Notes under the pieces: generated by a model
What the model was told of the DNA's origin: nothing
Database searches by the model: none
What the model saw: only the letters and a program-made list of their open reading frames with translations
Part shown: one piece after another, positions 1 through 64,000 of the stretch
How the letters are laid out: each line of letters begins with the position of its first letter
How positions within the stretch are numbered: the stretch's first letter is position 1
Program-made: the position numbers and the translations under genes
From: Ascidiella aspersa
Lineage: Eukaryota
Assembly (NCBI GenBank): GCA_963924565.1
Contig: OZ004609.1
Location: 17,360,001 to 17,424,000 of the forward strand
Direction: 5' to 3'
DNA: 64,000 nucleotides

Positions 1-1727
1 GCTAAGCAGATGATTTGTGTTTTAGAGGTTACATCTTAAAACGTAACAGTTTACGATGTTTGTCTTGTGCGCATTAAGATGTTTACTCGATAAGTTTAAA
101 CTCTTACCCGAGCGAATGTATTGCCCAAAATTGTCGCATAATAAAGGTAGAGGGTCGACGACCCGCCATTATAAAGCAGCGGCCGCGCAAGAAACAAACA
201 GAAGGCAAAGCGACAAGCCGAGAATGCTGCTTTGTGACAGCCAATAGGCCCGCCTATTTAATCTCTGCACACAAATAAAACCCGCGCGGGTCAATACGAG
301 CGTTTCCGTTTTAACGCAATTCGCCTTTGGCGTGTACACACTCACACGGCGAAGGTTAACGGTAAACAGAGAACGGACGTGGCCGTGCACAACACAAGTC
401 ATTTCCACGCCCTAGGGCGAACGAACAAGGCAAATCTCACCTACTTCTATGGGCTGGCTGCTGTGTGTATGTATGTCGACTTGAGGTTGTCAGTCTTAGA
501 ATTAACGACGCAAGATGTGCCAAGTTTCCCGTATTATTTGGCCAATAATTACAAATATTTCCCTGTGATTATTTGGTTGGTATAATATAACAAACGCGCG
601 ACAGCACCGTTTGCTTTTAATGAACTGTTTTATTCGACATTTGAAAATACTGAGGTAGTCATTTAAAAAACCAACCCACACATTAACCGTTTTCCAGTTG
701 AACACAATTTAATACTTCGGTTGAAAAGATAACTATCCAACCTTGTCACAAATAAAGCAAATATATTACAACGAGTAAAGGGCCGGTAACCCAATGTTGT
801 CCAAGGGAAATTATAAAAGAAAGATAATAAGATTATCGCATACACCGCTTGTAGGAAAAACGAGAACCTTTACCGTAGATGTTACAACGAATCTACCCTG
901 ATGAGTCATAACAGATATCTACCAGGAAACTACTTAAAAAAAATAATAGAAAATTGTCGGTTTACGAAACCGGTAACCTATTTTGTTCTTATTGAACCTC
1001 CCCTTTTTGTAATGCAGCGCTAAGGTTTAGGATAATGTCGAACCTATTACACCTTTAATCGAAATTTTGTAACTTAACAGTTTAAACTTTTATTATTTTA
1101 GATTGACTTATGCAGAAGTTTGCATTTGCCAAGACAGTGATAGTACGTTTAACGTTAAAAATCGCTCTACCTTATTGGGGTCAAAAATTTACTGCAATGC
1201 AAGTGGTAAAAAAAATACTCAAAAGCGTATAACAGCGAAAACGGGGCTTAAAAACTGCGTGTCGTGAGGTCGTTAAAGACTGGCAAGCAGCAGGTTTTCT
1301 TTTGTCACCCAAACCAAACTTAATATCGTCGTAACACAGCAGCGCTTTTGAATCAACATCAACAACACAGAGACCGGCTTGGCTCGTAGGTCGCTGCTCG
1401 AGCACGAGCGCTCGGTGTATACAGGCTTCGCGCGCCACGTCTTATTAAATTTCGAGTAACCATTGTTTAGCTGACGGACACAATTGGACTCGGCGGGAAG
1501 CCGCGCGCGCCCCATTCCGGATCTCGCGGTCGCGATACTTCCGCTCGCGGCGAGTAATTCGCCAACGGCGGCATCCATCCGTTCCCTTATATATTGGTCG
1601 ACCAACGCAACGGGAAGGAGCCTATTGTCTTCGTGTCGGTGCACCAGGTGCGCTTGTCATAAGGGGATTGTCTTTTATTATTCCTCCTACGAGTAATTCA
1701 TTAATGCGCACGAGCACAGGTTGGTGG

Positions 1728-2129
1728 CCGGGTTGCCAGTCTTTGGACTTTTTAAAGTCAAATTTCAATATTTCGGATTTTTTTGAACCTCTTTGTTTTG
1801 TATTTTTTTATTTTAATGAAATTTGGCTTTTTTCGGATTTTTTGGTTTCATTCAAAAATTTCATAAGTTTTATTTTGAGAAGAGATCAAACTATCGCTAC
1901 CAAGAAAAAAATCACAAAAAGGGGAAAATTGCCAAGAAAAATTTCCAAATAGAAGAAAAATTTCCAAAATGAAAAAAAATTGCTACAAAAAGAGAAATTC
2001 AATGTACCAGCATGACCATTTATTAGGTTAGTCTTTTCAGGAAAAACATAGGCTTGTTAGAGTTTGTTGTGGATTTGGCTTTTTTCAGGTAAGTTTTGCC
2101 CTTTCTATTTCGGCCATCTGGCAACCCTG
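1728..2129. mobile_element. Non-autonomous hAT-type MITE
   Basis: TIRs ccgggttgccag / ctggcaaccctg. 8-bp TSD gttggtgg / gttgctgg. Confidence 0.8.
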
Positions 2130-5100
2130 GTTGCTGGCTGGGGTGCTGTTGGTGTATCGCCTGATATCGACCCGACTATTTGTGATACAAAGGACCCATG
2201 AAATTTCGTAGCGATCTATGAACGGAGTTCGACAACGTCAAAATAGTAGCTTGCCGTAACTGCTCCATCCGTGAGCTACATACAAGTTGGCGGATAACTA
2301 AGGCTCGATTAGGCTGCGCCGCTTAGGAAATTGGAAAGTAAACAACAACAAAGTAGAAACGTGCCAAGTAAATATGGCCCCCTTGGGACAGAAACTGTCA
2401 AACTGTAGAATGTTAGCCTTACTTTAGGTTGAACATAGTCGAGTTGCCTTGCTAGTTAAACACAAATAAAAAGTCAGTCTAACAATTATACAAACTACAA
2501 ACATTCTAGATGCAAAATAAAATAGTCTTAATTGACAGTCCCTAAAACCGTCAATTCACCCTATTTCTGGCCACAATTTGATAATTAAATTTGGTTACAG
2601 TCGTTTAGCAGTGTGCGTAATTCTCTGCTCAAAAATTAGGTTGGATAACCAAATAGTTGATATATTACGATCTGTTTAAATTCAATCTATATAAAAATAA
2701 GTTCAACGGAATTTGAATCGCGTAAACCGTGACTACTGACCTATTTGGATCAATATTTTACTATTACTTAAGGAATGTATTGATGAGTGGTTGCTCTGAA
2801 CACACCTAAAACTATGTTTGTCATGAATTAAAATTACATAAATTAAAAGAAAAATTAAAGCAATTTACACATGTTAATATTTTGGCCGAAATTATACCAA
2901 GTTATTGTATGTGCGAAAGCGACGTTGCTGTTAAATTAAGTTGAGTTCTTTAGCTCCACCATACGGATTTTGCAATTAACAAGGTGCGAAAGCACTCCGT
3001 GGAACACAAGGCAAGCCAATGCAAACCGCTTCGATAAAAACAACATCTTTGAAAATGATGAGTATGAAATTAATTCAGTAAAACCCAACTTACAACAACT
3101 CACCTAAACCTATATTAAACAAAGAAAAATTAAAAGGCCGTATGTGGCCAAAACTCTAACCAGGGCGTTGTCAGCGTAGAGCGGCCATATACTAAGTCAC
3201 TAAGTCAGTCTTTCTTTAAACTTTTCCACCCCTATTAAAACAAACCACAAATTCATATAATATTGAAGGTATATAAGATTCGCCAAAAGCTCGAAACTCT
3301 TTTGCATTTATTTAAGGTAAATAGGGAAAAAATATAGTTATTTTGGAGGGGCATTGTCTCGTGTTTTTCTTGTCACAATATGAATACTATTAGCGGTGAC
3401 GATTTACAGAGTCCAAGCATGTTATCTAGCTGTTGTTTAAGGTTTAGCGAAGTTTGCATGTTCACGTGCACCGCACCAATTAACCTTGACACTAAACGCC
3501 TATAATTGTGTATGGTTTCTGCACAGAGTTTAGGAACCTCGCTATGGAGATATAAGACTTACAATTTCAGTCAAGGCTATGTCTAGCAGCCCGACAGAAT
3601 TACAGCGTATCTACCAACAACTAATGAGTCGGTAAAGAGAGTATGAAAAAAACGACACCGAGATTTTAATGTCTATTTCATTTTGTTGTTCATAATTTTT
3701 ACTTTGCATAGCAAGCAAGTCGATAAAGGAGTATGGATAAATTACGAAAGCATTATAACTAGTTAATAGATGTCACTAAACGATGAGTAATATATATCGC
3801 GTTTTAAAGTAAAGGTAAAAACTTATAACATATATGTTTTGCTTTTGGCGTAAATTTCCCTTAAAAGTGTGCGTTAACAAATTTTGTGCCGAGAACTTTA
3901 AGTCGTGATATCCTAATCGCATTGGTGACAAGGTGAACAAAGTGCATCGGACGACATTCCGCAGGGCGCAAGTCACAGACCCGAGACGCCTCCGTGCCAC
4001 ACCCTTCACTGAACTCACGTCGATTTCACGTCACGTATTAAGGATGTGCGGCCTAATCGTTGCGCTGCTCATGTCCGCTTTCAGCATTCCTCGGCCCTTA
4101 TACATCGGCGCACTGGAGGGACGACTTCGGCGTGGCAGCGTGTAGCATGTGATTACATTCTAATCGCTTGGCCAGCGTAGCGCTCACGGGCGTTTTTAAT
4201 CCGGCCACTGCTCCTACCGCATAACTCCCATGCTTCCCGCGTTTCGCAACACCACATCAGCGTCTGGGCGTTTAAATCGCCACATTGTACAGCAAGGATG
4301 GGAGACGTATAGGCATTGTACAAAATCGCTTGTGTGCGCTATCGTTTTCGGGTCAACGCATAGTTTTCAATAACTCTCCCAAAGTTTATATATTTACACG
4401 ACTCGTGAATCATTACATCCGCAGTACAATGTTGGCAAAAGGGTGCGATCCTTATGCAACGTAAATACCACTTGGTCGATGCGCGTAGCGACAAAGGCAG
4501 TTGTGTTTCTAGAGGCCAATCAACACGCCACATTCTGCCTATGGCTGACTAACTAACCCAAGCAGCCTGGAAGTATAAATTTACATTCCAAATCATGTTA
4601 AAAATGGCAACCATCTAAAGGCTAAGCCGCGAAATACATGACAAGTACTCTGAACAACAATTTAAAAACATGTATTTCGTTACATTGAAATAGGTTAAAC
4701 TAAACGCAGCTTTAAAATCATATATTAAGTTGCCAGTGGCTATCGGCCGAGTGCACGAGATTTGTAGATATCAACAACGATGCAATCACGTTCTAGGTCC
4801 CCAACAAAACCGCATGGTTACCGTGCGCCGTTAACAAATTGGATTTCCGAAAGGGCGAGCGACAGCATATGAAAGGCCAAATGTGTTTCGCGGCAACATG
4901 CCGGCGTCTGTCTTTCTCAAGGTTATATTGCGGATGTAATAATTCACGTAAAACGCACATGAAAAAGGGAAAATTGATTTTGCGGCGGAGATCAACAGAA
5001 GGGCGGAATAGTGTAGACATTGGCGCCGATGTGCGATGGCCTTTTGATGGGCGTTTATTGCTCAGGACGCGACACCGGGCCGAGCGTATTATGGCTAAAT

Positions 5101-7526
5101 TTAAACCTATTACGCACTCCCTTGCGCGCATCCCCTCTCCTGCTTTGCTCGACACGGTATTTTATCGATCGCACTTGTGCACGTAAAATGTACGTTGGGT
5201 TAAACCTTGAGTTTACAAAGATATAAGTTAAAATGAGCAGAAGGTAAATCGTGAAAATAGAAAGCATGTAAACTATGAGAGTGACTTATAAATAAATGTC
5301 GACGACAATTCTTTAAACTAAACCCTTGATGCATAAAGGGCCACGGTTTGAACAAAAAACAAGTTGTTTATTTAGCCTAATGGCACTGCTTATATTTTAA
5401 AACAAGCCCAAGTAATCCAGTAAAAATATATTCAAAACAGTTATACGATCTATGTTGAACTTAATCACAAGAGGCAATCCAGAGTTCATTTAAATACTAA
5501 ACTCAAACGTTCCTCGAAAGTATGGTTGGTTAAATATCAAACTTACCTTACAACTTCTTTCTAGGATATACAAATGTTGCATAAAATATATTTACCAAAT
5601 CAAATCAAACTTTCAAACAATTGTCTGAAGATTGGCACAAGTTGCTTTCATTGCAGGATGCGAGTTAAACATCGACGGCCAATTACGGGGATTTACGCCC
5701 CGCCTGCAAGACACTGGCTTTGTGAAATACTTTATAGTTAAACCTCAAACGATGAGTATATTGTTTGTGTTTCGCGACAGCGACAGCCATTTCAGTGATC
5801 GAACAAACTGGTAACGTGTAACACCGATAAAAGAAACAACGCTACAAGCGAAAAAATTGTATGCATACATTCGAGCAATTCTGGAATCAAGCAGAACTTA
5901 ATTTGTTTAGGCAACAGAACAAGTTAAGACTAAGCGTATTTAGCAAATGAGCGCAATACCGCCACCCAGTGTGTGGCAGCATTTGGCTTAACTGTTAGCA
6001 ACTCAGTCGTCTCTAAGACGCCAATTCGGAGACAAAATGACAGATCGCGAACAAAAACGAGAAGTGTGTGAAACTTTACGCTAGGCCAGGCACCCCTGGC
6101 ACCACAAAACGGGGGTTTAAGTGGATATGCTAGGACCCTCAGGTTTATCCCCGAAGACAGAGCCCAGGGTGCATTGACATAAAAACATCACCCCTAAAGC
6201 CGGGGCGTCTGTTGTGAGCCAACAAACAAGGCGCCGCGCAATAAATCCTCGCTTGGGAAAGAAGAGATCGAACCGTCAACAAACACTTGCAAGCCGAGCC
6301 GCCGTTTCTTGGCTAAAAATAGAAGCGTTTTGTGACGTTTGGTGCTGGAACGCAAGTCGGCCACCCCGCTAATCAACTGCTGTAACCGCGTGGTTTGATG
6401 TTAGAGCTCTGATAGGTCTAGTTCGAGCCTTAATTGGATTCGTTCCTGCTCAGTTCATGCTGATAACATGTTATGCCCTTATACTGGAGAAATAAGGCTC
6501 CCTTGTCGCACTAAATCCTTGCTTAACGTATCAGCAAACCGCAAACTGGTCAAATCCCGTAACTTCAATTCTAGCTTTGGCGTAAGCGGGACAAGCCAAT
6601 AGGCGGAAGTAACGGCACTTAAAAGAAACGCGCGGAAGCGCTGGTCTCTAATCCGCATCATACCACCCGCGCGTATACCTTCTCCGACATGAAAAGACTG
6701 TAATTTGCACGCCGTGGATGCCCGGTAATGGCCGAGGTCCGGATTCTTGCGGGTCGCACGAGAGATCACCGCCTACCTCGCTAATCACCAACTTTGTCTT
6801 CGTGCTTAGTATGCCATGGCGCCAGCACCGGGACAGCTGAGGCACGCCGCACTCGTCAAAGATATCAAAGCGCTGCTCGAGCTGCTTTGAAGCGCGCGAT
6901 GAAAGACCTTTAACTTTGAACGCACCGTTTCCGGCCTATGCCCTTTGGGGAGCGAAACCTGGCTGCGATAAGCGACCAGGAGTGAAAAAGGCCCTCTTCC
7001 CCGCGCTTGGCTGACAACGCAGCGTGACAGCGACGCCAAACACCGGCACCTGGCAATGTCGTTTACACACGCACACATCACCTCTCAATCGTTCAGGGAA
7101 TCGCAGCCACTGAAGCATTTAGATATGTTTCGCTTTGCTCGCAATCGATAAATTTGCGTGGATGGCGAATAATGTAGATTCGAAAACACGGCCTTTGGCC
7201 GCCAAACCATAAGTTGCACCAAACACGAAAACCCGGCGGGTCGAATAACAAACTGCTTTGCGTGTTGGGATGCAAGAAACAAGGAGATTGCAAAATATCA
7301 GCACGCACTGAGCTAGTTCGCGTGACACTCAAGTAGCTTCTACTGGCGACAAAAGGCGCGAAGTTCGAGCGGTGCTGCAGCTTCTTTCCACCCACCCCCA
7401 CCCCACCCATCTCTTGGTCGTCGCGGTTCAGCGACCCGGATTTACGCAACACACACACACTGCCTCGCGACGCACGATGAATACGGTCGCCCTTACAGTC
7501 ACAACAATTCGAGAAATATCTTAAGG

Positions 7527-7897
7527 CAGTGCTTTTCAACCTTTAAAATCTCTATCCGCACTTTTTTACTTGTTCGCATCCTTTAGTTTAAGGGCGACCG
7601 TATTCATCGTGCGTGTTCGCATCCTTTAGTTTTATTTGTGAAATAACAATGAACGGTTTTGAATATTAAAACAGTGTACCTAAGCCTTGGCCAATATAAA
7701 ATAGATAGCTTAAGGTGCAATGAACCACTTAGAGACTCTATTACTGTAGGCTACCTGTAATGCATAAGTGGGCGCACCAGCTTATTTGGTTACTGTATTA
7801 CACATAATAATAAATAAGTATGCACCATTTTTATCCGCACGTTTATCCGCACGACGTTAGTCATTCCGCGTACCATCCCACGGGTTGAAAAGCACTG
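7527..7897. mobile_element. hAT (Charlie-like) MITE
   Basis: TIRs cagtgcttttcaacc / ggttgaaaagcactg. Degenerate 8-bp TSD tcttaagg / tctttaga. Confidence 0.8.
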
Positions 7898-10800
7898 TCT
7901 TTAGACAATCGCCTCCAAGTTGAGTGATCGAAAGTGCGTAGCTAGGTTTCGGAACGAGAGCTTGCGATGCAGGTATAAGCAGTGGCTTTTCACGGCAGCA
8001 TCGGACACGAAATAAAAGTTTTACAATAAGTATGGAACAAAAATTATAAAACCTAAGCAGAGAGATTCATACAACTAAAAAAATAAACGAAAATGTCAGC
8101 ACTTTTTTTGCAACACTTTAACATAACAAGGTTGTATTTGCGAAAAATAATATTGAGAGACCGACGACGTTTTGTAGGCAAAATATTATTTCTAACAAAA
8201 CTGTAATCACAGTAGTATTTATAGTGAAGCGTTTAATAAAATGTGTTGTCTTTCGAAAAGTAAAACATGTCCGGATGTTTAGCTATTGAGTTGACTCAGC
8301 TGATATATCCCAAATAATAGAGCAATATTTGCTCCTTAAATACAAACAGAAAAGCGTCGCGATCATTTCAAAGCGCCGCCGTTAATGTCTGCTTCATCGT
8401 ATCTCCATGTAATATTGCGGATTAATTAGGATAAGCAAACGAATCTGTACACCAACATTAAACACCGAAGAGCGATGCGACATCTGTTGTGAGCACCTGT
8501 ATCACACCAAGATGCTCCTGTATTGCGTCAGGGGTCGTCCAAATCAAAAAAGTAGTTCGCTGCGGTCTGTGCACAACGGCAGGGGTAAGCGTAGCCCTTA
8601 TACGCAAAGTCTATTAATCCGTGGCAAAACAACGGCACGGGTGCGAAGCAAGAAGAATATAATTGTTTCATATGGTGGCGAACATGTGATATGTGTGCGC
8701 TTTTTTCACATTTTTGGAAACGAAGTACCAATTAAGTACAGTTTTTAATTAAGCACAAGAAGGTGCTGCATTATTCAAGCAACTATCCATAATACATTGC
8801 GTGATTTTAGAAGTATCGTAAAATAACACATTTTGTTTCTCGTGTAAAACTTTTACACTTTTCTGCTGTAAAACCATTTTACGCTACACAATAACCCTGA
8901 AAATTGTATATATTCTTTGAAGTGGCTACCGACATATTCCAACTGGAAAATCCGGTGTGTTAACGCCGATTAGTCTTTAGTCGAAACACTTATTGGATGT
9001 ACGAGATCAAAGGCAGCAGTCGCAACGGTTTATACGTCAAACGATCGTTAAGCGATTTAGTCAAACAGAGAGCTAAACTGTGTAGGATTCGAACTGTTTG
9101 AAACAAATTTTGAGATTAACCTTAACGTTAAGTTATCTGCACCGACACATAGTTCAACGACATGAGCAAATCGATTTTTAAAATGCCACAACGGCTTGTG
9201 TAATGTGGCTTTGATGCCATGCTTGTCAGGCACAGTCAAAAGGTTACACGTGTTATCCGTGCACATTTAGATAGCGATGCCAAGAAGCAGCGGACGCGCG
9301 GTTCCCAACCCCTTGTAAAGGCTTTAAAGAACAGGAAGCTGGACGCGTCATGATATCAGAGCCAAGCTGTGAACTTCAGTCGAAACAGGACTGCGGCAGA
9401 GAACCCCACGCCAGGCGCAGCTGCGCTACGGCCCGCAACCTTTACTTCGACTTCCGTCAATCAAATCTCTGGCCGATGTTGTCCGGCGTAAAAATAGCGC
9501 TAGCGGGCGGCAAGTCGGGATTAGCTCACGGCAATTAGCCTGCCGCTTTCCCCGGGAAACGGACGCGCTGGTAATGGGCGACGTCGCCATTAACGCCAAG
9601 CTGTTGTTTTCGCAGCTCGGTTCGGTGAGAAGCTATAGGAGGTGCGTTGACAGTGAAACCCTGGACAGCACTGAAACACTTACGGGACCCCAATAAAATG
9701 ACACTGCGAAATGTTAAATCGACAATTTACCATCCTTGACACGCATGTTTTAGGGTTTCGTACTACAGAATAAAGGTAAAAATATTTCGGTACATAGTAC
9801 ATTACACGCAAAACACACAAAATTAGATCATATAGAAATATCTCCGATTGCTAAACTTTAACTGTAATGGAAAACATATAATTTACAACCGAAAAGGAAG
9901 GAACAATGGTAAAAAAAACACAAAAAGACTTTAACGTTTGCCCCCCTTACTTAAAAAAATATTCAACGTATTTTATTTTACCAATTATTTCGAAAGTTTT
10001 AGAAGAACATTACAGGTTCTTTAAAAGAACATGAAAAGGTTGGATGATACAGTACTTGTTTCAAAAGATAAATATTACGTCAATACGAACTATCCATCCA
10101 ATCAGCACAATGTCGACTAGGAAATGATATAGAAGTATAAAAATCTGATGTTACGGTACCCGTTGAAGTAAATTGAGATAAGGATACGGCTTGACGCACA
10201 ACAACGTCAAATCTTACCGTCACGAATCTACTTCCGATAAGCGATAACAATCCCTTAACATTCTCCAAAATAATTGCCTTCTGTTAGTCTAAGTCAGACG
10301 AAATGTATAGTTTCCATGCAGCCAACTGAAATGGATCGTTTACCTATTATTTTCCCCGGATTTCCGCGTTGGTTATTCGCAGTAGCAACATCCACGTATT
10401 AAACATGTTGTTTAACATCCTTACACATTTTATTATAGTAATCGGATCACACAAAGCATGCTCGACTTTAACTGTGACAATTTCATTGACTGCCGCAGTG
10501 GGAGATAACAAACCACGCTTAATTAATTCCGTGCCCGCAAGATTCGCGTCGAAAGGGCAAGCGATTAAGATAAACCATAGTCGTTTGCATGCGCATGTGA
10601 AGCGGTAAAACCGAAAACAAACATACTCACATTGGCTTCGGTTTAAGCTAGTATTAGATGTGCAACTACTAACAAATGTGTGCCTAACTACACGGGGCAC
10701 AAACACTATCACTTGAAACAGTGGTATAAGGTGCCAATCAGTATTAAGTGTCAACCAACACCACACAGCTATGCAGTTAAAACTGTCCATTTTATTACAA

Positions 10801-11176
10801 AGCTTGAATTGACCGGTTGTCAAGTAAGTTAGTGCAACGGCAGAATCGCTATAGGAGAGGTTTCAAGGATTGAGCATTAACTTTTTGGCAAGACCTTTAA
10901 TTAAATCGTATCGGATTTGAGTTCTGGTTTTGCAGACACTCGAACTGCTACGCCTTCCGCCACCGAGACGAACAACAAGCAAATTTGGCCGAAATAAGTA
11001 AGTACGGCCGACCGTAGAAACTTGAGCAGCCACACAAGTTGCGCTTTGAAGCGAAGCGTCATTTAAGCGTCGAAAATGCAGATCCGACTTACTTCGATGC
11101 GCCCGTCACCGCAACTTAAGTGTATTCGATCACGTGGGATTCGACTTGTGATACACAGCTCAAGTATAGCGCTTAC

Positions 11177-21408
<10,232 letters not shown>

Positions 21409-21738
21409 TTTGTTGCAAACGTCTTGCAAAACAATAACGTGGGCAATTTTCTTACGATTTTCTAAAATGGGAATTAACCGTGCGGTGTTTACCCTAATTG
21501 TTTTCATACTGTAAATAAAATTTAATTTAATTATTTTAAATGTCGATATTTAGGTAGTTTTAGGGGAATTTTTGCATTCTACATATTTTACTGTAAATTC
21601 ATTGTCTGATTGTGAATTCCCCCATTTGTATCAATTTATTCAATCTCATATAAATTGATGTTGTTGTGTATGAGGTTAATTTGTTAATTATTTTAAACCA
21701 AAGTTCAGCGAAGTTTGCGCATAAATATAAGTTAAGAT
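21409..21738. promoter_or_regulatory. Putative bidirectional promoter between SPATA5 and GALNT10
   Basis: The divergent ATGs are only 330 bp apart. Confidence 0.7.
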
Positions 21739-24700
21739 ATGCGAATTAAGTTAAGAAAATGTGTAGTTCTGTTGTTACTGAGTTGTCTCTTTTTACTGTT
21801 AATATTAAAATTGATGGACTTCTCATCAAGTACGTCATTAGTCGAAAAAGATCTTAATTCCAACCAACTCTTTGAGCACAACAATATCATTCCAAATTTT
21901 CAACCAGTAAGTACTGTTGTTTTAATTTTAGTATTGAAAGTTATTTATTTGAGTTGCAAAATAATTATACATACATTTCAGTGGTCTATAGTAATTCCCA
22001 ATGTTGCATTATAAATAGAACTTTTAGCTTACAAAGTTTTAGTTTGATATTTACAATTTATTATATCTAAGATGTTATTTTAAGGATGATTTTGTGGCCG
22101 ACAGTCAAAATCAACGAGAGATAATCAATTGGCATGACAGGAAGCTCATACTAGAAGATCGAAAAAGGACTGGTATGTAGTTAACAGAACTTTACTCATA
22201 TTAATTTTGTACATTTATACTTTATGAAGTATTATGTGTTACATATGAATGCAACAATAATTTATAAATAGGTCCTGGTGAGCAAGGTGTTGCTGTCCAT
22301 TTACAAGAAAGTGAAAGGGGACATGGAGCATATGCTGATAATGGATTTAACATTTTAATAAGCAATAGAATATCTCTAAACAGATCGTTACCGGATATAC
22401 GTCACCCAAAGTATGTTGTTGTATTTTGCAATGTATATTAAATGTATTTAAGTTGTGATTTTATTGTTTATAAACATTATTCATATTGATGGCTTAACAG
22501 TATTACAAGTTGCTTGATTTTAGTAAACTTGTTAACTAGAAAACACCAGAACTAACTTATTTGCAGTAATGGATACTTCAACAATAGATAAACCTAAAAC
22601 TAAATTTTAAGTTAACCTAACTTTATCTTGCATAAATGCTGGAACAGTTGTCAACGCAAGTTGTACCTGTCAAAGTTGCCAAATACATCTATCATCATTC
22701 CTTTCCATAATGAGGGATGGTCCACATTGTTCAGGACTGTCCACAGTATTATTAATAGGACACCAACACCTTTGCTGCATGAAATCATTCTTGTGGATGA
22801 CTTTAGCTCTATGTGTGAGTCATTTAAATGCTTTATTGAAGTGCATTTACATTTATTGTGACTTTTTGTTAATATTACTGTTAATTACCTCTAAAAGCAT
22901 TTGAATGAAAGGCTTTTTAACATAAACACAGTTTCCAATTTTTTTAGTTCAGTATAGAGAAGAATTGTAATTAATATCAAAAAACATGACAACTTTTATC
23001 CTATATATATATGTCAAAATATATACTTTATCTCCTGATAATGGGAAACTTTTTTGAATGTCAACACTCATAATTTTTTTTAATTTAGAGGCAAACCTAT
23101 CATAAGTAACTTGAAAGCATAATTGTTACTGGTGATATGACATGCATCATCTTTCACCAGAAATACTCTTAAAATTGTTTTTAGAAGGTTTGTGAAGCCA
23201 AGAGCATATTAATACCATACAATAAACATTGAGTAAAATAGTTCATAACTTAAAAAAACTCTTTAGTAAATTATTGTTTATTCAAATAATCTAGATATAA
23301 AAACATGCAATCAGTGTCATTTTTATGTATGCTTTTTTCATATTAGGTTTGTATTACAGATATAAATTACTCATTCATGTTTTTTTGTTTTTTTTCAGTA
23401 CACTTAAAAGAAAAACTGGATAAAGAACTTGCCAAGTATGCAAAGGTTAAATTAATTCGTACTGAAAAACGTGAAGGCCTTATCAGAGCGAGGTTGGCTG
23501 GAGTGAACCAAGCTAGTGGACAAGTTGTTGTAATCCTTGACTCACATGTAGAGGTTACCCACAACTGGCTTCCACCATTGTTGGGTAATAATTATTATTT
23601 TGTCATCAACATAAGTCAAACCCAACATAAACAAAAACTAAAAGACTATATTGTTTAGATCCTATTGCAAAAGATCGCAAAGTGGTCACCTGTCCCATGA
23701 TTGACATCATAGACAAGGATGACTTTCACTACCTGACCCAACCTGGTGATGCTATGAGGGGGGCTTTTGACTGGGAGCTCTACTATAAAAGAATTCCTAT
23801 TCCAGATGAAATGAAACCTAAAGATCCAAGTGACCCATTTGAGTATGCATCCCTAGGACAGTGTTTTCTGAATATTAAGCATACATATAACATTTTTAAT
23901 AGGGCACAGAAAATGTTAAACTTAGCATACCAAAATAAGGTCATAATGGAATGTCATGAAACTTAAATATGTTGAATTTCAGAAAAGTGTTACAAGGTTA
24001 CAATGTCAATATGGGTTTTAAATACTAAATCTAAATATTAAAAAGATTTGTATGACGTAGGCTCTTATAATCTTTTTGAAATGAAAAAAGTAACTAACTA
24101 ACTTTGAAGTGTTGTTTCTAAACAGAGATCCAATCATGGCAGGGGGTTTGTTTGCAGTAAACAGGATTTATTTTCAAGAAATTGGCCTTTATGATCCTGG
24201 ACTGGAAATATGGGGTGGAGAGCAATATGAACTGTCGTTTAAGGTAATTGTTCGTAAAGTTTCTACCAAAATGCAGTTAACCTAACTAAGTTTTCTGGCT
24301 GTTTTAACCCTTATTTAAGGTCTGGATGTGTGGCGGCAAGATACTGGATGCTCCTTGTTCAAGGGTAGGCCATATCTATCGCAAGTTCATGCCTTATTCT
24401 TTACCTAAAGGAACAAACATCAATCGGGTGAGAAAGTGGATTATTGCCTATTATTCAGTGTTTATGCCTGGACAGACGAAACTTTGAATGAAAAATATGT
24501 CATGATTAAGTGCCGTATTGTTTAGTTAGGAATAGTTTATCAGCGTTGTTCTTTTTCAGCAAACCACTTCAGATGCTAAAAGCATAGTGGTGCACTGCTT
24601 ACCATAAACGTATTTTCTTTTTTTCTTTTTTTTGCTTATTTTAAAGTTAAACGTATTTCGTCTTGTAGCACCTAAACTTGACAGCATATATTTATAACAA

Positions 24701-27700
24701 CTATCATTTGTATAAATACCCTCTGGCTCTGAGTATTAAAATATGTCTTACCACTCTTAAGTCACTATATGCGAAGTCGGTATCAGTGGTGCCACGCTTC
24801 CAATAATAACTTGGTAGTAAAAATAAAACTTAATGGTTTTTATGTAGTATTGGTCCCAAAGTCATATCTGACGATGAGACCTGATTTTAGGTTTACTCCC
24901 AAGCCAATTTTATGTGACAAATATGTGTCACACAGTTTTTTAAGTGCTAACAATGCTGACTACCACAGAACTTTAAGCGAGTAGCTGAGGTTTGGATGGA
25001 TGAATACAAGGAGTACTTTTACAAAAAGCGGCCATATGTGCGTGGCATCGACGCCGGGTCGCTAGAGAAGCAGAAGAAGCTTCGAGAAGATCTCCAGTGT
25101 AAGTCCTTCTACTGGTTTATGACAGAAGTAGCGCCAGACATCGTCAAGCACTACCCGCCTGTCATGCCCGAGCCGGCCGCTTGGGGAACGGTGAGTTAGA
25201 AGAGAACCAAAGCGACGTGGTTTATTCGACCAGTGGTCTCCAACCTTTTCTATACGCGACCACAATTTAAATAAAATGGAATCAGAAATTAAATTGCGAC
25301 CCCAGTTTGTTTTCAGATTACATAATTCTACAAAAACTGTGGCTACACGTGTGCATCAAATTGATTGCTTTTAGGAAGTTTAATTTAACATATGAATTTG
25401 AATTTAACAAACGAACCCAGGTGGTTTATTAACGCTGCCTGAATATTTTATTACTAACTAACGTCCCAGTTTAAGTAAACCAAACAGCAAACATCCAGTG
25501 GCTGTGCTGCACCTCATTATCACAAAGATACGATTTTTTATTATTTTACCACAACCGATTAATTGTGACATAAGGTAGGAATCTGTTCTGTTATTGACTA
25601 AATGAAGAATATAAAGCCCACTCCTTATATATGCAAACCACGTTACCCAATTTCGTGGAAAAAAAAGCCTTTTGACTAATTAAAAAATGTGACTTTCGCT
25701 GCGCTAAATCAAAGAAGTCTAATTTTGTGAAATGTCACGTTACATTATTTAGCACCGAGCTAAAAACAGCAGTTTTAAGTAGAAGGAAGCAAGTCTCCGC
25801 TATCAACTGAGTCACGTTTATTACTGTGACGTTATTATAAATAAAGTGAAATATTATACATAAATCGTACTAAAACAGCAGAAGGTCGCGACCCACAGGT
25901 TGGAGACCACTGTATTAGACGATATTCGGAAATACGCGTTTATATTAATTTGACAAATAAAAACAAGAATATTATAGATCCATCGCGACCTGGTTTAATT
26001 TACGAATGCGATTACCGCTAATAAACGACATAATCACCTAATTTGATGACTATGTGTTACTTGATTGTAATTATTAATAAGTATGGATTATACACTACAA
26101 GTCTAAAAAAATTGGGTTAAGGCCCATTTGTTTTGTAAAGGAGGGGTCTAAGGTTTATTAAATTTGGTAAAAATTTTCCATTCATTTTCATAAACAGTTA
26201 GTTTAAAAGTTGTTAATTTGTTCGATAAAATAAACAAATAACCTCAAATAGCCTATGAAAAAATAATTGCTAGATAATGGTATTTTTTTGTAAATCAACT
26301 ACTACTTTGCGTTACGCCACGAAACTTCTTTCAGTTGATAAACAAGGGAATGAACTTATGCATGGATGCCATGTACAAACCGCAAGGAGGGCCACTCTCT
26401 GTGCAAAAGTGCAGGAAGAAGGGTTCGGCTGAACAGGTTTGCACCGACTTCATTTAATTTGTTGTCTACTTCAACTTTAAAATGTTACAGTTTGCTATCT
26501 GTTATAATTATCTGATCGATTTCATTGGTTCTTTTTTGTGGTACACTATCCCAGTGGATCTCAACCTTTGTAAGCATCTGAGCCAAATTTGAACAGTGAG
26601 TATCGAGCTGCAAAAAGATCATGCAGTTTATTTATAAATTTTAATTAGACAAACTACGTCAAAGAAGGCAAAATGTTTCTCTTCCTTTTTACTCAAAGTC
26701 AAAAACGTCCTATTTTCTGGCTGAAGAAGGTAAGCTTTCTTCGAAAGTTGTTTTGGCATCGCGTTGTGTTATGTGCAGAGGTGGATACAGTATTGTTTTT
26801 TAGGGGGCATAAAAAATTTCAGGTATGACGTCACAAAGTTACGCAACTAAACAATTAATCTAAAACGCTTGCTGTTGTCGAGCGAACTCGTGCGCAAATA
26901 TGCTTCGGATAAATCATTTTATTTTTTGAACCTTAATGCGGGAGCCGGTAAAAAGACGATTAGGAGCCGCATGTGGCTCTCGGAGCCAAACTAATAAAAA
27001 AATGCTCATTAAGGCAGGTATTTTTTCCATAATATTTAAAACTTTTTTAAAACCTGTGTTACCTTTTATCACCGGAAATAAAATATCTAAATATTTTTTA
27101 ACTGACTCAACTACTAGGAGTATAAACAATTAAACATACAACAAATGTATTCAAAATTTACACCAAAGTCATAATTTATACGTTAGGTCAAAATTATTTC
27201 AGGGTAAAATCGTTTTCAAATTGCCCAAAAATCGTTACAAAATTACCAAAAACTGCAAAAGCGATACAATTACGTGTATGTGAAAGGAAAAGTGAAAAGA
27301 ACAGACGTGCAAACAATAAAATATCGAAAAAAAAACAACACACAAACAAACGATAAAATAATACGTGTAACAGTTGTGAATCTTAGATTTGGACAAATGT
27401 ATTGAACAGTATTTGCTGTGTTGTTTCGGTGGCGATTTGCGATTTTTGATTTGCTATTTCGATAATATGTAAGCTCTTTGTTATTTTTGTATTTCAACTA
27501 AGGTGTTTAGTCAACAATTTTCAAAAATATCCCGCGTCTTGTTTTTCGTTGGTATTTTTAGTGGTTTGTCCTTTTGATATGCCAAAAAATCAATTAAAGA
27601 TTTGAACCCGAAACCTAACTGATTTGTGTTTCACCTAGGGTTGGCAAGCCTGTCAATTGACCGGTCAAATACGGTCAATTGACCGCACTTTATTTAACCG

Positions 27701-30298
27701 GTCAAATATTCATATTGGACATATTGGACTTTTTTTTTCAAATGTTGTAAATTTTTTAAGGGTTGTTTTGTGGTTGGATTTTTTAATAATCTTGATTGTA
27801 ACTTTTTTAAAGAATTTAAATATAAAATCGTAGGGTTGGTTTACCTGATGCAAACACATGTTCTGTGCTAATAACAAAGTGAAGTAGATTTATTTTGGTA
27901 CACCGAAAGCCATTGCAGACTCGCCGAATCTGTTGATCTATGATGCAAGCAGGGCAGGCTAGAAAAACAACTACAGCTTCAGAAGGGCTAGATCTCAGTT
28001 GTTAACACACTCTGTGTGCATGTTTCATTGAATAAATGATATGATACTGTGGATCCCCTTCAATATGAAGTTGCTTGGACTAACAGATTGAGCAAGCATT
28101 GGCGTATGGTTGTTTCTCGACTCGCTCCTATCTGAGCCTGGGTAGCTCAGTTGGTAGAGTGGCGGTCCCGGCTTGACCGGACGTCGTGAGTTCGAACCTT
28201 ACTGCAGTCTAGTTGTTTTTCTAGCCTGCCCTGCTTACATCATAGATCAACAAATTTGGTGAGTCTGTAATGGCTTTCGGTGTACTAATTATACGTAAAC
28301 CGTAATCGTTGGTCAAAAAGCAGCTTCAGAAAGGCTAGACTCCAGTTGTTACACACTCTGTATGCATGTTTCATTGATTAGATTTATTTTGTTTAGAATA
28401 AATGCACGTATATGAGGCTACTTAGAAATTTAGAAGAACCAAATCCCTTGTCTCCAGTGGACCCTGGTGATGATTTAGAAAATTCAGATAGTGACAAAGG
28501 TTGTGACGAGGAGTATAACTATTTTTGATGCATTTACTTGTTGTTATATTTCGTTAATAAACTTGTTGGCTTAACTTGGTTGTTGTAGTAAGGGAAAAAA
28601 TTACTACAGTAACTGATATATTATTGGTTGTAAGATGGGCATGATTTTGCCAAAATTCTTATTGATAGTCAAAAAATACTTGTTTTTGGTTTTCAAACCA
28701 TTGTACTTGAGCCCAAACGTTCATATATTTATTTAAAGTTAAAATCATGGTTAATTTCAACCTAAATTGCATTTTGATAGTGTGTATAGTATTTGACCGG
28801 TCAGTTAACCGGATTTTATTTGACTGGTCAAATGCCCAACCCTAGTTTCACCGGTCGTCAGTAAAACATCAAAATCAAGTGACTGACGACGCCAAGACAC
28901 TTCAGCAGTATATACTTCATACAACATTGTGTTGTTTTAATCAGCGTATTTTTATTGGGTAACATTTTTGTCCAAAAAAATTTTTTAATGTCAAAATTTT
29001 AATTTTTTGAGGTGAAAAATAATCACCCTACCTATTATAACGCATTGCCCGAAAGTCAAGTCGTTGGTGGCAGAACAATATGATTTTTTTGTCATTTAAA
29101 TGGAACGAATAAATTAAAATATCGTGACACCATTCGCCCAGCATCAGAACGTTATAAGTACGTCATGGACATAGCTATTTGTTATACCAGCCGTAGGTCT
29201 TTAACAATATTTACTTTGTCACCTTTTCAGGAGCTAATATTGACTTGGAAGGAAGACATCCGACCTGGTGGGGATATGGACTCGGCTCGCAAGATATGTT
29301 TAGATGGCCAGGGACTTAATCGACCTTTGGTGCTGTGGGAATGTCACGGTCAATATGGCAATCAGCTGTGGAAGTACAAGGTTAGGTTATTTGTAATACA
29401 TACACCAGGGATGTCCGATAATATCGGATCGTAGCCGATACACGATGCCAAGTGGTTGTATCGGTACTCGTCAGATATTAGGGTGGTATCGGCGCCGATC
29501 CGATACCAAATTAATATGGGAATTTCAGCCATATTTTTTAATAAAAAAGCAACGATTTTACATTTAAAAGTAAATTTGTCACAACTTAATAGGTAGTGGT
29601 AACTAAACCTCTTAACGCAAATCAAATTTTGGGTTAATAATCTTTAAAAATTACTACTGAGCATTTAAATTTTTTCAATGTTGCTTTGAGCATAGTAAGG
29701 ACCTTATTTGGTATCGGATCGAATCACGATACTGTTTGCCCAATATATCGGGTATCGGCATCGAAATAAAATGTCAAGTATCAGAAATTCCTAACACATA
29801 CCTTAACGAAAATTCTACTATTTTCATGTATAAAGATTAAAGAACGTGTAGATTTACGATCCGGATTTTATGGAGCTGCGTTGATACAAATATATGCCTT
29901 TTCTCGTTAATAAATTTTGTTTTGTGAATGATAATTTGTGTTATATGGCTGCTATGCAGCTAAAGTATCTGTGCTACACATAGTGATGCTTTACCGTGAT
30001 TGACAACGATTGTTGAAAATTGCAGTGACTAGCACTTGTATTGTGAAATCAAACCCCAGATACCTAAATTGTCGTGATTACTCAATCAAAGTTTTGTTGC
30101 TTTTAGTCAGCCACGAAGCAGCTATACCACGCCATCACTGGCTTGTGTGCCACCGTCGATCATATGGACAACAAACACCAAATACTTCTACTTCCCTGTG
30201 ACGTCACAAACGATTATCAGGGCTGGACATGGGAGCACACAGACTTCGACAAATTAAAACGTTCCAATTTAAATCTTAACTCACCTGCTAAGGGTTAA
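21739..30298 (+). CDS. GALNT10: Polypeptide N-acetylgalactosaminyltransferase, GALNT10/GALNTL6 clade, ~607 aa. Exons: 21739-21906, 22085-22172, 22272-22410, 22648-22814, 23399-23584, 23659-23842, 24126-24243, 24320-24427, 24969-25190, 26335-26436, 29231-29380, 30107-30298
   Basis: Type II signal anchor, [34 protein letters not shown] metal motif, [17 protein letters not shown] (GALNT10-type), [28 protein letters not shown], and a C-terminal ricin-type lectin domain ([14 protein letters not shown]). The spliced frame is open to TAA at 30298. Confidence 0.93.
25231..25912. mobile_element. hAT (Charlie-like) MITE in a GALNT10 intron
   Basis: Perfect 15-bp TIRs cagtggtctccaacc / ggttggagaccactg. 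TSD tattcgac / tattagac. Confidence 0.88.
27636..28844. mobile_element. Non-autonomous hAT element hosting a nested retro-insertion
   Basis: TIRs tagggttgg(c) / (c)ccaacccta, subterminal tgaccggtca repeats, and a perfect 8-bp TSD gtttcacc on both sides. Confidence 0.88.
27898..28378 (+). mobile_element. Non-coding retro-element with an internal tRNA-like (Pol III) module, terminal direct repeats and a 5' inverted arm
   Basis: 13-bp TSD tagatttattttg. Inverted repeat 27898-27973 / 28210-28285. Direct repeat 27974-28031 / 28321-28377. A box tagctcagttgg (28143) and B box gagttcgaacc (28188). Confidence 0.8.
29406..29793. mobile_element. ccgata/tatcgg-rich MITE (related partial copy at ~15968-16140)
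   Basis: Ends cagggatgtccgata / tatcagaaattccta, internal ccgatac repeats, and shared strings such as aatatcggatc..agccgatacacga and aaatttgtca..aataggta in the 16 kb copy. Confidence 0.65.
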
Positions 30299-30929
30299 AT
30301 TAGACGTTGTTACTCTTGAAAGTCGATGTGCGTGACATCGAACAACTTTAGAGACAGAAGTGGCTTCGATTTTATAAATTGTTTTTAGTAGTAAAAACAT
30401 TATAACACTATATTTATTTACTATTGTATTTTGCAGCCTTTTTGTGGTATGATTCAACCACTTTTATATCTCAATATATCTCAATGTTAATGAGATTTTA
30501 GTTTTGCTGATGAGTGTTAAGTCTGTCACCTTATGTTGTTAGTAACGCGGAGACATGTAATTTATATTTTTTGTTAATTGTGATATAATTTTTTTTAACG
30601 GTGTTTTCCCTTGTCATTCCTCAGCCTAATGACGTTGTAAAGTAAAGCCATTGCGATAACTGCGGATTTGTAAAAAAAAAATAACCCCAGTTTTGCGTAA
30701 GTAATCTAAATGTAGAAATTCATCAAGCTGTGGTCTCTAAATCATTGCTACACATTATGTTTAATCCCATTATACCATCTACCATAGTTGTGTAAGGTTG
30801 CTGAACCAACGTGGGTATAGCCAATGGTTTGAATAATGAAACCTCTTGCAGGCTCATAAGAATACAGGGATTTTGAATGTGAAGCTGCGAAAGTTTCCTG
30901 TTTCGATTAGACACACATTTTACAATTTT

Positions 30930-31288
30930 TTTGAACTAATACCAAACTTGAGTAATGGCCTCTACGAATTATGTTTTTGTAGTAAAATTGTGTTTTTCCG
31001 AACAGGATTTCAAAATTGACCAACGTTTTTAGACAGGGTTCAGGTCTGGCGAGGTTCCTAGCCAATCCAAACATTTACCTTATCTTTTTGGAAAGATTTT
31101 TTCACTTACTTGAACGTATAGTGTGACGCAAAATCTTGCTGGAATGTTTTTCCCTGGGGGAATGTCCTTTGCATGTCAAGTGACTGTTCGTCGAATTGTT
31201 TCAATGTAATCAACCGAATTTATCATTCCTTCAATTTGAGTGAAATTTCAACTTCAGAAAAGCTGAAACAACCTTAACATTACTGTAT
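30930..31288 (-). pseudogene. Tc1/mariner transposase relic (C-terminal part of the DDE domain)
   Basis: The minus strand translates, with stops and frameshifts, to TVM.GCFS..IEGMINSVDYI..FQQDFASHYTFK*VKK..DWLGTSPDLNPV*KRWSILK. This matches the Tc1 FQQDNA..H and WP..SPDLNPIE..W motifs. Confidence 0.85.
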
Positions 31289-32722
31289 GATCATAGGCGC
31301 CGAACGTGGGTGTGCAGAGCGTTTTTGGACGCCCTGGATTTCTGGCAGGGCGTCAAAACGCCCTGGAATTTGACGAAGTCGCACTTCTAAATAGAGTTAA
31401 ACTGCTTTTTCTTATTTTAATTAGACCCATTTTAAATTGACAGTTAAAATTTAATATGGGCCCGCCGAGACGTTTTAGGCTTAGCATTGACACGAGTCTA
31501 AAGAAAGGTTGCCGAACTCCATTTTACACACTGCATCGTGTGACGTAACAATTCCTAAGTCTTAAACACGCTGCGACGCTCGGTCGATCAATGCCAAAGC
31601 ATAAGCTTCCAATCGCAACCAACATAAAACAAATTTGTCGTTCAGTACTTTAAAGATACCGCTACGATGAAGCCTATGTAGAAAATCACAAGGTATTAAG
31701 TTGGATTAAGATGAAATTGTGGTAAAAGAAATGTAGAAAGTAAAACTTTTTTCTGCTTTTTGACACTCTAGTCAAATCTTTTATCACTCGCTACATACAC
31801 GACTGAAAATAAAATTGTTCAATTACGTCAAAAGATTGTTACGTGAACGCACTAGCAATAAGACCTATAGAGGAGTAATATCTGCTGAGGAATTTTCGAT
31901 AATACCATTGTATTAAAACCGACGGTATTGTAAAAGCATTGGTCAGCTAACATACCATTAACAGCGATTTTGTAGTACGCAGCACGATATGGGAATTTCG
32001 CTATGAACATTCATTGTTTAAGGACAACACATCAAATTTTCACCCTGACGGTTTTTATAACAGAAAAGCCTCATCACGTTTTTTCTTGTTTGGCGCCTTT
32101 TTTCCCGCTGTCCAAAATGTGACATACTTTAACTATGTGGAGTGAAGAGTGTTCCTTTTTGGGTCGCGTGACGCTTTTTACTATAGTTTTTTCCTTTACC
32201 CGTTAAGTGTTCTGAAACGCAAGCAGACCTACTGGCGAACAAATCGCGACAAAATATACAGAGAGATTTATTCCCGCTTTTTGATAGCAATAATGGACTC
32301 AAATGAGATTAGCATTTTTGTTGTTTGTTAGCTTGGTACGTTAAACCAGCATATACGACTTTGTCGAAAAAGCAGTACAACAAAAAATATGACCAACTTC
32401 TGACATTTTCAGCGTTCTATTCATGCGCATATGTTTGAAAACGTACTTAACTTTGTAAATCTGGTGATACTAATGTGTTTAACGAAAATTATTTTTTTTC
32501 TTATTTTATAATTAAATTTGTTTGAAATAATTTTATTTTGTTGTCAATAGTTGCACTTTTGTGTTACGCAAAAATATTTCTGGTTGCTGTGTTTAGTTTT
32601 TTTCCGGTGTCATTCATTTTTCTTTCGTAATAAAAACATGGTTCAGTATGCAAAACGTTGAAGCATAATGGTTGGAGGTTGTAGTAAGACGTAATAAGAA
32701 TATCAAAGCCCATACAGAAATT

Positions 32723-32818
32723 GGTATCATCTTGAACGTTTGGAATAACTCTTTATTCATTTTCAACATCGATGTTGAAAATGAATAAAGAGTTATTCGA
32801 AACGTTCAAGATGATACC
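32723..32818. repeat. Near-perfect spacerless palindrome (2 x 48 bp)
   Basis: ggtatcatcttgaacgtttggaataactctttattcattttcaacatc|gatgttgaaaatgaataaagagttattcgaaacgttcaagatgatacc, with one mismatch. Confidence 0.9.
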
Positions 32819-33799
32819 TAAGTATGTAAAACGTTAATATATATTTTAAATACCTTAAGACTATTTAGTTTTCTGATTTACGATTAAACATTGTTGTTCT
32901 TTAAATTTTTGACACCGCTCGCTAAAAACAACAATCCTTTATTTATTCGATTTTTTTCCGACCAATTTGTTTGGCATAACGTCGTTTAAAAAAAGTCTAC
33001 AACCTTTAGGTGATTACATCGATATATAATTTAAAATGTGAACTAAAAACTTGTTGTAACGACCTTTTTATAAAGTGTATGCAGTTTGCTAAGATTTTCT
33101 GAATCGCAGTTAATTTCCTTCTATTTTACTTTTATAAAGTTAAAATAATTTCAAGAATTCGTATGGTGTTGCTTGGTTGTTTGAACAAGCTTGTTTCATC
33201 GACAACACGTGGCGTGTTGTGTATGTCGCGTTGTAAACCCGTCCGACTGGCGTGCATTTAATAATTAATCGCCAATACGCGTGTGAAAACGTCGCGGAAA
33301 TAATTCCTGTCCTTCTCCCCTCAATAATCGCCAAATTATTTCGCATCGTTCCTGCAAAATTTTAATAATTTATTATTGCGACCGAATGAAGCACGTTCGC
33401 TTTGGCGTCACTTCAATTTAATTTCACCAACATTTTTTTGTTCACTTGTAAAAATGTCAGTGCATCCGTCGGTATTCGAATGAGAGTTTGTCGTGAATTG
33501 CAAGCAAGACGAGTCAGTTTTCTCGTAATAAAATTAAATAGTTATTATTGCGTAGCCGTAACCAATAAACATGATCCGTATTTAATTCAAAGTTGCACAA
33601 TTTTGTTTCGGTGAAATATTTTACAGATAGCCTAAAACTTTCGTAATTCAATAAACAAAACGTTTGACTAAAGTCATTTTCAAGTTTTTTTTTCCTTGAC
33701 TAAACCCGGCGTAGCTGACTTTGGGATTGTTCGCTATTGCAATTTGTGCTTTTTGCGCAGTTCCTTGTTTGGTGCAGTTGCATAAATTCTACGAGTGCG

Positions 33800-36700
33800 A
33801 TGCACCCAAGCCTTGCGTTGCGGCTACTGTCGCTCTGTTTGGTGCCAACCGTTTGTTGCGGTGATTTACTGACAGATTCAAACGCAGTCGAACTTAATTT
33901 AGAGTACGACCCTTTCCTGGACGACGATTTGTGGGAAACCGATTATGATGGGAAAAGAAACAGGAGAGCGCCCGGAAGTTGTCCGATGCGTAAGCTTTCC
34001 TTTTTTTAAAAGAAAACTTTTTTTACAATCATACATTACAAGATCGTTTTAAAACTACTATACCTGTCATTTATTTAGTATGACACGCGGCAGAATCTCA
34101 TAATACAGTTACATCTAATTTGCTTATTTAAATGTACGAAATCCAGTACGTGTATGTGTACTGTGGACTACGGGATTTTTGCATGTTTATTTATACGTAG
34201 AGTGTAAATTAGGGTTTACACTGTACGGTGAAGTAATTCACTAGAGCAGTGGTACTCAACCTTTTCTAAATTTTGCGAAGCGGCCCGTTAACAACTTTTT
34301 AGTTGATTCATGAACAAAAAGGGTATTTTTAAAGCAATAATTTATTCCCAGATTTAGTACAGGACAGTTCTTCAATTAAATTGTCTTTTGAAGGCAATCG
34401 TTAACTGAGAGTCCAAACTGTTGTTTTAGCAAACGTTCGCACTTTTTAAATCCTGACAATCGGAAAAGTATCAAAAATTTCTTTTTTAAGAATTAAACAC
34501 CGAAATATAATCGAATGTGACAGAACAATTCACGCATGGTGCGTTTGTAAGCGTCAATTATCTTTGATTAAGAGTATTATTTAATTTGCGTTTCTTCGCG
34601 GTCCCCATAAAACCGCATCGCGGAGCCCACGTTCAGAACCACTGCACTGGAGCCTGTATGCTGTCGATTTATTTTTTGCTATTAAATGTACAACTATTTG
34701 CATTAGCTCTAATGGAAATTACGGAGGGAAAAGCTAAAAATATCCGCGGAACGGCCGCCCTCTTGCGGTGGAAAGATACACCTGATGCACAATGGTAAAT
34801 AAACGAAAGTTGCATGATTTGTTATGTTGGAAAACTAGAGAAAGCAGCTTAAACCATTCGTATTTTTATGCAACCTATATCCTATTCCATGCTTACCAAA
34901 GGCATACTTAAAACTTTACTGAGTGTTTTACCAATGAAGGTATACCGTTGAGGTAAAAAATCCCAAATCCTCTTGTATTCGCGGAGAAGGCAACGTCACT
35001 CAGGCCCAGGTAACCTTGCGTGACCTCGACGTCGACACGCTTTACGTGGTGAACGTGATAAGCAGAACGAACAACGGATGTAGCGAACCAAAGGAGATCA
35101 CATTTCGTACTGGTGGGTAACTTGTTCGGATCTAGGACTTTTTAGGGGGGACATACCGTCACAAAATTACGTCATAACGTAAAACATTTAGACACGTAGT
35201 GTGACATGTCTAACTGCTTTACAAATGTGAAACCAAAACCGAGTAAAGGTATATCAAAGAATAAAACACGTCTATTTAGCCTGAAAAAATCCCACCAAAG
35301 TTGTCTAATTCTAAAACACATTAAAAAGCAAAATCAAATTCGCAAGAAGCATAAAGTTTTTGTTTGCTTTACGTTGTTAAAGTAAGGTTTGAAACCATTT
35401 CAAAATTTCCCATTCTTTAAAATGTAAACGTATGATAGGAATATCAAAAACCCATAATAGAAGTAGGTAACATTTTTGTACGTTTTTAATAATTCTTTAT
35501 TCATTTTCAACATCCTGGTAGTGTGCAGTGTGTCTGATTTAAACCTCCAACCAATATGCTCAAAAACTTAATCAATATGATACATTTTAGTTTTGATTAC
35601 ACCCATCTTTATGCTTTTAATAAATTAAAGAATACGAATAGTATGTGACATATCGTTTACTAAGCAACTGTCGTGTGTTATATTCAGGGCTTGGTCAATG
35701 GAAATGTGAAGGAAGCAGTGACGGTAAGGCATTTTTTGACTCATTATATTTTTAGTCCTTCCTACTATTTCAGTGGACAAAATGCTGATAGATTTATCAA
35801 TCACCTGTAATTACTTCGGTCCGCATGTTTATCTTCCTTGGTCGGTTTGACCCGATAGAGAATTGCAGTTAAAAAATAAATTACTACAATATTTATTATT
35901 GGTGTTTTTCGTTCAACTTTTTACATATGTTGCAGTTCCGGGACCGATCCACAAACTAACTGTGCCTCATGGCAATATTACATTTTCTGGGGCATATGTA
36001 AGCTGGGACCCATCTCCAAAAGGACTACAATATAAGGTATAGCAATGCCTTGCCATCTCAAGTTACCGACATGTTTTGTATTTTTTACTAATTAGTTTTT
36101 CTGACCAAAATATATTTTATATATATATAAACGTTTTGCTAATACGTATAAGTAGCGATCACATAGTTTGAATATATTGGCAAGAAATTGTTTGATGCGT
36201 TTATGAGTAATCTCTGAGTACTTCTAAGGGTGAATGGTTTGCTATTATCAGGTTGAAATTACGCCTTTTAACGCGATGTATTTCGGACTGGGCGAAATTG
36301 AAGAAGAGTGGACTGTTTTGCGAGGATTGGACCCAGGGAGTGCATACCAAGTCACAGTGACCGCAATAAACAAACAAAACATGGGCATCTCTGCATCAAA
36401 ACAATTTGTTACTCGTAAGTGACTGTTACACTAATATTAGCGAGGCAACAAAGTCTACCTATGTTTTAAGCAAAGCAAGGCGAAACTAAAGCGTCCGCGA
36501 TGAAATTCGAACTCGCAACATAAGCTAAACCACACGGGCTGTCGCTGTACCTACTGAGCTGGACAATAGAGGCCATTGTTTAAAATACGCCTACAATATA
36601 GTATTTACTCAACCAAAAACCAGCATTAAACGTGCTTTGTTGTGTGTATTTTTCTCAAAAAAATTCGTTTTAGGACTAGCTTCTCCTGGTGACTTTCTCG

Positions 36701-39700
36701 TGAGCAATGCTAGTTCCAGTTACCTTCGAGTGTCGTGGGAAAAACCAAAGCATTCAACTTACGTTGTGGTTAGCTTACATGAGTTCAAATCGTCTAGTGA
36801 TACCGTGGTAAGTTAACTCGCGTTGTCTCAAACTGCTTTAGGTGAAATCTTATAATCTAAGGCCTAAGCGAAGTATAATTTTGAATATTATTTGGTAGAC
36901 TCCAAGTAGTTCCATAAGTAGGATTACCATACGTCCCGCTTTGGGAAGACAGTCCTGGTTTTTAAGCTTTGTCCCGACATACCGAATATATAGTTAACAA
37001 AAATATTACGCTTTTTAGTCAGCCAACATTTACACACTTTAACAGATGTAAGTTTGCTGGTATTGGTTTGTTTTGCCAACTTGATGAAAGTAATACCTGA
37101 AGTCCTGATTGCATTCCACTGCCTTTCCGCCAGAGATGTGTGGCGTTGAATGCTCGCCCAAAATCACGCCAGTGACATCATTTGGCGTTATATGTCGCCT
37201 GAATTGTCATTTTTGGCGTATATATCGTCTTACTTTGACTAAGGATTTCAACCGAAAAAACTTTTGGCGTAAATTTTCGGATTTTTCAAATTATGGAATG
37301 CAGTCAGGTCTGAAGTGCGAGTTTATTTCCTTGCGTTAAATGTGAATGTAATTGTGACGTCACTATAGCGTATAATTTGCCCAGTGGTATGTTAGTAGGA
37401 GGTTGTTATAGTCTCTGACGATAGGTGTTCAACATAGTTCTATACTACTTAAAACAAAAGATAATTCTGCTGTAGATTTGGTTACTTTATGCGTCTTATG
37501 TATGTTTCCATAGTTGTCTTGATAGTGAAGGCGGTACTTTTTGCAGTGAAATTAAGTCAAGATAAACGAGAAAGCCTTGTTTAGCTGTTTGCGAACTGTT
37601 TTTGAATGTTTTTAAATATAAGTTTTTGAAGGCAAACTTTCTCGCGGAAATTATTTGACTACTTATTTCGTTGTAAACAATCGGCATACTTTAGTCCTTT
37701 TTTCAATTGCACCATCGCGCGAGATTTTACAGGAAACAAATGCCGCTTTAAGTTGAATGTTTTGTGACCTCACGCTATGACTAATTTTGCTGATATCATA
37801 CTTAATTGACCACGAAAATGCTGGATCGGGTGACCATTAGAAAGCGTACCGATTTTAAATAAAAAAACATGGTACGGTCAGCCTATCTATACTCTATATG
37901 TTACCTTTGTAGAAAGTAGGAAGTTTCAACACGTCGACTACCTCGCAGTATTTTCTGGACTTACTTCCAGCTACCAAGTATCTCATCCAGCTTCAAGCTT
38001 ACAACATACTTTCGTCAAGCAAAATGCTCCAGACTTCACTGTATTCAAGTAACTCTATAGGACAAACTTTAGCAGATTTTATCTCCTACTGTCAGTAGAA
38101 CGAATTTTCCTGTTTTTTTGAAAACGTGCCAGTTGATTAATTATTAAACCACGATATAAAACAGTGAAATAAATAGAGACTCGACCTTTCACAGTATAAT
38201 TAGGTATTTCACACTTCCATTAATCGTTTTGTGATGAATATTGCCCATTTTGTCGACACCAACTACATTTTCGATTTAAAATGAACATCACTTAAAATAA
38301 ATCGTCCATTACAATAAAAAAACTTTTTTCGTTACTAAATCATAATAAAATACTTTTATCGCCCAGAACTCCCCATTACGGCTAACATTCGTATTTCGAA
38401 TGTAACTGATCACAGCGTGTTCGCGCAATGGAGTCCGGTGAAGGGCGCTCTTAGGTATCGGATTGTCTTACGAAATTACCACGATGACCAAATTGTCAAG
38501 GTTTGTTGTTAAACAAAATTAGTTGATGTATACAACGACGTCAATGATAAGTTGCAATCGATTTTTACTTTAGGTCTTATTAGTTATTGTAACTTTTGTT
38601 CTAGTATTCTGTTTTAAGTTTTTAGTACAACGTAATAATAAACAAATAATGGATTTTTTTAAATGTTTGCAAAAGCTATTGATTACACAAAAAGTATTCA
38701 GATTTGAGCAAACCGATAATTATTTAATTTTAAATTATAATTACTACGTTTTTCGTAGGCCTACTGGTACATTGTATTTTCAATCATCGATTTTATCTAA
38801 CAATTACAGTTACCCAAGGGCCCCGATGGAAGAAAGCGGTATATGGTGTGTATACAACCCCATCGTACCGCTAACACTTACCCGTGTATTTCACCAAATG
38901 AAATACCGTCCATTTCAATAAACTAACAAACGTTTGGAATGTATTCGACTAATATTCGTTTATACGATTTTATGAATCCATTCATCCTGTCAGTGTGTAC
39001 TCATTTTTTTTTAACGTGTATAAACCTGCTTTGACGCAAGTTTATTAACTTTCTGTTTTTACTTGCATGTCAGTTTGTACTAATGTCACAAACTATGAGG
39101 TCACCAAATTATGTACCATGGTTCACATACTGTTACGTAATTGTTTACATATTATCAGTTTCGAATTTTAAAACATGGTGTTCTCTGTGAAGAAATGTTT
39201 GGTGACCCCTTGTATATACGACAGGCTATGGCCAGTCTGTGGGCTTCGTTTCATCCTTCATTTGGCTATGAAAACGAAGCATAGGGGAGAAATGTCGCCG
39301 TGTATGATTGCAATATATCTGATTCGCACTGATTTGCATTCACCTAAATCAAAAAATTCAAATGGTAACTTGTGGAATTCTTACACTCCCTTTTAGGACT
39401 ATAAGGTGGTGAAGACCAGTTATAAGCTTGATGATTTGTCGTCAGCCTCAAAGTACAAATTGGAAATTATCGCGCAAAACGATGAAACTGACAGTTTACC
39501 AGGGATGGAGATCGTATATACAAGCAAGTTATTCAATTTCTGTGATATACATTAATTTATATATATATATGCAAAAAAGTATAAATTAAGAAGAAAGATA
39601 CCAACACTTTACCTTTGCCGTACATGCCCCTTATACCGTTTATCGTACATATTTACCGTACAGTTATTCCATCCCCTCTATTGTTTTGTTTTTGATACTT

Positions 39701-42700
39701 TAGGTAATATATTTAAATATATTCATACTAATATGAGTTGAATGTTTCAAAATTAAATTTATCATCTGCGAATTTGTTGTTAATTGCGAACTCTTAAGAA
39801 TGTGTTTATTCAACTCAAGTTTTCCCGTAATAAAGTGGAAATACGCGCCCTGAGTTTTAGTTCTCATATCAAATGAGGTTGTATAAAAGTCGTTTTCGAA
39901 AATTTATTCCAGGACTGAAGAAGATGACAGCATTAAACGTCGACAAAGAGTACGTACAGGATAGGTCGCTAGTGGTTCGCTGGGACCCTGTTGGGGGCGC
40001 CGAGTGGTACGAGATCCAAATCGAACCCAATACCGTCGGCGTGTCGGGTATCGGGGATATCGAAAAGCGGCAGTACACGAGGATCGAGAACCTGACCCCT
40101 GGAACTTCGTACCTTATTACAGCGGTGGCAAAGAATCACAGGATTTTCGACACCGCCAGTTTGCCGGCAACCGTTGAGCAGTTTACAAGTAATGGTGGAA
40201 TCAATCTTAATTCAATGTTACTTAAAATAGACTGTTTTTACGTTTTTTATGCCGATGTAATACCTGAATGTCTTTTAAACATCGACCAAAAGGCCAAAAA
40301 GTTGCGTTTGAAGTACCGGGTTTATTTTTGTGTAATGTAACATATAATGTTTGATTTTGTTCCCCGGCAGGACTGTCAAAACCTCACAACCTAACAGCTT
40401 CCTATAACAACGTCAGTCACTCATCAATGACAGTCACGTGGTCACCTGTGCCACATGCGAAAATCTACCAGTTACTGGTGTACGACTGTAGTGGAGTGGA
40501 TCGCACCACTATGACAAATGGTATTTCGTTTTTATATAAACGACGATAAACCCATTTTACCTCCATACCTGTTGTACGTAACAGTTAAATAAATATAGAA
40601 TACTGTATGCCTATAGAACGATGAGTCGTCTACAGCACTAAATACTTCGCCCTTCGAATATATTTTATCTATTCGTAACAGACATATTTCTATTCGAAAC
40701 AAACATACTTATGATTACTTGGATTAGAAGAGATATGAACAGTCTCATAACGCGTCTTTTTTTACAGGTGTAGTGAAAAGGCCCATTATCACGAATGTTC
40801 TTCCGAACAAGTATCAAAAGTACAGAAACTACTGGTTGTATTCCTACCCAAAAGTACAAACTCTGAGCCTAAAGTGCGAGCAGGCCTTCGATAGCGTTGA
40901 AGACGCCTTGCTACAAGGTGAAAAGTATTAAGTTTTAGTAAATTGTGTTTCATGTTATTTTTGTTGCTCAGTACTAAACTGTTGTGTAGGGAACACGTTG
41001 CTCCGAAACAGTCTCAATAATGAACTCATATGCTACATAAGCGTTTTATTAGCAGTATGAATAACGGATCCTAATCCAAATCCACTATATGGGCCAACAG
41101 GTAAACCATACATTGCACAACGCTTTGTTGAATGTAGTCCTCTTATTATAATACAGGCGCAACACACCTCCCAAGTAAAGTGAAAGGCCAAGGATTTGTG
41201 ACGTCAAATGTTGTCACTCTTACAAACATGAGGCCGGGCGTTAAGTACGAAATCATTGTTGTATCTGGAGCAAACGAGACCAGAAGCAACCCTAGTCGGA
41301 TACTACAATACACCAGTAAGCCTTTTTCAACATAGATCACAAGTTTGCGTTTACAGCTATTCGTGTAATTACAATTTATTCGGGATTTTTCAATACTAAC
41401 TTCTAAACCAAATTTTGAGAGGCTTAGTTGCTATTATATTTGCATTTGACAATGTTTTTTTACCTAACGGAAGGAACGGATCTATTTTTTTCAAGGGAGT
41501 ATAACAAAATAGCAGCACAGGGTTTGTTGATACTTAACGGTTAACACTGTAAAAGATAAGATAAGTGCAGCGACACTTGCTGTGCTCAGACTTTTAAAGT
41601 GAAATCGAAGCTAACACCTGTCTAGATACCATTGATAATAATTATCTTGTGCTTAATGTTTGCCAACCCGTTTGTTTTGCTTTGGACACATTGTAATTCT
41701 CAGTCAACCGATTTCTTGTGACGCAGAGCTAACGACACCGGCCAAATACACAATCGATCCCAAACGGATTGAACCTTTCTCTGTCTATCTGACTTGGAAT
41801 CAGGTTCTAGGTGCCAATTACTATCGCCTGGATATTTTTACTACACCTGTTGTTGAACGTGCATCGAAGTTAAAGATGGGTATGTCCTGCCTTGGCTTTA
41901 ATTTAAAGCAATTGAAATTACATTATCCTGTTACCTTATCCCAAGTGAATATAGCATGTGTTCTCAACCTTTTCTTACCGCGTATCCTTAATTTACTTTA
42001 GTTATACCGGAATTTCTCGTGAAATGCTTGCATGTTTGTATTTATAGGTTTGCTAGTTGCTTTATCGTTAAATTACTGTACCAATATAGTGGTGTGTGAA
42101 CACAGGTTGAGAACCCCTGCAAAATGTGGTATTGGGTTAGGCAGACGATAGTGGTTTAATAACATGTGTGCGTTACTTTTCTGCAGCTTCCATCCAACAA
42201 AAGTACGTGCATACCATCAACGTAACGGGTCTTTTTGTGAAAGCCGGGCCACTGAACCCCTCAACGAATTACACTTTTATGTTAACTGGTAAGAATATTT
42301 CCTGCTTATATTTATTTTTACTTAATCAACTCCTTTAAATCAAACGTAATAGGCGAACAGTGTTCCTTAAATATTGTATTAAGTTTTGGTTGTGTTTGGT
42401 TATCTTACTTTTACGAAAATCGCAAACATTCTTTATTTAAAAGCGTGCAACAGTGACACAGAAAGCTTCCCAACTAGCACTTCGACGTTCACCCTTCTGC
42501 CTCGACCTTCTGCTTTTAATGCTGAGAACGTAACAACTAACACGATCCTGGTGCAATGGTCGTCAGTCAACCAAGCCATGTACTACAATGTCACCTATAC
42601 AGCGGGCAGCAATAGAGGGAAGCGTAAGTTGTTTACCTTATTGTATAGGGTTGGGAACTTAAGGTAACATTTTCAGCTTTTGCATATACATTGGCATTAC

Positions 42701-45700
42701 ACAGTTTGTATGCTGTTCATAAACACGAGCTTTAATTTAGTTCGTTTCTGCTCGTTCTCGTGTTTCCCAGACTCGCGCAATTCGGGTTGATAAAATTAGC
42801 ACATTAATAATTTATTGTCTATTACGAGCATCACCTCGTTAACTATTAAACGAGTTTTGCAATTCGACGCCATATTTTAAAACCTCCACAGGCTGGTACC
42901 AACTTTATACGTACTTTGAATTATACTTAGGTTACTGTCACAATTTTTTTTAATGTATCCAGGTGAACATTACGGTATATGTATCAATAAAGGACAATCA
43001 ATTGCATACCATACGACTTGTCTTTTTTGCGCAGTGAGTTGTATATGCTCTGGAGCCAAATGGGAGTAGAGCCTAATACTTTTTATTATGTGTCATATAC
43101 AGGAATATATAACGTATTTTTTTAATCTAGAGTAGACATATCCTACTTTTAAATTTGTGAACATAAGGAACGGTGAATCCAGACCCTCAACGAAAAAAAT
43201 GTGACTCAGGATAAACACCGAAGTAATGAAGGAAACTCACGTGACTTCATACTTTACCCACCCCTATCGTTTCATATTGAAAATAAAGAGGTTGTAAAAA
43301 CGCCCACAGTTAAATTGCCTTTAACCACAACCGCAGGTCAAAACCCACATTCAAAAAATGTGTCGACACCAATGATATTCCTCAACCACCTGCTTCCTAA
43401 CACGCTTTACTCGATGTACATCACTGCACAGAACAAATATACCAGAAGCGTTCCGGTAAAATTCGCCAAGTACACAGGTAAGCAATCATGTGCTCACTGC
43501 CTGTAAACGGTTATAGTAATATTAGTAAAGTCGTGTAATTTGTTTCAGAACTTCCGGTCCCCGAAAACTTTACAGTTGCTCGAGTTACCGACTCTTTCAT
43601 TTACCTCACTTGGTCAGATGTGGAAGCAAGAAAAACTTTCGAGTAGGTTTAACAACATTTCTTTCTATTTCGGACAAATGACTACACTTGACTTAAGTCA
43701 TTTGGACAACTCACTTGGGTTGAAATGAGGTGTTTTCTTTAAGAATTTTTTTTATAAAATTGAGCTAATTATTTAAATGTTTGCACATAAAACAAATTGC
43801 TTGCTATATGTTGCGTTGCTCTAATTATGACTTGACTGGGACTTGACTTGCGCAACTGATGACTTGGACTGGGACTGGACTTGACTTGTTATTTATTTAT
43901 AAAGACTTGCCTTGGGCTTAAGCTATTTTACAAATGACTTAACTGGGACTCAATTCATTTCAAAATGAATTGTTTCCAACACTGAGGTTAATATGGTAAA
44001 CGTTATTTGTAAATCTTTCAAGAAGAAATTTGAGAAAAAGAAGTTAAATAAACTAATAAGATTTATTAAGAAAAAATATTTAAATATCAATTAAATTTAA
44101 ATGTAATTTTAACTGTATTTAAAAACGTTGACGAAACAATAAGCTATTGTAAATACCTTATGACTTGTTGAAACACTTCATACAGCTTAAGTACAAAAAT
44201 AGACCATTCTGACAGTTGTCATGTTTATGTTTGTGAGTAGACACAGCTAAGTAAAAACGTTGTTATTTAACTCCAATACTGTTTAATTTTTCAACTATGC
44301 AGCATAGCCTACGTGCGCTATCCAAAGGTTCCCGAAACCTTTCGCGAAAGTTCAGACAAACCCGAGAAAGCGCTCGGTCCCCTTGCAGCCAACACTCCCT
44401 ACCGTATCTGGCTGCGTTCCGCTAATTTGCACACTACGAGCAAAGTGTTGGAGAAAGTCCAATACACAAGTAAGTGTAATACAAAGAAAGAAAATTTCCT
44501 AATATTTTAAATTTTTTAGCGATTGCTTTTTCCCTATTTTTTAGAATTAAGATCTCCGCAGCAAGTTTCCTTCAAGTCTGTTGTGGACAGTGAAAAAAAG
44601 CTTCGCATTCGATGGCAACTGGTCGAAGACGCTGATTTATATAAGTAAGAAAAAGTAAAGTTAATGAAAAATTTAAAACTTATAGGTCTTACTAAGTATT
44701 CACATTAAAATTCTCATTGAAGTTATGTGTATAGTTAACATTATTCTCAGTAAAAGTGTTTTTTACTGTGTGATGTTATAACAGCCTTGTGGTGATTCCA
44801 CTTTACAACGAATCCCAGCCAGGATCAGCTGAGTCGATCCCGGCCTCACTTCTTACAGACGTCATTGAAGTTGGAAAGTCGAAAACACGACAGAAACGAA
44901 GCGAAACGTCACCTGGGTGCGTACAGGATTGCGAAATACGGAACTTGTTCATATTTTTAACGATACATATATATAGGGGACTTAGTATATTATATAACCT
45001 CTTTGTTATGCATCTTGTTTCACCTTTGTTTTCGTGTAAATATGCCCAACTCGAATCGAATCACAACCAGCGGGCAGCTGACTAGATGACTTAACAGTCT
45101 TTCGCCGCCCCCTGGGAGCTACGGACCCTTTCTGTTTTTATTCAATTTTTTGCATGTATTTACCATTGTTCTAAAATAAATGTAAATCCATCTATCTTAC
45201 TACTCATAAAACATTAAAACATGAAGAAACAGCAACACAAAACCTTTCTGCATACAACGACAGAAAAATCGTGCATATTACCTCTTTAGTGTTTATTTTC
45301 TAATGAACCGACTTTAAATAGAGAAACACACAGCCGTAAAAAGCGCGTCAAACGAAGTGAAGAAAGTCCGATCGCGAACAGCAACGCGATCAGCTACATT
45401 GACTACAGAAGCTTGAGAAAAAAGAAGAGCAGTTCCGGATTCGTGGAGGTTGAAAAGTCGCGCTCCTTCGCGAATATGAAAAATGAGTATCACGTCAACG
45501 TCACTTCTGGTGACGTCATTTTAAGCGCGCTCGAGTCGGCGGTAAATTATCGCGTAACCGTTCGGGCGATTAACGAGAATACGGACAGCGCGTCAGTGGT
45601 CATTCACAAGTTCACGGGTAAGAACTAGTGAGTTGTAGAATCATTTAATACTTGTATAAATGCACCTTTTGGATAATCATTAACATATTTAATAATTCTT

Positions 45701-48700
45701 ATATTTACTGTGGACCAGTGCTTCCCAACCTTTTATAGTCCGAGACCCACTTTTGTTTTATTATATATAAAAATATAAAATGACCACAATATAAAATGAC
45801 CAAACGAATAAAAAACAAATTAATGAGGAAATAAGATTAACATTTACATAATACCTGCATTTACAACTAACGTACGTACTGAAATAGTTAATGCGACTCA
45901 ACACATCTAATTGTTACGTATTTGTTACTATGTTGCATAAATGTTACGTAATGATAATGCAAAAATTTCCCGATCTAATAGAAAACTGTTAAATTTAGAA
46001 ATGCTTAGCGACCCACCCGAAATAGCTTCGACCCACTGGTTGGGAAGCACTGCTGTAGACTATAATATAACAGGGTGTATCTTTTGTATCTTTATTGAAT
46101 ATAAAGCGATTGAACTGTCTGCTTGTCGACTACTGTGTATATAAACAAGAAGAACTACATAGCTCTGCTTTTTGTCGTTATTAAAATTACAAGATAACTC
46201 ACACAGACTTGGAAACGCCGCAGTCGGTGGACACAAAGGATGTCACCAATGACACGTTTCTCGTGCGTTGGGTGAGCGTTGCCAAGGCGACCTACTACCA
46301 GGTTCGCATCATGCCCGAGACAAAAAGCTGGCTTCCGTCACTCTCCATACCTTCCGGGATCGGTAACACGACCAAAATTGAGGTGAGCATTTTTGTCAGA
46401 TTAACTGTTTACAATTGTATTATTTTAATGGCTGGAAATCATTGTTAGATGTAAAAGAAATATCAAGGCCGATAGTAAAATTGGTATCAATTTGTAAATA
46501 TTTCAAATTGATCTTTATTATTTATAACATGGTGCAATAAACCACTACTTTCGTCATTGTGCTGAAAATATATAAAGATTTTCGAAACCTTTACAAAATG
46601 CTACTAAGAGCCGGGTGCTTATGATTGTTTTCTTTTTCAGATGTCTGTACGTGGAATGCAACCAAACACGAATTACACCATATCGGTAATGGCGGGTAAC
46701 GATCACGTAACCAGCAAGAAGGCTTCAGTTTGGCATATAACAAGTAATACTAATCACTCAGCTAGTCAAGTCTAGAATGTGTGTAATAAGGTCTATAGGC
46801 TAGGCCTGCCCAACATATGGACCACAGTGATTGAGCACGAGGTCATGCTACCCTAAAACTATATTGCTTGCCAACCTTTCGTATTTAAATACAAAAGCAT
46901 TTTTTTTAATTCTTATGTGAATAATAACTATACAAAGTGCAATTTCTGTGAAGTTAGAATTGAAATGCCATTATTTAGAGCAGTGTCTCCCAAACTGTTT
47001 TGTACTAATGCCCCCCTTGCCTGAAGTGATTTTCGTAACGCCCCACGCCCTATCACTTGTTACAACACACCTGGGGACAGATTTAGAATGCTTGAATGGC
47101 GAGTTATATTGGTACGCTAACAGGTGCCTTATTAAAACAAAAACAGTAACTAGTAGTATGGTTTACACAGTATAATTTAAGGAACGATAAAACTTGTATC
47201 AACACCTCCTAATCTGGATTTGTCCCCTCCCCCCAATGTAAAAAAATTGCATACCAGTTAGCTTGAGAACAACACATGTTTGTAAGACTAATTGTTTTAT
47301 GTAACTTTGTAGCGTCATCCCTAAAATTTTCATTCGCCACGAGATTTGTAAAACCTAATGACTGATAACAAAAAAACAACAAGAGCAGGTATTTTTCTAT
47401 TCTTCTTAACCCGGCGATATGGAATGCACGTTACAATCGCTATATCAACCTTAGTGTGTTGCCCGTGAATTTATTTTTCAAGCTTGTAGTGGCCCTAGAC
47501 CATTTTGAGTTATGCAGGCCTGACTTAGAAAAATAAGCTATAGAGGCCGAATGAAAGGTTTATAGCATAAGTTTTAAAAACGAAATAGCATTACCCAGTT
47601 TAGGGAAATCCTGGATTTCTTATTTTTCATTTGTTTTTAGAGCCCGGAAAAGTCATTAAAGACATGTTTTTTAGGTGATACGTACAATTGTAAATATGAC
47701 AGGATTGGAAGAAATTCGTTGTTATGCGCTTTAGTAAAAAAGTTATAAAGTCACGAACATTTAATAATTTGTTAAAGAGGAACACAGTAAGAGTTTTCAC
47801 GGAACATTGAAAGCAACATTTTTGTTGTTTTTTGTAGACTAATAGCGCATGTTGTCATTTGAATTGTGGCACCATCTTAAAACATCATATACTATACGCA
47901 ATACGGTATCTGAATACAGTTGAAAGTTCACCTTCTTTGGCCAACCAATGGTGATATCTTAAGAGCTAAGTGTACTTTTAAAGCTCAAAAGTAAATTCAT
48001 ATAAACGATATATTATTTGATATTTTCAGTTTAAAAAATCACCCTATTTATTTCCACTTATCTTTGTCGTTGCAGAGTTGTCTCCTGTGGAGAATCTGCG
48101 CATTGTGCAATCCAGCGTCAAGCATGATCGCTTCCATTTAAAGTGGAGCCGAGTGCATTTTGCAACTAAATACGTCATACTCATTTCGTAAGCAAAGCTC
48201 CATATTTGGTATAAGTGTAAATACGCACCGAAGGTATAGCATCCTTAAGTTTAAATCCTACTTTATTGTGAACTTATAAATGTTTCACAAATCGGTCGTA
48301 TGGATTTTGGTCTTTATTATACAACATGGTGATTTGTGATATTATGTATCGTTGTCAGCACTTCATAGAATAAAATTATACTGGTTAATAATAATATCAG
48401 CGGATTGTTTTTTAGCTAACTTACTCCGTTGTTAAATATATTTGAAGCAGATTGTATTTAAGCCGTGGTTAGTGAGATGGCCCCGTATAGTGGAACAGTT
48501 AATATTCATTATGTTCGTGGTACTGAACGTAAATAGAAAATATTGTTTTGTTATTCGAACTTCTTTGTAGACCGCCTACGAAGGATCAACGCGAAAAATA
48601 CCAGGTGAGGAACGGAGCCACCGAAGTAACCCTGACCAAACTCAACTTCGGTACTAAATACCACGTCACCGTAATAGCGGAGAACGTTAGGACAACCGGT

Positions 48701-51700
48701 GTACAACGCGACATCTATCAGTTTACAAGTAAAAATACAAACTATATCAATTTATGAGAATTTTACGTCAATTAAAATATAATTTTTTATTGAAAGTGTT
48801 TTTCTATGTAGCAGTACATTATGTTTGTAGATATATTAATTAGCTACGTCTTCTTTGACATACATAGATTTTATTTATTTTTTAAACTCATGTATTAATC
48901 GTGATACGCATAACATTAGTTAAAATGGTCTACCAATGAAATATGTTCAGAAATCCTGTGGTTCAGCACTATTTATCTTGCAAGCTGAATTTGTTTTATA
49001 TAAACCGATATCTACGCCGAAAACACCAAATTAAGTGGTCGTGAAAGATTTTATTTGTCGTTATACCTCAAACAGATTATTGAATATGACGAAGTCATTT
49101 CTTCTTGTATTTTTTTAATTTAAACCGTTATCCATACCAGCAGTCACCAAATTATGGAGAATAATCTTCTGGCCCGCAACTATTCGGATCGGTAACATTT
49201 GTTGGATAAACAAAAAGACACATAAAAAAGACATCTATTTTTACATATGTTTTCTATGTTTAGTGTAAGTTAAGTCAATAAGTCAACAGAAAATGTTATA
49301 TCCGGCCCAAAAAGTTTGGTGACCCTTTTAACCTAAACTATCCTTGGTGTATTTTTGTTTAGAACTTTTGCCCCCGAGAAACGTCACGATTGTTCCTGCC
49401 TCTGTGACGTCATCAAGTTTCAATGTTCGTTGGCTCCGTGTACCTACTGCAGATGACTACCAAGTTATTATAGGAAACCGCACCAATGCAACCGCTTGGA
49501 TAATTCGAGTAAAACAGTAAGTTACAATGTAGAGCTAATTTTTTATCAATGTAGAGCTTATTTTTTTTTTAAATGGACAACATGGTGTTGCGCAAGATAT
49601 TTTTTATGTAGTTTCGCGAAAACAGATACTTTTAGAACGTTCCTTTTTTAAAGAACGGAACGTTAAGGCCTTATGTAAAAAAAATATTTAGAAAACATAT
49701 TTGTACACTTTTGTCTGTAACTAATCTTCAATAAAGTAATTTAAAAATCATTTTTAAAAATGCCCTAAAAAAATCTGGATTCGCCCTGCTTGTTGTGTGT
49801 GGCCCGCGTACAATCTGCAACGAATTTATATATGACTTGCAATACTAAGTTGATAGCGGTAGGTTAACAAGCCTATCCACCATTGAAGAAAAAACATTTA
49901 CTTCATTATTGTACCAGTTGAATGTATTACAACTAAATTTCGTTATTTTTCATATTTTTGAATTGTAATGGCGATGATGATAGATTGCTGTAAGGGGCGA
50001 CATGTATATAAGTTTAAGAACCACTGGTTTATTGGACTCCGTCAAACCGAACAAAAAATAACATCATCGTTGGAAAACAACACTTTCCGGGATTAGATTA
50101 AAGTGGGGCTAATACCTGTTTAATAGTCGCCCCTCACGGCAATTCATACATAACGGAATAAGGCGTAGCCTATATCGGAATAAGACTTGATCCCGTCACA
50201 ATACCCTCTACCTATACGGGTTTATAAGGCATCTAGGCTTATTCCGATGAAGGCCTTATTCTGTTATGCAGGCTTATTTCAAGGTGCAGTTATTTTTTTC
50301 GACGCTACCTGTTTGATTTAGATATTTTAGCTTATAGGTCTTATTTTATGTTCCTTGTTTATCGGTTAGCCCTGATTGTCATATACTTTCGCATTTAAAG
50401 CTTTGTTTGTGACTATAAGCTAGCGCCAAGTGGACTTGGATGCCTTTAAGAATGCAACTGTTTCTAGCCTAGGCATTTTACAAGTAGAATCTATACCTAC
50501 AGACCGTTGCACAAACTACAAGTATACCAAGTTGGCCCTGTACTGGTTTCTCGGGTTATACTTAAATAATTATGTCAAAGTATAACACACTTTCTTAAAG
50601 TCATTCTAAATCTTCTTTAAAATAAAAGCTGCCCTTAGTTCTTTGTAGTATTGCTAGTTCCGGTACTATTTATGCATGATGAAAGATATGCATTATGCAA
50701 AGCAGCACTACTAGGATACAACGTTAAAATGCAATGTTTTTTCTTACTATACGTTTTATCAACATATTTTCTGTTTAACAACTGCTTATTCAGGCACCAA
50801 CAACCCTATTTTAACAGTCTCTTTTTTACCCGAGTGGAACATTCTTCAATTTAAACTGGTGTTTTACATAACATGAGTTTAGGAACTCTTGTTTTTTTCA
50901 GAACTGTGGCTGTTATAAATGGGCTAAGTTCGGGTGAACTTTATAATGTAACTGTGACTGCCCACAACTTAAAACACAAAACTTTCAGCGACCCTGTCTC
51001 CGTACAAAATTTTACAAGTAAGTTGGGTTATTTTTTGCAAATAGGATGTTAGTCAATGTTCAGTGAAGCTTATCGTTTTTAAACAATGGTAGCAGGGCGA
51101 CCGCAACTCGATATTTATGCAATGATGAGCGTTAACCTAATTTGTTTAATAAACATAAAATTTCGTTATAAATAGTAGTTGCATAAGGTGCAAAATATAA
51201 ATTATTTTGTCAGAAAACGTATAAACGCCGAAATAAACTCCGCCGCTTTTATTAATGTGAAGCCTTATATTGCTGCTATACTTACAGAACTAAAAACTCC
51301 GGAGAACTTTACAATTTCCGATGATGACGTCACCGCTACTTCATTGATAGTGTCCTGGGATCCGGTACCTTTAGCAAAGGAATACATCGTGATTGTGGGG
51401 GTTGAAACCAGGGAGGATGACGATTACGAGTAAAACGATTTTTTAATTTTTGTGTAATCGTCTTGCATTTAACTGTATTTAGTTTTTTGTATTTATAAAC
51501 AAACCGTTAAACACTAATTTAACATTATACCATTTTTTCAAGGATATTTCTGCACATTAAGAAAAAGCACTTCCGCATATCCACCACATCTGTGTTTGTG
51601 AGGGATCTTCGCCCTGCATCATACTACTTGGTGGCGCTAAAGGCGGTTAACAAAGACACAGAGAGCTACACGGTCCTCCTCAACAAGTTCACAAGTATGT

Positions 51701-54700
51701 CGCTCTACCATACGCTTAAAATATTTACCTAAATTGTTAGAATTCACTCATTGCTTTAAAACCTTGTATTACCCCCATTTCGTGCTAAGAGTGTGTTTTT
51801 AAACAGAACTGCCGCTACCTCAAAACGTCACACTTCTGACACAATACTACATGGACACGGAAGCTGAACTGGATTGGCGACCGGTCGAGGCGGCTGAGTT
51901 CTACAAACTTGAGGTACATACTGTGTAAGCCCTGCTCTTCAAACTGTTAATCAAAAAGGTTACCAAACAGTACCCTAAAAAAGGTTACTTTGAAGGCACA
52001 GGTGTAAAATATTTTAATATATTTATCCTAATGCTATTAGATATACGGAGTACGGAACCTTAGTGCGGAGGTACAAGAGGTAGAAGATGCCGAACTTGCT
52101 GATGATGACGTTGAAGGACCAACTGAACTCACAGCAGCCAACAACCTCACAGTTCTGGTAAGGTGTCACTTTCGTAAAGCTTGTATATTCGTCTGTATAT
52201 GTTATACTGTCTGCAACGTTAAATTAACGCACTAAAAAGTTAATCACCATTAATGAAATGCCCATTTAACACTGGGGTATTTCTAGATTCGACAAAGGGT
52301 AAATGACTTCCATTACCACACAGTCAAGGGTTTAAGTCCAAGTACTCCATACAGAGCCGCTGTGCAAGCGTTTAACGAAGATACTTACAGTTTCAAAGGC
52401 ACCCTTGACTTCCTAACTAAATGTAAGTAAAATTCTGCAAACTGCACGCGATGTTAATCGTTGTCTAACATGAGTTTTCCACTTGTAACATAGCCCCATG
52501 TTCCGAGGACTATCACCACTTTCCCAACACTCATCTCTCACAAACTCTGCCCCTGAGAACAATTTTCAACTCGACCGCCAAGCAATGTCTCCAACTTTGT
52601 TGCGATGAACGTTCTTTCGAATGTGTGTCCGTGTCACTTCACCGAACCACCTCAGCTTGCCTTTTGTTCGCCGAAGATCGCAACACAGCTCCACCACTCG
52701 CCATTAGTAGGGTAAATATGGATTTAAACATTGTAGTTGTTATGGTAAACCCGGACCAAATGTTTTCACCTTTTGATCTTGCTTTTATCGTTGTAACATA
52801 GTGAGATGTATTTTGTACAGACTTATGACCACTACGAGCGAAAGTTCTGGCAGGAAGTATCAGGATTCCAAATCAGGTCGATCACTCACAACAACGTCGC
52901 TGTGATGAACGAAACAGTTGAACTTACACTGACAGTAAGATTTCTTACGCTTTTAAAATTAGCCACATGGACCTATAAGTTATGTATTATTACAGTTTGT
53001 GTACCTTGGAAAGGGCGGTTGTGTGGCTTGGGACTTTGGTGACGGCGGTACGGCATACCATTCTATTCTGGACAGCAACTGTTCTCATTTTTGCAAAAAT
53101 AGTGCGGATGTCAATTGTACAGTGATCAACGCTGACCCAAACAACAACCAGAATAAAATTAAAATCAGGTAACGACCTCCGATTTAGTTTTCATAAAGCA
53201 TATATTAAAACTCATTTATCGTTAAGCAGAAGTTTTAATATAATAAATGAAGCGTGATATTTGTATAAAATTAGTCAAAATAAACTTGCAATACTAATAA
53301 TACACAAACATTAAATTAATAAGTTTTAACCAAATGGAATTTAACTATTAAGTTTTGCGCATAAACTATATGCTATTTAGTATCACTTAAACTTAAAGTA
53401 ACCTCAACTTTTTATGATTTAACTAATTTACCATAGTGTTTAAAATATTTGCTTCATTAATCCCCAAAAATGCATTTTTCTTGATTTCCGTGCATATAGT
53501 CACGACTACGACATGGAAACGATATTCAAGGTGGTTGTAAATGTTACTTACTTGGACTCTTACGAAGTTTCAACAGTTAATGTCGCTATCAACCGAAGAG
53601 GTTGTATATTTCCTGGAATCATTATAGAAGAAGAGGGAAAGGTAAAATTATAAGAAAAAAACAAAAAAAACTTGATTATATGTTATTGTAACATTGTCGA
53701 GTGATTTCGGTAAATTGCTGTTTTGTATGCTGTTTCTTGCTTGTAGAATAAAAATGACCCAAAGAGGATCTTTCGCTCTCACAAGATGCTGATGTCGGCC
53801 ACTCCGAATATCGTGTGTAACAAGTTCCCAGGTGTCCAGTTCATTTGGGGCGCAGTCAGTTTTGCGGGTAAATGTCCTTCAATTACATAACGTATATATT
53901 GTTGTAATTACTTTATTAAAACCTATACCCTACTATAGCACTGAAATGCCCGCCATGATTTTGCATTCTTAGTTAACGTACCTGAAAACGAAGAAAAGGG
54001 TGGTTGATTTTTAGTCGAATAAGACAAATTTAGTAATACAAAAACCTGGTCTAAATTTGATTTGCAGAGGATGGAATCACCCCCACAAGTAGCTTTCCTT
54101 TGACTGCCCTTGGTTCTGAGATTATGGTTCCCGCCCTCACATTTCCACTGGGCTTGTACCGAGTATCTGTGGCAATTACTGTCTTAGATGACGAGCAGGA
54201 CCTTACCGATGTAGATGCCATATACGTGCAGGTTGAAGCGTCGCCTCTAGTTGCTCGAATTAAGTAAGTAAAAAACAGTGATTTTTAAAAACCCTTGCCG
54301 GTTTGCAAATAGTTTCTAGAGTTTATCTGCATAGTGTTTTTTATTGATTAAGATTAGAATAGAAAATGGAATTTAAACGTATTCCACCGTGGAGAGGACG
54401 AGGGCATTGTGAGCCGATTATATTTTTATGGATTTGGATCCTATCCCTTCTTATGTAAAAATCATCGTTGTGGGCTACTTTTTTTAAACATAATACGTTA
54501 ACGTGGAATGCATTATGTTCCAGGGGCGGTTCGATGCGTACCGTTGGAGCAAAGCGTATAGTGACGTGGGACGCAGCGTCTGAGTCTATCGACCCTGACG
54601 TTGTTGGAAATCGACGGAAAGATCTCACGTTCGACTGGTTCTGCCAGAACTACACGGACACCAAGTCAGGATATCTACAATTAATTTAATCGCTTGTCTA

Positions 54701-57700
54701 AGTAAAACTTAAAAAGTGTTCAAATCCAAGCACTATTTGTTAGGAAACAATATTTATAAAGAAAACTTCGTTTCAAGCCTTTGAAACTTTGTTTTAAGCC
54801 ATTTAACTTATTAATATTCATCCTAATTTACCACATACGAGAAACCAGGTAGCCTATTAATAAACTGGCGTAAGAGTTATAGGCGGTTTCACAATAAACA
54901 CTAACTTTAGGTAATTTTTATTTCTCAGATTCTTTCTCCTGGAATCAGGAAGCTGCTATCAGGATATGAGTCAACTAACTTTCTCTGGTCCAGGAGTATT
55001 TAGTCTTAACACGAGTCTCATGGAATTATATGTGGAGTACCAGTTCAGGGTTGTTGTCAGAAAAGGTGACAGGAAAAGTTCTTTCAAGCAACAAGTCATT
55101 GTTAAGGAGGGCGATCCTCCAGATTTTCAAATCAAGTGAGTTTTTTGTTAATAGTACACTACGCTTTTTGTTTGTTTTAAATCGGTTGTACAAATTACGC
55201 AAAGCCCAAAGAGATACATACAGTTTATCGTGAATGAAATTTTAATGGTGGTATATCCAACTGACACCGTATAGATATTTCAAGTGGTGTATTATAATCG
55301 CGAGAACAGTGTTTATAGTTTTGCTAATCATATAGGCGTATATGTAGTTACATAGATTTCTTTCGCGCTTAGTGCTGTCGTCTTTAGCTTAATTAGTACC
55401 ATCATTTCAGCATTATCCAATCAATAGGTTTTGGAATTATTTTTATAGACAAATTTATGAATGTTTAAAACCGTATTTTCGCATTTTGATCAGATGCGGT
55501 GAGAACTGTAAGGAGAAAATGAACCCGACCCAGGTCCTGGCGTTACAGGCTGTGTGTTACAACTGCAAGGCACGACGTTATCCTGAATATAAGTGGAGTT
55601 TGTTTGAACTTATATCTGAGGAGAAGAACGGAACAAGTAACAACTCTACCACTGGTGTGATAGCAAACTTTTCCATTATACAACAAACATAAAGCCAGTA
55701 TCAAAATGCAGTTAATGAAAGATACACACACATATGTGTTCAACAACTGTGATCTAGCCTTTCTGAAGCTGCTTTTTGACCAACGATTACGGCTTACGTA
55801 TCTTTAGTACACCGTGATGGCTTTCGGTGTACTAAAATGCAGTTAATGCGAAATTTAATCGTTTTCAGTAGCATTTTTATATTTATTTCAGTATAGATTG
55901 TGATTGAGTAAAAAATTTATAAGCCTACTAATGTTTCAAGTGGAAATACCATTCCTCCATTTGTACCAACCTGACTTCTAAATTAAAGGCATGTCTGTAA
56001 CATCTATATTTTTCTCTAAATCTCAATAAACATGCGAAATTGTGCGAATAACAATTTTTACCATCAGATTTATTTTATTAAGTGTGCGTTCATGCACCTC
56101 TTTTTTCCATGTATACAATGCACTATTTTATAGTATTTGTAGCACTGTTGAAATTTTCGAAGATTTTTTAAATTTGTTGACTTGTATAAGGTCTTATGTG
56201 TTTTTACTTTTCAGCTTCAGGAAAGCGGGGACCTGGAAAAGTCACTTACGTTGAAATAGTAAGTTGTTCGGTCTGATTAAAAGTGTCACCCACGACAGCA
56301 CAAAAAAATGTCGTAGTATCGTTACATTGACAATTTTCGTAGTTTGACTGGGAGAACAACTCGACCACCGGTGCGAACAAAACGGTTGTAGTTTTGAATC
56401 AGAACGCGCTCGTGGGTGGGCGCGAATACGTCATGCGAATCAACATTTCAATGGACGGCTTCGACGACCGGGTTTACAGCTTCTCTGAGTTTCGATTTAT
56501 CACCAACCTTCCGCCATACGGTGGCGAATGTACAACTGCTGCATCAGTAGGTAAGAAATGAGAACTATTGGCAAATAACGATGAAATACCTTACATTGCT
56601 AAACAAAAGCTATACGTACGTCCGTCGTTCAGTAAACATCGGTCCAAGCTTAGAATTTAAATAATGAAATTTCAGTTTTAAAACTTTTTTTGAACATTGC
56701 ACCTATTGTCTTATAAAGTTGATTTAAATCTCATGTGAATGAGAGACTTGTTATTAAATTAGCGTGATTGTCGCCAACGAAAATATTATCCTTCTGGCTT
56801 TTTTTTGGTTTTGCTTGTTGAACTCAATATGCGCAAATTATGCGAATGATTTAATGCTAGCCAAGATTTTAATGTTATTTTTCATGCACTTCAGGAAACT
56901 GTCACGATTTCATTCCTTACCGAAGTCAGCGCCTGGCTGGAATCAGACCAAAGCAAAGACTTAATGACACTACAATGGAAAAATGCGCGCAGTATTGCTG
57001 TTTGACCAGGTTAGATACTTAAAAATACATATTTTTATGTTTTAGGTATAGCATATAATATTACACTTTCACTGTTTATAATGCAGATATTTAGAACAGA
57101 TTCTGGTTTCAAATGTTTCGTATTAAAACCTAAAGTCGTACGCACCTGTCTGTATAGTTTTATCGAGCAGGGTTTTATTGTACATCCCTCCTATACCTAA
57201 CACACAATAAATTCAACACAACACATTCTTTTGAAACGAGGTATTTTTGGTGCTCAGCAAACCAGCATATTATCATTGGACGAACGCGGACAAACAATCT
57301 TGTCCATGTTCTTCGACAAACTATCGAGCAATCCAACACACGAGTTGCGCACCTCCCTGGCTACCAAGCGTAAACTGACCACTTCTTTTCCGTCCAGTTC
57401 CTCGAGTGCTCGCACGAAATCGCCGACACCAGGGCTTTTGACGAACTTACTTGCCAGATCAGCCCTGGTCAGGTAGTAAAGCGAAAGTGCCTGCAACAAG
57501 ATATTATGATAAATTGACTTAGCCCACGAAAACAAAAAGTTGATTTGTAAGCACTGTATGACTGCCAATCAGGCGGAAAGTTTGTGAGTTTGTATTCTGG
57601 ACAATGTAATGCGCCGTGGTAATGCAGACCACTGAAAGTTATTGTACACAAAAGAGTTATTGGGGGCTTACCACTTGACCAATATATTTGGGTGCCTTTA

Positions 57701-60700
57701 TCTACTGGTTTATGACAACACCTGGATTTGATCCTAACAAATAACGACATGTTGCACTGTACTACACCAATCATCTTCAGAAACCTGCAAAAATGCGGAA
57801 CTCTCTCCCTCGACCCGTCTCACTTCCTCGATCATGTCTCCCTGCACCTCTACGCCGAAATTGTTGCCGTCCTGCATGGCCGGTATCTGCAGCTGGACCC
57901 AGGCACGCACTGTGTTGCAGCACTCAGTAACAGCGCGCAGCTCCGGTTTGAGCACCTCTATCATACCACAGATGAGTGGGTTGCATTCTAGGACCGCCTC
58001 CGGGGTCGACTCTTCGTCACTGTCGCTCTTGTCACTGTCCTCCTCTTTTGGTAAGTTTCGCTTTCGGCGCTGCTTTTCGAGCTTTTGCTTTTTGCTTTTC
58101 GGTTCTTTGACCTGAGGTTTAAGACAGAGGGTGAAGGTTTTCGTTTGATAAAAAATTAACGTTGATGGCAGTATACAAACGGCGAAGCAAGTATTGGAAA
58201 GCCGATAACAAACACAAGTAGGCTAGTCTGTTTTGAACGTTTTTCACGCCAGGATCCTGACTGCAATCCATCATTTGTAGCCGCCAAAGATTCACGCCAA
58301 ATTTTTTTTCGGCTTAAATCCTACGCCAAAATAGGACAATATATAACCCAAAAAGGACAATTTTTAACAATTCAGTATGTGTTTGGACTGACTTTTTACT
58401 TTTGACGATTTACCATGCCTATAAATTGTTTTATGTTGCACTGAATATGTGAATAATAGAAATCACCTTGACCCTTGCAAGATAAATGTCGACCTTAATT
58501 CCTGATGAGTAACAGCAAAATAATCTAGCAAAGCTAGCAATTCAGGTCAGACACATTAACCAGATCTTAAAAAGATATATATATATTTCGCCAACTAAGG
58601 TATCGTCAGTATATCTTAATTCGAATTCGATTATTTTTTATTTTTTGCTGTATAAATTGTTTTGTAAGACTTTTGTCTTTTAAGGGTGTCTTTTAAGGGT
58701 AGGTAATATTCTATAGACTAACTTAAAAGTTTATCAAACTGGAAGCCCCGAAAGACCTACCTCCAACTCGGAATCCGAGTTAACAGGTGTGAAGTAGTGA
58801 TCGTCGCCGCTACTGGCGTTTTCTTCTTGAGCTGTTCGTTGTGACACCTGAGGCAGCGAACTCAGATCAATTTTGTCTTCATTGCTTTCCACATCCAACT
58901 TGAGTCTCCTGCAGCTTTTGCGTAAGTGCTCCTTTACTTGGAGTATGCTGGCGTCCGAGAACTGATCGCTGTTGAGAATAGAGTGGAAACGGCGACACAG
59001 GTCAGGCAGCCGATTTTCAAATAGGGCCTGAGCGTCTTCTCTTAGCCTGGAACTAAACTCTTCCATAACTCTCGTTTAATTTTATTCAAAGAATTGCCAA
59101 AAACATTTCCTTTTTTGCTGAGGCTTGGCAGCTATTGTTTTTTCGATTGTTACGCCATAGTTGTGAATACAATAATAAATTATAGGCATTTTTATTACTT
59201 GACTTATTTACATACACACAATATCAATATTGTGCAAACATTAGTTCCATCACGTAAATAATTTTAACATAAGATAACTGTTTCTACTGCAGTAATCATG
59301 TTTGTTGATTGCACAATATGTTAATAAGTAGAAGCGGAATTCAAATGAATGTAACCGAACCTGAACCTGTATTAAAAGGGGTTAACTTCAGTATGAAGTT
59401 TATGACCTAATGAGCTAATTTATACAATGTTTAAGGCTACATTTTTTTTTCTTGTTATATCAGACAATGACCAGGTGTCAAGGATAGCCTGCATAACTAT
59501 TTTTTTATCATTTATGATTTCTGCGTGTAACAAATTGCAGATGACCGGGTAACTGAAAAACGTAGTACCAAAGTCACAAGCGCGATTGACGGCGACCTTA
59601 CAGATGGATTTAAGAAAGTATTATAATTTAATTAGGTATAGGCTACTTTGTTACTTGCTTAAAAAGATTATCTATAACTTGTTAAAGTAGGTGATTTTCC
59701 GTTGCTTGGAGTTTTTACTAATTTGCCTTTAAAACATCAAATATTTTTAAAAATACAACCTTTCGAGGCCCACTTTTGTTTTGAAAGTATTCCGTGGCTC
59801 ACTTCTTAAAGTTCTGCTTAAATTGAATGTAATGTGTAAGAAATCAAGAGTACCGTACCTTAAAAATGTAAAAAGAAGAACATTTTTTAATAACCCACAT
59901 ATAACGCAACTGTTAGTGCGAAGCTTGAGAATGTACTGTAAAACGAACTAAAGAATTAAAGAATAAAACTAAAATTTTCACCAACTTTTTGTCCAAAATA
60001 CTTTATCCAAATGCACTGTGGCCCAACTCATGTTAAGAACCCGTGTCATAGAAGGTAAGCAAGGCACAAGGTGTGAGGGTTTAGGACTTTTTTGTGGACC
60101 ATTTTTTTACCAGGGGACGCCAACTAATTTCGAATAGCAGTTGTACTATCCGGCATAACTTTATAGAGTCTTCATGTGCCTTTCGGTATCCTTCAATCGT
60201 ATGACATCAGAATGTGAACTGTTTGATGAAAACAAGGAGTCAGCAAAGCGAGAACTAAAGTATGAGCCTCATGTAGACCACTTTCAACGACTTTTCTACA
60301 GAGGAGGAGCTGTTGTAGACGAGGTAAAATGACAAGCTGCTGTTTTTCATTAAAGCAAAACTCTACTGCAACTTTCTTTAAAGATCGTCCTTGAGAAATA
60401 TGAATTGCCACAAAGTATTAGGAATGTATTTGCTTCAACAGATCGTGTTTGAATGTCGCAACTGGAAAGACGAAGGAAAACTAAAGTCGTACCCGAAAGA
60501 AGGCGAGCGCCAGCCGAAAAGCACTCTCACTTACAAATTCACGACTCTACCACAGTCAAATCGAACTGAGCGTTTGTTGCTTTATTTTGGAAATGTGCTT
60601 ACTACCCCAGGTTCGCTTTTCTATTGATAATAGTCGGTAATGTGTAACAACTTGCTATGGCGAAAAAATATCCAAAAAAGAAGCATTGTGCCTAAGTGCA

Positions 60701-63700
60701 GTGCCTAAATCCTACATGCCAAATAGCAAATGACTTGGTTCAGTCTTAACATCAGGCCATTGGCAAGTTGGGCGTTGCGAAAAGTGGCTACTCGATCATT
60801 ACTGATATTATTTACCCGTTCATTTTGTAACCATATCTTTTGCATTTTGCGTGTTGTCTAACATACGTATTAATGTTAATTTTTTTTTTACTTTTTACAG
60901 GCATCTCGATGGCTTTGGGTGATTCCGCCGATGATTACGCCGTCACGGTCATCGTTCAAGTTTGTGACATGTTTGGGGAGTGCGCTCATTCTAACGTTAT
61001 ATACCTGCAGGTGATCTCAGAAACTAGGAATAATCTCTTTGACTACTCTATTTTAAGTTGAATGTTTTTTAGGGCGGTGCAAGCGACTTTCAGCTTTCAG
61101 TACCAAAAATGTAGGCTATACAAGTATACATACACGTTACTTAATCACTTTGTGAAAGATATAAGTTGTTTTCCAAGCAAGACAGAAAAAAACACGGACG
61201 AACTTCAGCGTATGTTTATTATGTTTAAAATAGGGTACAAGGTCAAATTTATTCTTGCGAAACATTGTTTTGTCGACTCATGTGCTGTATAAACACATAA
61301 AACTCAAACTTTAAAAACCAAATAAAAAGCATGATATATTCGTCTGTTTTTTACCCACTTTAGCCTTTTCCCGAGAGGAACAAAAGGATTTTCCTTTTCC
61401 GACACAATTTATTGCATTGTGTATAATATATCTTTATTCTCTGTAGTATCCCGTTTCTTTGTCAAAATTGCCTGAATTTTAATTTATTTTTTGATATTGC
61501 CCTTCGGGGTTAATTATTCACAGAATAAAAAACACCGATTTAAATAAATTAATATATTGCCACAGTAGCAACAATATTTTCTGTAAAATTTAAAATATGC
61601 ATGGAATCGCGATAAACAAACAAACGTAAATAAAAAAGACCATATAAAACAAAAATGCAATAGCATGACCAAACGGATCTAAAAAGCAAAATGGTTGAAA
61701 CAACAATCCACAATTGGTGGACAAAAAAACTGAACTTTACTGAGATTTTCAATATATTTGTTTAATTGGTAAATATGTTAACGCTATTATCCTGCTGAAG
61801 GAACGTATTAAAATTTTATAATATTTTTAATAACTACGAGTGTTTTTGTATTTCTAAAGGTTGTGCCGCCCAACTCCAACAGCATGGGTGCAACGTTGTC
61901 GGGCATAACGAGTGGAAACGCAAGCAAGCTTGCTATTCTATCAGACACTGGAAACAGCAAGGCAGCCGCTCAACTTGTGCAGTCAATATGTAATGCTAAT
62001 ACATAACTGTTTTGGCTTACCGCTCTAACTAAGCAATACCGTTGTAACAAACGTGTTTAATTTGTGTTGTGTGTTCCTTATTTCTACTTTACTTTATTAG
62101 AAGTATTGTGCGTTTGCTATATATGATACCAGGATGTTTTAGATGTTGATATGTTACTAAATTAGGGTGTGAGGTGTTGTTTCCGTGTTTTGAAGTGTTT
62201 CTATTTATCGCTGTTTTTTTTTCTTTACCCAGCCTCAATTATTAATGTGGACGACGATGAGATTGACGCTGTGATGAGCAACTACTCTGTAAACTTTACG
62301 AGTACCTTGGCCTTCACGACCACAGCAGCCCCCATCACGACATTAGCTACACCTACAACAGTCGCTTACCTCGGAAATGGGTCGAGAAACGGGTCGGCGC
62401 GGATCGATAAAAACGATAAAAAACAAGTAAGTATTTTTTGTTGTTGTACAGATAAGCGAACTATCGCATCTTTAAGAAAGGCATTTTGAAAACATGGTAG
62501 TAGGCTATTTGTGTAGAATTTAGAAACTTTAAGGGTTCCCTAAAACAGATACCGTGTGCCTTGTCGGTGGTATTATATTTGAGTTGCACTTGGCGCAAAC
62601 TCATATTAAAAGTAATTTACAAACACTGGATGCACGCTTTGAAGACTGGTCGTAGGTCGTTGCATTGTTTGATGACAATAATTGCAGAGGACGCTATTTG
62701 TCTGTAAAGATCGCGTGGAACTTACACGAAAGACAGAAGAGATTCGATTTAACAATTTCTGTGTTAATATTTAAAACCGTTAAAAATCGAAACTGGTGGG
62801 GTCATGACTAAACCCGTCCCTGAAAAAAGTGTTTACGATATACCCAATCATGTAAAAACTCCCACTTGTTTTTGCTTAGCTTGGGTATCTGTTTAAGGGG
62901 TCGCAACCGCGTGAGTTCTTGTTGTTTGCAAAGGCTTCTGGTCAGATATGCTACCTGTCATAACCCAACTAAAATTCAAAAGTATATTGTTACAACGAAT
63001 TAAAACGTTATTAAATAGCATTAGTGAACGTTATTTTCAAGTTAATGTGAGACAGGCAGCCACCGCCTATTGCAGCGACTTCGCAAAAGACTTCTCTAGA
63101 AAAAAGCTCAAAGCCGCTAAGAAACGACATGTATATAGCCAATACGTAGGAAAAAAAAGTACACGAAAGTTACGTTATATTTGGCCAATAAGACTGGCCG
63201 GCACTCTAAAACATGGCTTAGGCATTACAGCGGCCATTCTAAGGCCAATTTGCAGCGGGAGTCAGACGCCAGCAAAACAAGTGGCTTGTGTTGCAGAACG
63301 TGAGAACACTGCCTGCAAGACTGACAGTTATAGATTACGAGATTAAAGGTTACATGTCAAGTTTGAAACGAGGCGAACTGAAGCAGGAAAACACAGGAAT
63401 TTTACACACAACAATACGGAAAACTTTGCATCATCAAATATGATATGTAACTGAAGAACATATTTGGCAAACGAAAGCTGAAACGTGTAATCTAAAACCC
63501 TATTTATCACATCGTAAAATAACTTAATGAACTCTAAGATTTGGCTTATGGCAATTAATTAATTTGGGTGTTTAAGTGTTGATAAACACGTAACAGTATC
63601 TTCAGAAAAATAAGCCGCGGGCCGTATGCTGCCCAGGTCTGCTATATAGGTTTATAATGTAAACTGTTGCTACCAATGACAATAATCATAATAATGATAA

Positions 63701-64000
63701 TAACAATAATAATCAAGCACAGCTCATCATGTAATTGGAATTGTTAATCAACGTTTCGGCAACCTATTCGCTTTTTTCAGGTTGAAATGATTTAATTACT
63801 TAGCATTTGCTGTGTAGGGAATAAAAGTGTATCATTATATTGACGTTTAGGCATATACCTGATGTTTCTTAATGAAATATTTTTTTACGATATTATTGCC
63901 TCGTGAACTTCCGCAGCTTCGAGGCGACATTGTGAATGCCCTTTCGGATGCCACCAGTGGAATGACTTCAATTGATAACTTGCAACAGATGACTAGTGCC
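33800..64000 (+). CDS. Polycystin-1/REJ-family (PKD1-like) giant receptor, 3'-partial, ~50 exons: signal peptide, ~15 FN3, PAN, PKD, REJ (with inserted PAN), start of a helical region likely leading into GAIN
   Basis: Signal peptide MHPSLALRLLSLCLVPTVCCG (33800). FN3 exons 34707-52422 show the L..P....V.W...Y / L.P.T.Y...V.A.N..S pattern, mostly bounded by phase-1 introns. PAN at 52494-52850. PKD signature WDFGDG at ~53029. REJ motifs SPLVARIKGGSMR, ESIDPD, FDWFC, NLPPYGGEC, FECRNWKD and VCDMFGE at 53748-61010. The last visible exon starts at 63917 and runs off the window. GPS and TM regions are not visible. Confidence 0.85.
34247..34644. mobile_element. hAT (Charlie-like) MITE
   Basis: Ends cagtggtactcaac / gttcagaaccactg. 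TSD cactagag / cactggag. Confidence 0.8.
36450..36565 (-). mobile_element. Diverged tRNA-like SINE head, related to the 28136-28250 segment
   Basis: The minus strand reads agctcagtaggta (A box) ... gagttcgaattt (B box), followed by gccttgctttgcttaaaacatagg, which resembles gcctgccctgcttacatcatag in the 28.2 kb copy. Confidence 0.55.
36919..37885. mobile_element. Degenerate hAT-type element with a nested TIR element (~37104-37308)
   Basis: Outer ends taggattaccatacg / cggtcagccta. Inner inverted ends cctgattgcattcc / ggaatgcagtcagg, with a similar end (cctgactgcaatcc) at ~58256. Confidence 0.5.
41955..42119. mobile_element. Short hAT-type MITE
   Basis: Ends catgtgttctcaacc / ggttgagaacccctg. 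Confidence 0.6.
43686..43984. repeat. gacttg-repeat-rich MITE remnant
   Basis: Many gacttg/gactgg units ending in ccaacactg, a hAT-like right end. Confidence 0.5.
45716..46052. mobile_element. hAT (Charlie-like) MITE
   Basis: Perfect TIRs cagtgcttcccaacc / ggttgggaagcactg. TSD ctgtggac / ctgtagac. Confidence 0.88.
55718..55833 (-). mobile_element. Truncated second copy of the 27898-28378 element
   Basis: Reverse complement of ~28278-28375, plus an inverted gtacaccgaaagccatca arm. 15-bp TSD aaaatgcagttaatg (55703-55717 and 55834-55848). Confidence 0.8.
57254..59066 (-). CDS. Divergent proteasome activator PA28/11S REG (PSME3-like), ~289 aa, 3 exons (59066-58761, 58111-57785, 57490-57254), nested antisense in an intron of the polycystin-like gene
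   Basis: WVQLQIPAMQDGNNFGVEVQ matches the PA28 activation-loop region (canonical IPRIEDGNNFGV). Also YYLTRADLASK and KNMDKIVCPRSSN. Both introns are phase-0 GT-AG and the ORF is intact. AATAAA on the minus strand at 57179-57174. Confidence 0.88.

Follow-up and report, generated by a model that had tools for sequence, protein, structure and literature searches.

A tandem tRNA-containing element without a hammerhead in Ascidiella aspersa, likely copied by Penelope-like elements, and its possible processing by tRNA splicing endonuclease

The 64,000-nucleotide stretch of Ascidiella aspersa DNA analyzed here (the window; assembly GCA_963924565.1, contig OZ004609.1, positions 17,360,001 to 17,424,000 of the forward strand) contains a short insertion at 27885..28391. 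It belongs to a family of at least several hundred copies, and probably thousands, of a tandem monomer of ~346 nt (unit range, 345-354 nt). The safe reading of this family is a high-copy, still young, tRNA-containing and ribozyme-less passenger of Penelope-like elements (PLEs), likely copied by the reverse transcriptase-endonuclease of the PLEs of this genome. A joint reading, which we put forward tentatively and at somewhat less than even probability, adds that the tRNA module of this PLE-copied tandem element may be cut by TSEN, the splicing endonuclease of tRNAs, and so stand in for the hammerhead.

The insertion lies inside a hAT-like MITE (Table 1), the empty paralogues of which measure 779-803 bp. 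Fourteen of the 39 other scored MITE hits were examined, and each of the 14 has a single 13-mer TAGATTTATTTTG, unchanged in 13 paralogues and altered at one position in the other; its two occurrences in the window are therefore a true target-site duplication (TSD), as an earlier reading made from the sequence alone (the sequence-only reading) had claimed. The inverted arm of 76 bp described there is recovered as 79 nt at 92% (27895-27973 / 28210-28288), of which 3 nt are common with the TSD; the B direct repeat, given a period of 347, measures 346-347; and the copy indeed ends without a poly(A) or microsatellite tail. The internal tRNA-like module proposed there is called by ARAGORN at 28135-28211. 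The Rfam tRNA score of this decayed copy is below the cut-off and young family copies reach 55 bits; the acceptor stem, damaged in the window copy, is intact in the family. The segment previously labeled A corresponds to the sequence up to reverse transcription (RT) start site 1, and the linker plus B to the PLE tail, which ends at RT start site 2. In predicted folds, B copy 1 pairs with the downstream spacer.

Table 1. Features of the insertion, its host element and a second family copy in the window
Feature	Position	Strand	Remark
Host element, hAT-like MITE with terminal inverted repeats	27636..28844	.	8-bp TSD 27628-27635 / 28845-28852
Left TSD, 13 bp, TAGATTTATTTTG	27885..27897	.	Direct repeat; single in 14/14 empty MITE paralogues
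Inverted 5'-truncated arm, monomer positions 236-311	27898..27973	-	Tailless; 3' terminus at RT start site 1
Direct arm, 1.17 monomers	27974..28378	+	Tailed; 3' terminus at RT start site 2
B copy 1, tail end of preceding monomer, AC-rich hairpin	27974..28032	+	
Spacer, tail end to tRNA module	28033..28135	+	
tRNA-like module	28136..28210	+	A box 28143-28154, B box 28188-28198
Anticodon loop CCGGCTT	28168..28174	+	CCGG is tRNA positions 32-35, self-complementary
Predicted endonuclease cut	after 28173	+	Putative
Hairpin able to sequester 3' acceptor strand	28204..28229	+	Loop contains T5 run 28216-28220
Segment A	28230..28287	+	Terminates at fixed 3' end 1 (about 28285-28287)
PLE-type tail, ~92 nt, made up of linker and B copy 2	28288..28378	+	Terminates at fixed 3' end 2
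Stretch corresponding to the family-consensus match with the PLE P2 tail	28331-28360	+	Within PLE-type tail
Right TSD, TAGATTTATTTTG	28379..28391	.	Second occurrence of the 13-mer
Second family copy, minimal and head-to-head, without tRNA	55704..55847	.	13-bp TSD 55704-55716 / 55835-55847
Arms of the second copy	55717-55814; 55817-55834		Inverted tail arm; 19-nt A-end arm

Family members are partial tandems of up to 12 units with variable 5' truncation; their 5' ends are random, and their 3' ends fall at two fixed sites separated by ~92 nt. The end census covered 270 arms from 221 de-duplicated elements, with a separate young sample of 64 arms, and 221/270 arms reach one of the two 3' sites. 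Of the head-to-head elements (n = 74), 52 use both sites, one per arm; the two arms share a site in 2 and in 1, and 19 contain an end that could not be classified, giving one arm per site in 52/55 classifiable elements (P = 8e-13 on the 55). The young head-to-head elements (n = 21) repeat this pattern, with 16 showing one arm per site, 1 both arms at the same site and 4 unclassified (16/17 classifiable). Exact TSDs, with a median of 13 bp, flank 34/52 elements, against 1/210 in the control. No poly(A), simple-repeat or LINE-derived tail is present at the TSD-defined ends of family copies. The census thus bears out, family-wide, the partial tandem of a permuted monomer that had been suggested for the window locus, and the outcome that the sequence-only reading had set against itself (copies that start at the tRNA head and end in a LINE-like tail, with this locus a one-off) was checked and did not come true. 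A pattern scan of one metagenome found no relatives.

We consider copying by PLEs likely because the two-ended, head-to-head anatomy with 13-bp TSDs is the same as that of the co-resident PLEs. The ORFs of these PLEs encode RVT_1 and GIY-YIG, and in 7/7 examined two-armed PLE insertions of the A. aspersa genome the TSD measures 11-14 bp and the tail 74-104 nt, ranges that include the TSD median and tail length of the family. In addition, the family consensus tail and that of P2, a PLE family (L169 and L369), agree at 25/30 columns (0/3000 shuffles); the matching stretch is offset by 120 nt from the tRNA 3' end, which equals its offset from the hammerhead core in P2. The match is short (30 nt), barely above shuffles under laxer scoring, and absent for the decayed window copy. 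No tail match was found to PLE families other than P2, ~60 further hammerhead-downstream sequences offered no better partner, and BLAST of the monomer against PLE loci returned nested insertions only. Frangieh 2024 (PMC11167929) describes a PLE that cuts and extends both strands, starting at two internal sites bounding the tail. Very probably, a PLE protein dimer here nicks each target strand, with the nicks ~13 bp apart, and reverse transcription would begin at two internal sites on either side of the tail. The hundreds of short insertions are in vivo evidence that head-to-head PLE arms nearly always start at different sites, one on each side of the tail, a step left open in the cited parts of Craig 2021 (PMC8557442) and Frangieh 2024.

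The tRNA module is closest, among the tRNA genes fetched from this genome, to tRNA-Lys(CUU), relative to which 21/21 cloverleaf pairs are kept with 8 double-sided changes; this parentage is not certain, and the double-sided changes may come from another tRNA. Acceptor haplotypes pair in 146 copies (108+22+16), against 2 copies with a non-pairing combination. The anticodon loop has changed from CTCTTAA in tRNA-Lys(CUU) to CCGGCTT in the family, where CCGG is present in 122/147 loops and subfamily variation sits at bulge positions 36-37. A palindrome at 32-35 arises about 1 in 16 times by chance. One or two extra nucleotides lie around the anticodon stem. The A and B boxes are less variable than other regions (0.034 versus 0.072-0.084, non-CpG). 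Pol III terminates at T4-T5, and a T5 run resembling the tRNA-Lys gene trailer lies 3' of the tRNA in 144/170 copies of the 12 commonest variants. The earlier description of a "Pol III-driven non-autonomous parasite of PLE machinery" is supported as regards the PLE passenger by the census of ends, the size of the TSDs, the tail match and the PLEs resident in the same genome; the Pol III drive is no more than a possibility: the boxes are conserved but T5 follows the tRNA.

From folding models, we tentatively propose that the tRNA module may replace the dimer-acting hammerhead of the Penelope host, in that host TSEN would cut and RtcB would circularize one monomer; we judge this possible, at a little over one chance in three. 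The RNA would have to span two successive tRNA modules, for example by Pol III read-through of the first T5 and a stop at the second. Because the anticodon loop starts with the palindromic CCGG, a single pre-tRNA containing a bulge-helix-bulge could form from two successive monomers: tRNA n would supply the 5' half and tRNA n+1 the 3' half of the pairing, and a CCGG-CCGG helix would form between two 3-nt bulges, making the "intron" exactly one monomer. TSEN would then cut after position 37 in each bulge, releasing one monomer with 5'-OH and cyclic-phosphate ends, which RtcB would close into a circle. Rolling reverse transcription of this circle would yield seamless tandems with random 5' ends.

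In the unconstrained fold of a consensus 431-nt RNA, the first acceptor strand is predicted to pair with the second tRNA (P 0.97), and the bulge-helix-bulge is drawn. The spanning form lies 5.7-21.2 kcal/mol below two local cloverleaves in 8/8 natural dimers, and within 4.4 kcal/mol of the minimum in 6/8. Since a pair of identical hairpins is always free to exchange partners, this energy gain is in part trivial. The predicted geometry (a C32-G proximal pair, a bulge of 3 nt, a spacing of 6 nt between C32 and the cut, and a tRNA body with acceptor stem) agrees with the features set out in the cited part of Schmidt 2019 (PMC6614914), where a fully paired helix reduces splicing in fly and human cells. 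The ensemble probability of the CCGG helix in four dimers is 0.43 in one and at most 0.02 in three, that of the spanning anticodon stem is 0.30-0.64 in 6/9, and the T arm is unformed in the minimum-energy folds. The extra nucleotides around the anticodon stem could shift the TSEN ruler.

The 5' ends of arms show no pile-up at the tRNA head (15/137, versus 12, 13, 15 and 9 in adjacent windows; 1/64 in young copies). At the predicted cut, a first count of 17/270 arms in positions 196-203 against 5.4 expected was dropped, as a tRNA motif had been used to select part of the sample, sister-family variants interrupt the alignments, and the tally included one insertion twice. A clean subset gave 5 against 3.1 expected (P = 0.2), and the 64 young arms gave 3 versus 5, 5, 1, 3 and 4 in adjacent windows. 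One single insertion (L467; 14-bp TSD) has seven tRNA heads and six identical 354-nt units; together with the lack of a 5' stop at the tRNA head or predicted cut, this is the pattern expected from a circular template. A 12-unit array (L466) also occurs, which makes long linear templates possible. Of 218 variants that monomers of one element have in common, only 10 are rare in the family; this count was used in place of a nearest-neighbor test of within-element identity, which was confounded by duplicated loci and consensus-like copies. Tail arms that stop at start site 1, as in twin priming on one RNA, numbered 15/33 versus 4/26 (P = 0.024); the same comparison gave 8/20 versus 3/17 in a cleaner subset (P = 0.17), and young copies gave 1/18.

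The main rival to TSEN cutting, which we regard as somewhat less probable, keeps the PLE but makes the tRNA an internal Pol III promoter only, a role reported for Schistosoma Sm-alpha and for Cassandra, with uncut read-through transcripts of arrays serving as linear multimeric templates. It would account for the low variability of the A and B boxes, although the lack of any polymorphic site among 23 box positions does not by itself reach significance, and the near-identical arrays of 7 and 12 units agree with it, but the T5 after each tRNA would need read-through up to seven times. Frangieh 2024 (PMC11167929) found the main substrate to be unprocessed RNA and hammerhead cleavage to be dispensable in vitro; on the other side, 5' ends do not accumulate at the tRNA head, and acceptor and anticodon pairing are unnecessary for a promoter. 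Distinctly less probable is PLE mobilization with Pol II or host-gene read-through transcription, where the tRNA would be a captured passenger or have a TFIIIC chromatin role. Capture would be easy, since the tRNA-Lys genes of this genome form ~330-bp tandem arrays and have a T5 trailer resembling that of the module, and pLTRs can include unrelated sequence according to the cited part of Arkhipova 2013 (PMC3846280). A passenger would, however, be expected to decay like the spacer, whereas pairing is retained across subfamily changes. RNA reads from both strands fit such transcription, as does the AATAAA downstream of 3' end 2 in many copies, but one young subfamily lacks it.

A true retrozyme with an unrecognized self-cleaving RNA in the monomer is improbable, although the monomer resembles one in size, in tandem layout and in a circle that is predicted to pair strongly with itself (z -3.3 to -6.5 on the plus strand). 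The fixed 3' ends make the plus strand the template; there the hammerhead core pattern occurs in 0/330 arms, with 2/330 on the minus strand. The 19 Rfam matches that three loci gave with E up to 5 include no ribozyme family, and none was found at the window copy. Covariation outside the tRNA is slight (2/22 pairs in the tail-spacer hairpin). The minus-strand near-match ctgaagc...cgaaagcc, to which attention had been drawn, is no family feature, given the minus-strand count and the absence of the word CTGAAG from the second commonest variant; these searches reject a hammerhead on either strand, and the accompanying suggestion of a variant processing ribozyme is unsupported, the processing candidate being the tRNA module itself. 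An ordinary LINE-mobilized tRNA SINE, rearranged only at the window locus, has next to no likelihood, and the sequence-only reading had already judged that the locus does not fit an ordinary SINE of this kind: the tRNA origin of one part and the LINE-like TSD length would suit it, but the end census already contradicts it, with the same architecture in dozens of independent insertions, an internal tRNA, random 5' ends and neither a repeat nor a LINE tail.

The comparisons below refer to the cited parts of each source. Neptune/Nematis-type endonuclease-positive PLEs (Craig 2021, PMC8557442; Arkhipova 2013, PMC3846280; Frangieh 2024, PMC11167929) share partial tandems, 5' truncation, an inverted 5' arm and TSDs with the family, as well as a tail on just one of the ends, a pair of RT start sites and an AC-rich stem-loop near the end. 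Unlike them, the family has an internal tRNA and neither ORF nor hammerhead, and its ~92-nt tail is longer than their 30-40 nt, the PLEs of this genome having 74-104 nt. Chlamys PLEs such as MRC1 (PMC8557442) are likewise non-autonomous, head-to-tail multicopy and similar at the 3' end to an autonomous PLE, and their clade is without canonical hammerheads; no tRNA module is reported there, whereas the putative partner of the family has a C-terminal endonuclease and hammerheads. Animal non-LTR retrozymes (Cervera and de la Pena 2020, PMC7229834; Li, Clavereau and Pollet 2026, bioRxiv 10.64898/2026.07.22.740005) are also ~350-nt non-coding tandem monomers with predicted self-paired circles, a link to PLEs and an expected ligation by RtcB, and the 345-354 nt of the family units lie within the 170-400 nt of retrozyme monomers, but their defining type I hammerhead is missing from the family, where the circle is only predicted.

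Schistosoma Sm-alpha and Sj-alpha are tandem non-autonomous retroelements that contain a Pol III module derived from a tRNA; in Sm-alpha a hammerhead does the cutting and no PLE-type ends are reported (PMC6765202, PMC2770079). The Cassandra, Helenus and Ajax TRIMs hold a small-RNA gene in a non-autonomous retroelement with a module-to-module transcript, but use an LTR/integrase pathway with PBS and PPT and are neither tandem nor PLE (PMC10886601). The proposed enzymes, ends and bulge-helix-bulge geometry are those of tRNA intronic circular RNAs (Schmidt 2019, PMC6614914; PMC10485636), except that the "intron" would here consist of repeated tRNA halves plus a PLE end and serve as a mobile-element template. 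Searches of openly accessible papers turned up neither a tRNA-containing ribozyme-less PLE passenger nor a TSEN-processed retroelement, and no described repeat family that corresponds to this one. If processing by TSEN is true, circular RNA templates would have a new route of formation and eukaryotic TSEN a new class of substrate, a mobile element would be parasitizing tRNA intron splicing, and tandem tRNAs with a palindromic 32-35 would be the search rule for other genomes.

One RNA run gave 1116 reads from both strands, 84% of them running into other sequence, and is uninformative; it has no pile-ups of read starts or ends. Seventeen RNA reads span the unit joint, and the same joint exists in DNA.

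The element is real: the 13-bp target site duplication (TSD), inverted repeat, B period and tRNA-like module described in the sequence-only reading were each confirmed in place, with an inverted pair of 79 nt at 92% identity and a direct repeat with a period of 346-347. The 13-mer of the insert is present once in 14/14 paralogous copies of its MITE host (examined out of 39 other scored matches), and since it is single in these empty copies, the 13-bp duplication arose upon insertion.

Features of the window, with coordinates relative to it
Feature	Position	Remarks
Insert TSDs	starting 27885 and 28379	13-bp direct repeats
tRNA call	28135-28211	
hAT-like MITE hosting the insert	27636-28844	8-bp TSD; family with internal TTGACCGGTCAA repeats, empty length 779-803 bp, 236 first-look candidates
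Second, minimal copy of the family	55704-55847	same anatomy, 13-bp TSD
CAGTG...CTCAACCTTTT terminal motif	25219-47001	six occurrences; probable termini of a further DNA transposon family
Inverted Penelope-like end fragments	13762-13971 and 58429-58620	minimal hammerheads; two different families

Searching the 308.6-Mb genome with the insert gave 4611 first-look candidates, 40 of them scored, and exact motif counts reached 2820 for the tRNA T-arm word (sister forms included), 691 for the A end and 590 for B, with 0 matches for the reversed-motif controls of these words. From loci chosen by best match or by three motifs in genome order, we mapped 239 elements with a monomer of 345-354 nt, leaving 221 after de-duplication (74 head-to-head, 122 single-armed, 25 other). 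The first two classes comprise 270 arms, and 221 of these end at monomer position ~312 (the A end) or ~60 (the B end), two sites ~92 nt apart. One arm terminates at each end in 52 of the 55 classifiable head-to-head elements (p 8e-13), the others having both arms at A (2) or both at B (1), and 19 further elements contain an unclassified end. Exact TSDs with a median of 13 bp flank 34 of these 52 elements, against 1/210 at shifted control positions. A further set of 63 young elements, partially overlapping the first, has one arm per end in 16/21 two-armed elements, and 36/37 of its single arms terminate at A or B. TSD edges commonly share 1-4 letters with the element ends, which suggests short pairing at priming.

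This anatomy is that of a passenger of Penelope-like elements (PLEs), as the sequence-only reading had proposed, and mobilization of the family by PLE machinery is very probable. A PLE protein is described as cutting and extending both target strands, with its starts at two internal positions flanking the tail (Frangieh 2024, PMC11167929), and the tail as lying on one inverted end (Arkhipova 2013, PMC3846280). In all seven two-armed PLE insertions examined here, a tail of 74-104 nt is found on one arm only, with TSDs of 11-14 bp. A candidate autonomous partner is P2, one PLE family of this genome (L169, L369): consensus B matches its tail at 25/30 columns, a score reached by 0/3000 shuffles. 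This match spans a short stretch, loses strength when scoring is relaxed and disappears in the decayed copy of the window. In P2 the tail forms the beginning of the ORF; the matching stretch sits 120 nt past the tRNA in the element and, likewise, 120 nt past the hammerhead core in P2. Minimal hammerheads lie on the sense strand of the PLEs of this genome (1246 pattern matches), which fall into at least seven Neptune/Nematis-type families (L169, L151, L157/L164, L153/L159, L154, L161, L170, L323), in two of which GTAA replaces the hammerhead GAAA. Whereas PLE tails in the literature measure 30-40 nt, those of most families here are far longer (74-104 nt), one being ~37 nt.

The tRNA module is a complete cloverleaf followed by T5. 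The closest of the genes compared with it encode tRNA-Lys(CUU); they have a similar trailer and lie in tandem arrays of ~330-bp period. All 21 pairs are kept between the two, with eight double-sided changes and one single, and this parentage is not certain. Acceptor variants across the family fall into pairing combinations in 108, 22 and 16 copies versus 2 non-pairing, and A and B boxes are half as variable as other regions. Across 38 distinct rows, pairing holds in 93% of cells; the score for covariation, inflated by relatedness, exceeds 500/500 shuffles, with double-sided change in only three pairs. The anticodon loop, CTCTTAA in tRNA-Lys(CUU), is CCGGCTT in the element; the palindrome CCGG occupies positions 32-35 in 122/147 loops, 129/147 are able to pair, and subfamily changes are located at positions 36-37. 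Ordinary tRNAs have U33, from which the C33 of the element departs, and the tRNA-Lys genes of this genome have T there. Two tRNA-Lys(CUU) arrays of ~330-bp period (L487, L488) hold 8 and 9 genes per 3 kb, several degenerate. Older sister forms (L061, L065, L072, L073, L079, L081, L087, L095) consist of spacer plus tRNA repeated two to four times with a 135-141-bp period, T4 after each unit and the loop CCGGTAT; some lie within the same A/B-ended anatomy (L080, L231), and others run into different 3' sequence.

The 5' ends of copies are evenly spread in both the main and young samples and do not cluster at the tRNA head. This even spread and the T5 after the tRNA both speak against a simple Pol III head. 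The element lacks both the 5' head and the repeat tail of SINEs, making an ordinary SINE extremely improbable. The element works similarly to non-LTR retrozymes and Sm-alpha, but without the hammerhead that defines both. A ribozyme hidden in the monomer is very unlikely, given that the hammerhead core was found in 0/330 arms on the plus strand and that none of 19 Rfam matches from three loci (E up to 5) is a ribozyme. The minus strand carries the core in 2/330 arms, and the near-hammerhead suspected there did not hold up, its word CTGAAG being absent from the second commonest variant. That the tRNA unit is itself a passenger appears improbable. A role of the tRNA as promoter only is the leading alternative, slightly less probable than the endonuclease route proposed below.

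We tentatively favor, at somewhat below even chances, a route in which tRNA splicing endonuclease (TSEN) would cut the tRNA module and the monomer would be circularized. In an RNA reaching from one tRNA start to the following T5, a hairpin 3' of the first tRNA is predicted to capture its 3' acceptor strand (P 0.99), and the first acceptor strand to pair with the second tRNA (P 0.97); the unconstrained consensus fold gives a 3-nt bulge, a 4-bp CCGG helix and a 3-nt bulge. In this predicted bulge-helix-bulge the proximal pair is C-G, the bulge has 3 nt and the spacing is 6 nt, as reported for all 16 fly intron-containing tRNAs (Schmidt 2019, PMC6614914), and such a motif alone is reported to be enough for Xenopus TSEN to cleave non-tRNA RNA (PMC10485636). 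TSEN would cut after position 37 in both bulges, freeing exactly one monomer with the same ends as hammerhead cleavage products; the ligase RtcB, described as circularizing such ends in retrozymes (PMC7229834), would then close the circle. A circular template would explain the seamless tandems, the flat 5' ends and a single insertion with six identical units (L467). Monomers folded as circles have predicted z of -3.3 to -6.5. The palindromic-loop layout parallels the minimal hammerhead of the probable partner PLE, whose palindromic stem allows copies in tandem to act as dimers.

Several results weigh against the endonuclease route. An RNA run yielded 1116 matching records out of 7.8 million; they come from both strands, most lie inside other transcripts, and they form no pile-ups and show no cut or circle. 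The spanning fold is better than two local cloverleaves in 8/8 dimers (two successive monomers), but no more than six come within 4.4 kcal/mol of the minimum, and the CCGG helix probability in four dimers is 0.43, 0.00, 0.00 and 0.02. A fully paired helix is reported to reduce splicing of reporters (Schmidt 2019, PMC6614914). A 12-unit array (L466) could provide linear templates, and rare shared variants are few (10/218). An apparent 5'-end stop at the predicted cut site vanished in a cleaner sample.

If true, TSEN processing would be a mechanism new in kind. Retrozymes as PLE derivatives (bioRxiv 10.64898/2026.07.22.740005) and tRNA promoters inside tandem elements (PMC6765202, PMC2770079, PMC10886601) appear in published accounts, and our search, confined to the literature, found neither a ribozyme-less tRNA-containing PLE passenger nor a TSEN-processed retroelement.

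The L466 array (with L437, L443) has 12 tRNA heads at a 348-bp period, 9/11 units being identical; a short fragment of the tail follows it, oriented tail to tail. This array is a possible source locus. Three loci on small contigs (L031, L032 and L489, on C35, C11 and C54) have UvrC- and Rho-like frames and a CCA-encoding tRNA, which we take to look bacterial; these contigs are possibly contaminants.

What the first reader, a model, noticed from the sequence alone, without database searches (positions are those of the whole stretch)
33800..64000. Polycystin-1-like receptor with an unusual ectodomain: ~15 FN3 + PAN + PKD + REJ
Seen: signal peptide, acidic prosegment ending RNRR, about 15 tandem FN3 domains, a PAN/Apple domain, one PKD domain and a REJ module, all in one phase-compatible exon chain. 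Known: vertebrate PKD1 uses LRR, WSC, C-type lectin and PKD repeats, and sea-urchin REJ proteins use lectin-type domains. I do not recognise a characterised member with a long FN3 stalk plus PAN. Inference: a lineage-specific long-reach adhesion, mechanosensory or gamete-recognition receptor.
Basis: partly seen in the sequence, partly recalled or inferred. Interest (0 to 1): 0.75.

Follow-up and report, generated by a model that had tools for sequence, protein, structure and literature searches.

The report
Polycystin-1-like receptor gene with fibronectin-repeat ectodomain
This is a roughly 50-kb animal gene for a polycystin-1-type membrane receptor-channel whose outer part is built from about 15 fibronectin-type repeats and two PAN/apple modules; that is an unrecorded but unsurprising variation on a protein family known for swapping its outer domains.

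Summary
On the + strand, from an ATG at 33800, lie a signal-peptide-like first exon and 15 diverged FN3 units, 14 of them split into two exons. A PAN/apple exon, a probable PKD domain and a REJ module follow. REJ is encoded by exons colinear with Pfam REJ positions 27-416. A second PAN domain interrupts REJ.

This is therefore a complete 11-TM-type PKD1-like gene, closest to the PKD1L2/PKD1L3 class.

A 71-nt, phase-matched intron joins the last FN3 exon to the PAN exon. The same FN3-PAN-PKD-REJ order is conserved in a related organism's contig.

None of the annotated PKD1-like relatives listed (0 of 72 and 0 of 20) carries fn3 or PAN_1. Their ectodomains are very varied, however (EGF, SEA, WSC, CUB, LDLa, F5/8C, SRCR, lectins).

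I found no RNA evidence and no evidence of function. The scan holds other polycystin notes on other DNA of this genome, but none of this gene.

Verdict: a real gene and a new domain combination of a known kind; moderate interest.

The parts
33800..33989 (+). Exon 1: ATG, hydrophobic signal-peptide-like stretch, acidic stretch, K-R-N-R-R; donor in phase 1
   Evidence: Read from the sequence. No Pfam family. No predictor was run. Its link to the next exon is inferred.
34568..35112 (+). FN3 unit 1 (N-half frame 34568-34795, C-half 34938-35112)
   Evidence: Pfam fn3 E 2.7e-5, positions 31-81. C-half profile hit. Phase-1 donor at 35112. The N-half is assigned by position only.
35851..36414 (+). FN3 unit 2 (N-half 35851-36039, C-half 36234-36414)
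   Evidence: Pfam fn3 25.7 bits. C-half profile hit. Phase-1 donor at 36414. The N-half is assigned by position and motif.
36529..38048 (+). FN3 unit 3
   Evidence: Both half-profiles hit. Pfam fn3 E 0.049 and 0.11. Phase-1 donor at 38048.
38339..39552 (+). FN3 unit 4
   Evidence: Both half-profiles hit. Pfam fn3 E 0.12 and 0.011.
39861..40337 (+). FN3 unit 5, the only one encoded in a single exon (open-frame limits)
   Evidence: Pfam fn3 31.1 bits, positions 11-83 of 84. Both half-profiles hit the same frame.
40355..41332 (+). FN3 unit 6
   Evidence: Pfam fn3 E 0.0052 and 2.5e-4. Both half-profiles hit.
41657..42288 (+). FN3 unit 7
   Evidence: N-half profile hit. The C-half at 42141-42288 is assigned by position and motif only, with no Pfam or profile hit. 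Phase-1 donor at 42288.
42383..43477 (+). FN3 unit 8
   Evidence: Pfam fn3 E 0.0063 and 0.023. Both half-profiles hit. Phase-1 donor at 43477.
43539..44469 (+). FN3 unit 9
   Evidence: Both half-profiles hit. No Pfam hit. Phase-1 donor at 44469.
44520..45617 (+). FN3 unit 10, with open frames between its halves that hold dibasic R-Q-K-R and R-K-K-R-V-K-R motifs. It is not known whether these are exonic.
   Evidence: Both half-profiles hit. Pfam fn3 E 0.0057. Motifs read.
46185..46772 (+). FN3 unit 11
   Evidence: Pfam fn3 E 0.023 and 0.005. Both half-profiles hit.
48021..48754 (+). FN3 unit 12
   Evidence: Pfam fn3 26.1 bits on the C-half. Both half-profiles hit.
49332..51017 (+). FN3 unit 13
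   Evidence: Pfam fn3 E 0.064 and 0.021. Both half-profiles hit. Phase-1 donor at 51017.
51179..51694 (+). FN3 unit 14
   Evidence: Pfam fn3 E 0.048 and 0.036. Both half-profiles hit. Phase-1 donor at 51694.
51803..52422 (+). FN3 unit 15 (N-half 51803-51925, a possible acidic insert exon ending at 52157, C-half 52287-52422)
   Evidence: Both half-profiles hit. Pfam fn3 E 0.0011. The C-half is conserved in L010. Acceptor and phase-1 donor read.
52494..52711 (+). PAN/apple domain 1, one exon, 71 nt after the last FN3 exon, with a phase-1 acceptor
   Evidence: Pfam PAN_1 E 1.1e-7, 32 bits. 60% identical over 77 residues in L010. Junction read.
52821..53641 (+). Probable PKD domain in three exons (52821-52934, 52996-53168, about 53490-53641), with a long insert after W-D-F-G-D-G
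   Evidence: Pfam PKD_4 12.2 bits, below cut-off. A profile from relatives ranks these frames best and second best of 1618. 65-91% identical in L010.
53747..53867 (+). Conserved exon between PKD and REJ, no named domain
   Evidence: 57% identical over 42 residues in L010. No relevant Pfam hit.
54061..56550 (+). REJ module, first part: five exons (frames 54061-54264, 54459-54686, 54915-55136, 55393-55689, 56343-56558)
   Evidence: Pfam REJ 27-39 bits each, colinear over positions 27-323 of 452. All five are conserved in L010. Relatives align here.
56873..57009 (+). Probable first half of PAN domain 2 (open frame; exon start not fixed)
   Evidence: No Pfam PAN hit. 35% identical over 40 residues in L008-L010. 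Cysteine pattern read.
60159..60329 (+). Second half of PAN domain 2
   Evidence: Pfam PAN_1 E 8.5e-6, 26 bits, positions 37-75 of 76.
60445..61010 (+). REJ module, continued: exons at about 60445-60609 and 60901-61010
   Evidence: The amphioxus relative P0044 aligns at 60445-60609, 41% over 56 residues. Pfam REJ positions 379-416, E 7.3e-4, below cut-off.
61812..64000 (+). Further open frames of the same chain (61812-62003; the Ser/Thr-rich 62166-62486; 63863-64000 running off the window). The gene continues in L003 and L004.
   Evidence: Frames. No Pfam family. Assigned by position only. Downstream domains.

Best explanation
One gene of about 50 kb runs from window 33800 to about 19.5 kb beyond the window's end. 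It encodes a polycystin-1-family receptor-channel subunit of roughly 4,000 residues.

From the N-terminus the order is: signal-peptide-like start; short acidic segment; 15 old, diverged FN3 domains; PAN/apple; a probable PKD domain; a REJ module interrupted by a second PAN; a GPS-like motif without the H-L-T cleavage triad; TM1; PLAT; further membrane helices; the polycystin (TOP) domain; and a six-helix PKD channel domain.

Shown here: the domains, their order, the conservation of the FN3-PAN-PKD-REJ junction in a related organism, and purifying selection on the reading frames.

Inferred from what is established for the family (PC1/PC2 and PKD1L3/PKD2L1 complexes; recalled, not looked up): the protein pairs with PKD2-type subunits. 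Its ectodomain converts ligand binding or mechanical pull into cation/Ca2+ entry.

The FN3 array sits where polycystin-1 has its array of Ig-like PKD repeats. It is the distal part and most likely serves as an extensible tether or adhesive rod of several tens of nanometres. The PAN modules lie near the membrane and are the likelier ligand-binding sites. GPS autoproteolysis is probably lost.
For: Domains found exon by exon.

FN3 profiles hit only the + strand between 34.9 and 52.4 kb: 27 hits among 1618 frames.

The junction is a 71-nt intron with a phase-1 donor at 52422 and a phase-1 acceptor at 52494.

Locus L010 from another organism is colinear for the FN3 C-half, PAN1, the PKD exons, five REJ exons and the PAN2 first half, at 35-91% identity. 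DNA similarity there is confined to exons.

Annotated single proteins (Mytilus, Patella, amphioxus, starfish) align colinearly from REJ to the channel at about 35-40% identity.

Of the within-species differences that fall in exon intervals, 10 of 15 are synonymous, P about 8e-4 against one quarter expected.

The upstream + strand neighbour (GT2 plus ricin lectin) ends near 30.3 kb. The next gene, a DEAD-box helicase, starts about 24 kb past the window end. The chain therefore fills the space between two other genes.

Ranked by summed tblastn bits, the vertebrate classes score PKD1L2 350, PKD1L3 239, PKD1 120, PKD1L1 110, PKDREJ 76.
Against: No transcript evidence. In the one RNA run, about 6% of which was read, 64 reads were laid and nearly all fall on an intronic repeat at 55.63-55.83 kb. 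Only a trace (mean depth 0.15-0.86) falls at 51.5-52.1 kb, and no splice joints were seen.

Exon 1 and several FN3 N-halves are assigned by position alone.

Pfam GPS did not hit either GPS exon. Pfam PKD is below cut-off.

The number of membrane helices was read by eye, not predicted.

Partner subunit, ligand, tissue and channel activity are all untested.

The exons were not joined, so there is no whole-protein search, fold or tree.
Confidence: 0.7

Rival explanations
1. The same gene acts specifically as a sperm-surface receptor for the egg coat or jelly, like sea-urchin REJ or Ciona s-Themis-B. The ectodomain recognises an egg ligand and triggers Ca2+ entry.
For: The family precedent is REJ/PKDREJ/s-Themis (passages read). 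Near-absence from the one RNA run would fit tissue-restricted expression. A gene is nested antisense in an intron, and this is conserved in L010. That recalls the s-/v-Themis arrangement.
Against: The nested gene is a PA28 proteasome activator, not a fibrinogen-like v-Themis. It lies in a REJ-region intron, not the first intron. The part examined shows mostly synonymous polymorphism, 10 of 15, and is not hypervariable. By summed bits PKDREJ is the most distant vertebrate class. No expression data by tissue exist.
Confidence: 0.15
2. There are two transcription units or predominant isoforms: a secreted FN3 rod protein, and a shorter PKD1-like receptor that starts near the PAN exon.
For: No RNA joins were seen. 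The frame of the last FN3 exon reaches a stop 5 nt past its donor, so an unspliced form would end there.
Against: Only 71 nt separate the last FN3 exon from the PAN exon, with a strong donor and matching phase 1 on both sides. There is no room for a promoter plus a signal-peptide exon. The same adjacency is conserved in L010.
Confidence: 0.1
3. The locus is a decaying or non-functional copy of a PKD1-like gene.
For: Almost no RNA reads. The GPS triad is absent.
Against: Every domain-bearing exon examined is open. The exons are conserved against diverged introns in another organism. There is an excess of synonymous polymorphism. In addition, 5 of 51 relatives lack H-L-T/S/C: two have H-M-T and three have no comparable motif.
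Confidence: 0.05

Closest known systems
Invertebrate and cephalochordate PKD1L2-like / 'polycystin family receptor for egg jelly-like' proteins (for example the amphioxus P0044/P0046, Mytilus P0019, Patella P0020 and Patiria P0043 entries returned)
   Same: REJ, GPS region with TM1, PLAT, polycystin domain and PKD channel, in the same order. They give the best summed similarity, 697-753 bits at about 35-38% identity.
   Different: Their listed ectodomains use PKD, WSC, Laminin_G_3, EGF and SEA. None lists fn3 or PAN_1. None aligns upstream of window 54000. Most keep H-L-T/S at the GPS.
Vertebrate polycystin-1 (PKD1)
   Same: The overall plan: a long tandem array of beta-sandwich domains, then REJ, GPS, 11-TM type core with PLAT.
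   Different: The array is FN3, not PKD repeats. No LRR, WSC or C-type lectin was found. Similarity is much lower than to PKD1L2 (120 against 350 bits). The channel domain is well matched to Pfam PKD_channel.
Ciona s-Themis-B/B2 (passages of PMC7018956)
   Same: It is an ascidian PKD1-like protein with REJ, GPS, LH2/PLAT and a C-terminal PKD channel. Its gene hosts an antisense gene in an intron.
   Different: s-Themis has a hypervariable region, not an FN3 array, PAN or PKD. Its nested gene is fibrinogen-like v-Themis in the first intron. Here the nested gene is PA28, in the intron that splits PAN2. No s-Themis sequence was available to compare.
Sea-urchin SpREJ proteins (passages of PMC1934368)
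   Same: PKD1-family members with REJ, GPS, PLAT and 1-11 TM segments.
   Different: The passages read name C-type lectin, EGF, SUEL, PKD and WSC domains. 'Fibronectin' occurs only as a proposed fold of the REJ region, and 'apple' does not occur.

Membership tests
PKD1 (polycystin-1-like, 11-TM) family | REJ module in the ectodomain | tested here: met
   Six exons are colinear with Pfam REJ positions 27-416 of 452. Five are above the 25-bit cut-off. The whole-genome scan also flags them.
PKD1 (polycystin-1-like, 11-TM) family | GPS motif just before TM1, with the H-L-T/S cleavage triad | tested here: not met
   The cysteine framework and position align with 51 relatives. The triad reads K-L-S-P-T-S, against H-L-[T/S/C] in 46 of 51. 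Pfam GPS did not hit. Three of the relatives also have no H-L/H-M-T triad at all (two more read H-M-T), so this speaks against cleavage, not against membership.
PKD1 (polycystin-1-like, 11-TM) family | PLAT/LH2 domain in the first cytoplasmic loop | tested here: met
   Pfam PLAT on two consecutive exons after TM1: positions 1-33 (E 0.015) and 43-87 (E 1.7e-5, 25.9 bits against cut-off 23).
PKD1 (polycystin-1-like, 11-TM) family | C-terminal six-helix polycystin channel region with the polycystin (TOP) domain | tested here: met
   Polycystin_dom on three exons (4-56, 70-144, 143-199 of 199). PKD_channel on three exons (6-82, 81-154, 184-222 of 225).
PKD1 (polycystin-1-like, 11-TM) family | Eleven membrane helices in one polypeptide | tested here: inconclusive
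   Hydrophobic stretches were read by eye. No predictor was run, no transcript exists, and the exons were not joined.
Vertebrate polycystin-1 proper | LRR, WSC, C-type lectin, LDL-A and a long array of PKD repeats | tested here: not met
   None of these was found in any frame scanned. There is only one probable PKD domain.
s-Themis type self-recognition locus | Hypervariable ectodomain region, with a fibrinogen-like partner gene antisense in the first intron | tested here: not met
   The nested gene is PA28 (PA28_C 75.5 and 73.6 bits) in a late intron. In the 51.1-54.8 kb part, 10 of 15 exon differences are synonymous. The FN3 region upstream of 51.1 kb was not examined for polymorphism.
FN3 domain | Match to the fn3 profile | tested here: met
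   Three frames are above the Pfam cut-off and 13 of 15 C-halves have E <= 0.11, with N- and C-half profile positions alternating.
PAN/apple domain | Match to PAN_1 above the cut-off, with the cysteine pattern | tested here: met
   32 bits and 26 bits against a cut-off of 21.4.
PKD (Ig-like) domain | Match to a PKD profile | tested here: inconclusive
   Pfam gives 12.2 bits, below the cut-off of 27. My own profile from relatives gives E 4e-4 and 0.02 and ranks these frames best of 1618.

The most novel reading that the evidence does not exclude
In a tunicate lineage, a polycystin has replaced the Ig-like PKD-repeat tether of polycystin-1 with a 15-unit FN3 rod. It has inserted a PAN/apple module into the REJ fold and given up GPS autoproteolysis, perhaps for furin-type processing at the dibasic sites. 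Its gene stays locked to an antisense PA28 gene in a conserved host-nested pair that works as a fertilisation or self-recognition module, as the s-/v-Themis pairs do.
Probability: 0.08. Interest if true: 0.65.

Novelty: new variant of a known kind. Interest (0 to 1): 0.38.

Why it matters
Polycystin-1-type proteins are central to kidney disease, left-right patterning, taste, sperm-egg signalling and invertebrate mechanosensation. How their huge ectodomains act is still unclear.

This gene offers a natural variant with three unusual features:
- An FN3 rod takes the place of the PKD-repeat array.
- The REJ fold tolerates an inserted PAN domain.
- The GPS triad is missing.

It could therefore be used to ask which ectodomain features the receptor-channel core really needs.

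The relatives already show EGF, SEA, WSC, CUB, LDLa, F5/8C, SRCR, HYR, Fz and lectin domains. One more combination is therefore of moderate, not high, surprise.

Tried and rejected
Representative search. One REJ exon against 1.84 billion cluster representatives gave 12 hits. Six were short ORF fragments, 46-70% identical. The rest were weak or spurious: a pea protein, a 'subtilisin', bacterial-type repeat proteins, and one crinoid REJ protein at E 6e-4. No close full-length orthologue was found. The query was only 74 residues, so distant ones can be missed.

Homologue searches. Three homologous-protein searches used annotated relatives as queries, because single exons are too short for that tool's length window. 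They depend on shared 5-residue words. They returned no tunicate protein, so they do not show that tunicate orthologues are absent.

ESM Atlas. With the REJ exon it only confirmed REJ-like clusters at scores of 0.81-0.88, which is lead level.

Reads. RNA showed nothing usable. X1 and X2 behave as genomic DNA.

Paralogues. The 30 kb upstream of five other REJ loci in this genome showed no FN3 (by my gene-specific profiles) and no PAN or PKD exon similarity. The profiles are tuned to this gene, but the C-half profile did find FN3 in an unrelated protein, P0014.

L010. Upstream of the FN3 C-half exon I found no N-half exon within the 2.4 kb available.

Papers. Searches found no paper describing a PKD1-like protein with FN3 and PAN domains. 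I read only passages of PMC1934368, PMC6294549 and PMC7018956. Supplements were not opened. The Platynereis paper's tree and domain figures, and its source data, may bear on where this gene sits.

Rejected readings. Chance ORFs are excluded by the profile controls. A pseudogene is unlikely given the constraint.

Not done. The exons were not joined, so there is no whole-protein search, fold, transmembrane prediction or tree.


Full report
WHERE. The window is G000:C3:17360001-17424000, + strand, of a 308.6-Mb genome in 75 contigs. It contains no N. G+C in 33.8-64 kb is 0.34-0.40. Earlier notes of this scan call the genome a probable sea squirt. I tested this only by finding one glycoside-hydrolase-6 match over the Pfam cut-off in the genome (28.1 bits). 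As far as I recall, tunicates are the only animals with that family. I treat the label as likely, not shown.

THE OBSERVATION. Stop-to-stop frames on the + strand show a chain of short exons.

Exon 1 starts at the ATG at 33800. It reads as a hydrophobic signal-peptide-like stretch, an acidic stretch and K-R-N-R-R, and it ends at a GTAAGC donor after 33989 in phase 1. No predictor was run and Pfam finds nothing there.

Between 34.6 and 52.4 kb lie 15 FN3 units. Fourteen are split at the same place into an N-half and a C-half exon, and one (39861-40337) is a single exon.
- Pfam fn3 hits 13 of the 15 C-half or whole frames at E <= 0.11. Three are above the 25-bit cut-off, at 25.7, 31.1 and 26.1 bits.
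- Pfam fn3 also hits seven N-half frames. The profile positions fit N- or C-halves.
- Profiles that I built from the halves hit 13 N-half and 14 C-half frames among all 1618 six-frame open frames of the window. Every hit is on the + strand between 34.9 and 52.4 kb, in alternating order, and none is elsewhere.
- Their E-values are inflated because hits were fed back into the profiles. The absence of any other hit is the control.
- Three halves (34568-34795, 35851-36039, 42141-42288) rest on position and motifs only.
- The repeats are old: median pairwise identity is 26%.
- Consensus donors in phase 1 follow 10 of the 15 C-half exons.

AFTER THE FN3 ARRAY. The last FN3 exon ends at 52422 (donor GTAAGT, phase 1). 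The PAN exon starts at 52494 after a TAG acceptor, also in phase 1. The intron is therefore 71 nt.
- PAN_1 scores 32 bits against a cut-off of 21.4.
- The next exons (52821-52934, 52996-53168, about 53490-53641) join in phase 0 and carry W-D-F-G-D-G.
- Pfam PKD_4 gives only 12.2 bits there. A profile from 37 PKD-motif segments of 24 relatives ranks the second and third of these exons first and second among the 1618 frames, at E 4e-4 and 0.02. I call the PKD domain probable.
- Six further exons match Pfam REJ colinearly at positions 27-89, 89-132, 145-209, 205-273, 260-323 and 379-416. Their scores are 27.0, 34.0, 39.2, 28.1, 34.9 and 18.7 bits.
- Between REJ positions 323 and 379 lies a second PAN domain. 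Its second half scores 26 bits (60159-60329). Its first half (frame 56873-57019) has no Pfam hit but is conserved in the related loci.
- The 3.1-kb intron between the two halves holds an antisense PA28 proteasome-activator gene. PA28_C scores 75.5 and 73.6 bits, and PA28_N has E 0.0048.

BEYOND THE WINDOW. I fetched the next 50 kb.
- In L003 and L004 the chain continues with a helical region without Pfam hits.
- A GPS-like region with TM1 follows at L003:6060-7017. It has no Pfam hit but aligns to 51 relatives.
- PLAT follows on two exons.
- The polycystin domain is on three exons, with a best E of 3.3e-17.
- PKD_channel is on three exons covering positions 6-222 of 225.
- The GPS reads C-V-C-T-K-L-S-P-T-S-I-F. 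Of the 51 relatives, 46 have H-L-[T/S/C] at that place. Autoproteolysis is therefore probably lost; that inference rests on the known role of the histidine, which I recall rather than looked up.
- An R-R-R-R-S stretch lies in the frame just upstream.
- The next gene, a DEAD-box helicase, starts in L005.
- Upstream, a GT2 plus ricin-lectin gene (GalNAc-transferase type) ends near 30.3 kb, and an AAA ATPase gene lies on the - strand.

ONE GENE OR TWO. Four results favour one gene.
- The intron between FN3 and PAN is 71 nt and phase-matched.
- A contig from a JGI metagenome (L010), which must come from a related animal, is colinear for the FN3 C-half exon, PAN1, the PKD exons, five REJ exons, the PAN2 first half and the nested PA28, at 35-91% protein identity. 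DNA similarity there is confined to exons.
- Single annotated proteins of mussel, limpet, amphioxus and starfish align colinearly from the REJ exons to the channel exons.
- Of the differences between the window and two genomic read sets that fall in my exon intervals, 10 of 15 are synonymous. P is about 8e-4 if a quarter were expected. The tool showed only 40 of 88 differences.

One result counts against. The single RNA run of this species, about 6% of which was read, gave 64 laid reads. Nearly all fall on a highly repeated intronic element at 55.63-55.83 kb. A trace falls at 51.5-52.1 kb, and there are no joints. Transcription and splicing are therefore not shown.

WHAT IT IS LIKE. By summed tblastn bits the nearest annotated proteins are 'polycystin family receptor for egg jelly-like' of amphioxus (753 and 738), PKD1L2-like of Mytilus (725) and a starfish polycystin-1-like protein (724), all at about 35-38% identity. 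Among vertebrate classes the order is PKD1L2 (350), PKD1L3 (239), PKD1 (120), PKD1L1 (110), PKDREJ (76). This is a ranking, not a tree.

HOW UNUSUAL.
- None of the 72 relatives, and none of the 20, lists PF00041 or PF00024. Four proteins are common to both lists.
- No relative aligns to the window upstream of 54000.
- My FN3 profiles and the PAN and PKD exons find nothing in the PKD1-like proteins fetched. The C-half profile does find FN3 in an unrelated protein.
- Five other REJ loci in this genome show no such exons in the 30 kb upstream.
- The representative search found six short fragments, 46-70% identical, from unannotated assemblies, and no close full-length protein.
- In the passages I read, SpREJ proteins have lectin, EGF, SUEL, PKD and WSC domains. 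s-Themis has a hypervariable region, REJ, GPS and LH2.
- No paper with the combination turned up.
- The same lists show that ectodomains in this family are freely shuffled, so a new combination is a modest surprise.
- The surveys are limited by word sharing and length windows, and they returned no tunicate protein at all.

MECHANISM. Shown: the domain order. Inferred from the family: a receptor-channel subunit that pairs with PKD2-type subunits. The FN3 array is distal, N-terminal of PAN1-PKD-REJ, and stands where polycystin-1 has its PKD repeats. It is therefore best read as an extensible tether or adhesive rod. The PAN modules near the membrane are the likelier binding sites. A sperm-receptor role is possible but has no specific support. 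The nested gene is PA28, not a v-Themis-like gene, and the part tested is not hypervariable.

LIMITS. Supplements of papers were not available.

VERDICT. This is a real, conserved PKD1L2-like gene with a new ectodomain combination, of moderate interest.

Noticed in passing
window 57254-59066 (- strand): A PA28 proteasome-activator gene lies antisense in the 3.1-kb intron that splits the second PAN domain (PA28_C 75.5 and 73.6 bits; PA28_N E 0.0048). The nesting is conserved in L008-L010.
   Followed up: partly
window 55631-55827: An intronic element of very high copy number, with summed contig depth above 100,000 in both genomic runs. It shows opposite-strand joints and attracts nearly all the RNA reads laid on the stretch.
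   Followed up: no
window 63400-63600: A repeat of about 200 bp with at least 39 other copies at 95-98% identity across contigs C1-C9, including a cluster on C5 near 3.0-3.1 Mb. It looks like a young SINE- or MITE-type element.
   Followed up: no
window 21739-30300 (+ strand): The upstream neighbour has glycosyltransferase-2 exons and a ricin-type lectin exon, the build of a polypeptide GalNAc-transferase.
   Followed up: partly
window about 14900-20040 (- strand): AAA ATPase exon at 14933-15283, with long N-terminal exons up to about 20 kb. The SPATA5-like gene noted earlier seems to extend beyond the 14493 given in that note.
   Followed up: no
L003:6060-6401 and window 44774-45625: Runs of basic residues of the furin-site type (R-R-R-R-S before the GPS; R-Q-K-R and R-K-K-R-V-K-R between the halves of FN3 unit 10). 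It is not known whether the latter are exonic.
   Followed up: no
L004:3230-4770: The 3.2-kb intron inside the polycystin-domain region holds long open frames unrelated to the gene, possibly a transposon remnant.
   Followed up: no
G000:C2:33741097-33744424 (-) and C2:33865489-33869617 (+): Two further REJ-bearing loci lie 120 kb apart on opposite strands, and three more lie on C1. At the distances examined, none has FN3 or PAN exons of this gene's type upstream.
   Followed up: partly
window 53076-53225: Run X1 holds two haplotype contigs here. One differs at six places within 150 bp; of the five places inside the exon (53106, 53112, 53139, 53160, and 53013 nearby) all are synonymous, and the two further places at 53175 and 53195 lie in the intron.
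   Followed up: partly

Follow-up and report, generated by a model that had tools for sequence, protein, structure and literature searches.

The window, a stretch of 64,000 nucleotides analysed as a whole, contains an FN3-PAN-REJ polycystin gene on the plus strand and a PA28 gene that lies antisense to it, in the intron splitting the second PAN domain of the host. The predicted first coding exon of this polycystin-1-like gene (33761..33860, ATG at 33800, signal-peptide-like) comes from an exon scan and translation. Fibronectin type III repeat exons are placed at 36252..51694 by the exon scan; Pfam fn3 matched two of the six tested, both below cut-off. The first PAN domain, delimited by splice sites, is a single exon (52494..52711; PAN_1, E 1e-7) and is not interrupted at the corresponding position, as the first-pass annotation had stated. 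REJ exons 5' of the inserted PAN (54068..56550) are identified by Pfam REJ on four exons and by 49–68% identity to exons of L027 and L028, and the exon upstream of the split PAN matches REJ (Pfam, E 1e-8). The second PAN begins at 56895..57009, based on the in-frame chain and an orthologous exon in L028; an alternative frame of this exon was discarded because of a stop at the donor. It resumes at 60167..60323 (PAN_1, E 8e-6; 57% identity to L027/L028) and continues into REJ. The 3.1-kb intron described previously as dividing this PAN runs from 57010 to 60166 (plus strand, GT..AG, 3,157 bp, phase 2). Of the 14 introns measured in 52494–64000 none is longer, and the host exons between 56343 and ~61990 join into a single open frame across it. 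Further host exons occupy 60442..64000, and the gene runs on for ~19 kb beyond the window, up to exons for the polycystin and channel domains, with Polycystin_dom and PKD_channel found by Pfam in L010, the downstream part of the host. REJ, Polycystin_dom and PKD_channel are thus Pfam assignments; GPS and PLAT come from motifs alone.

The nested gene is intact, spliced and transcribed. As first described, it is an intact PA28-like gene on the minus strand, with 289 codons in three exons and zero internal stops. Exon 1 (58761..59066) carries the ATG, helix 1 and a conserved TP..SD motif, exon 2 (57785..58111) a basic and acidic insert, helix 2 and the activation loop, and exon 3 (57254..57490) helices 3–4, an Asp at the PA28gamma Lys188 site, a C-terminal tail ending in Cys, and the stop. 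PA28_C matches exons 2 and 3 (Pfam, E 2e-21 and 2e-20). PA28_N on exon 1 alone is below cut-off (E 0.004), and the orthologue P0006 bears both domains. Intron 1 contains a young high-copy repeat (58433..58686, no strand assigned; 96–100% identity across 40 scored of 1,340 candidates) that is missing from the contigs of runs X1 and X2.

RNA reads from a single bulk run, X3, were mapped across 52501–62500. They cover all three nested exons in the direction of a minus-strand transcript, and 68 reads span intron 1 (CT..AC on the plus strand). Over intron 2 the depth is 8x versus 31x; its joint is absent among the 15 of 32 joints listed. A cluster of molecule ends at 59081..59085 (minus strand, 9 + 6 molecules), ~1 kb into the host intron, is likely the 5' end of the transcript. 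Because these ends fall inside the intron, PSMEc (see below) would be transcribed from its own promoter there. At the other end, read depth drops to 0.64x below 57177, at a candidate polyadenylation signal (AATAAA, 57174..57179, minus strand). Depth is ~74x on the nested gene and ~0.2x on host exons, or ~430 reads (~63 RPKM) versus ~3 host-sense reads over 14 exons. The nested gene therefore stands ~400-fold above the host in one RNA run of unspecified tissue, so that its expression in X3 is not attributable to testis.

Paralog identity and age of the nesting

The passages of Fort et al. 2015 (PMC4453063) available to us describe a tunicate PSMEa–d set of four PA28 genes, one conserved and three fast-evolving, and give the length of PSMEc as 262–279 aa. 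The nested gene clusters with 11 tunicate proteins (support 100/100), apart from the other three PA28 genes of the genome; identity is 44–59% within this clade versus 33–40% to those paralogs. Based on length and clade, the nested gene is likely PSMEc. The original PA28-like assignment is therefore correct but overlooked membership of a published paralog set. Consistent with that set, as far as those passages describe it, there are four PA28 loci per genome, a long form of ~260–290 aa, and PSMEc clade orthologues in Ciona, Clavelina and Styela. The same passages do not address the genomic context, intron history, tissue or pore residues of these genes.

The four PA28 paralogs of the genome have no intron sites in common with one another. 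The canonical PSMEa (C9) has six, C1 one, C2 two and the nested gene two, and none of the six PSMEa sites is common to the nested gene. The PSMEc orthologue in L028 is intronless. Together, these patterns suggest an RNA-mediated origin, and the nested gene likely arose by retroposition.

L025–L028 use this same host intron, with pS of 0.79–0.84 and pN of 0.21–0.29. In L028 the intron falls at the same codon and in the same phase, is 8,725 bp long and holds the intronless orthologue. The nesting that the first-pass annotation had proposed looking for in related species is thus present in a second, distant tunicate, and its confinement to one species, which that annotation had tied to a neutral landing site, does not hold. 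As this second tunicate is saturated at synonymous sites, the nesting is old. Literature searches turned up no prior report of same-intron nesting in a second tunicate. Searches of Ciona, Clavelina and Styela for named orthologues of the host at full length, one of them limited to 2,000 aa, gave contig exon fragments and distant polycystins but no such orthologue.

The first-pass annotation had proposed a linked receptor–proteasome module, in which the host, a sperm REJ receptor, is co-expressed with PSMEc in the male germline and selection maintains the nesting because regulation, or a role in fertilisation, is shared. Persistence of the nesting beyond synonymous saturation favours this reading. 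However, comparison across L025–L028 found no conserved non-coding stretch in the host intron, and none of four long PSMEc contigs pairs by size with a host-exon contig (a weak test, in which the control L026/L027 pairs). Moreover, nested structures persist by default (PMC5174743). In Drosophila, nested genes that lie on the opposite strand, derive from RNA, are testis-biased and diverge in expression form a common pattern (Assis 2016, PMC5174743). The locus shares with such animal nested retrogenes a small, intron-poor gene placed on the opposite strand within a long intron of its large host, and the loss of parent introns (0/6 remaining). Divergent, testis-biased expression may be a further parallel, given the level gap from the host in one sample of unspecified tissue and an indirect testis link through Botryllus and Ciona. 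It differs from young nested duplicates in that PSMEc is an ancient conserved paralog, >350 Ma old according to the passages of Fort et al. We conclude that the nesting is old but its position probably passive, and that such an arrangement most likely reflects ordinary genome architecture.

The Ciona s-Themis/v-Themis loci likewise combine a polycystin-1-like host with a gene nested antisense in it. In contrast to Themis, the nested gene here lies outside the first intron and bears no likeness to fibrinogen, and the host bears FN3 and PAN domains. Among 141 antisense frames of at least 52 aa in the host span, none is fibrinogen-like (Pfam, E 0.001); matches at that threshold are limited to two PA28 frames and one HTH_psq fragment. 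Likewise, there is no Fibrinogen_C match at the locus among the matches listed (150 of 315 candidates scored). The locus is therefore not a Themis pair, in agreement with the first-pass annotation. Elsewhere in the genome, the C2 polycystin pair was considered as a Themis locus and discarded (0/65 frames fibrinogen-like). The C1 polycystin-like gene lies head-to-head with a spermatid-type ARMH2 gene, an arrangement that counts in favour of the linked module. ARMH2 is not nested, and the idea that polycystin genes here are general hosts of nested testis genes was dropped. Inspection of the other four REJ loci by eye, with Pfam scans of part of the frames, revealed no recognisable gene among their long antisense frames.

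Predicted properties of the PSMEc protein

The model of the orthologue P0001 is a four-helix bundle (mean pLDDT 71) whose top Foldseek match is human PA28gamma (E 2e-9), and the nested protein is predicted to share this fold. The four-helix fold and the DGNNFG loop are common to vertebrate PA28gamma/PSME3 and PA28alpha/beta. In sequence the nested protein is closest to PA28gamma, with an acidic residue at the Lys188 site as in alpha. It differs from the vertebrate 11S proteins in its independent tunicate duplication, a Glu-to-Gln change in the loop, a longer insert with TP..SD, and a tail that ends in Cys in 6/12 clade members.

All 12 clade members have Asp or Glu at the PA28gamma Lys188 site, a pattern for which literature searches turned up no prior report. 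K188E turns PA28gamma to gate opening, and an acidic change at this site confers alpha/beta gate-opening behaviour (PMC9287138). With position 192 still basic, PSMEc would open the gate for all three active sites. The canonical PSMEa of this genome has Gln rather than Lys at 188, which weakens transfer of the human Lys188 rule. The activation loop is intact and preceded by Gln instead of Glu in 12/12; the hydrophobic tail ends in Cys, and Tyr ends 5/11 orthologues. Given this tail and the loop Gln, the protein may not activate the 20S alone. The long insert combines a basic cluster with the conserved TP..SD motif, which suggests nuclear location and phospho-control.

Spermatid expression and the role of PSMEc

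In the available part of a Botryllus testis single-cell dataset, three of the four genes named PSME3 are among the top markers of spermatids. FUN002938, FUN026610 and FUN034234 rank 1, 9 and 11 in cluster 0 and 23, 19 and 10 in cluster 19. The remaining gene, FUN034767, comes no higher than rank 917. Literature searches turned up no prior report of this marking, as far as the sources could be consulted. FUN026610 adjoins IRAK4, as does the C2 paralog, and in the annotation available this was the only synteny link that held; SIRT2, KYNU and HHIPL1 gave no match, nor did C9 neighbours match those of FUN034767. The low-ranking FUN034767 could be PSMEc. Spermatid expression of PSMEc is suggested by these data and those from Ciona, with IDs not matched at the sequence level. 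An egg-to-larva proteome of Ciona contains one PSME3-named protein, and the Matsubara 2021 supplements hold no PSME3 or PKD1 rows. A role of mouse PA28gamma in male fertility is cited in PMC9265791.

A PKD1L1-named gene also appears in the Botryllus spermatid clusters, at ranks 118, 34 and 108 in the part available, so that PA28 paralogs and a PKD1L1-named gene mark the same clusters. The unnamed neighbour FUN034233, possibly a host fragment, is mildly ranked there (735 and 815). In the 27 of 67 places viewed, however, each of the eight PKD-named IDs is more than 100 IDs away from any PSME3 ID. Of the germline co-expression proposed in the first-pass annotation, the male-germline part for the nested gene is indirectly supported by the Botryllus markers, and host co-expression is not supported, given the ~400-fold gap in X3. 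Polycystins are often low-abundance, and 400-fold less RNA would be compatible with the same cells; the ~3 host-sense reads count for the module. Themis pairs, whose partners are receptor and ligand, join a testis host to an ovary nested gene, and the known egg-coat lysin is an ATP- and ubiquitin-dependent 26S proteasome according to an ascidian fertilisation review. We therefore do not retain the linked module, and regard maintenance of the nesting for a shared male-germline function as quite unlikely.

A second possibility is that PSMEc, with or without PSMEb/d, caps the 930-kDa sperm proteasome of Halocynthia in mature sperm and aids egg-coat digestion independently of the host. That species, with subunits apparently unlike those of the 26S, is left unexplained in the review. 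Gate opening would lift the LLVY-cleaving activity used in its purification, and 700 kDa plus seven subunits of 30–34 kDa gives about 910–940 kDa. The mass fit is nevertheless weak: 930 kDa would also suit 20S with PA200 or a 26S that has lost part of its subunits, and the original Halocynthia paper reportedly sized the 20S nearer 620 kDa. The protein lacks a signal peptide and carries a nuclear-looking insert, and lysis of the coat requires ATP and ubiquitin (review). This role is therefore unlikely. Alternatively, PSMEc could be a somatic or broad activator, for example in immunity or stress, parallel to vertebrate PA28alpha/beta, with neither gene concerned with sperm. The ~63 RPKM in a bulk sample of unspecified tissue and the convergence on the alpha/beta pore residue are consistent with this, and the Botryllus data, from testis only, are blind to other tissues. 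Nevertheless, three of the four Botryllus genes are stage-specific spermatid markers in the data available, and Ciona eggs to larvae yield only one PSME3-named protein, making a somatic or broad role distinctly improbable. The boldest combination, in which tunicates separately evolved a sperm-specific, PA28alpha/beta-like gate-opening ring of PSMEb/c/d that caps the 930-kDa sperm proteasome, with PSMEc kept in the REJ-receptor gene as a co-regulated fertilisation unit, is very improbable.

We favour, with moderate confidence, the reading that PSMEc is a tunicate PA28 paralog, likely retroposed, that probably acts as a nuclear, gate-opening 20S cap in spermatids and whose intron position is old and probably passive. 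PSMEc would be made in spermatids under phospho-control, possibly as part of a mixed ring that also includes the two other derived paralogs, as both mark the same Botryllus cell clusters in the data available, and the gene would ride passively in a weakly transcribed polycystin host. Activator genes, unlike core proteasome subunits, could be knocked out; according to the ascidian fertilisation review, a test of this kind is what the sperm proteasome still lacks. What the three additional PA28 genes of tunicates do was left open in the passages of Fort et al., and a spermatid activator set is a candidate answer. Tunicate activators may thus have acquired alpha/beta pore chemistry in parallel with vertebrates, for sperm development rather than antigen presentation.

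The nested gene and its polycystin host

Based on an exon scan and profile matches, the host polycystin-1-like gene lies on the plus strand and extends from ~33.8 kb to ~19 kb beyond the window end. It encodes, in order, a signal-like exon, FN3 repeats, a PAN domain, REJ with an inserted second PAN, and polycystin and channel exons. The second PAN is split by the intron at 57010-60166 (phase 2, GT..AG), with in-frame exons on either side, and the minus strand of this intron carries a three-exon gene of 289 codons with PA28 domains. The first-pass annotation had described such an antisense PA28-like gene and a first PAN uninterrupted at the matching position; both descriptions hold, the first PAN being a single exon. 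The 141 antisense frames scanned over the host span yield no gene-like match other than the nested gene and one transposon-type HTH fragment.

RNA run X3 (one bulk sample, ~6% of the run read) covers all three nested exons in the direction of minus-strand RNA; 68 reads span intron 1, and molecules end at 59081-59085, 15-19 bases upstream of the ATG. Estimated from repeat-free bins only, the nested gene has ~430 reads (74x, ~63 RPKM) and the host ~3 sense reads over 14 exons (0.19x), a ratio near 400. From the coverage, splicing, 5' ends and level gap, we conclude that the nested gene is genuine and is probably driven by a promoter of its own within the host intron. Since polycystins are often scarce, this gap is no proof of expression in different cells, which one bulk sample cannot show.

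No ascidian FN3-PAN-REJ polycystin was found in one literature search; exon relatives are present in several other contigs. At 56895-60323 the PAN is inserted mid-REJ module with its 3' end fused to REJ sequence, as also in L028, a metagenome contig of a second tunicate. Depth spikes mark repeats of high or middle copy number within host introns (55714-55814 and 59786-59967), and a young high-copy repeat at 58433-58686 is missing from the contigs of two other runs, X1 and X2. Upstream of the host are a two-module AAA ATPase gene (11093-19550, minus strand) and a GalNAc-transferase-like gene (24126-29380, plus strand), both named from motifs only.

Polycystin-like genes occur elsewhere in this genome (G000). 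At C1:32,874,066-32,909,125 (L033-L036) one on the minus strand appears head-to-head with a single-exon ARMH2 gene across a ~0.8 kb gap, followed by what we take, from a motif, to be a nanos-like gene; a germline cluster with a shared promoter is possible. At C2:33.72-33.90 Mb (L052-L065) two divergently oriented genes have C-terminal exons 90-96% identical and N-terminal parts that have diverged, much as in s-Themis-B/B2; a scan of 65 frames found no partner resembling fibrinogen.

Paralogs and conservation of the nesting

The genome that contains the window (308.6 Mb in 75 contigs) has four PA28 loci, and the window's PA28 relatives are ascidian. The available text of Fort et al. 2015 (PMC4453063) gives tunicates four PA28 genes, PSMEa-d, with an age of more than 350 Ma, and describes data on their role as sparse. 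The nested gene falls with 11 proteins from tunicates, Ciona, Clavelina and Styela among them, in one clade with support of 100/100, outside which the paralogs on contigs C1, C2 and C9 fall. Clade and length fit the published PSMEc, the label we adopt provisionally; as a kind, tunicate PA28 paralogs are already known. Six introns interrupt the canonical C9 gene; C1 has one, and C2 and the nested gene have two each. Because no intron position is shared between any of them, the comparison points to an RNA-derived ancestor that would have gained introns later. The C2 paralog (10.633-10.643 Mb, L021) lies head-to-head with an IRAK4-like kinase gene; Botryllus FUN026610/FUN026611 have the same neighbourhood.

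Nesting confined to this species had been put forward as the mark of a neutral landing site. Metagenome contigs L025-L028, from one other tunicate, hold an orthologue without introns (59% identical), which lies antisense within that very intron of the host (same codon, same phase, 8,725 bp) and among host exons in the same order, so the nesting extends beyond one species. The contigs came from pattern matching, in which five of 62 matches were confirmed, the fifth weak and unrelated. Synonymous sites are saturated between the two tunicates (pS 0.79 and 0.84; pN 0.29 and 0.21), and no conserved non-coding stretch was found in the intron between them.

Outside this pair of species the evidence is weakly against nesting. 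In the part of the Botryllus data available, the three spermatid PSME3 genes have as neighbours ASH1L/KYNU, SIRT2/IRAK4 and unnamed/KLRK1. None adjoins a PKD-named ID, the nearest of the eight seen in 27 of 67 places being 108 IDs off; a host fragment may nonetheless be what the unnamed neighbour represents. None of four long PSMEc contigs matched a host-exon contig in size.

Expression and proposed roles

A Botryllus testis single-cell preprint (PMC12424747), in the part available, uses PSME3 as a spermatid marker. In the searched rows of its Supplementary Table 2, four genes carry the name PSME3. Three of these take ranks 1, 9 and 11 among the markers of cluster 0 and ranks 23, 19 and 10 among those of cluster 19, clusters we read as spermatids from their top markers; the fourth ranks at best 917, in a stem-cell cluster. 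One of the three adjoins IRAK4, as does the C2 paralog here, and thus at least one derived PA28 paralog is a spermatid gene. PSMEc is likely another. A somatic role for PSMEc appears distinctly unlikely; the supplement rows available for the Ciona egg-to-larva proteome (PMC10951915) contain a single PSME3-named protein.

The first-pass annotation suggested, as a speculation, that host and activator form a linked fertilisation module, after Themis. Themis, in the available account (PMC7018956), has a fibrinogen-like gene nested in the first intron and expressed in the ovary, and a host expressed in the testis, whereas here a PA28 gene occupies a PAN-splitting intron. Since it pairs ovary with testis, the analogy gives no reason to expect co-expression. 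The ascidian egg-coat lysin is described as a 26S proteasome dependent on ATP and ubiquitin (PMC9265791, in part), and Drosophila commonly has nested genes that lie on the opposite strand, derive from RNA, are testis-biased and have diverged in expression (PMC5174743, in part). With the ~400-fold level gap in X3, these points speak against the module, which we regard as distinctly unlikely.

Alternatively, PSMEc may cap the 930-kDa sperm proteasome independently of the host, which would give the activator alone a part in fertilisation; the same review, in the part available, leaves that particle unidentified. The calculated mass of 20S with a single PSMEc ring is close to this value. PA200 would also fit, and we consider this role unlikely.

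Where human PA28gamma has Lys188, 12/12 clade members have Asp or Glu, as does PA28alpha, and position 192 remains basic in all 12. In PA28gamma, K188E replaces allosteric activation of the trypsin site by gate opening (PMC9287138, in part). Counting against a gate-opening role here are the Cys that ends the nested-protein tail, an activation loop with Gln in place of Glu, and Gln at 188 in the canonical PSMEa (C9, L017-L018). The other paralogs have Lys (C1) and Gly (C2) at this site. The insert of the nested protein contains a basic cluster, presumably a nuclear signal, and a conserved TP..SD motif, which we take to be putative phosphorylation sites. The predicted structure of an orthologue (P0001) is a PA28 fold.

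In the literature searched, mostly open-access, we found nothing on this nesting, on the pore residue or on a spermatid role for individual paralogs. On balance, we favour a nested gene that is real and conserved, probably encodes an 11S activator of spermatids and probably has a passive host.
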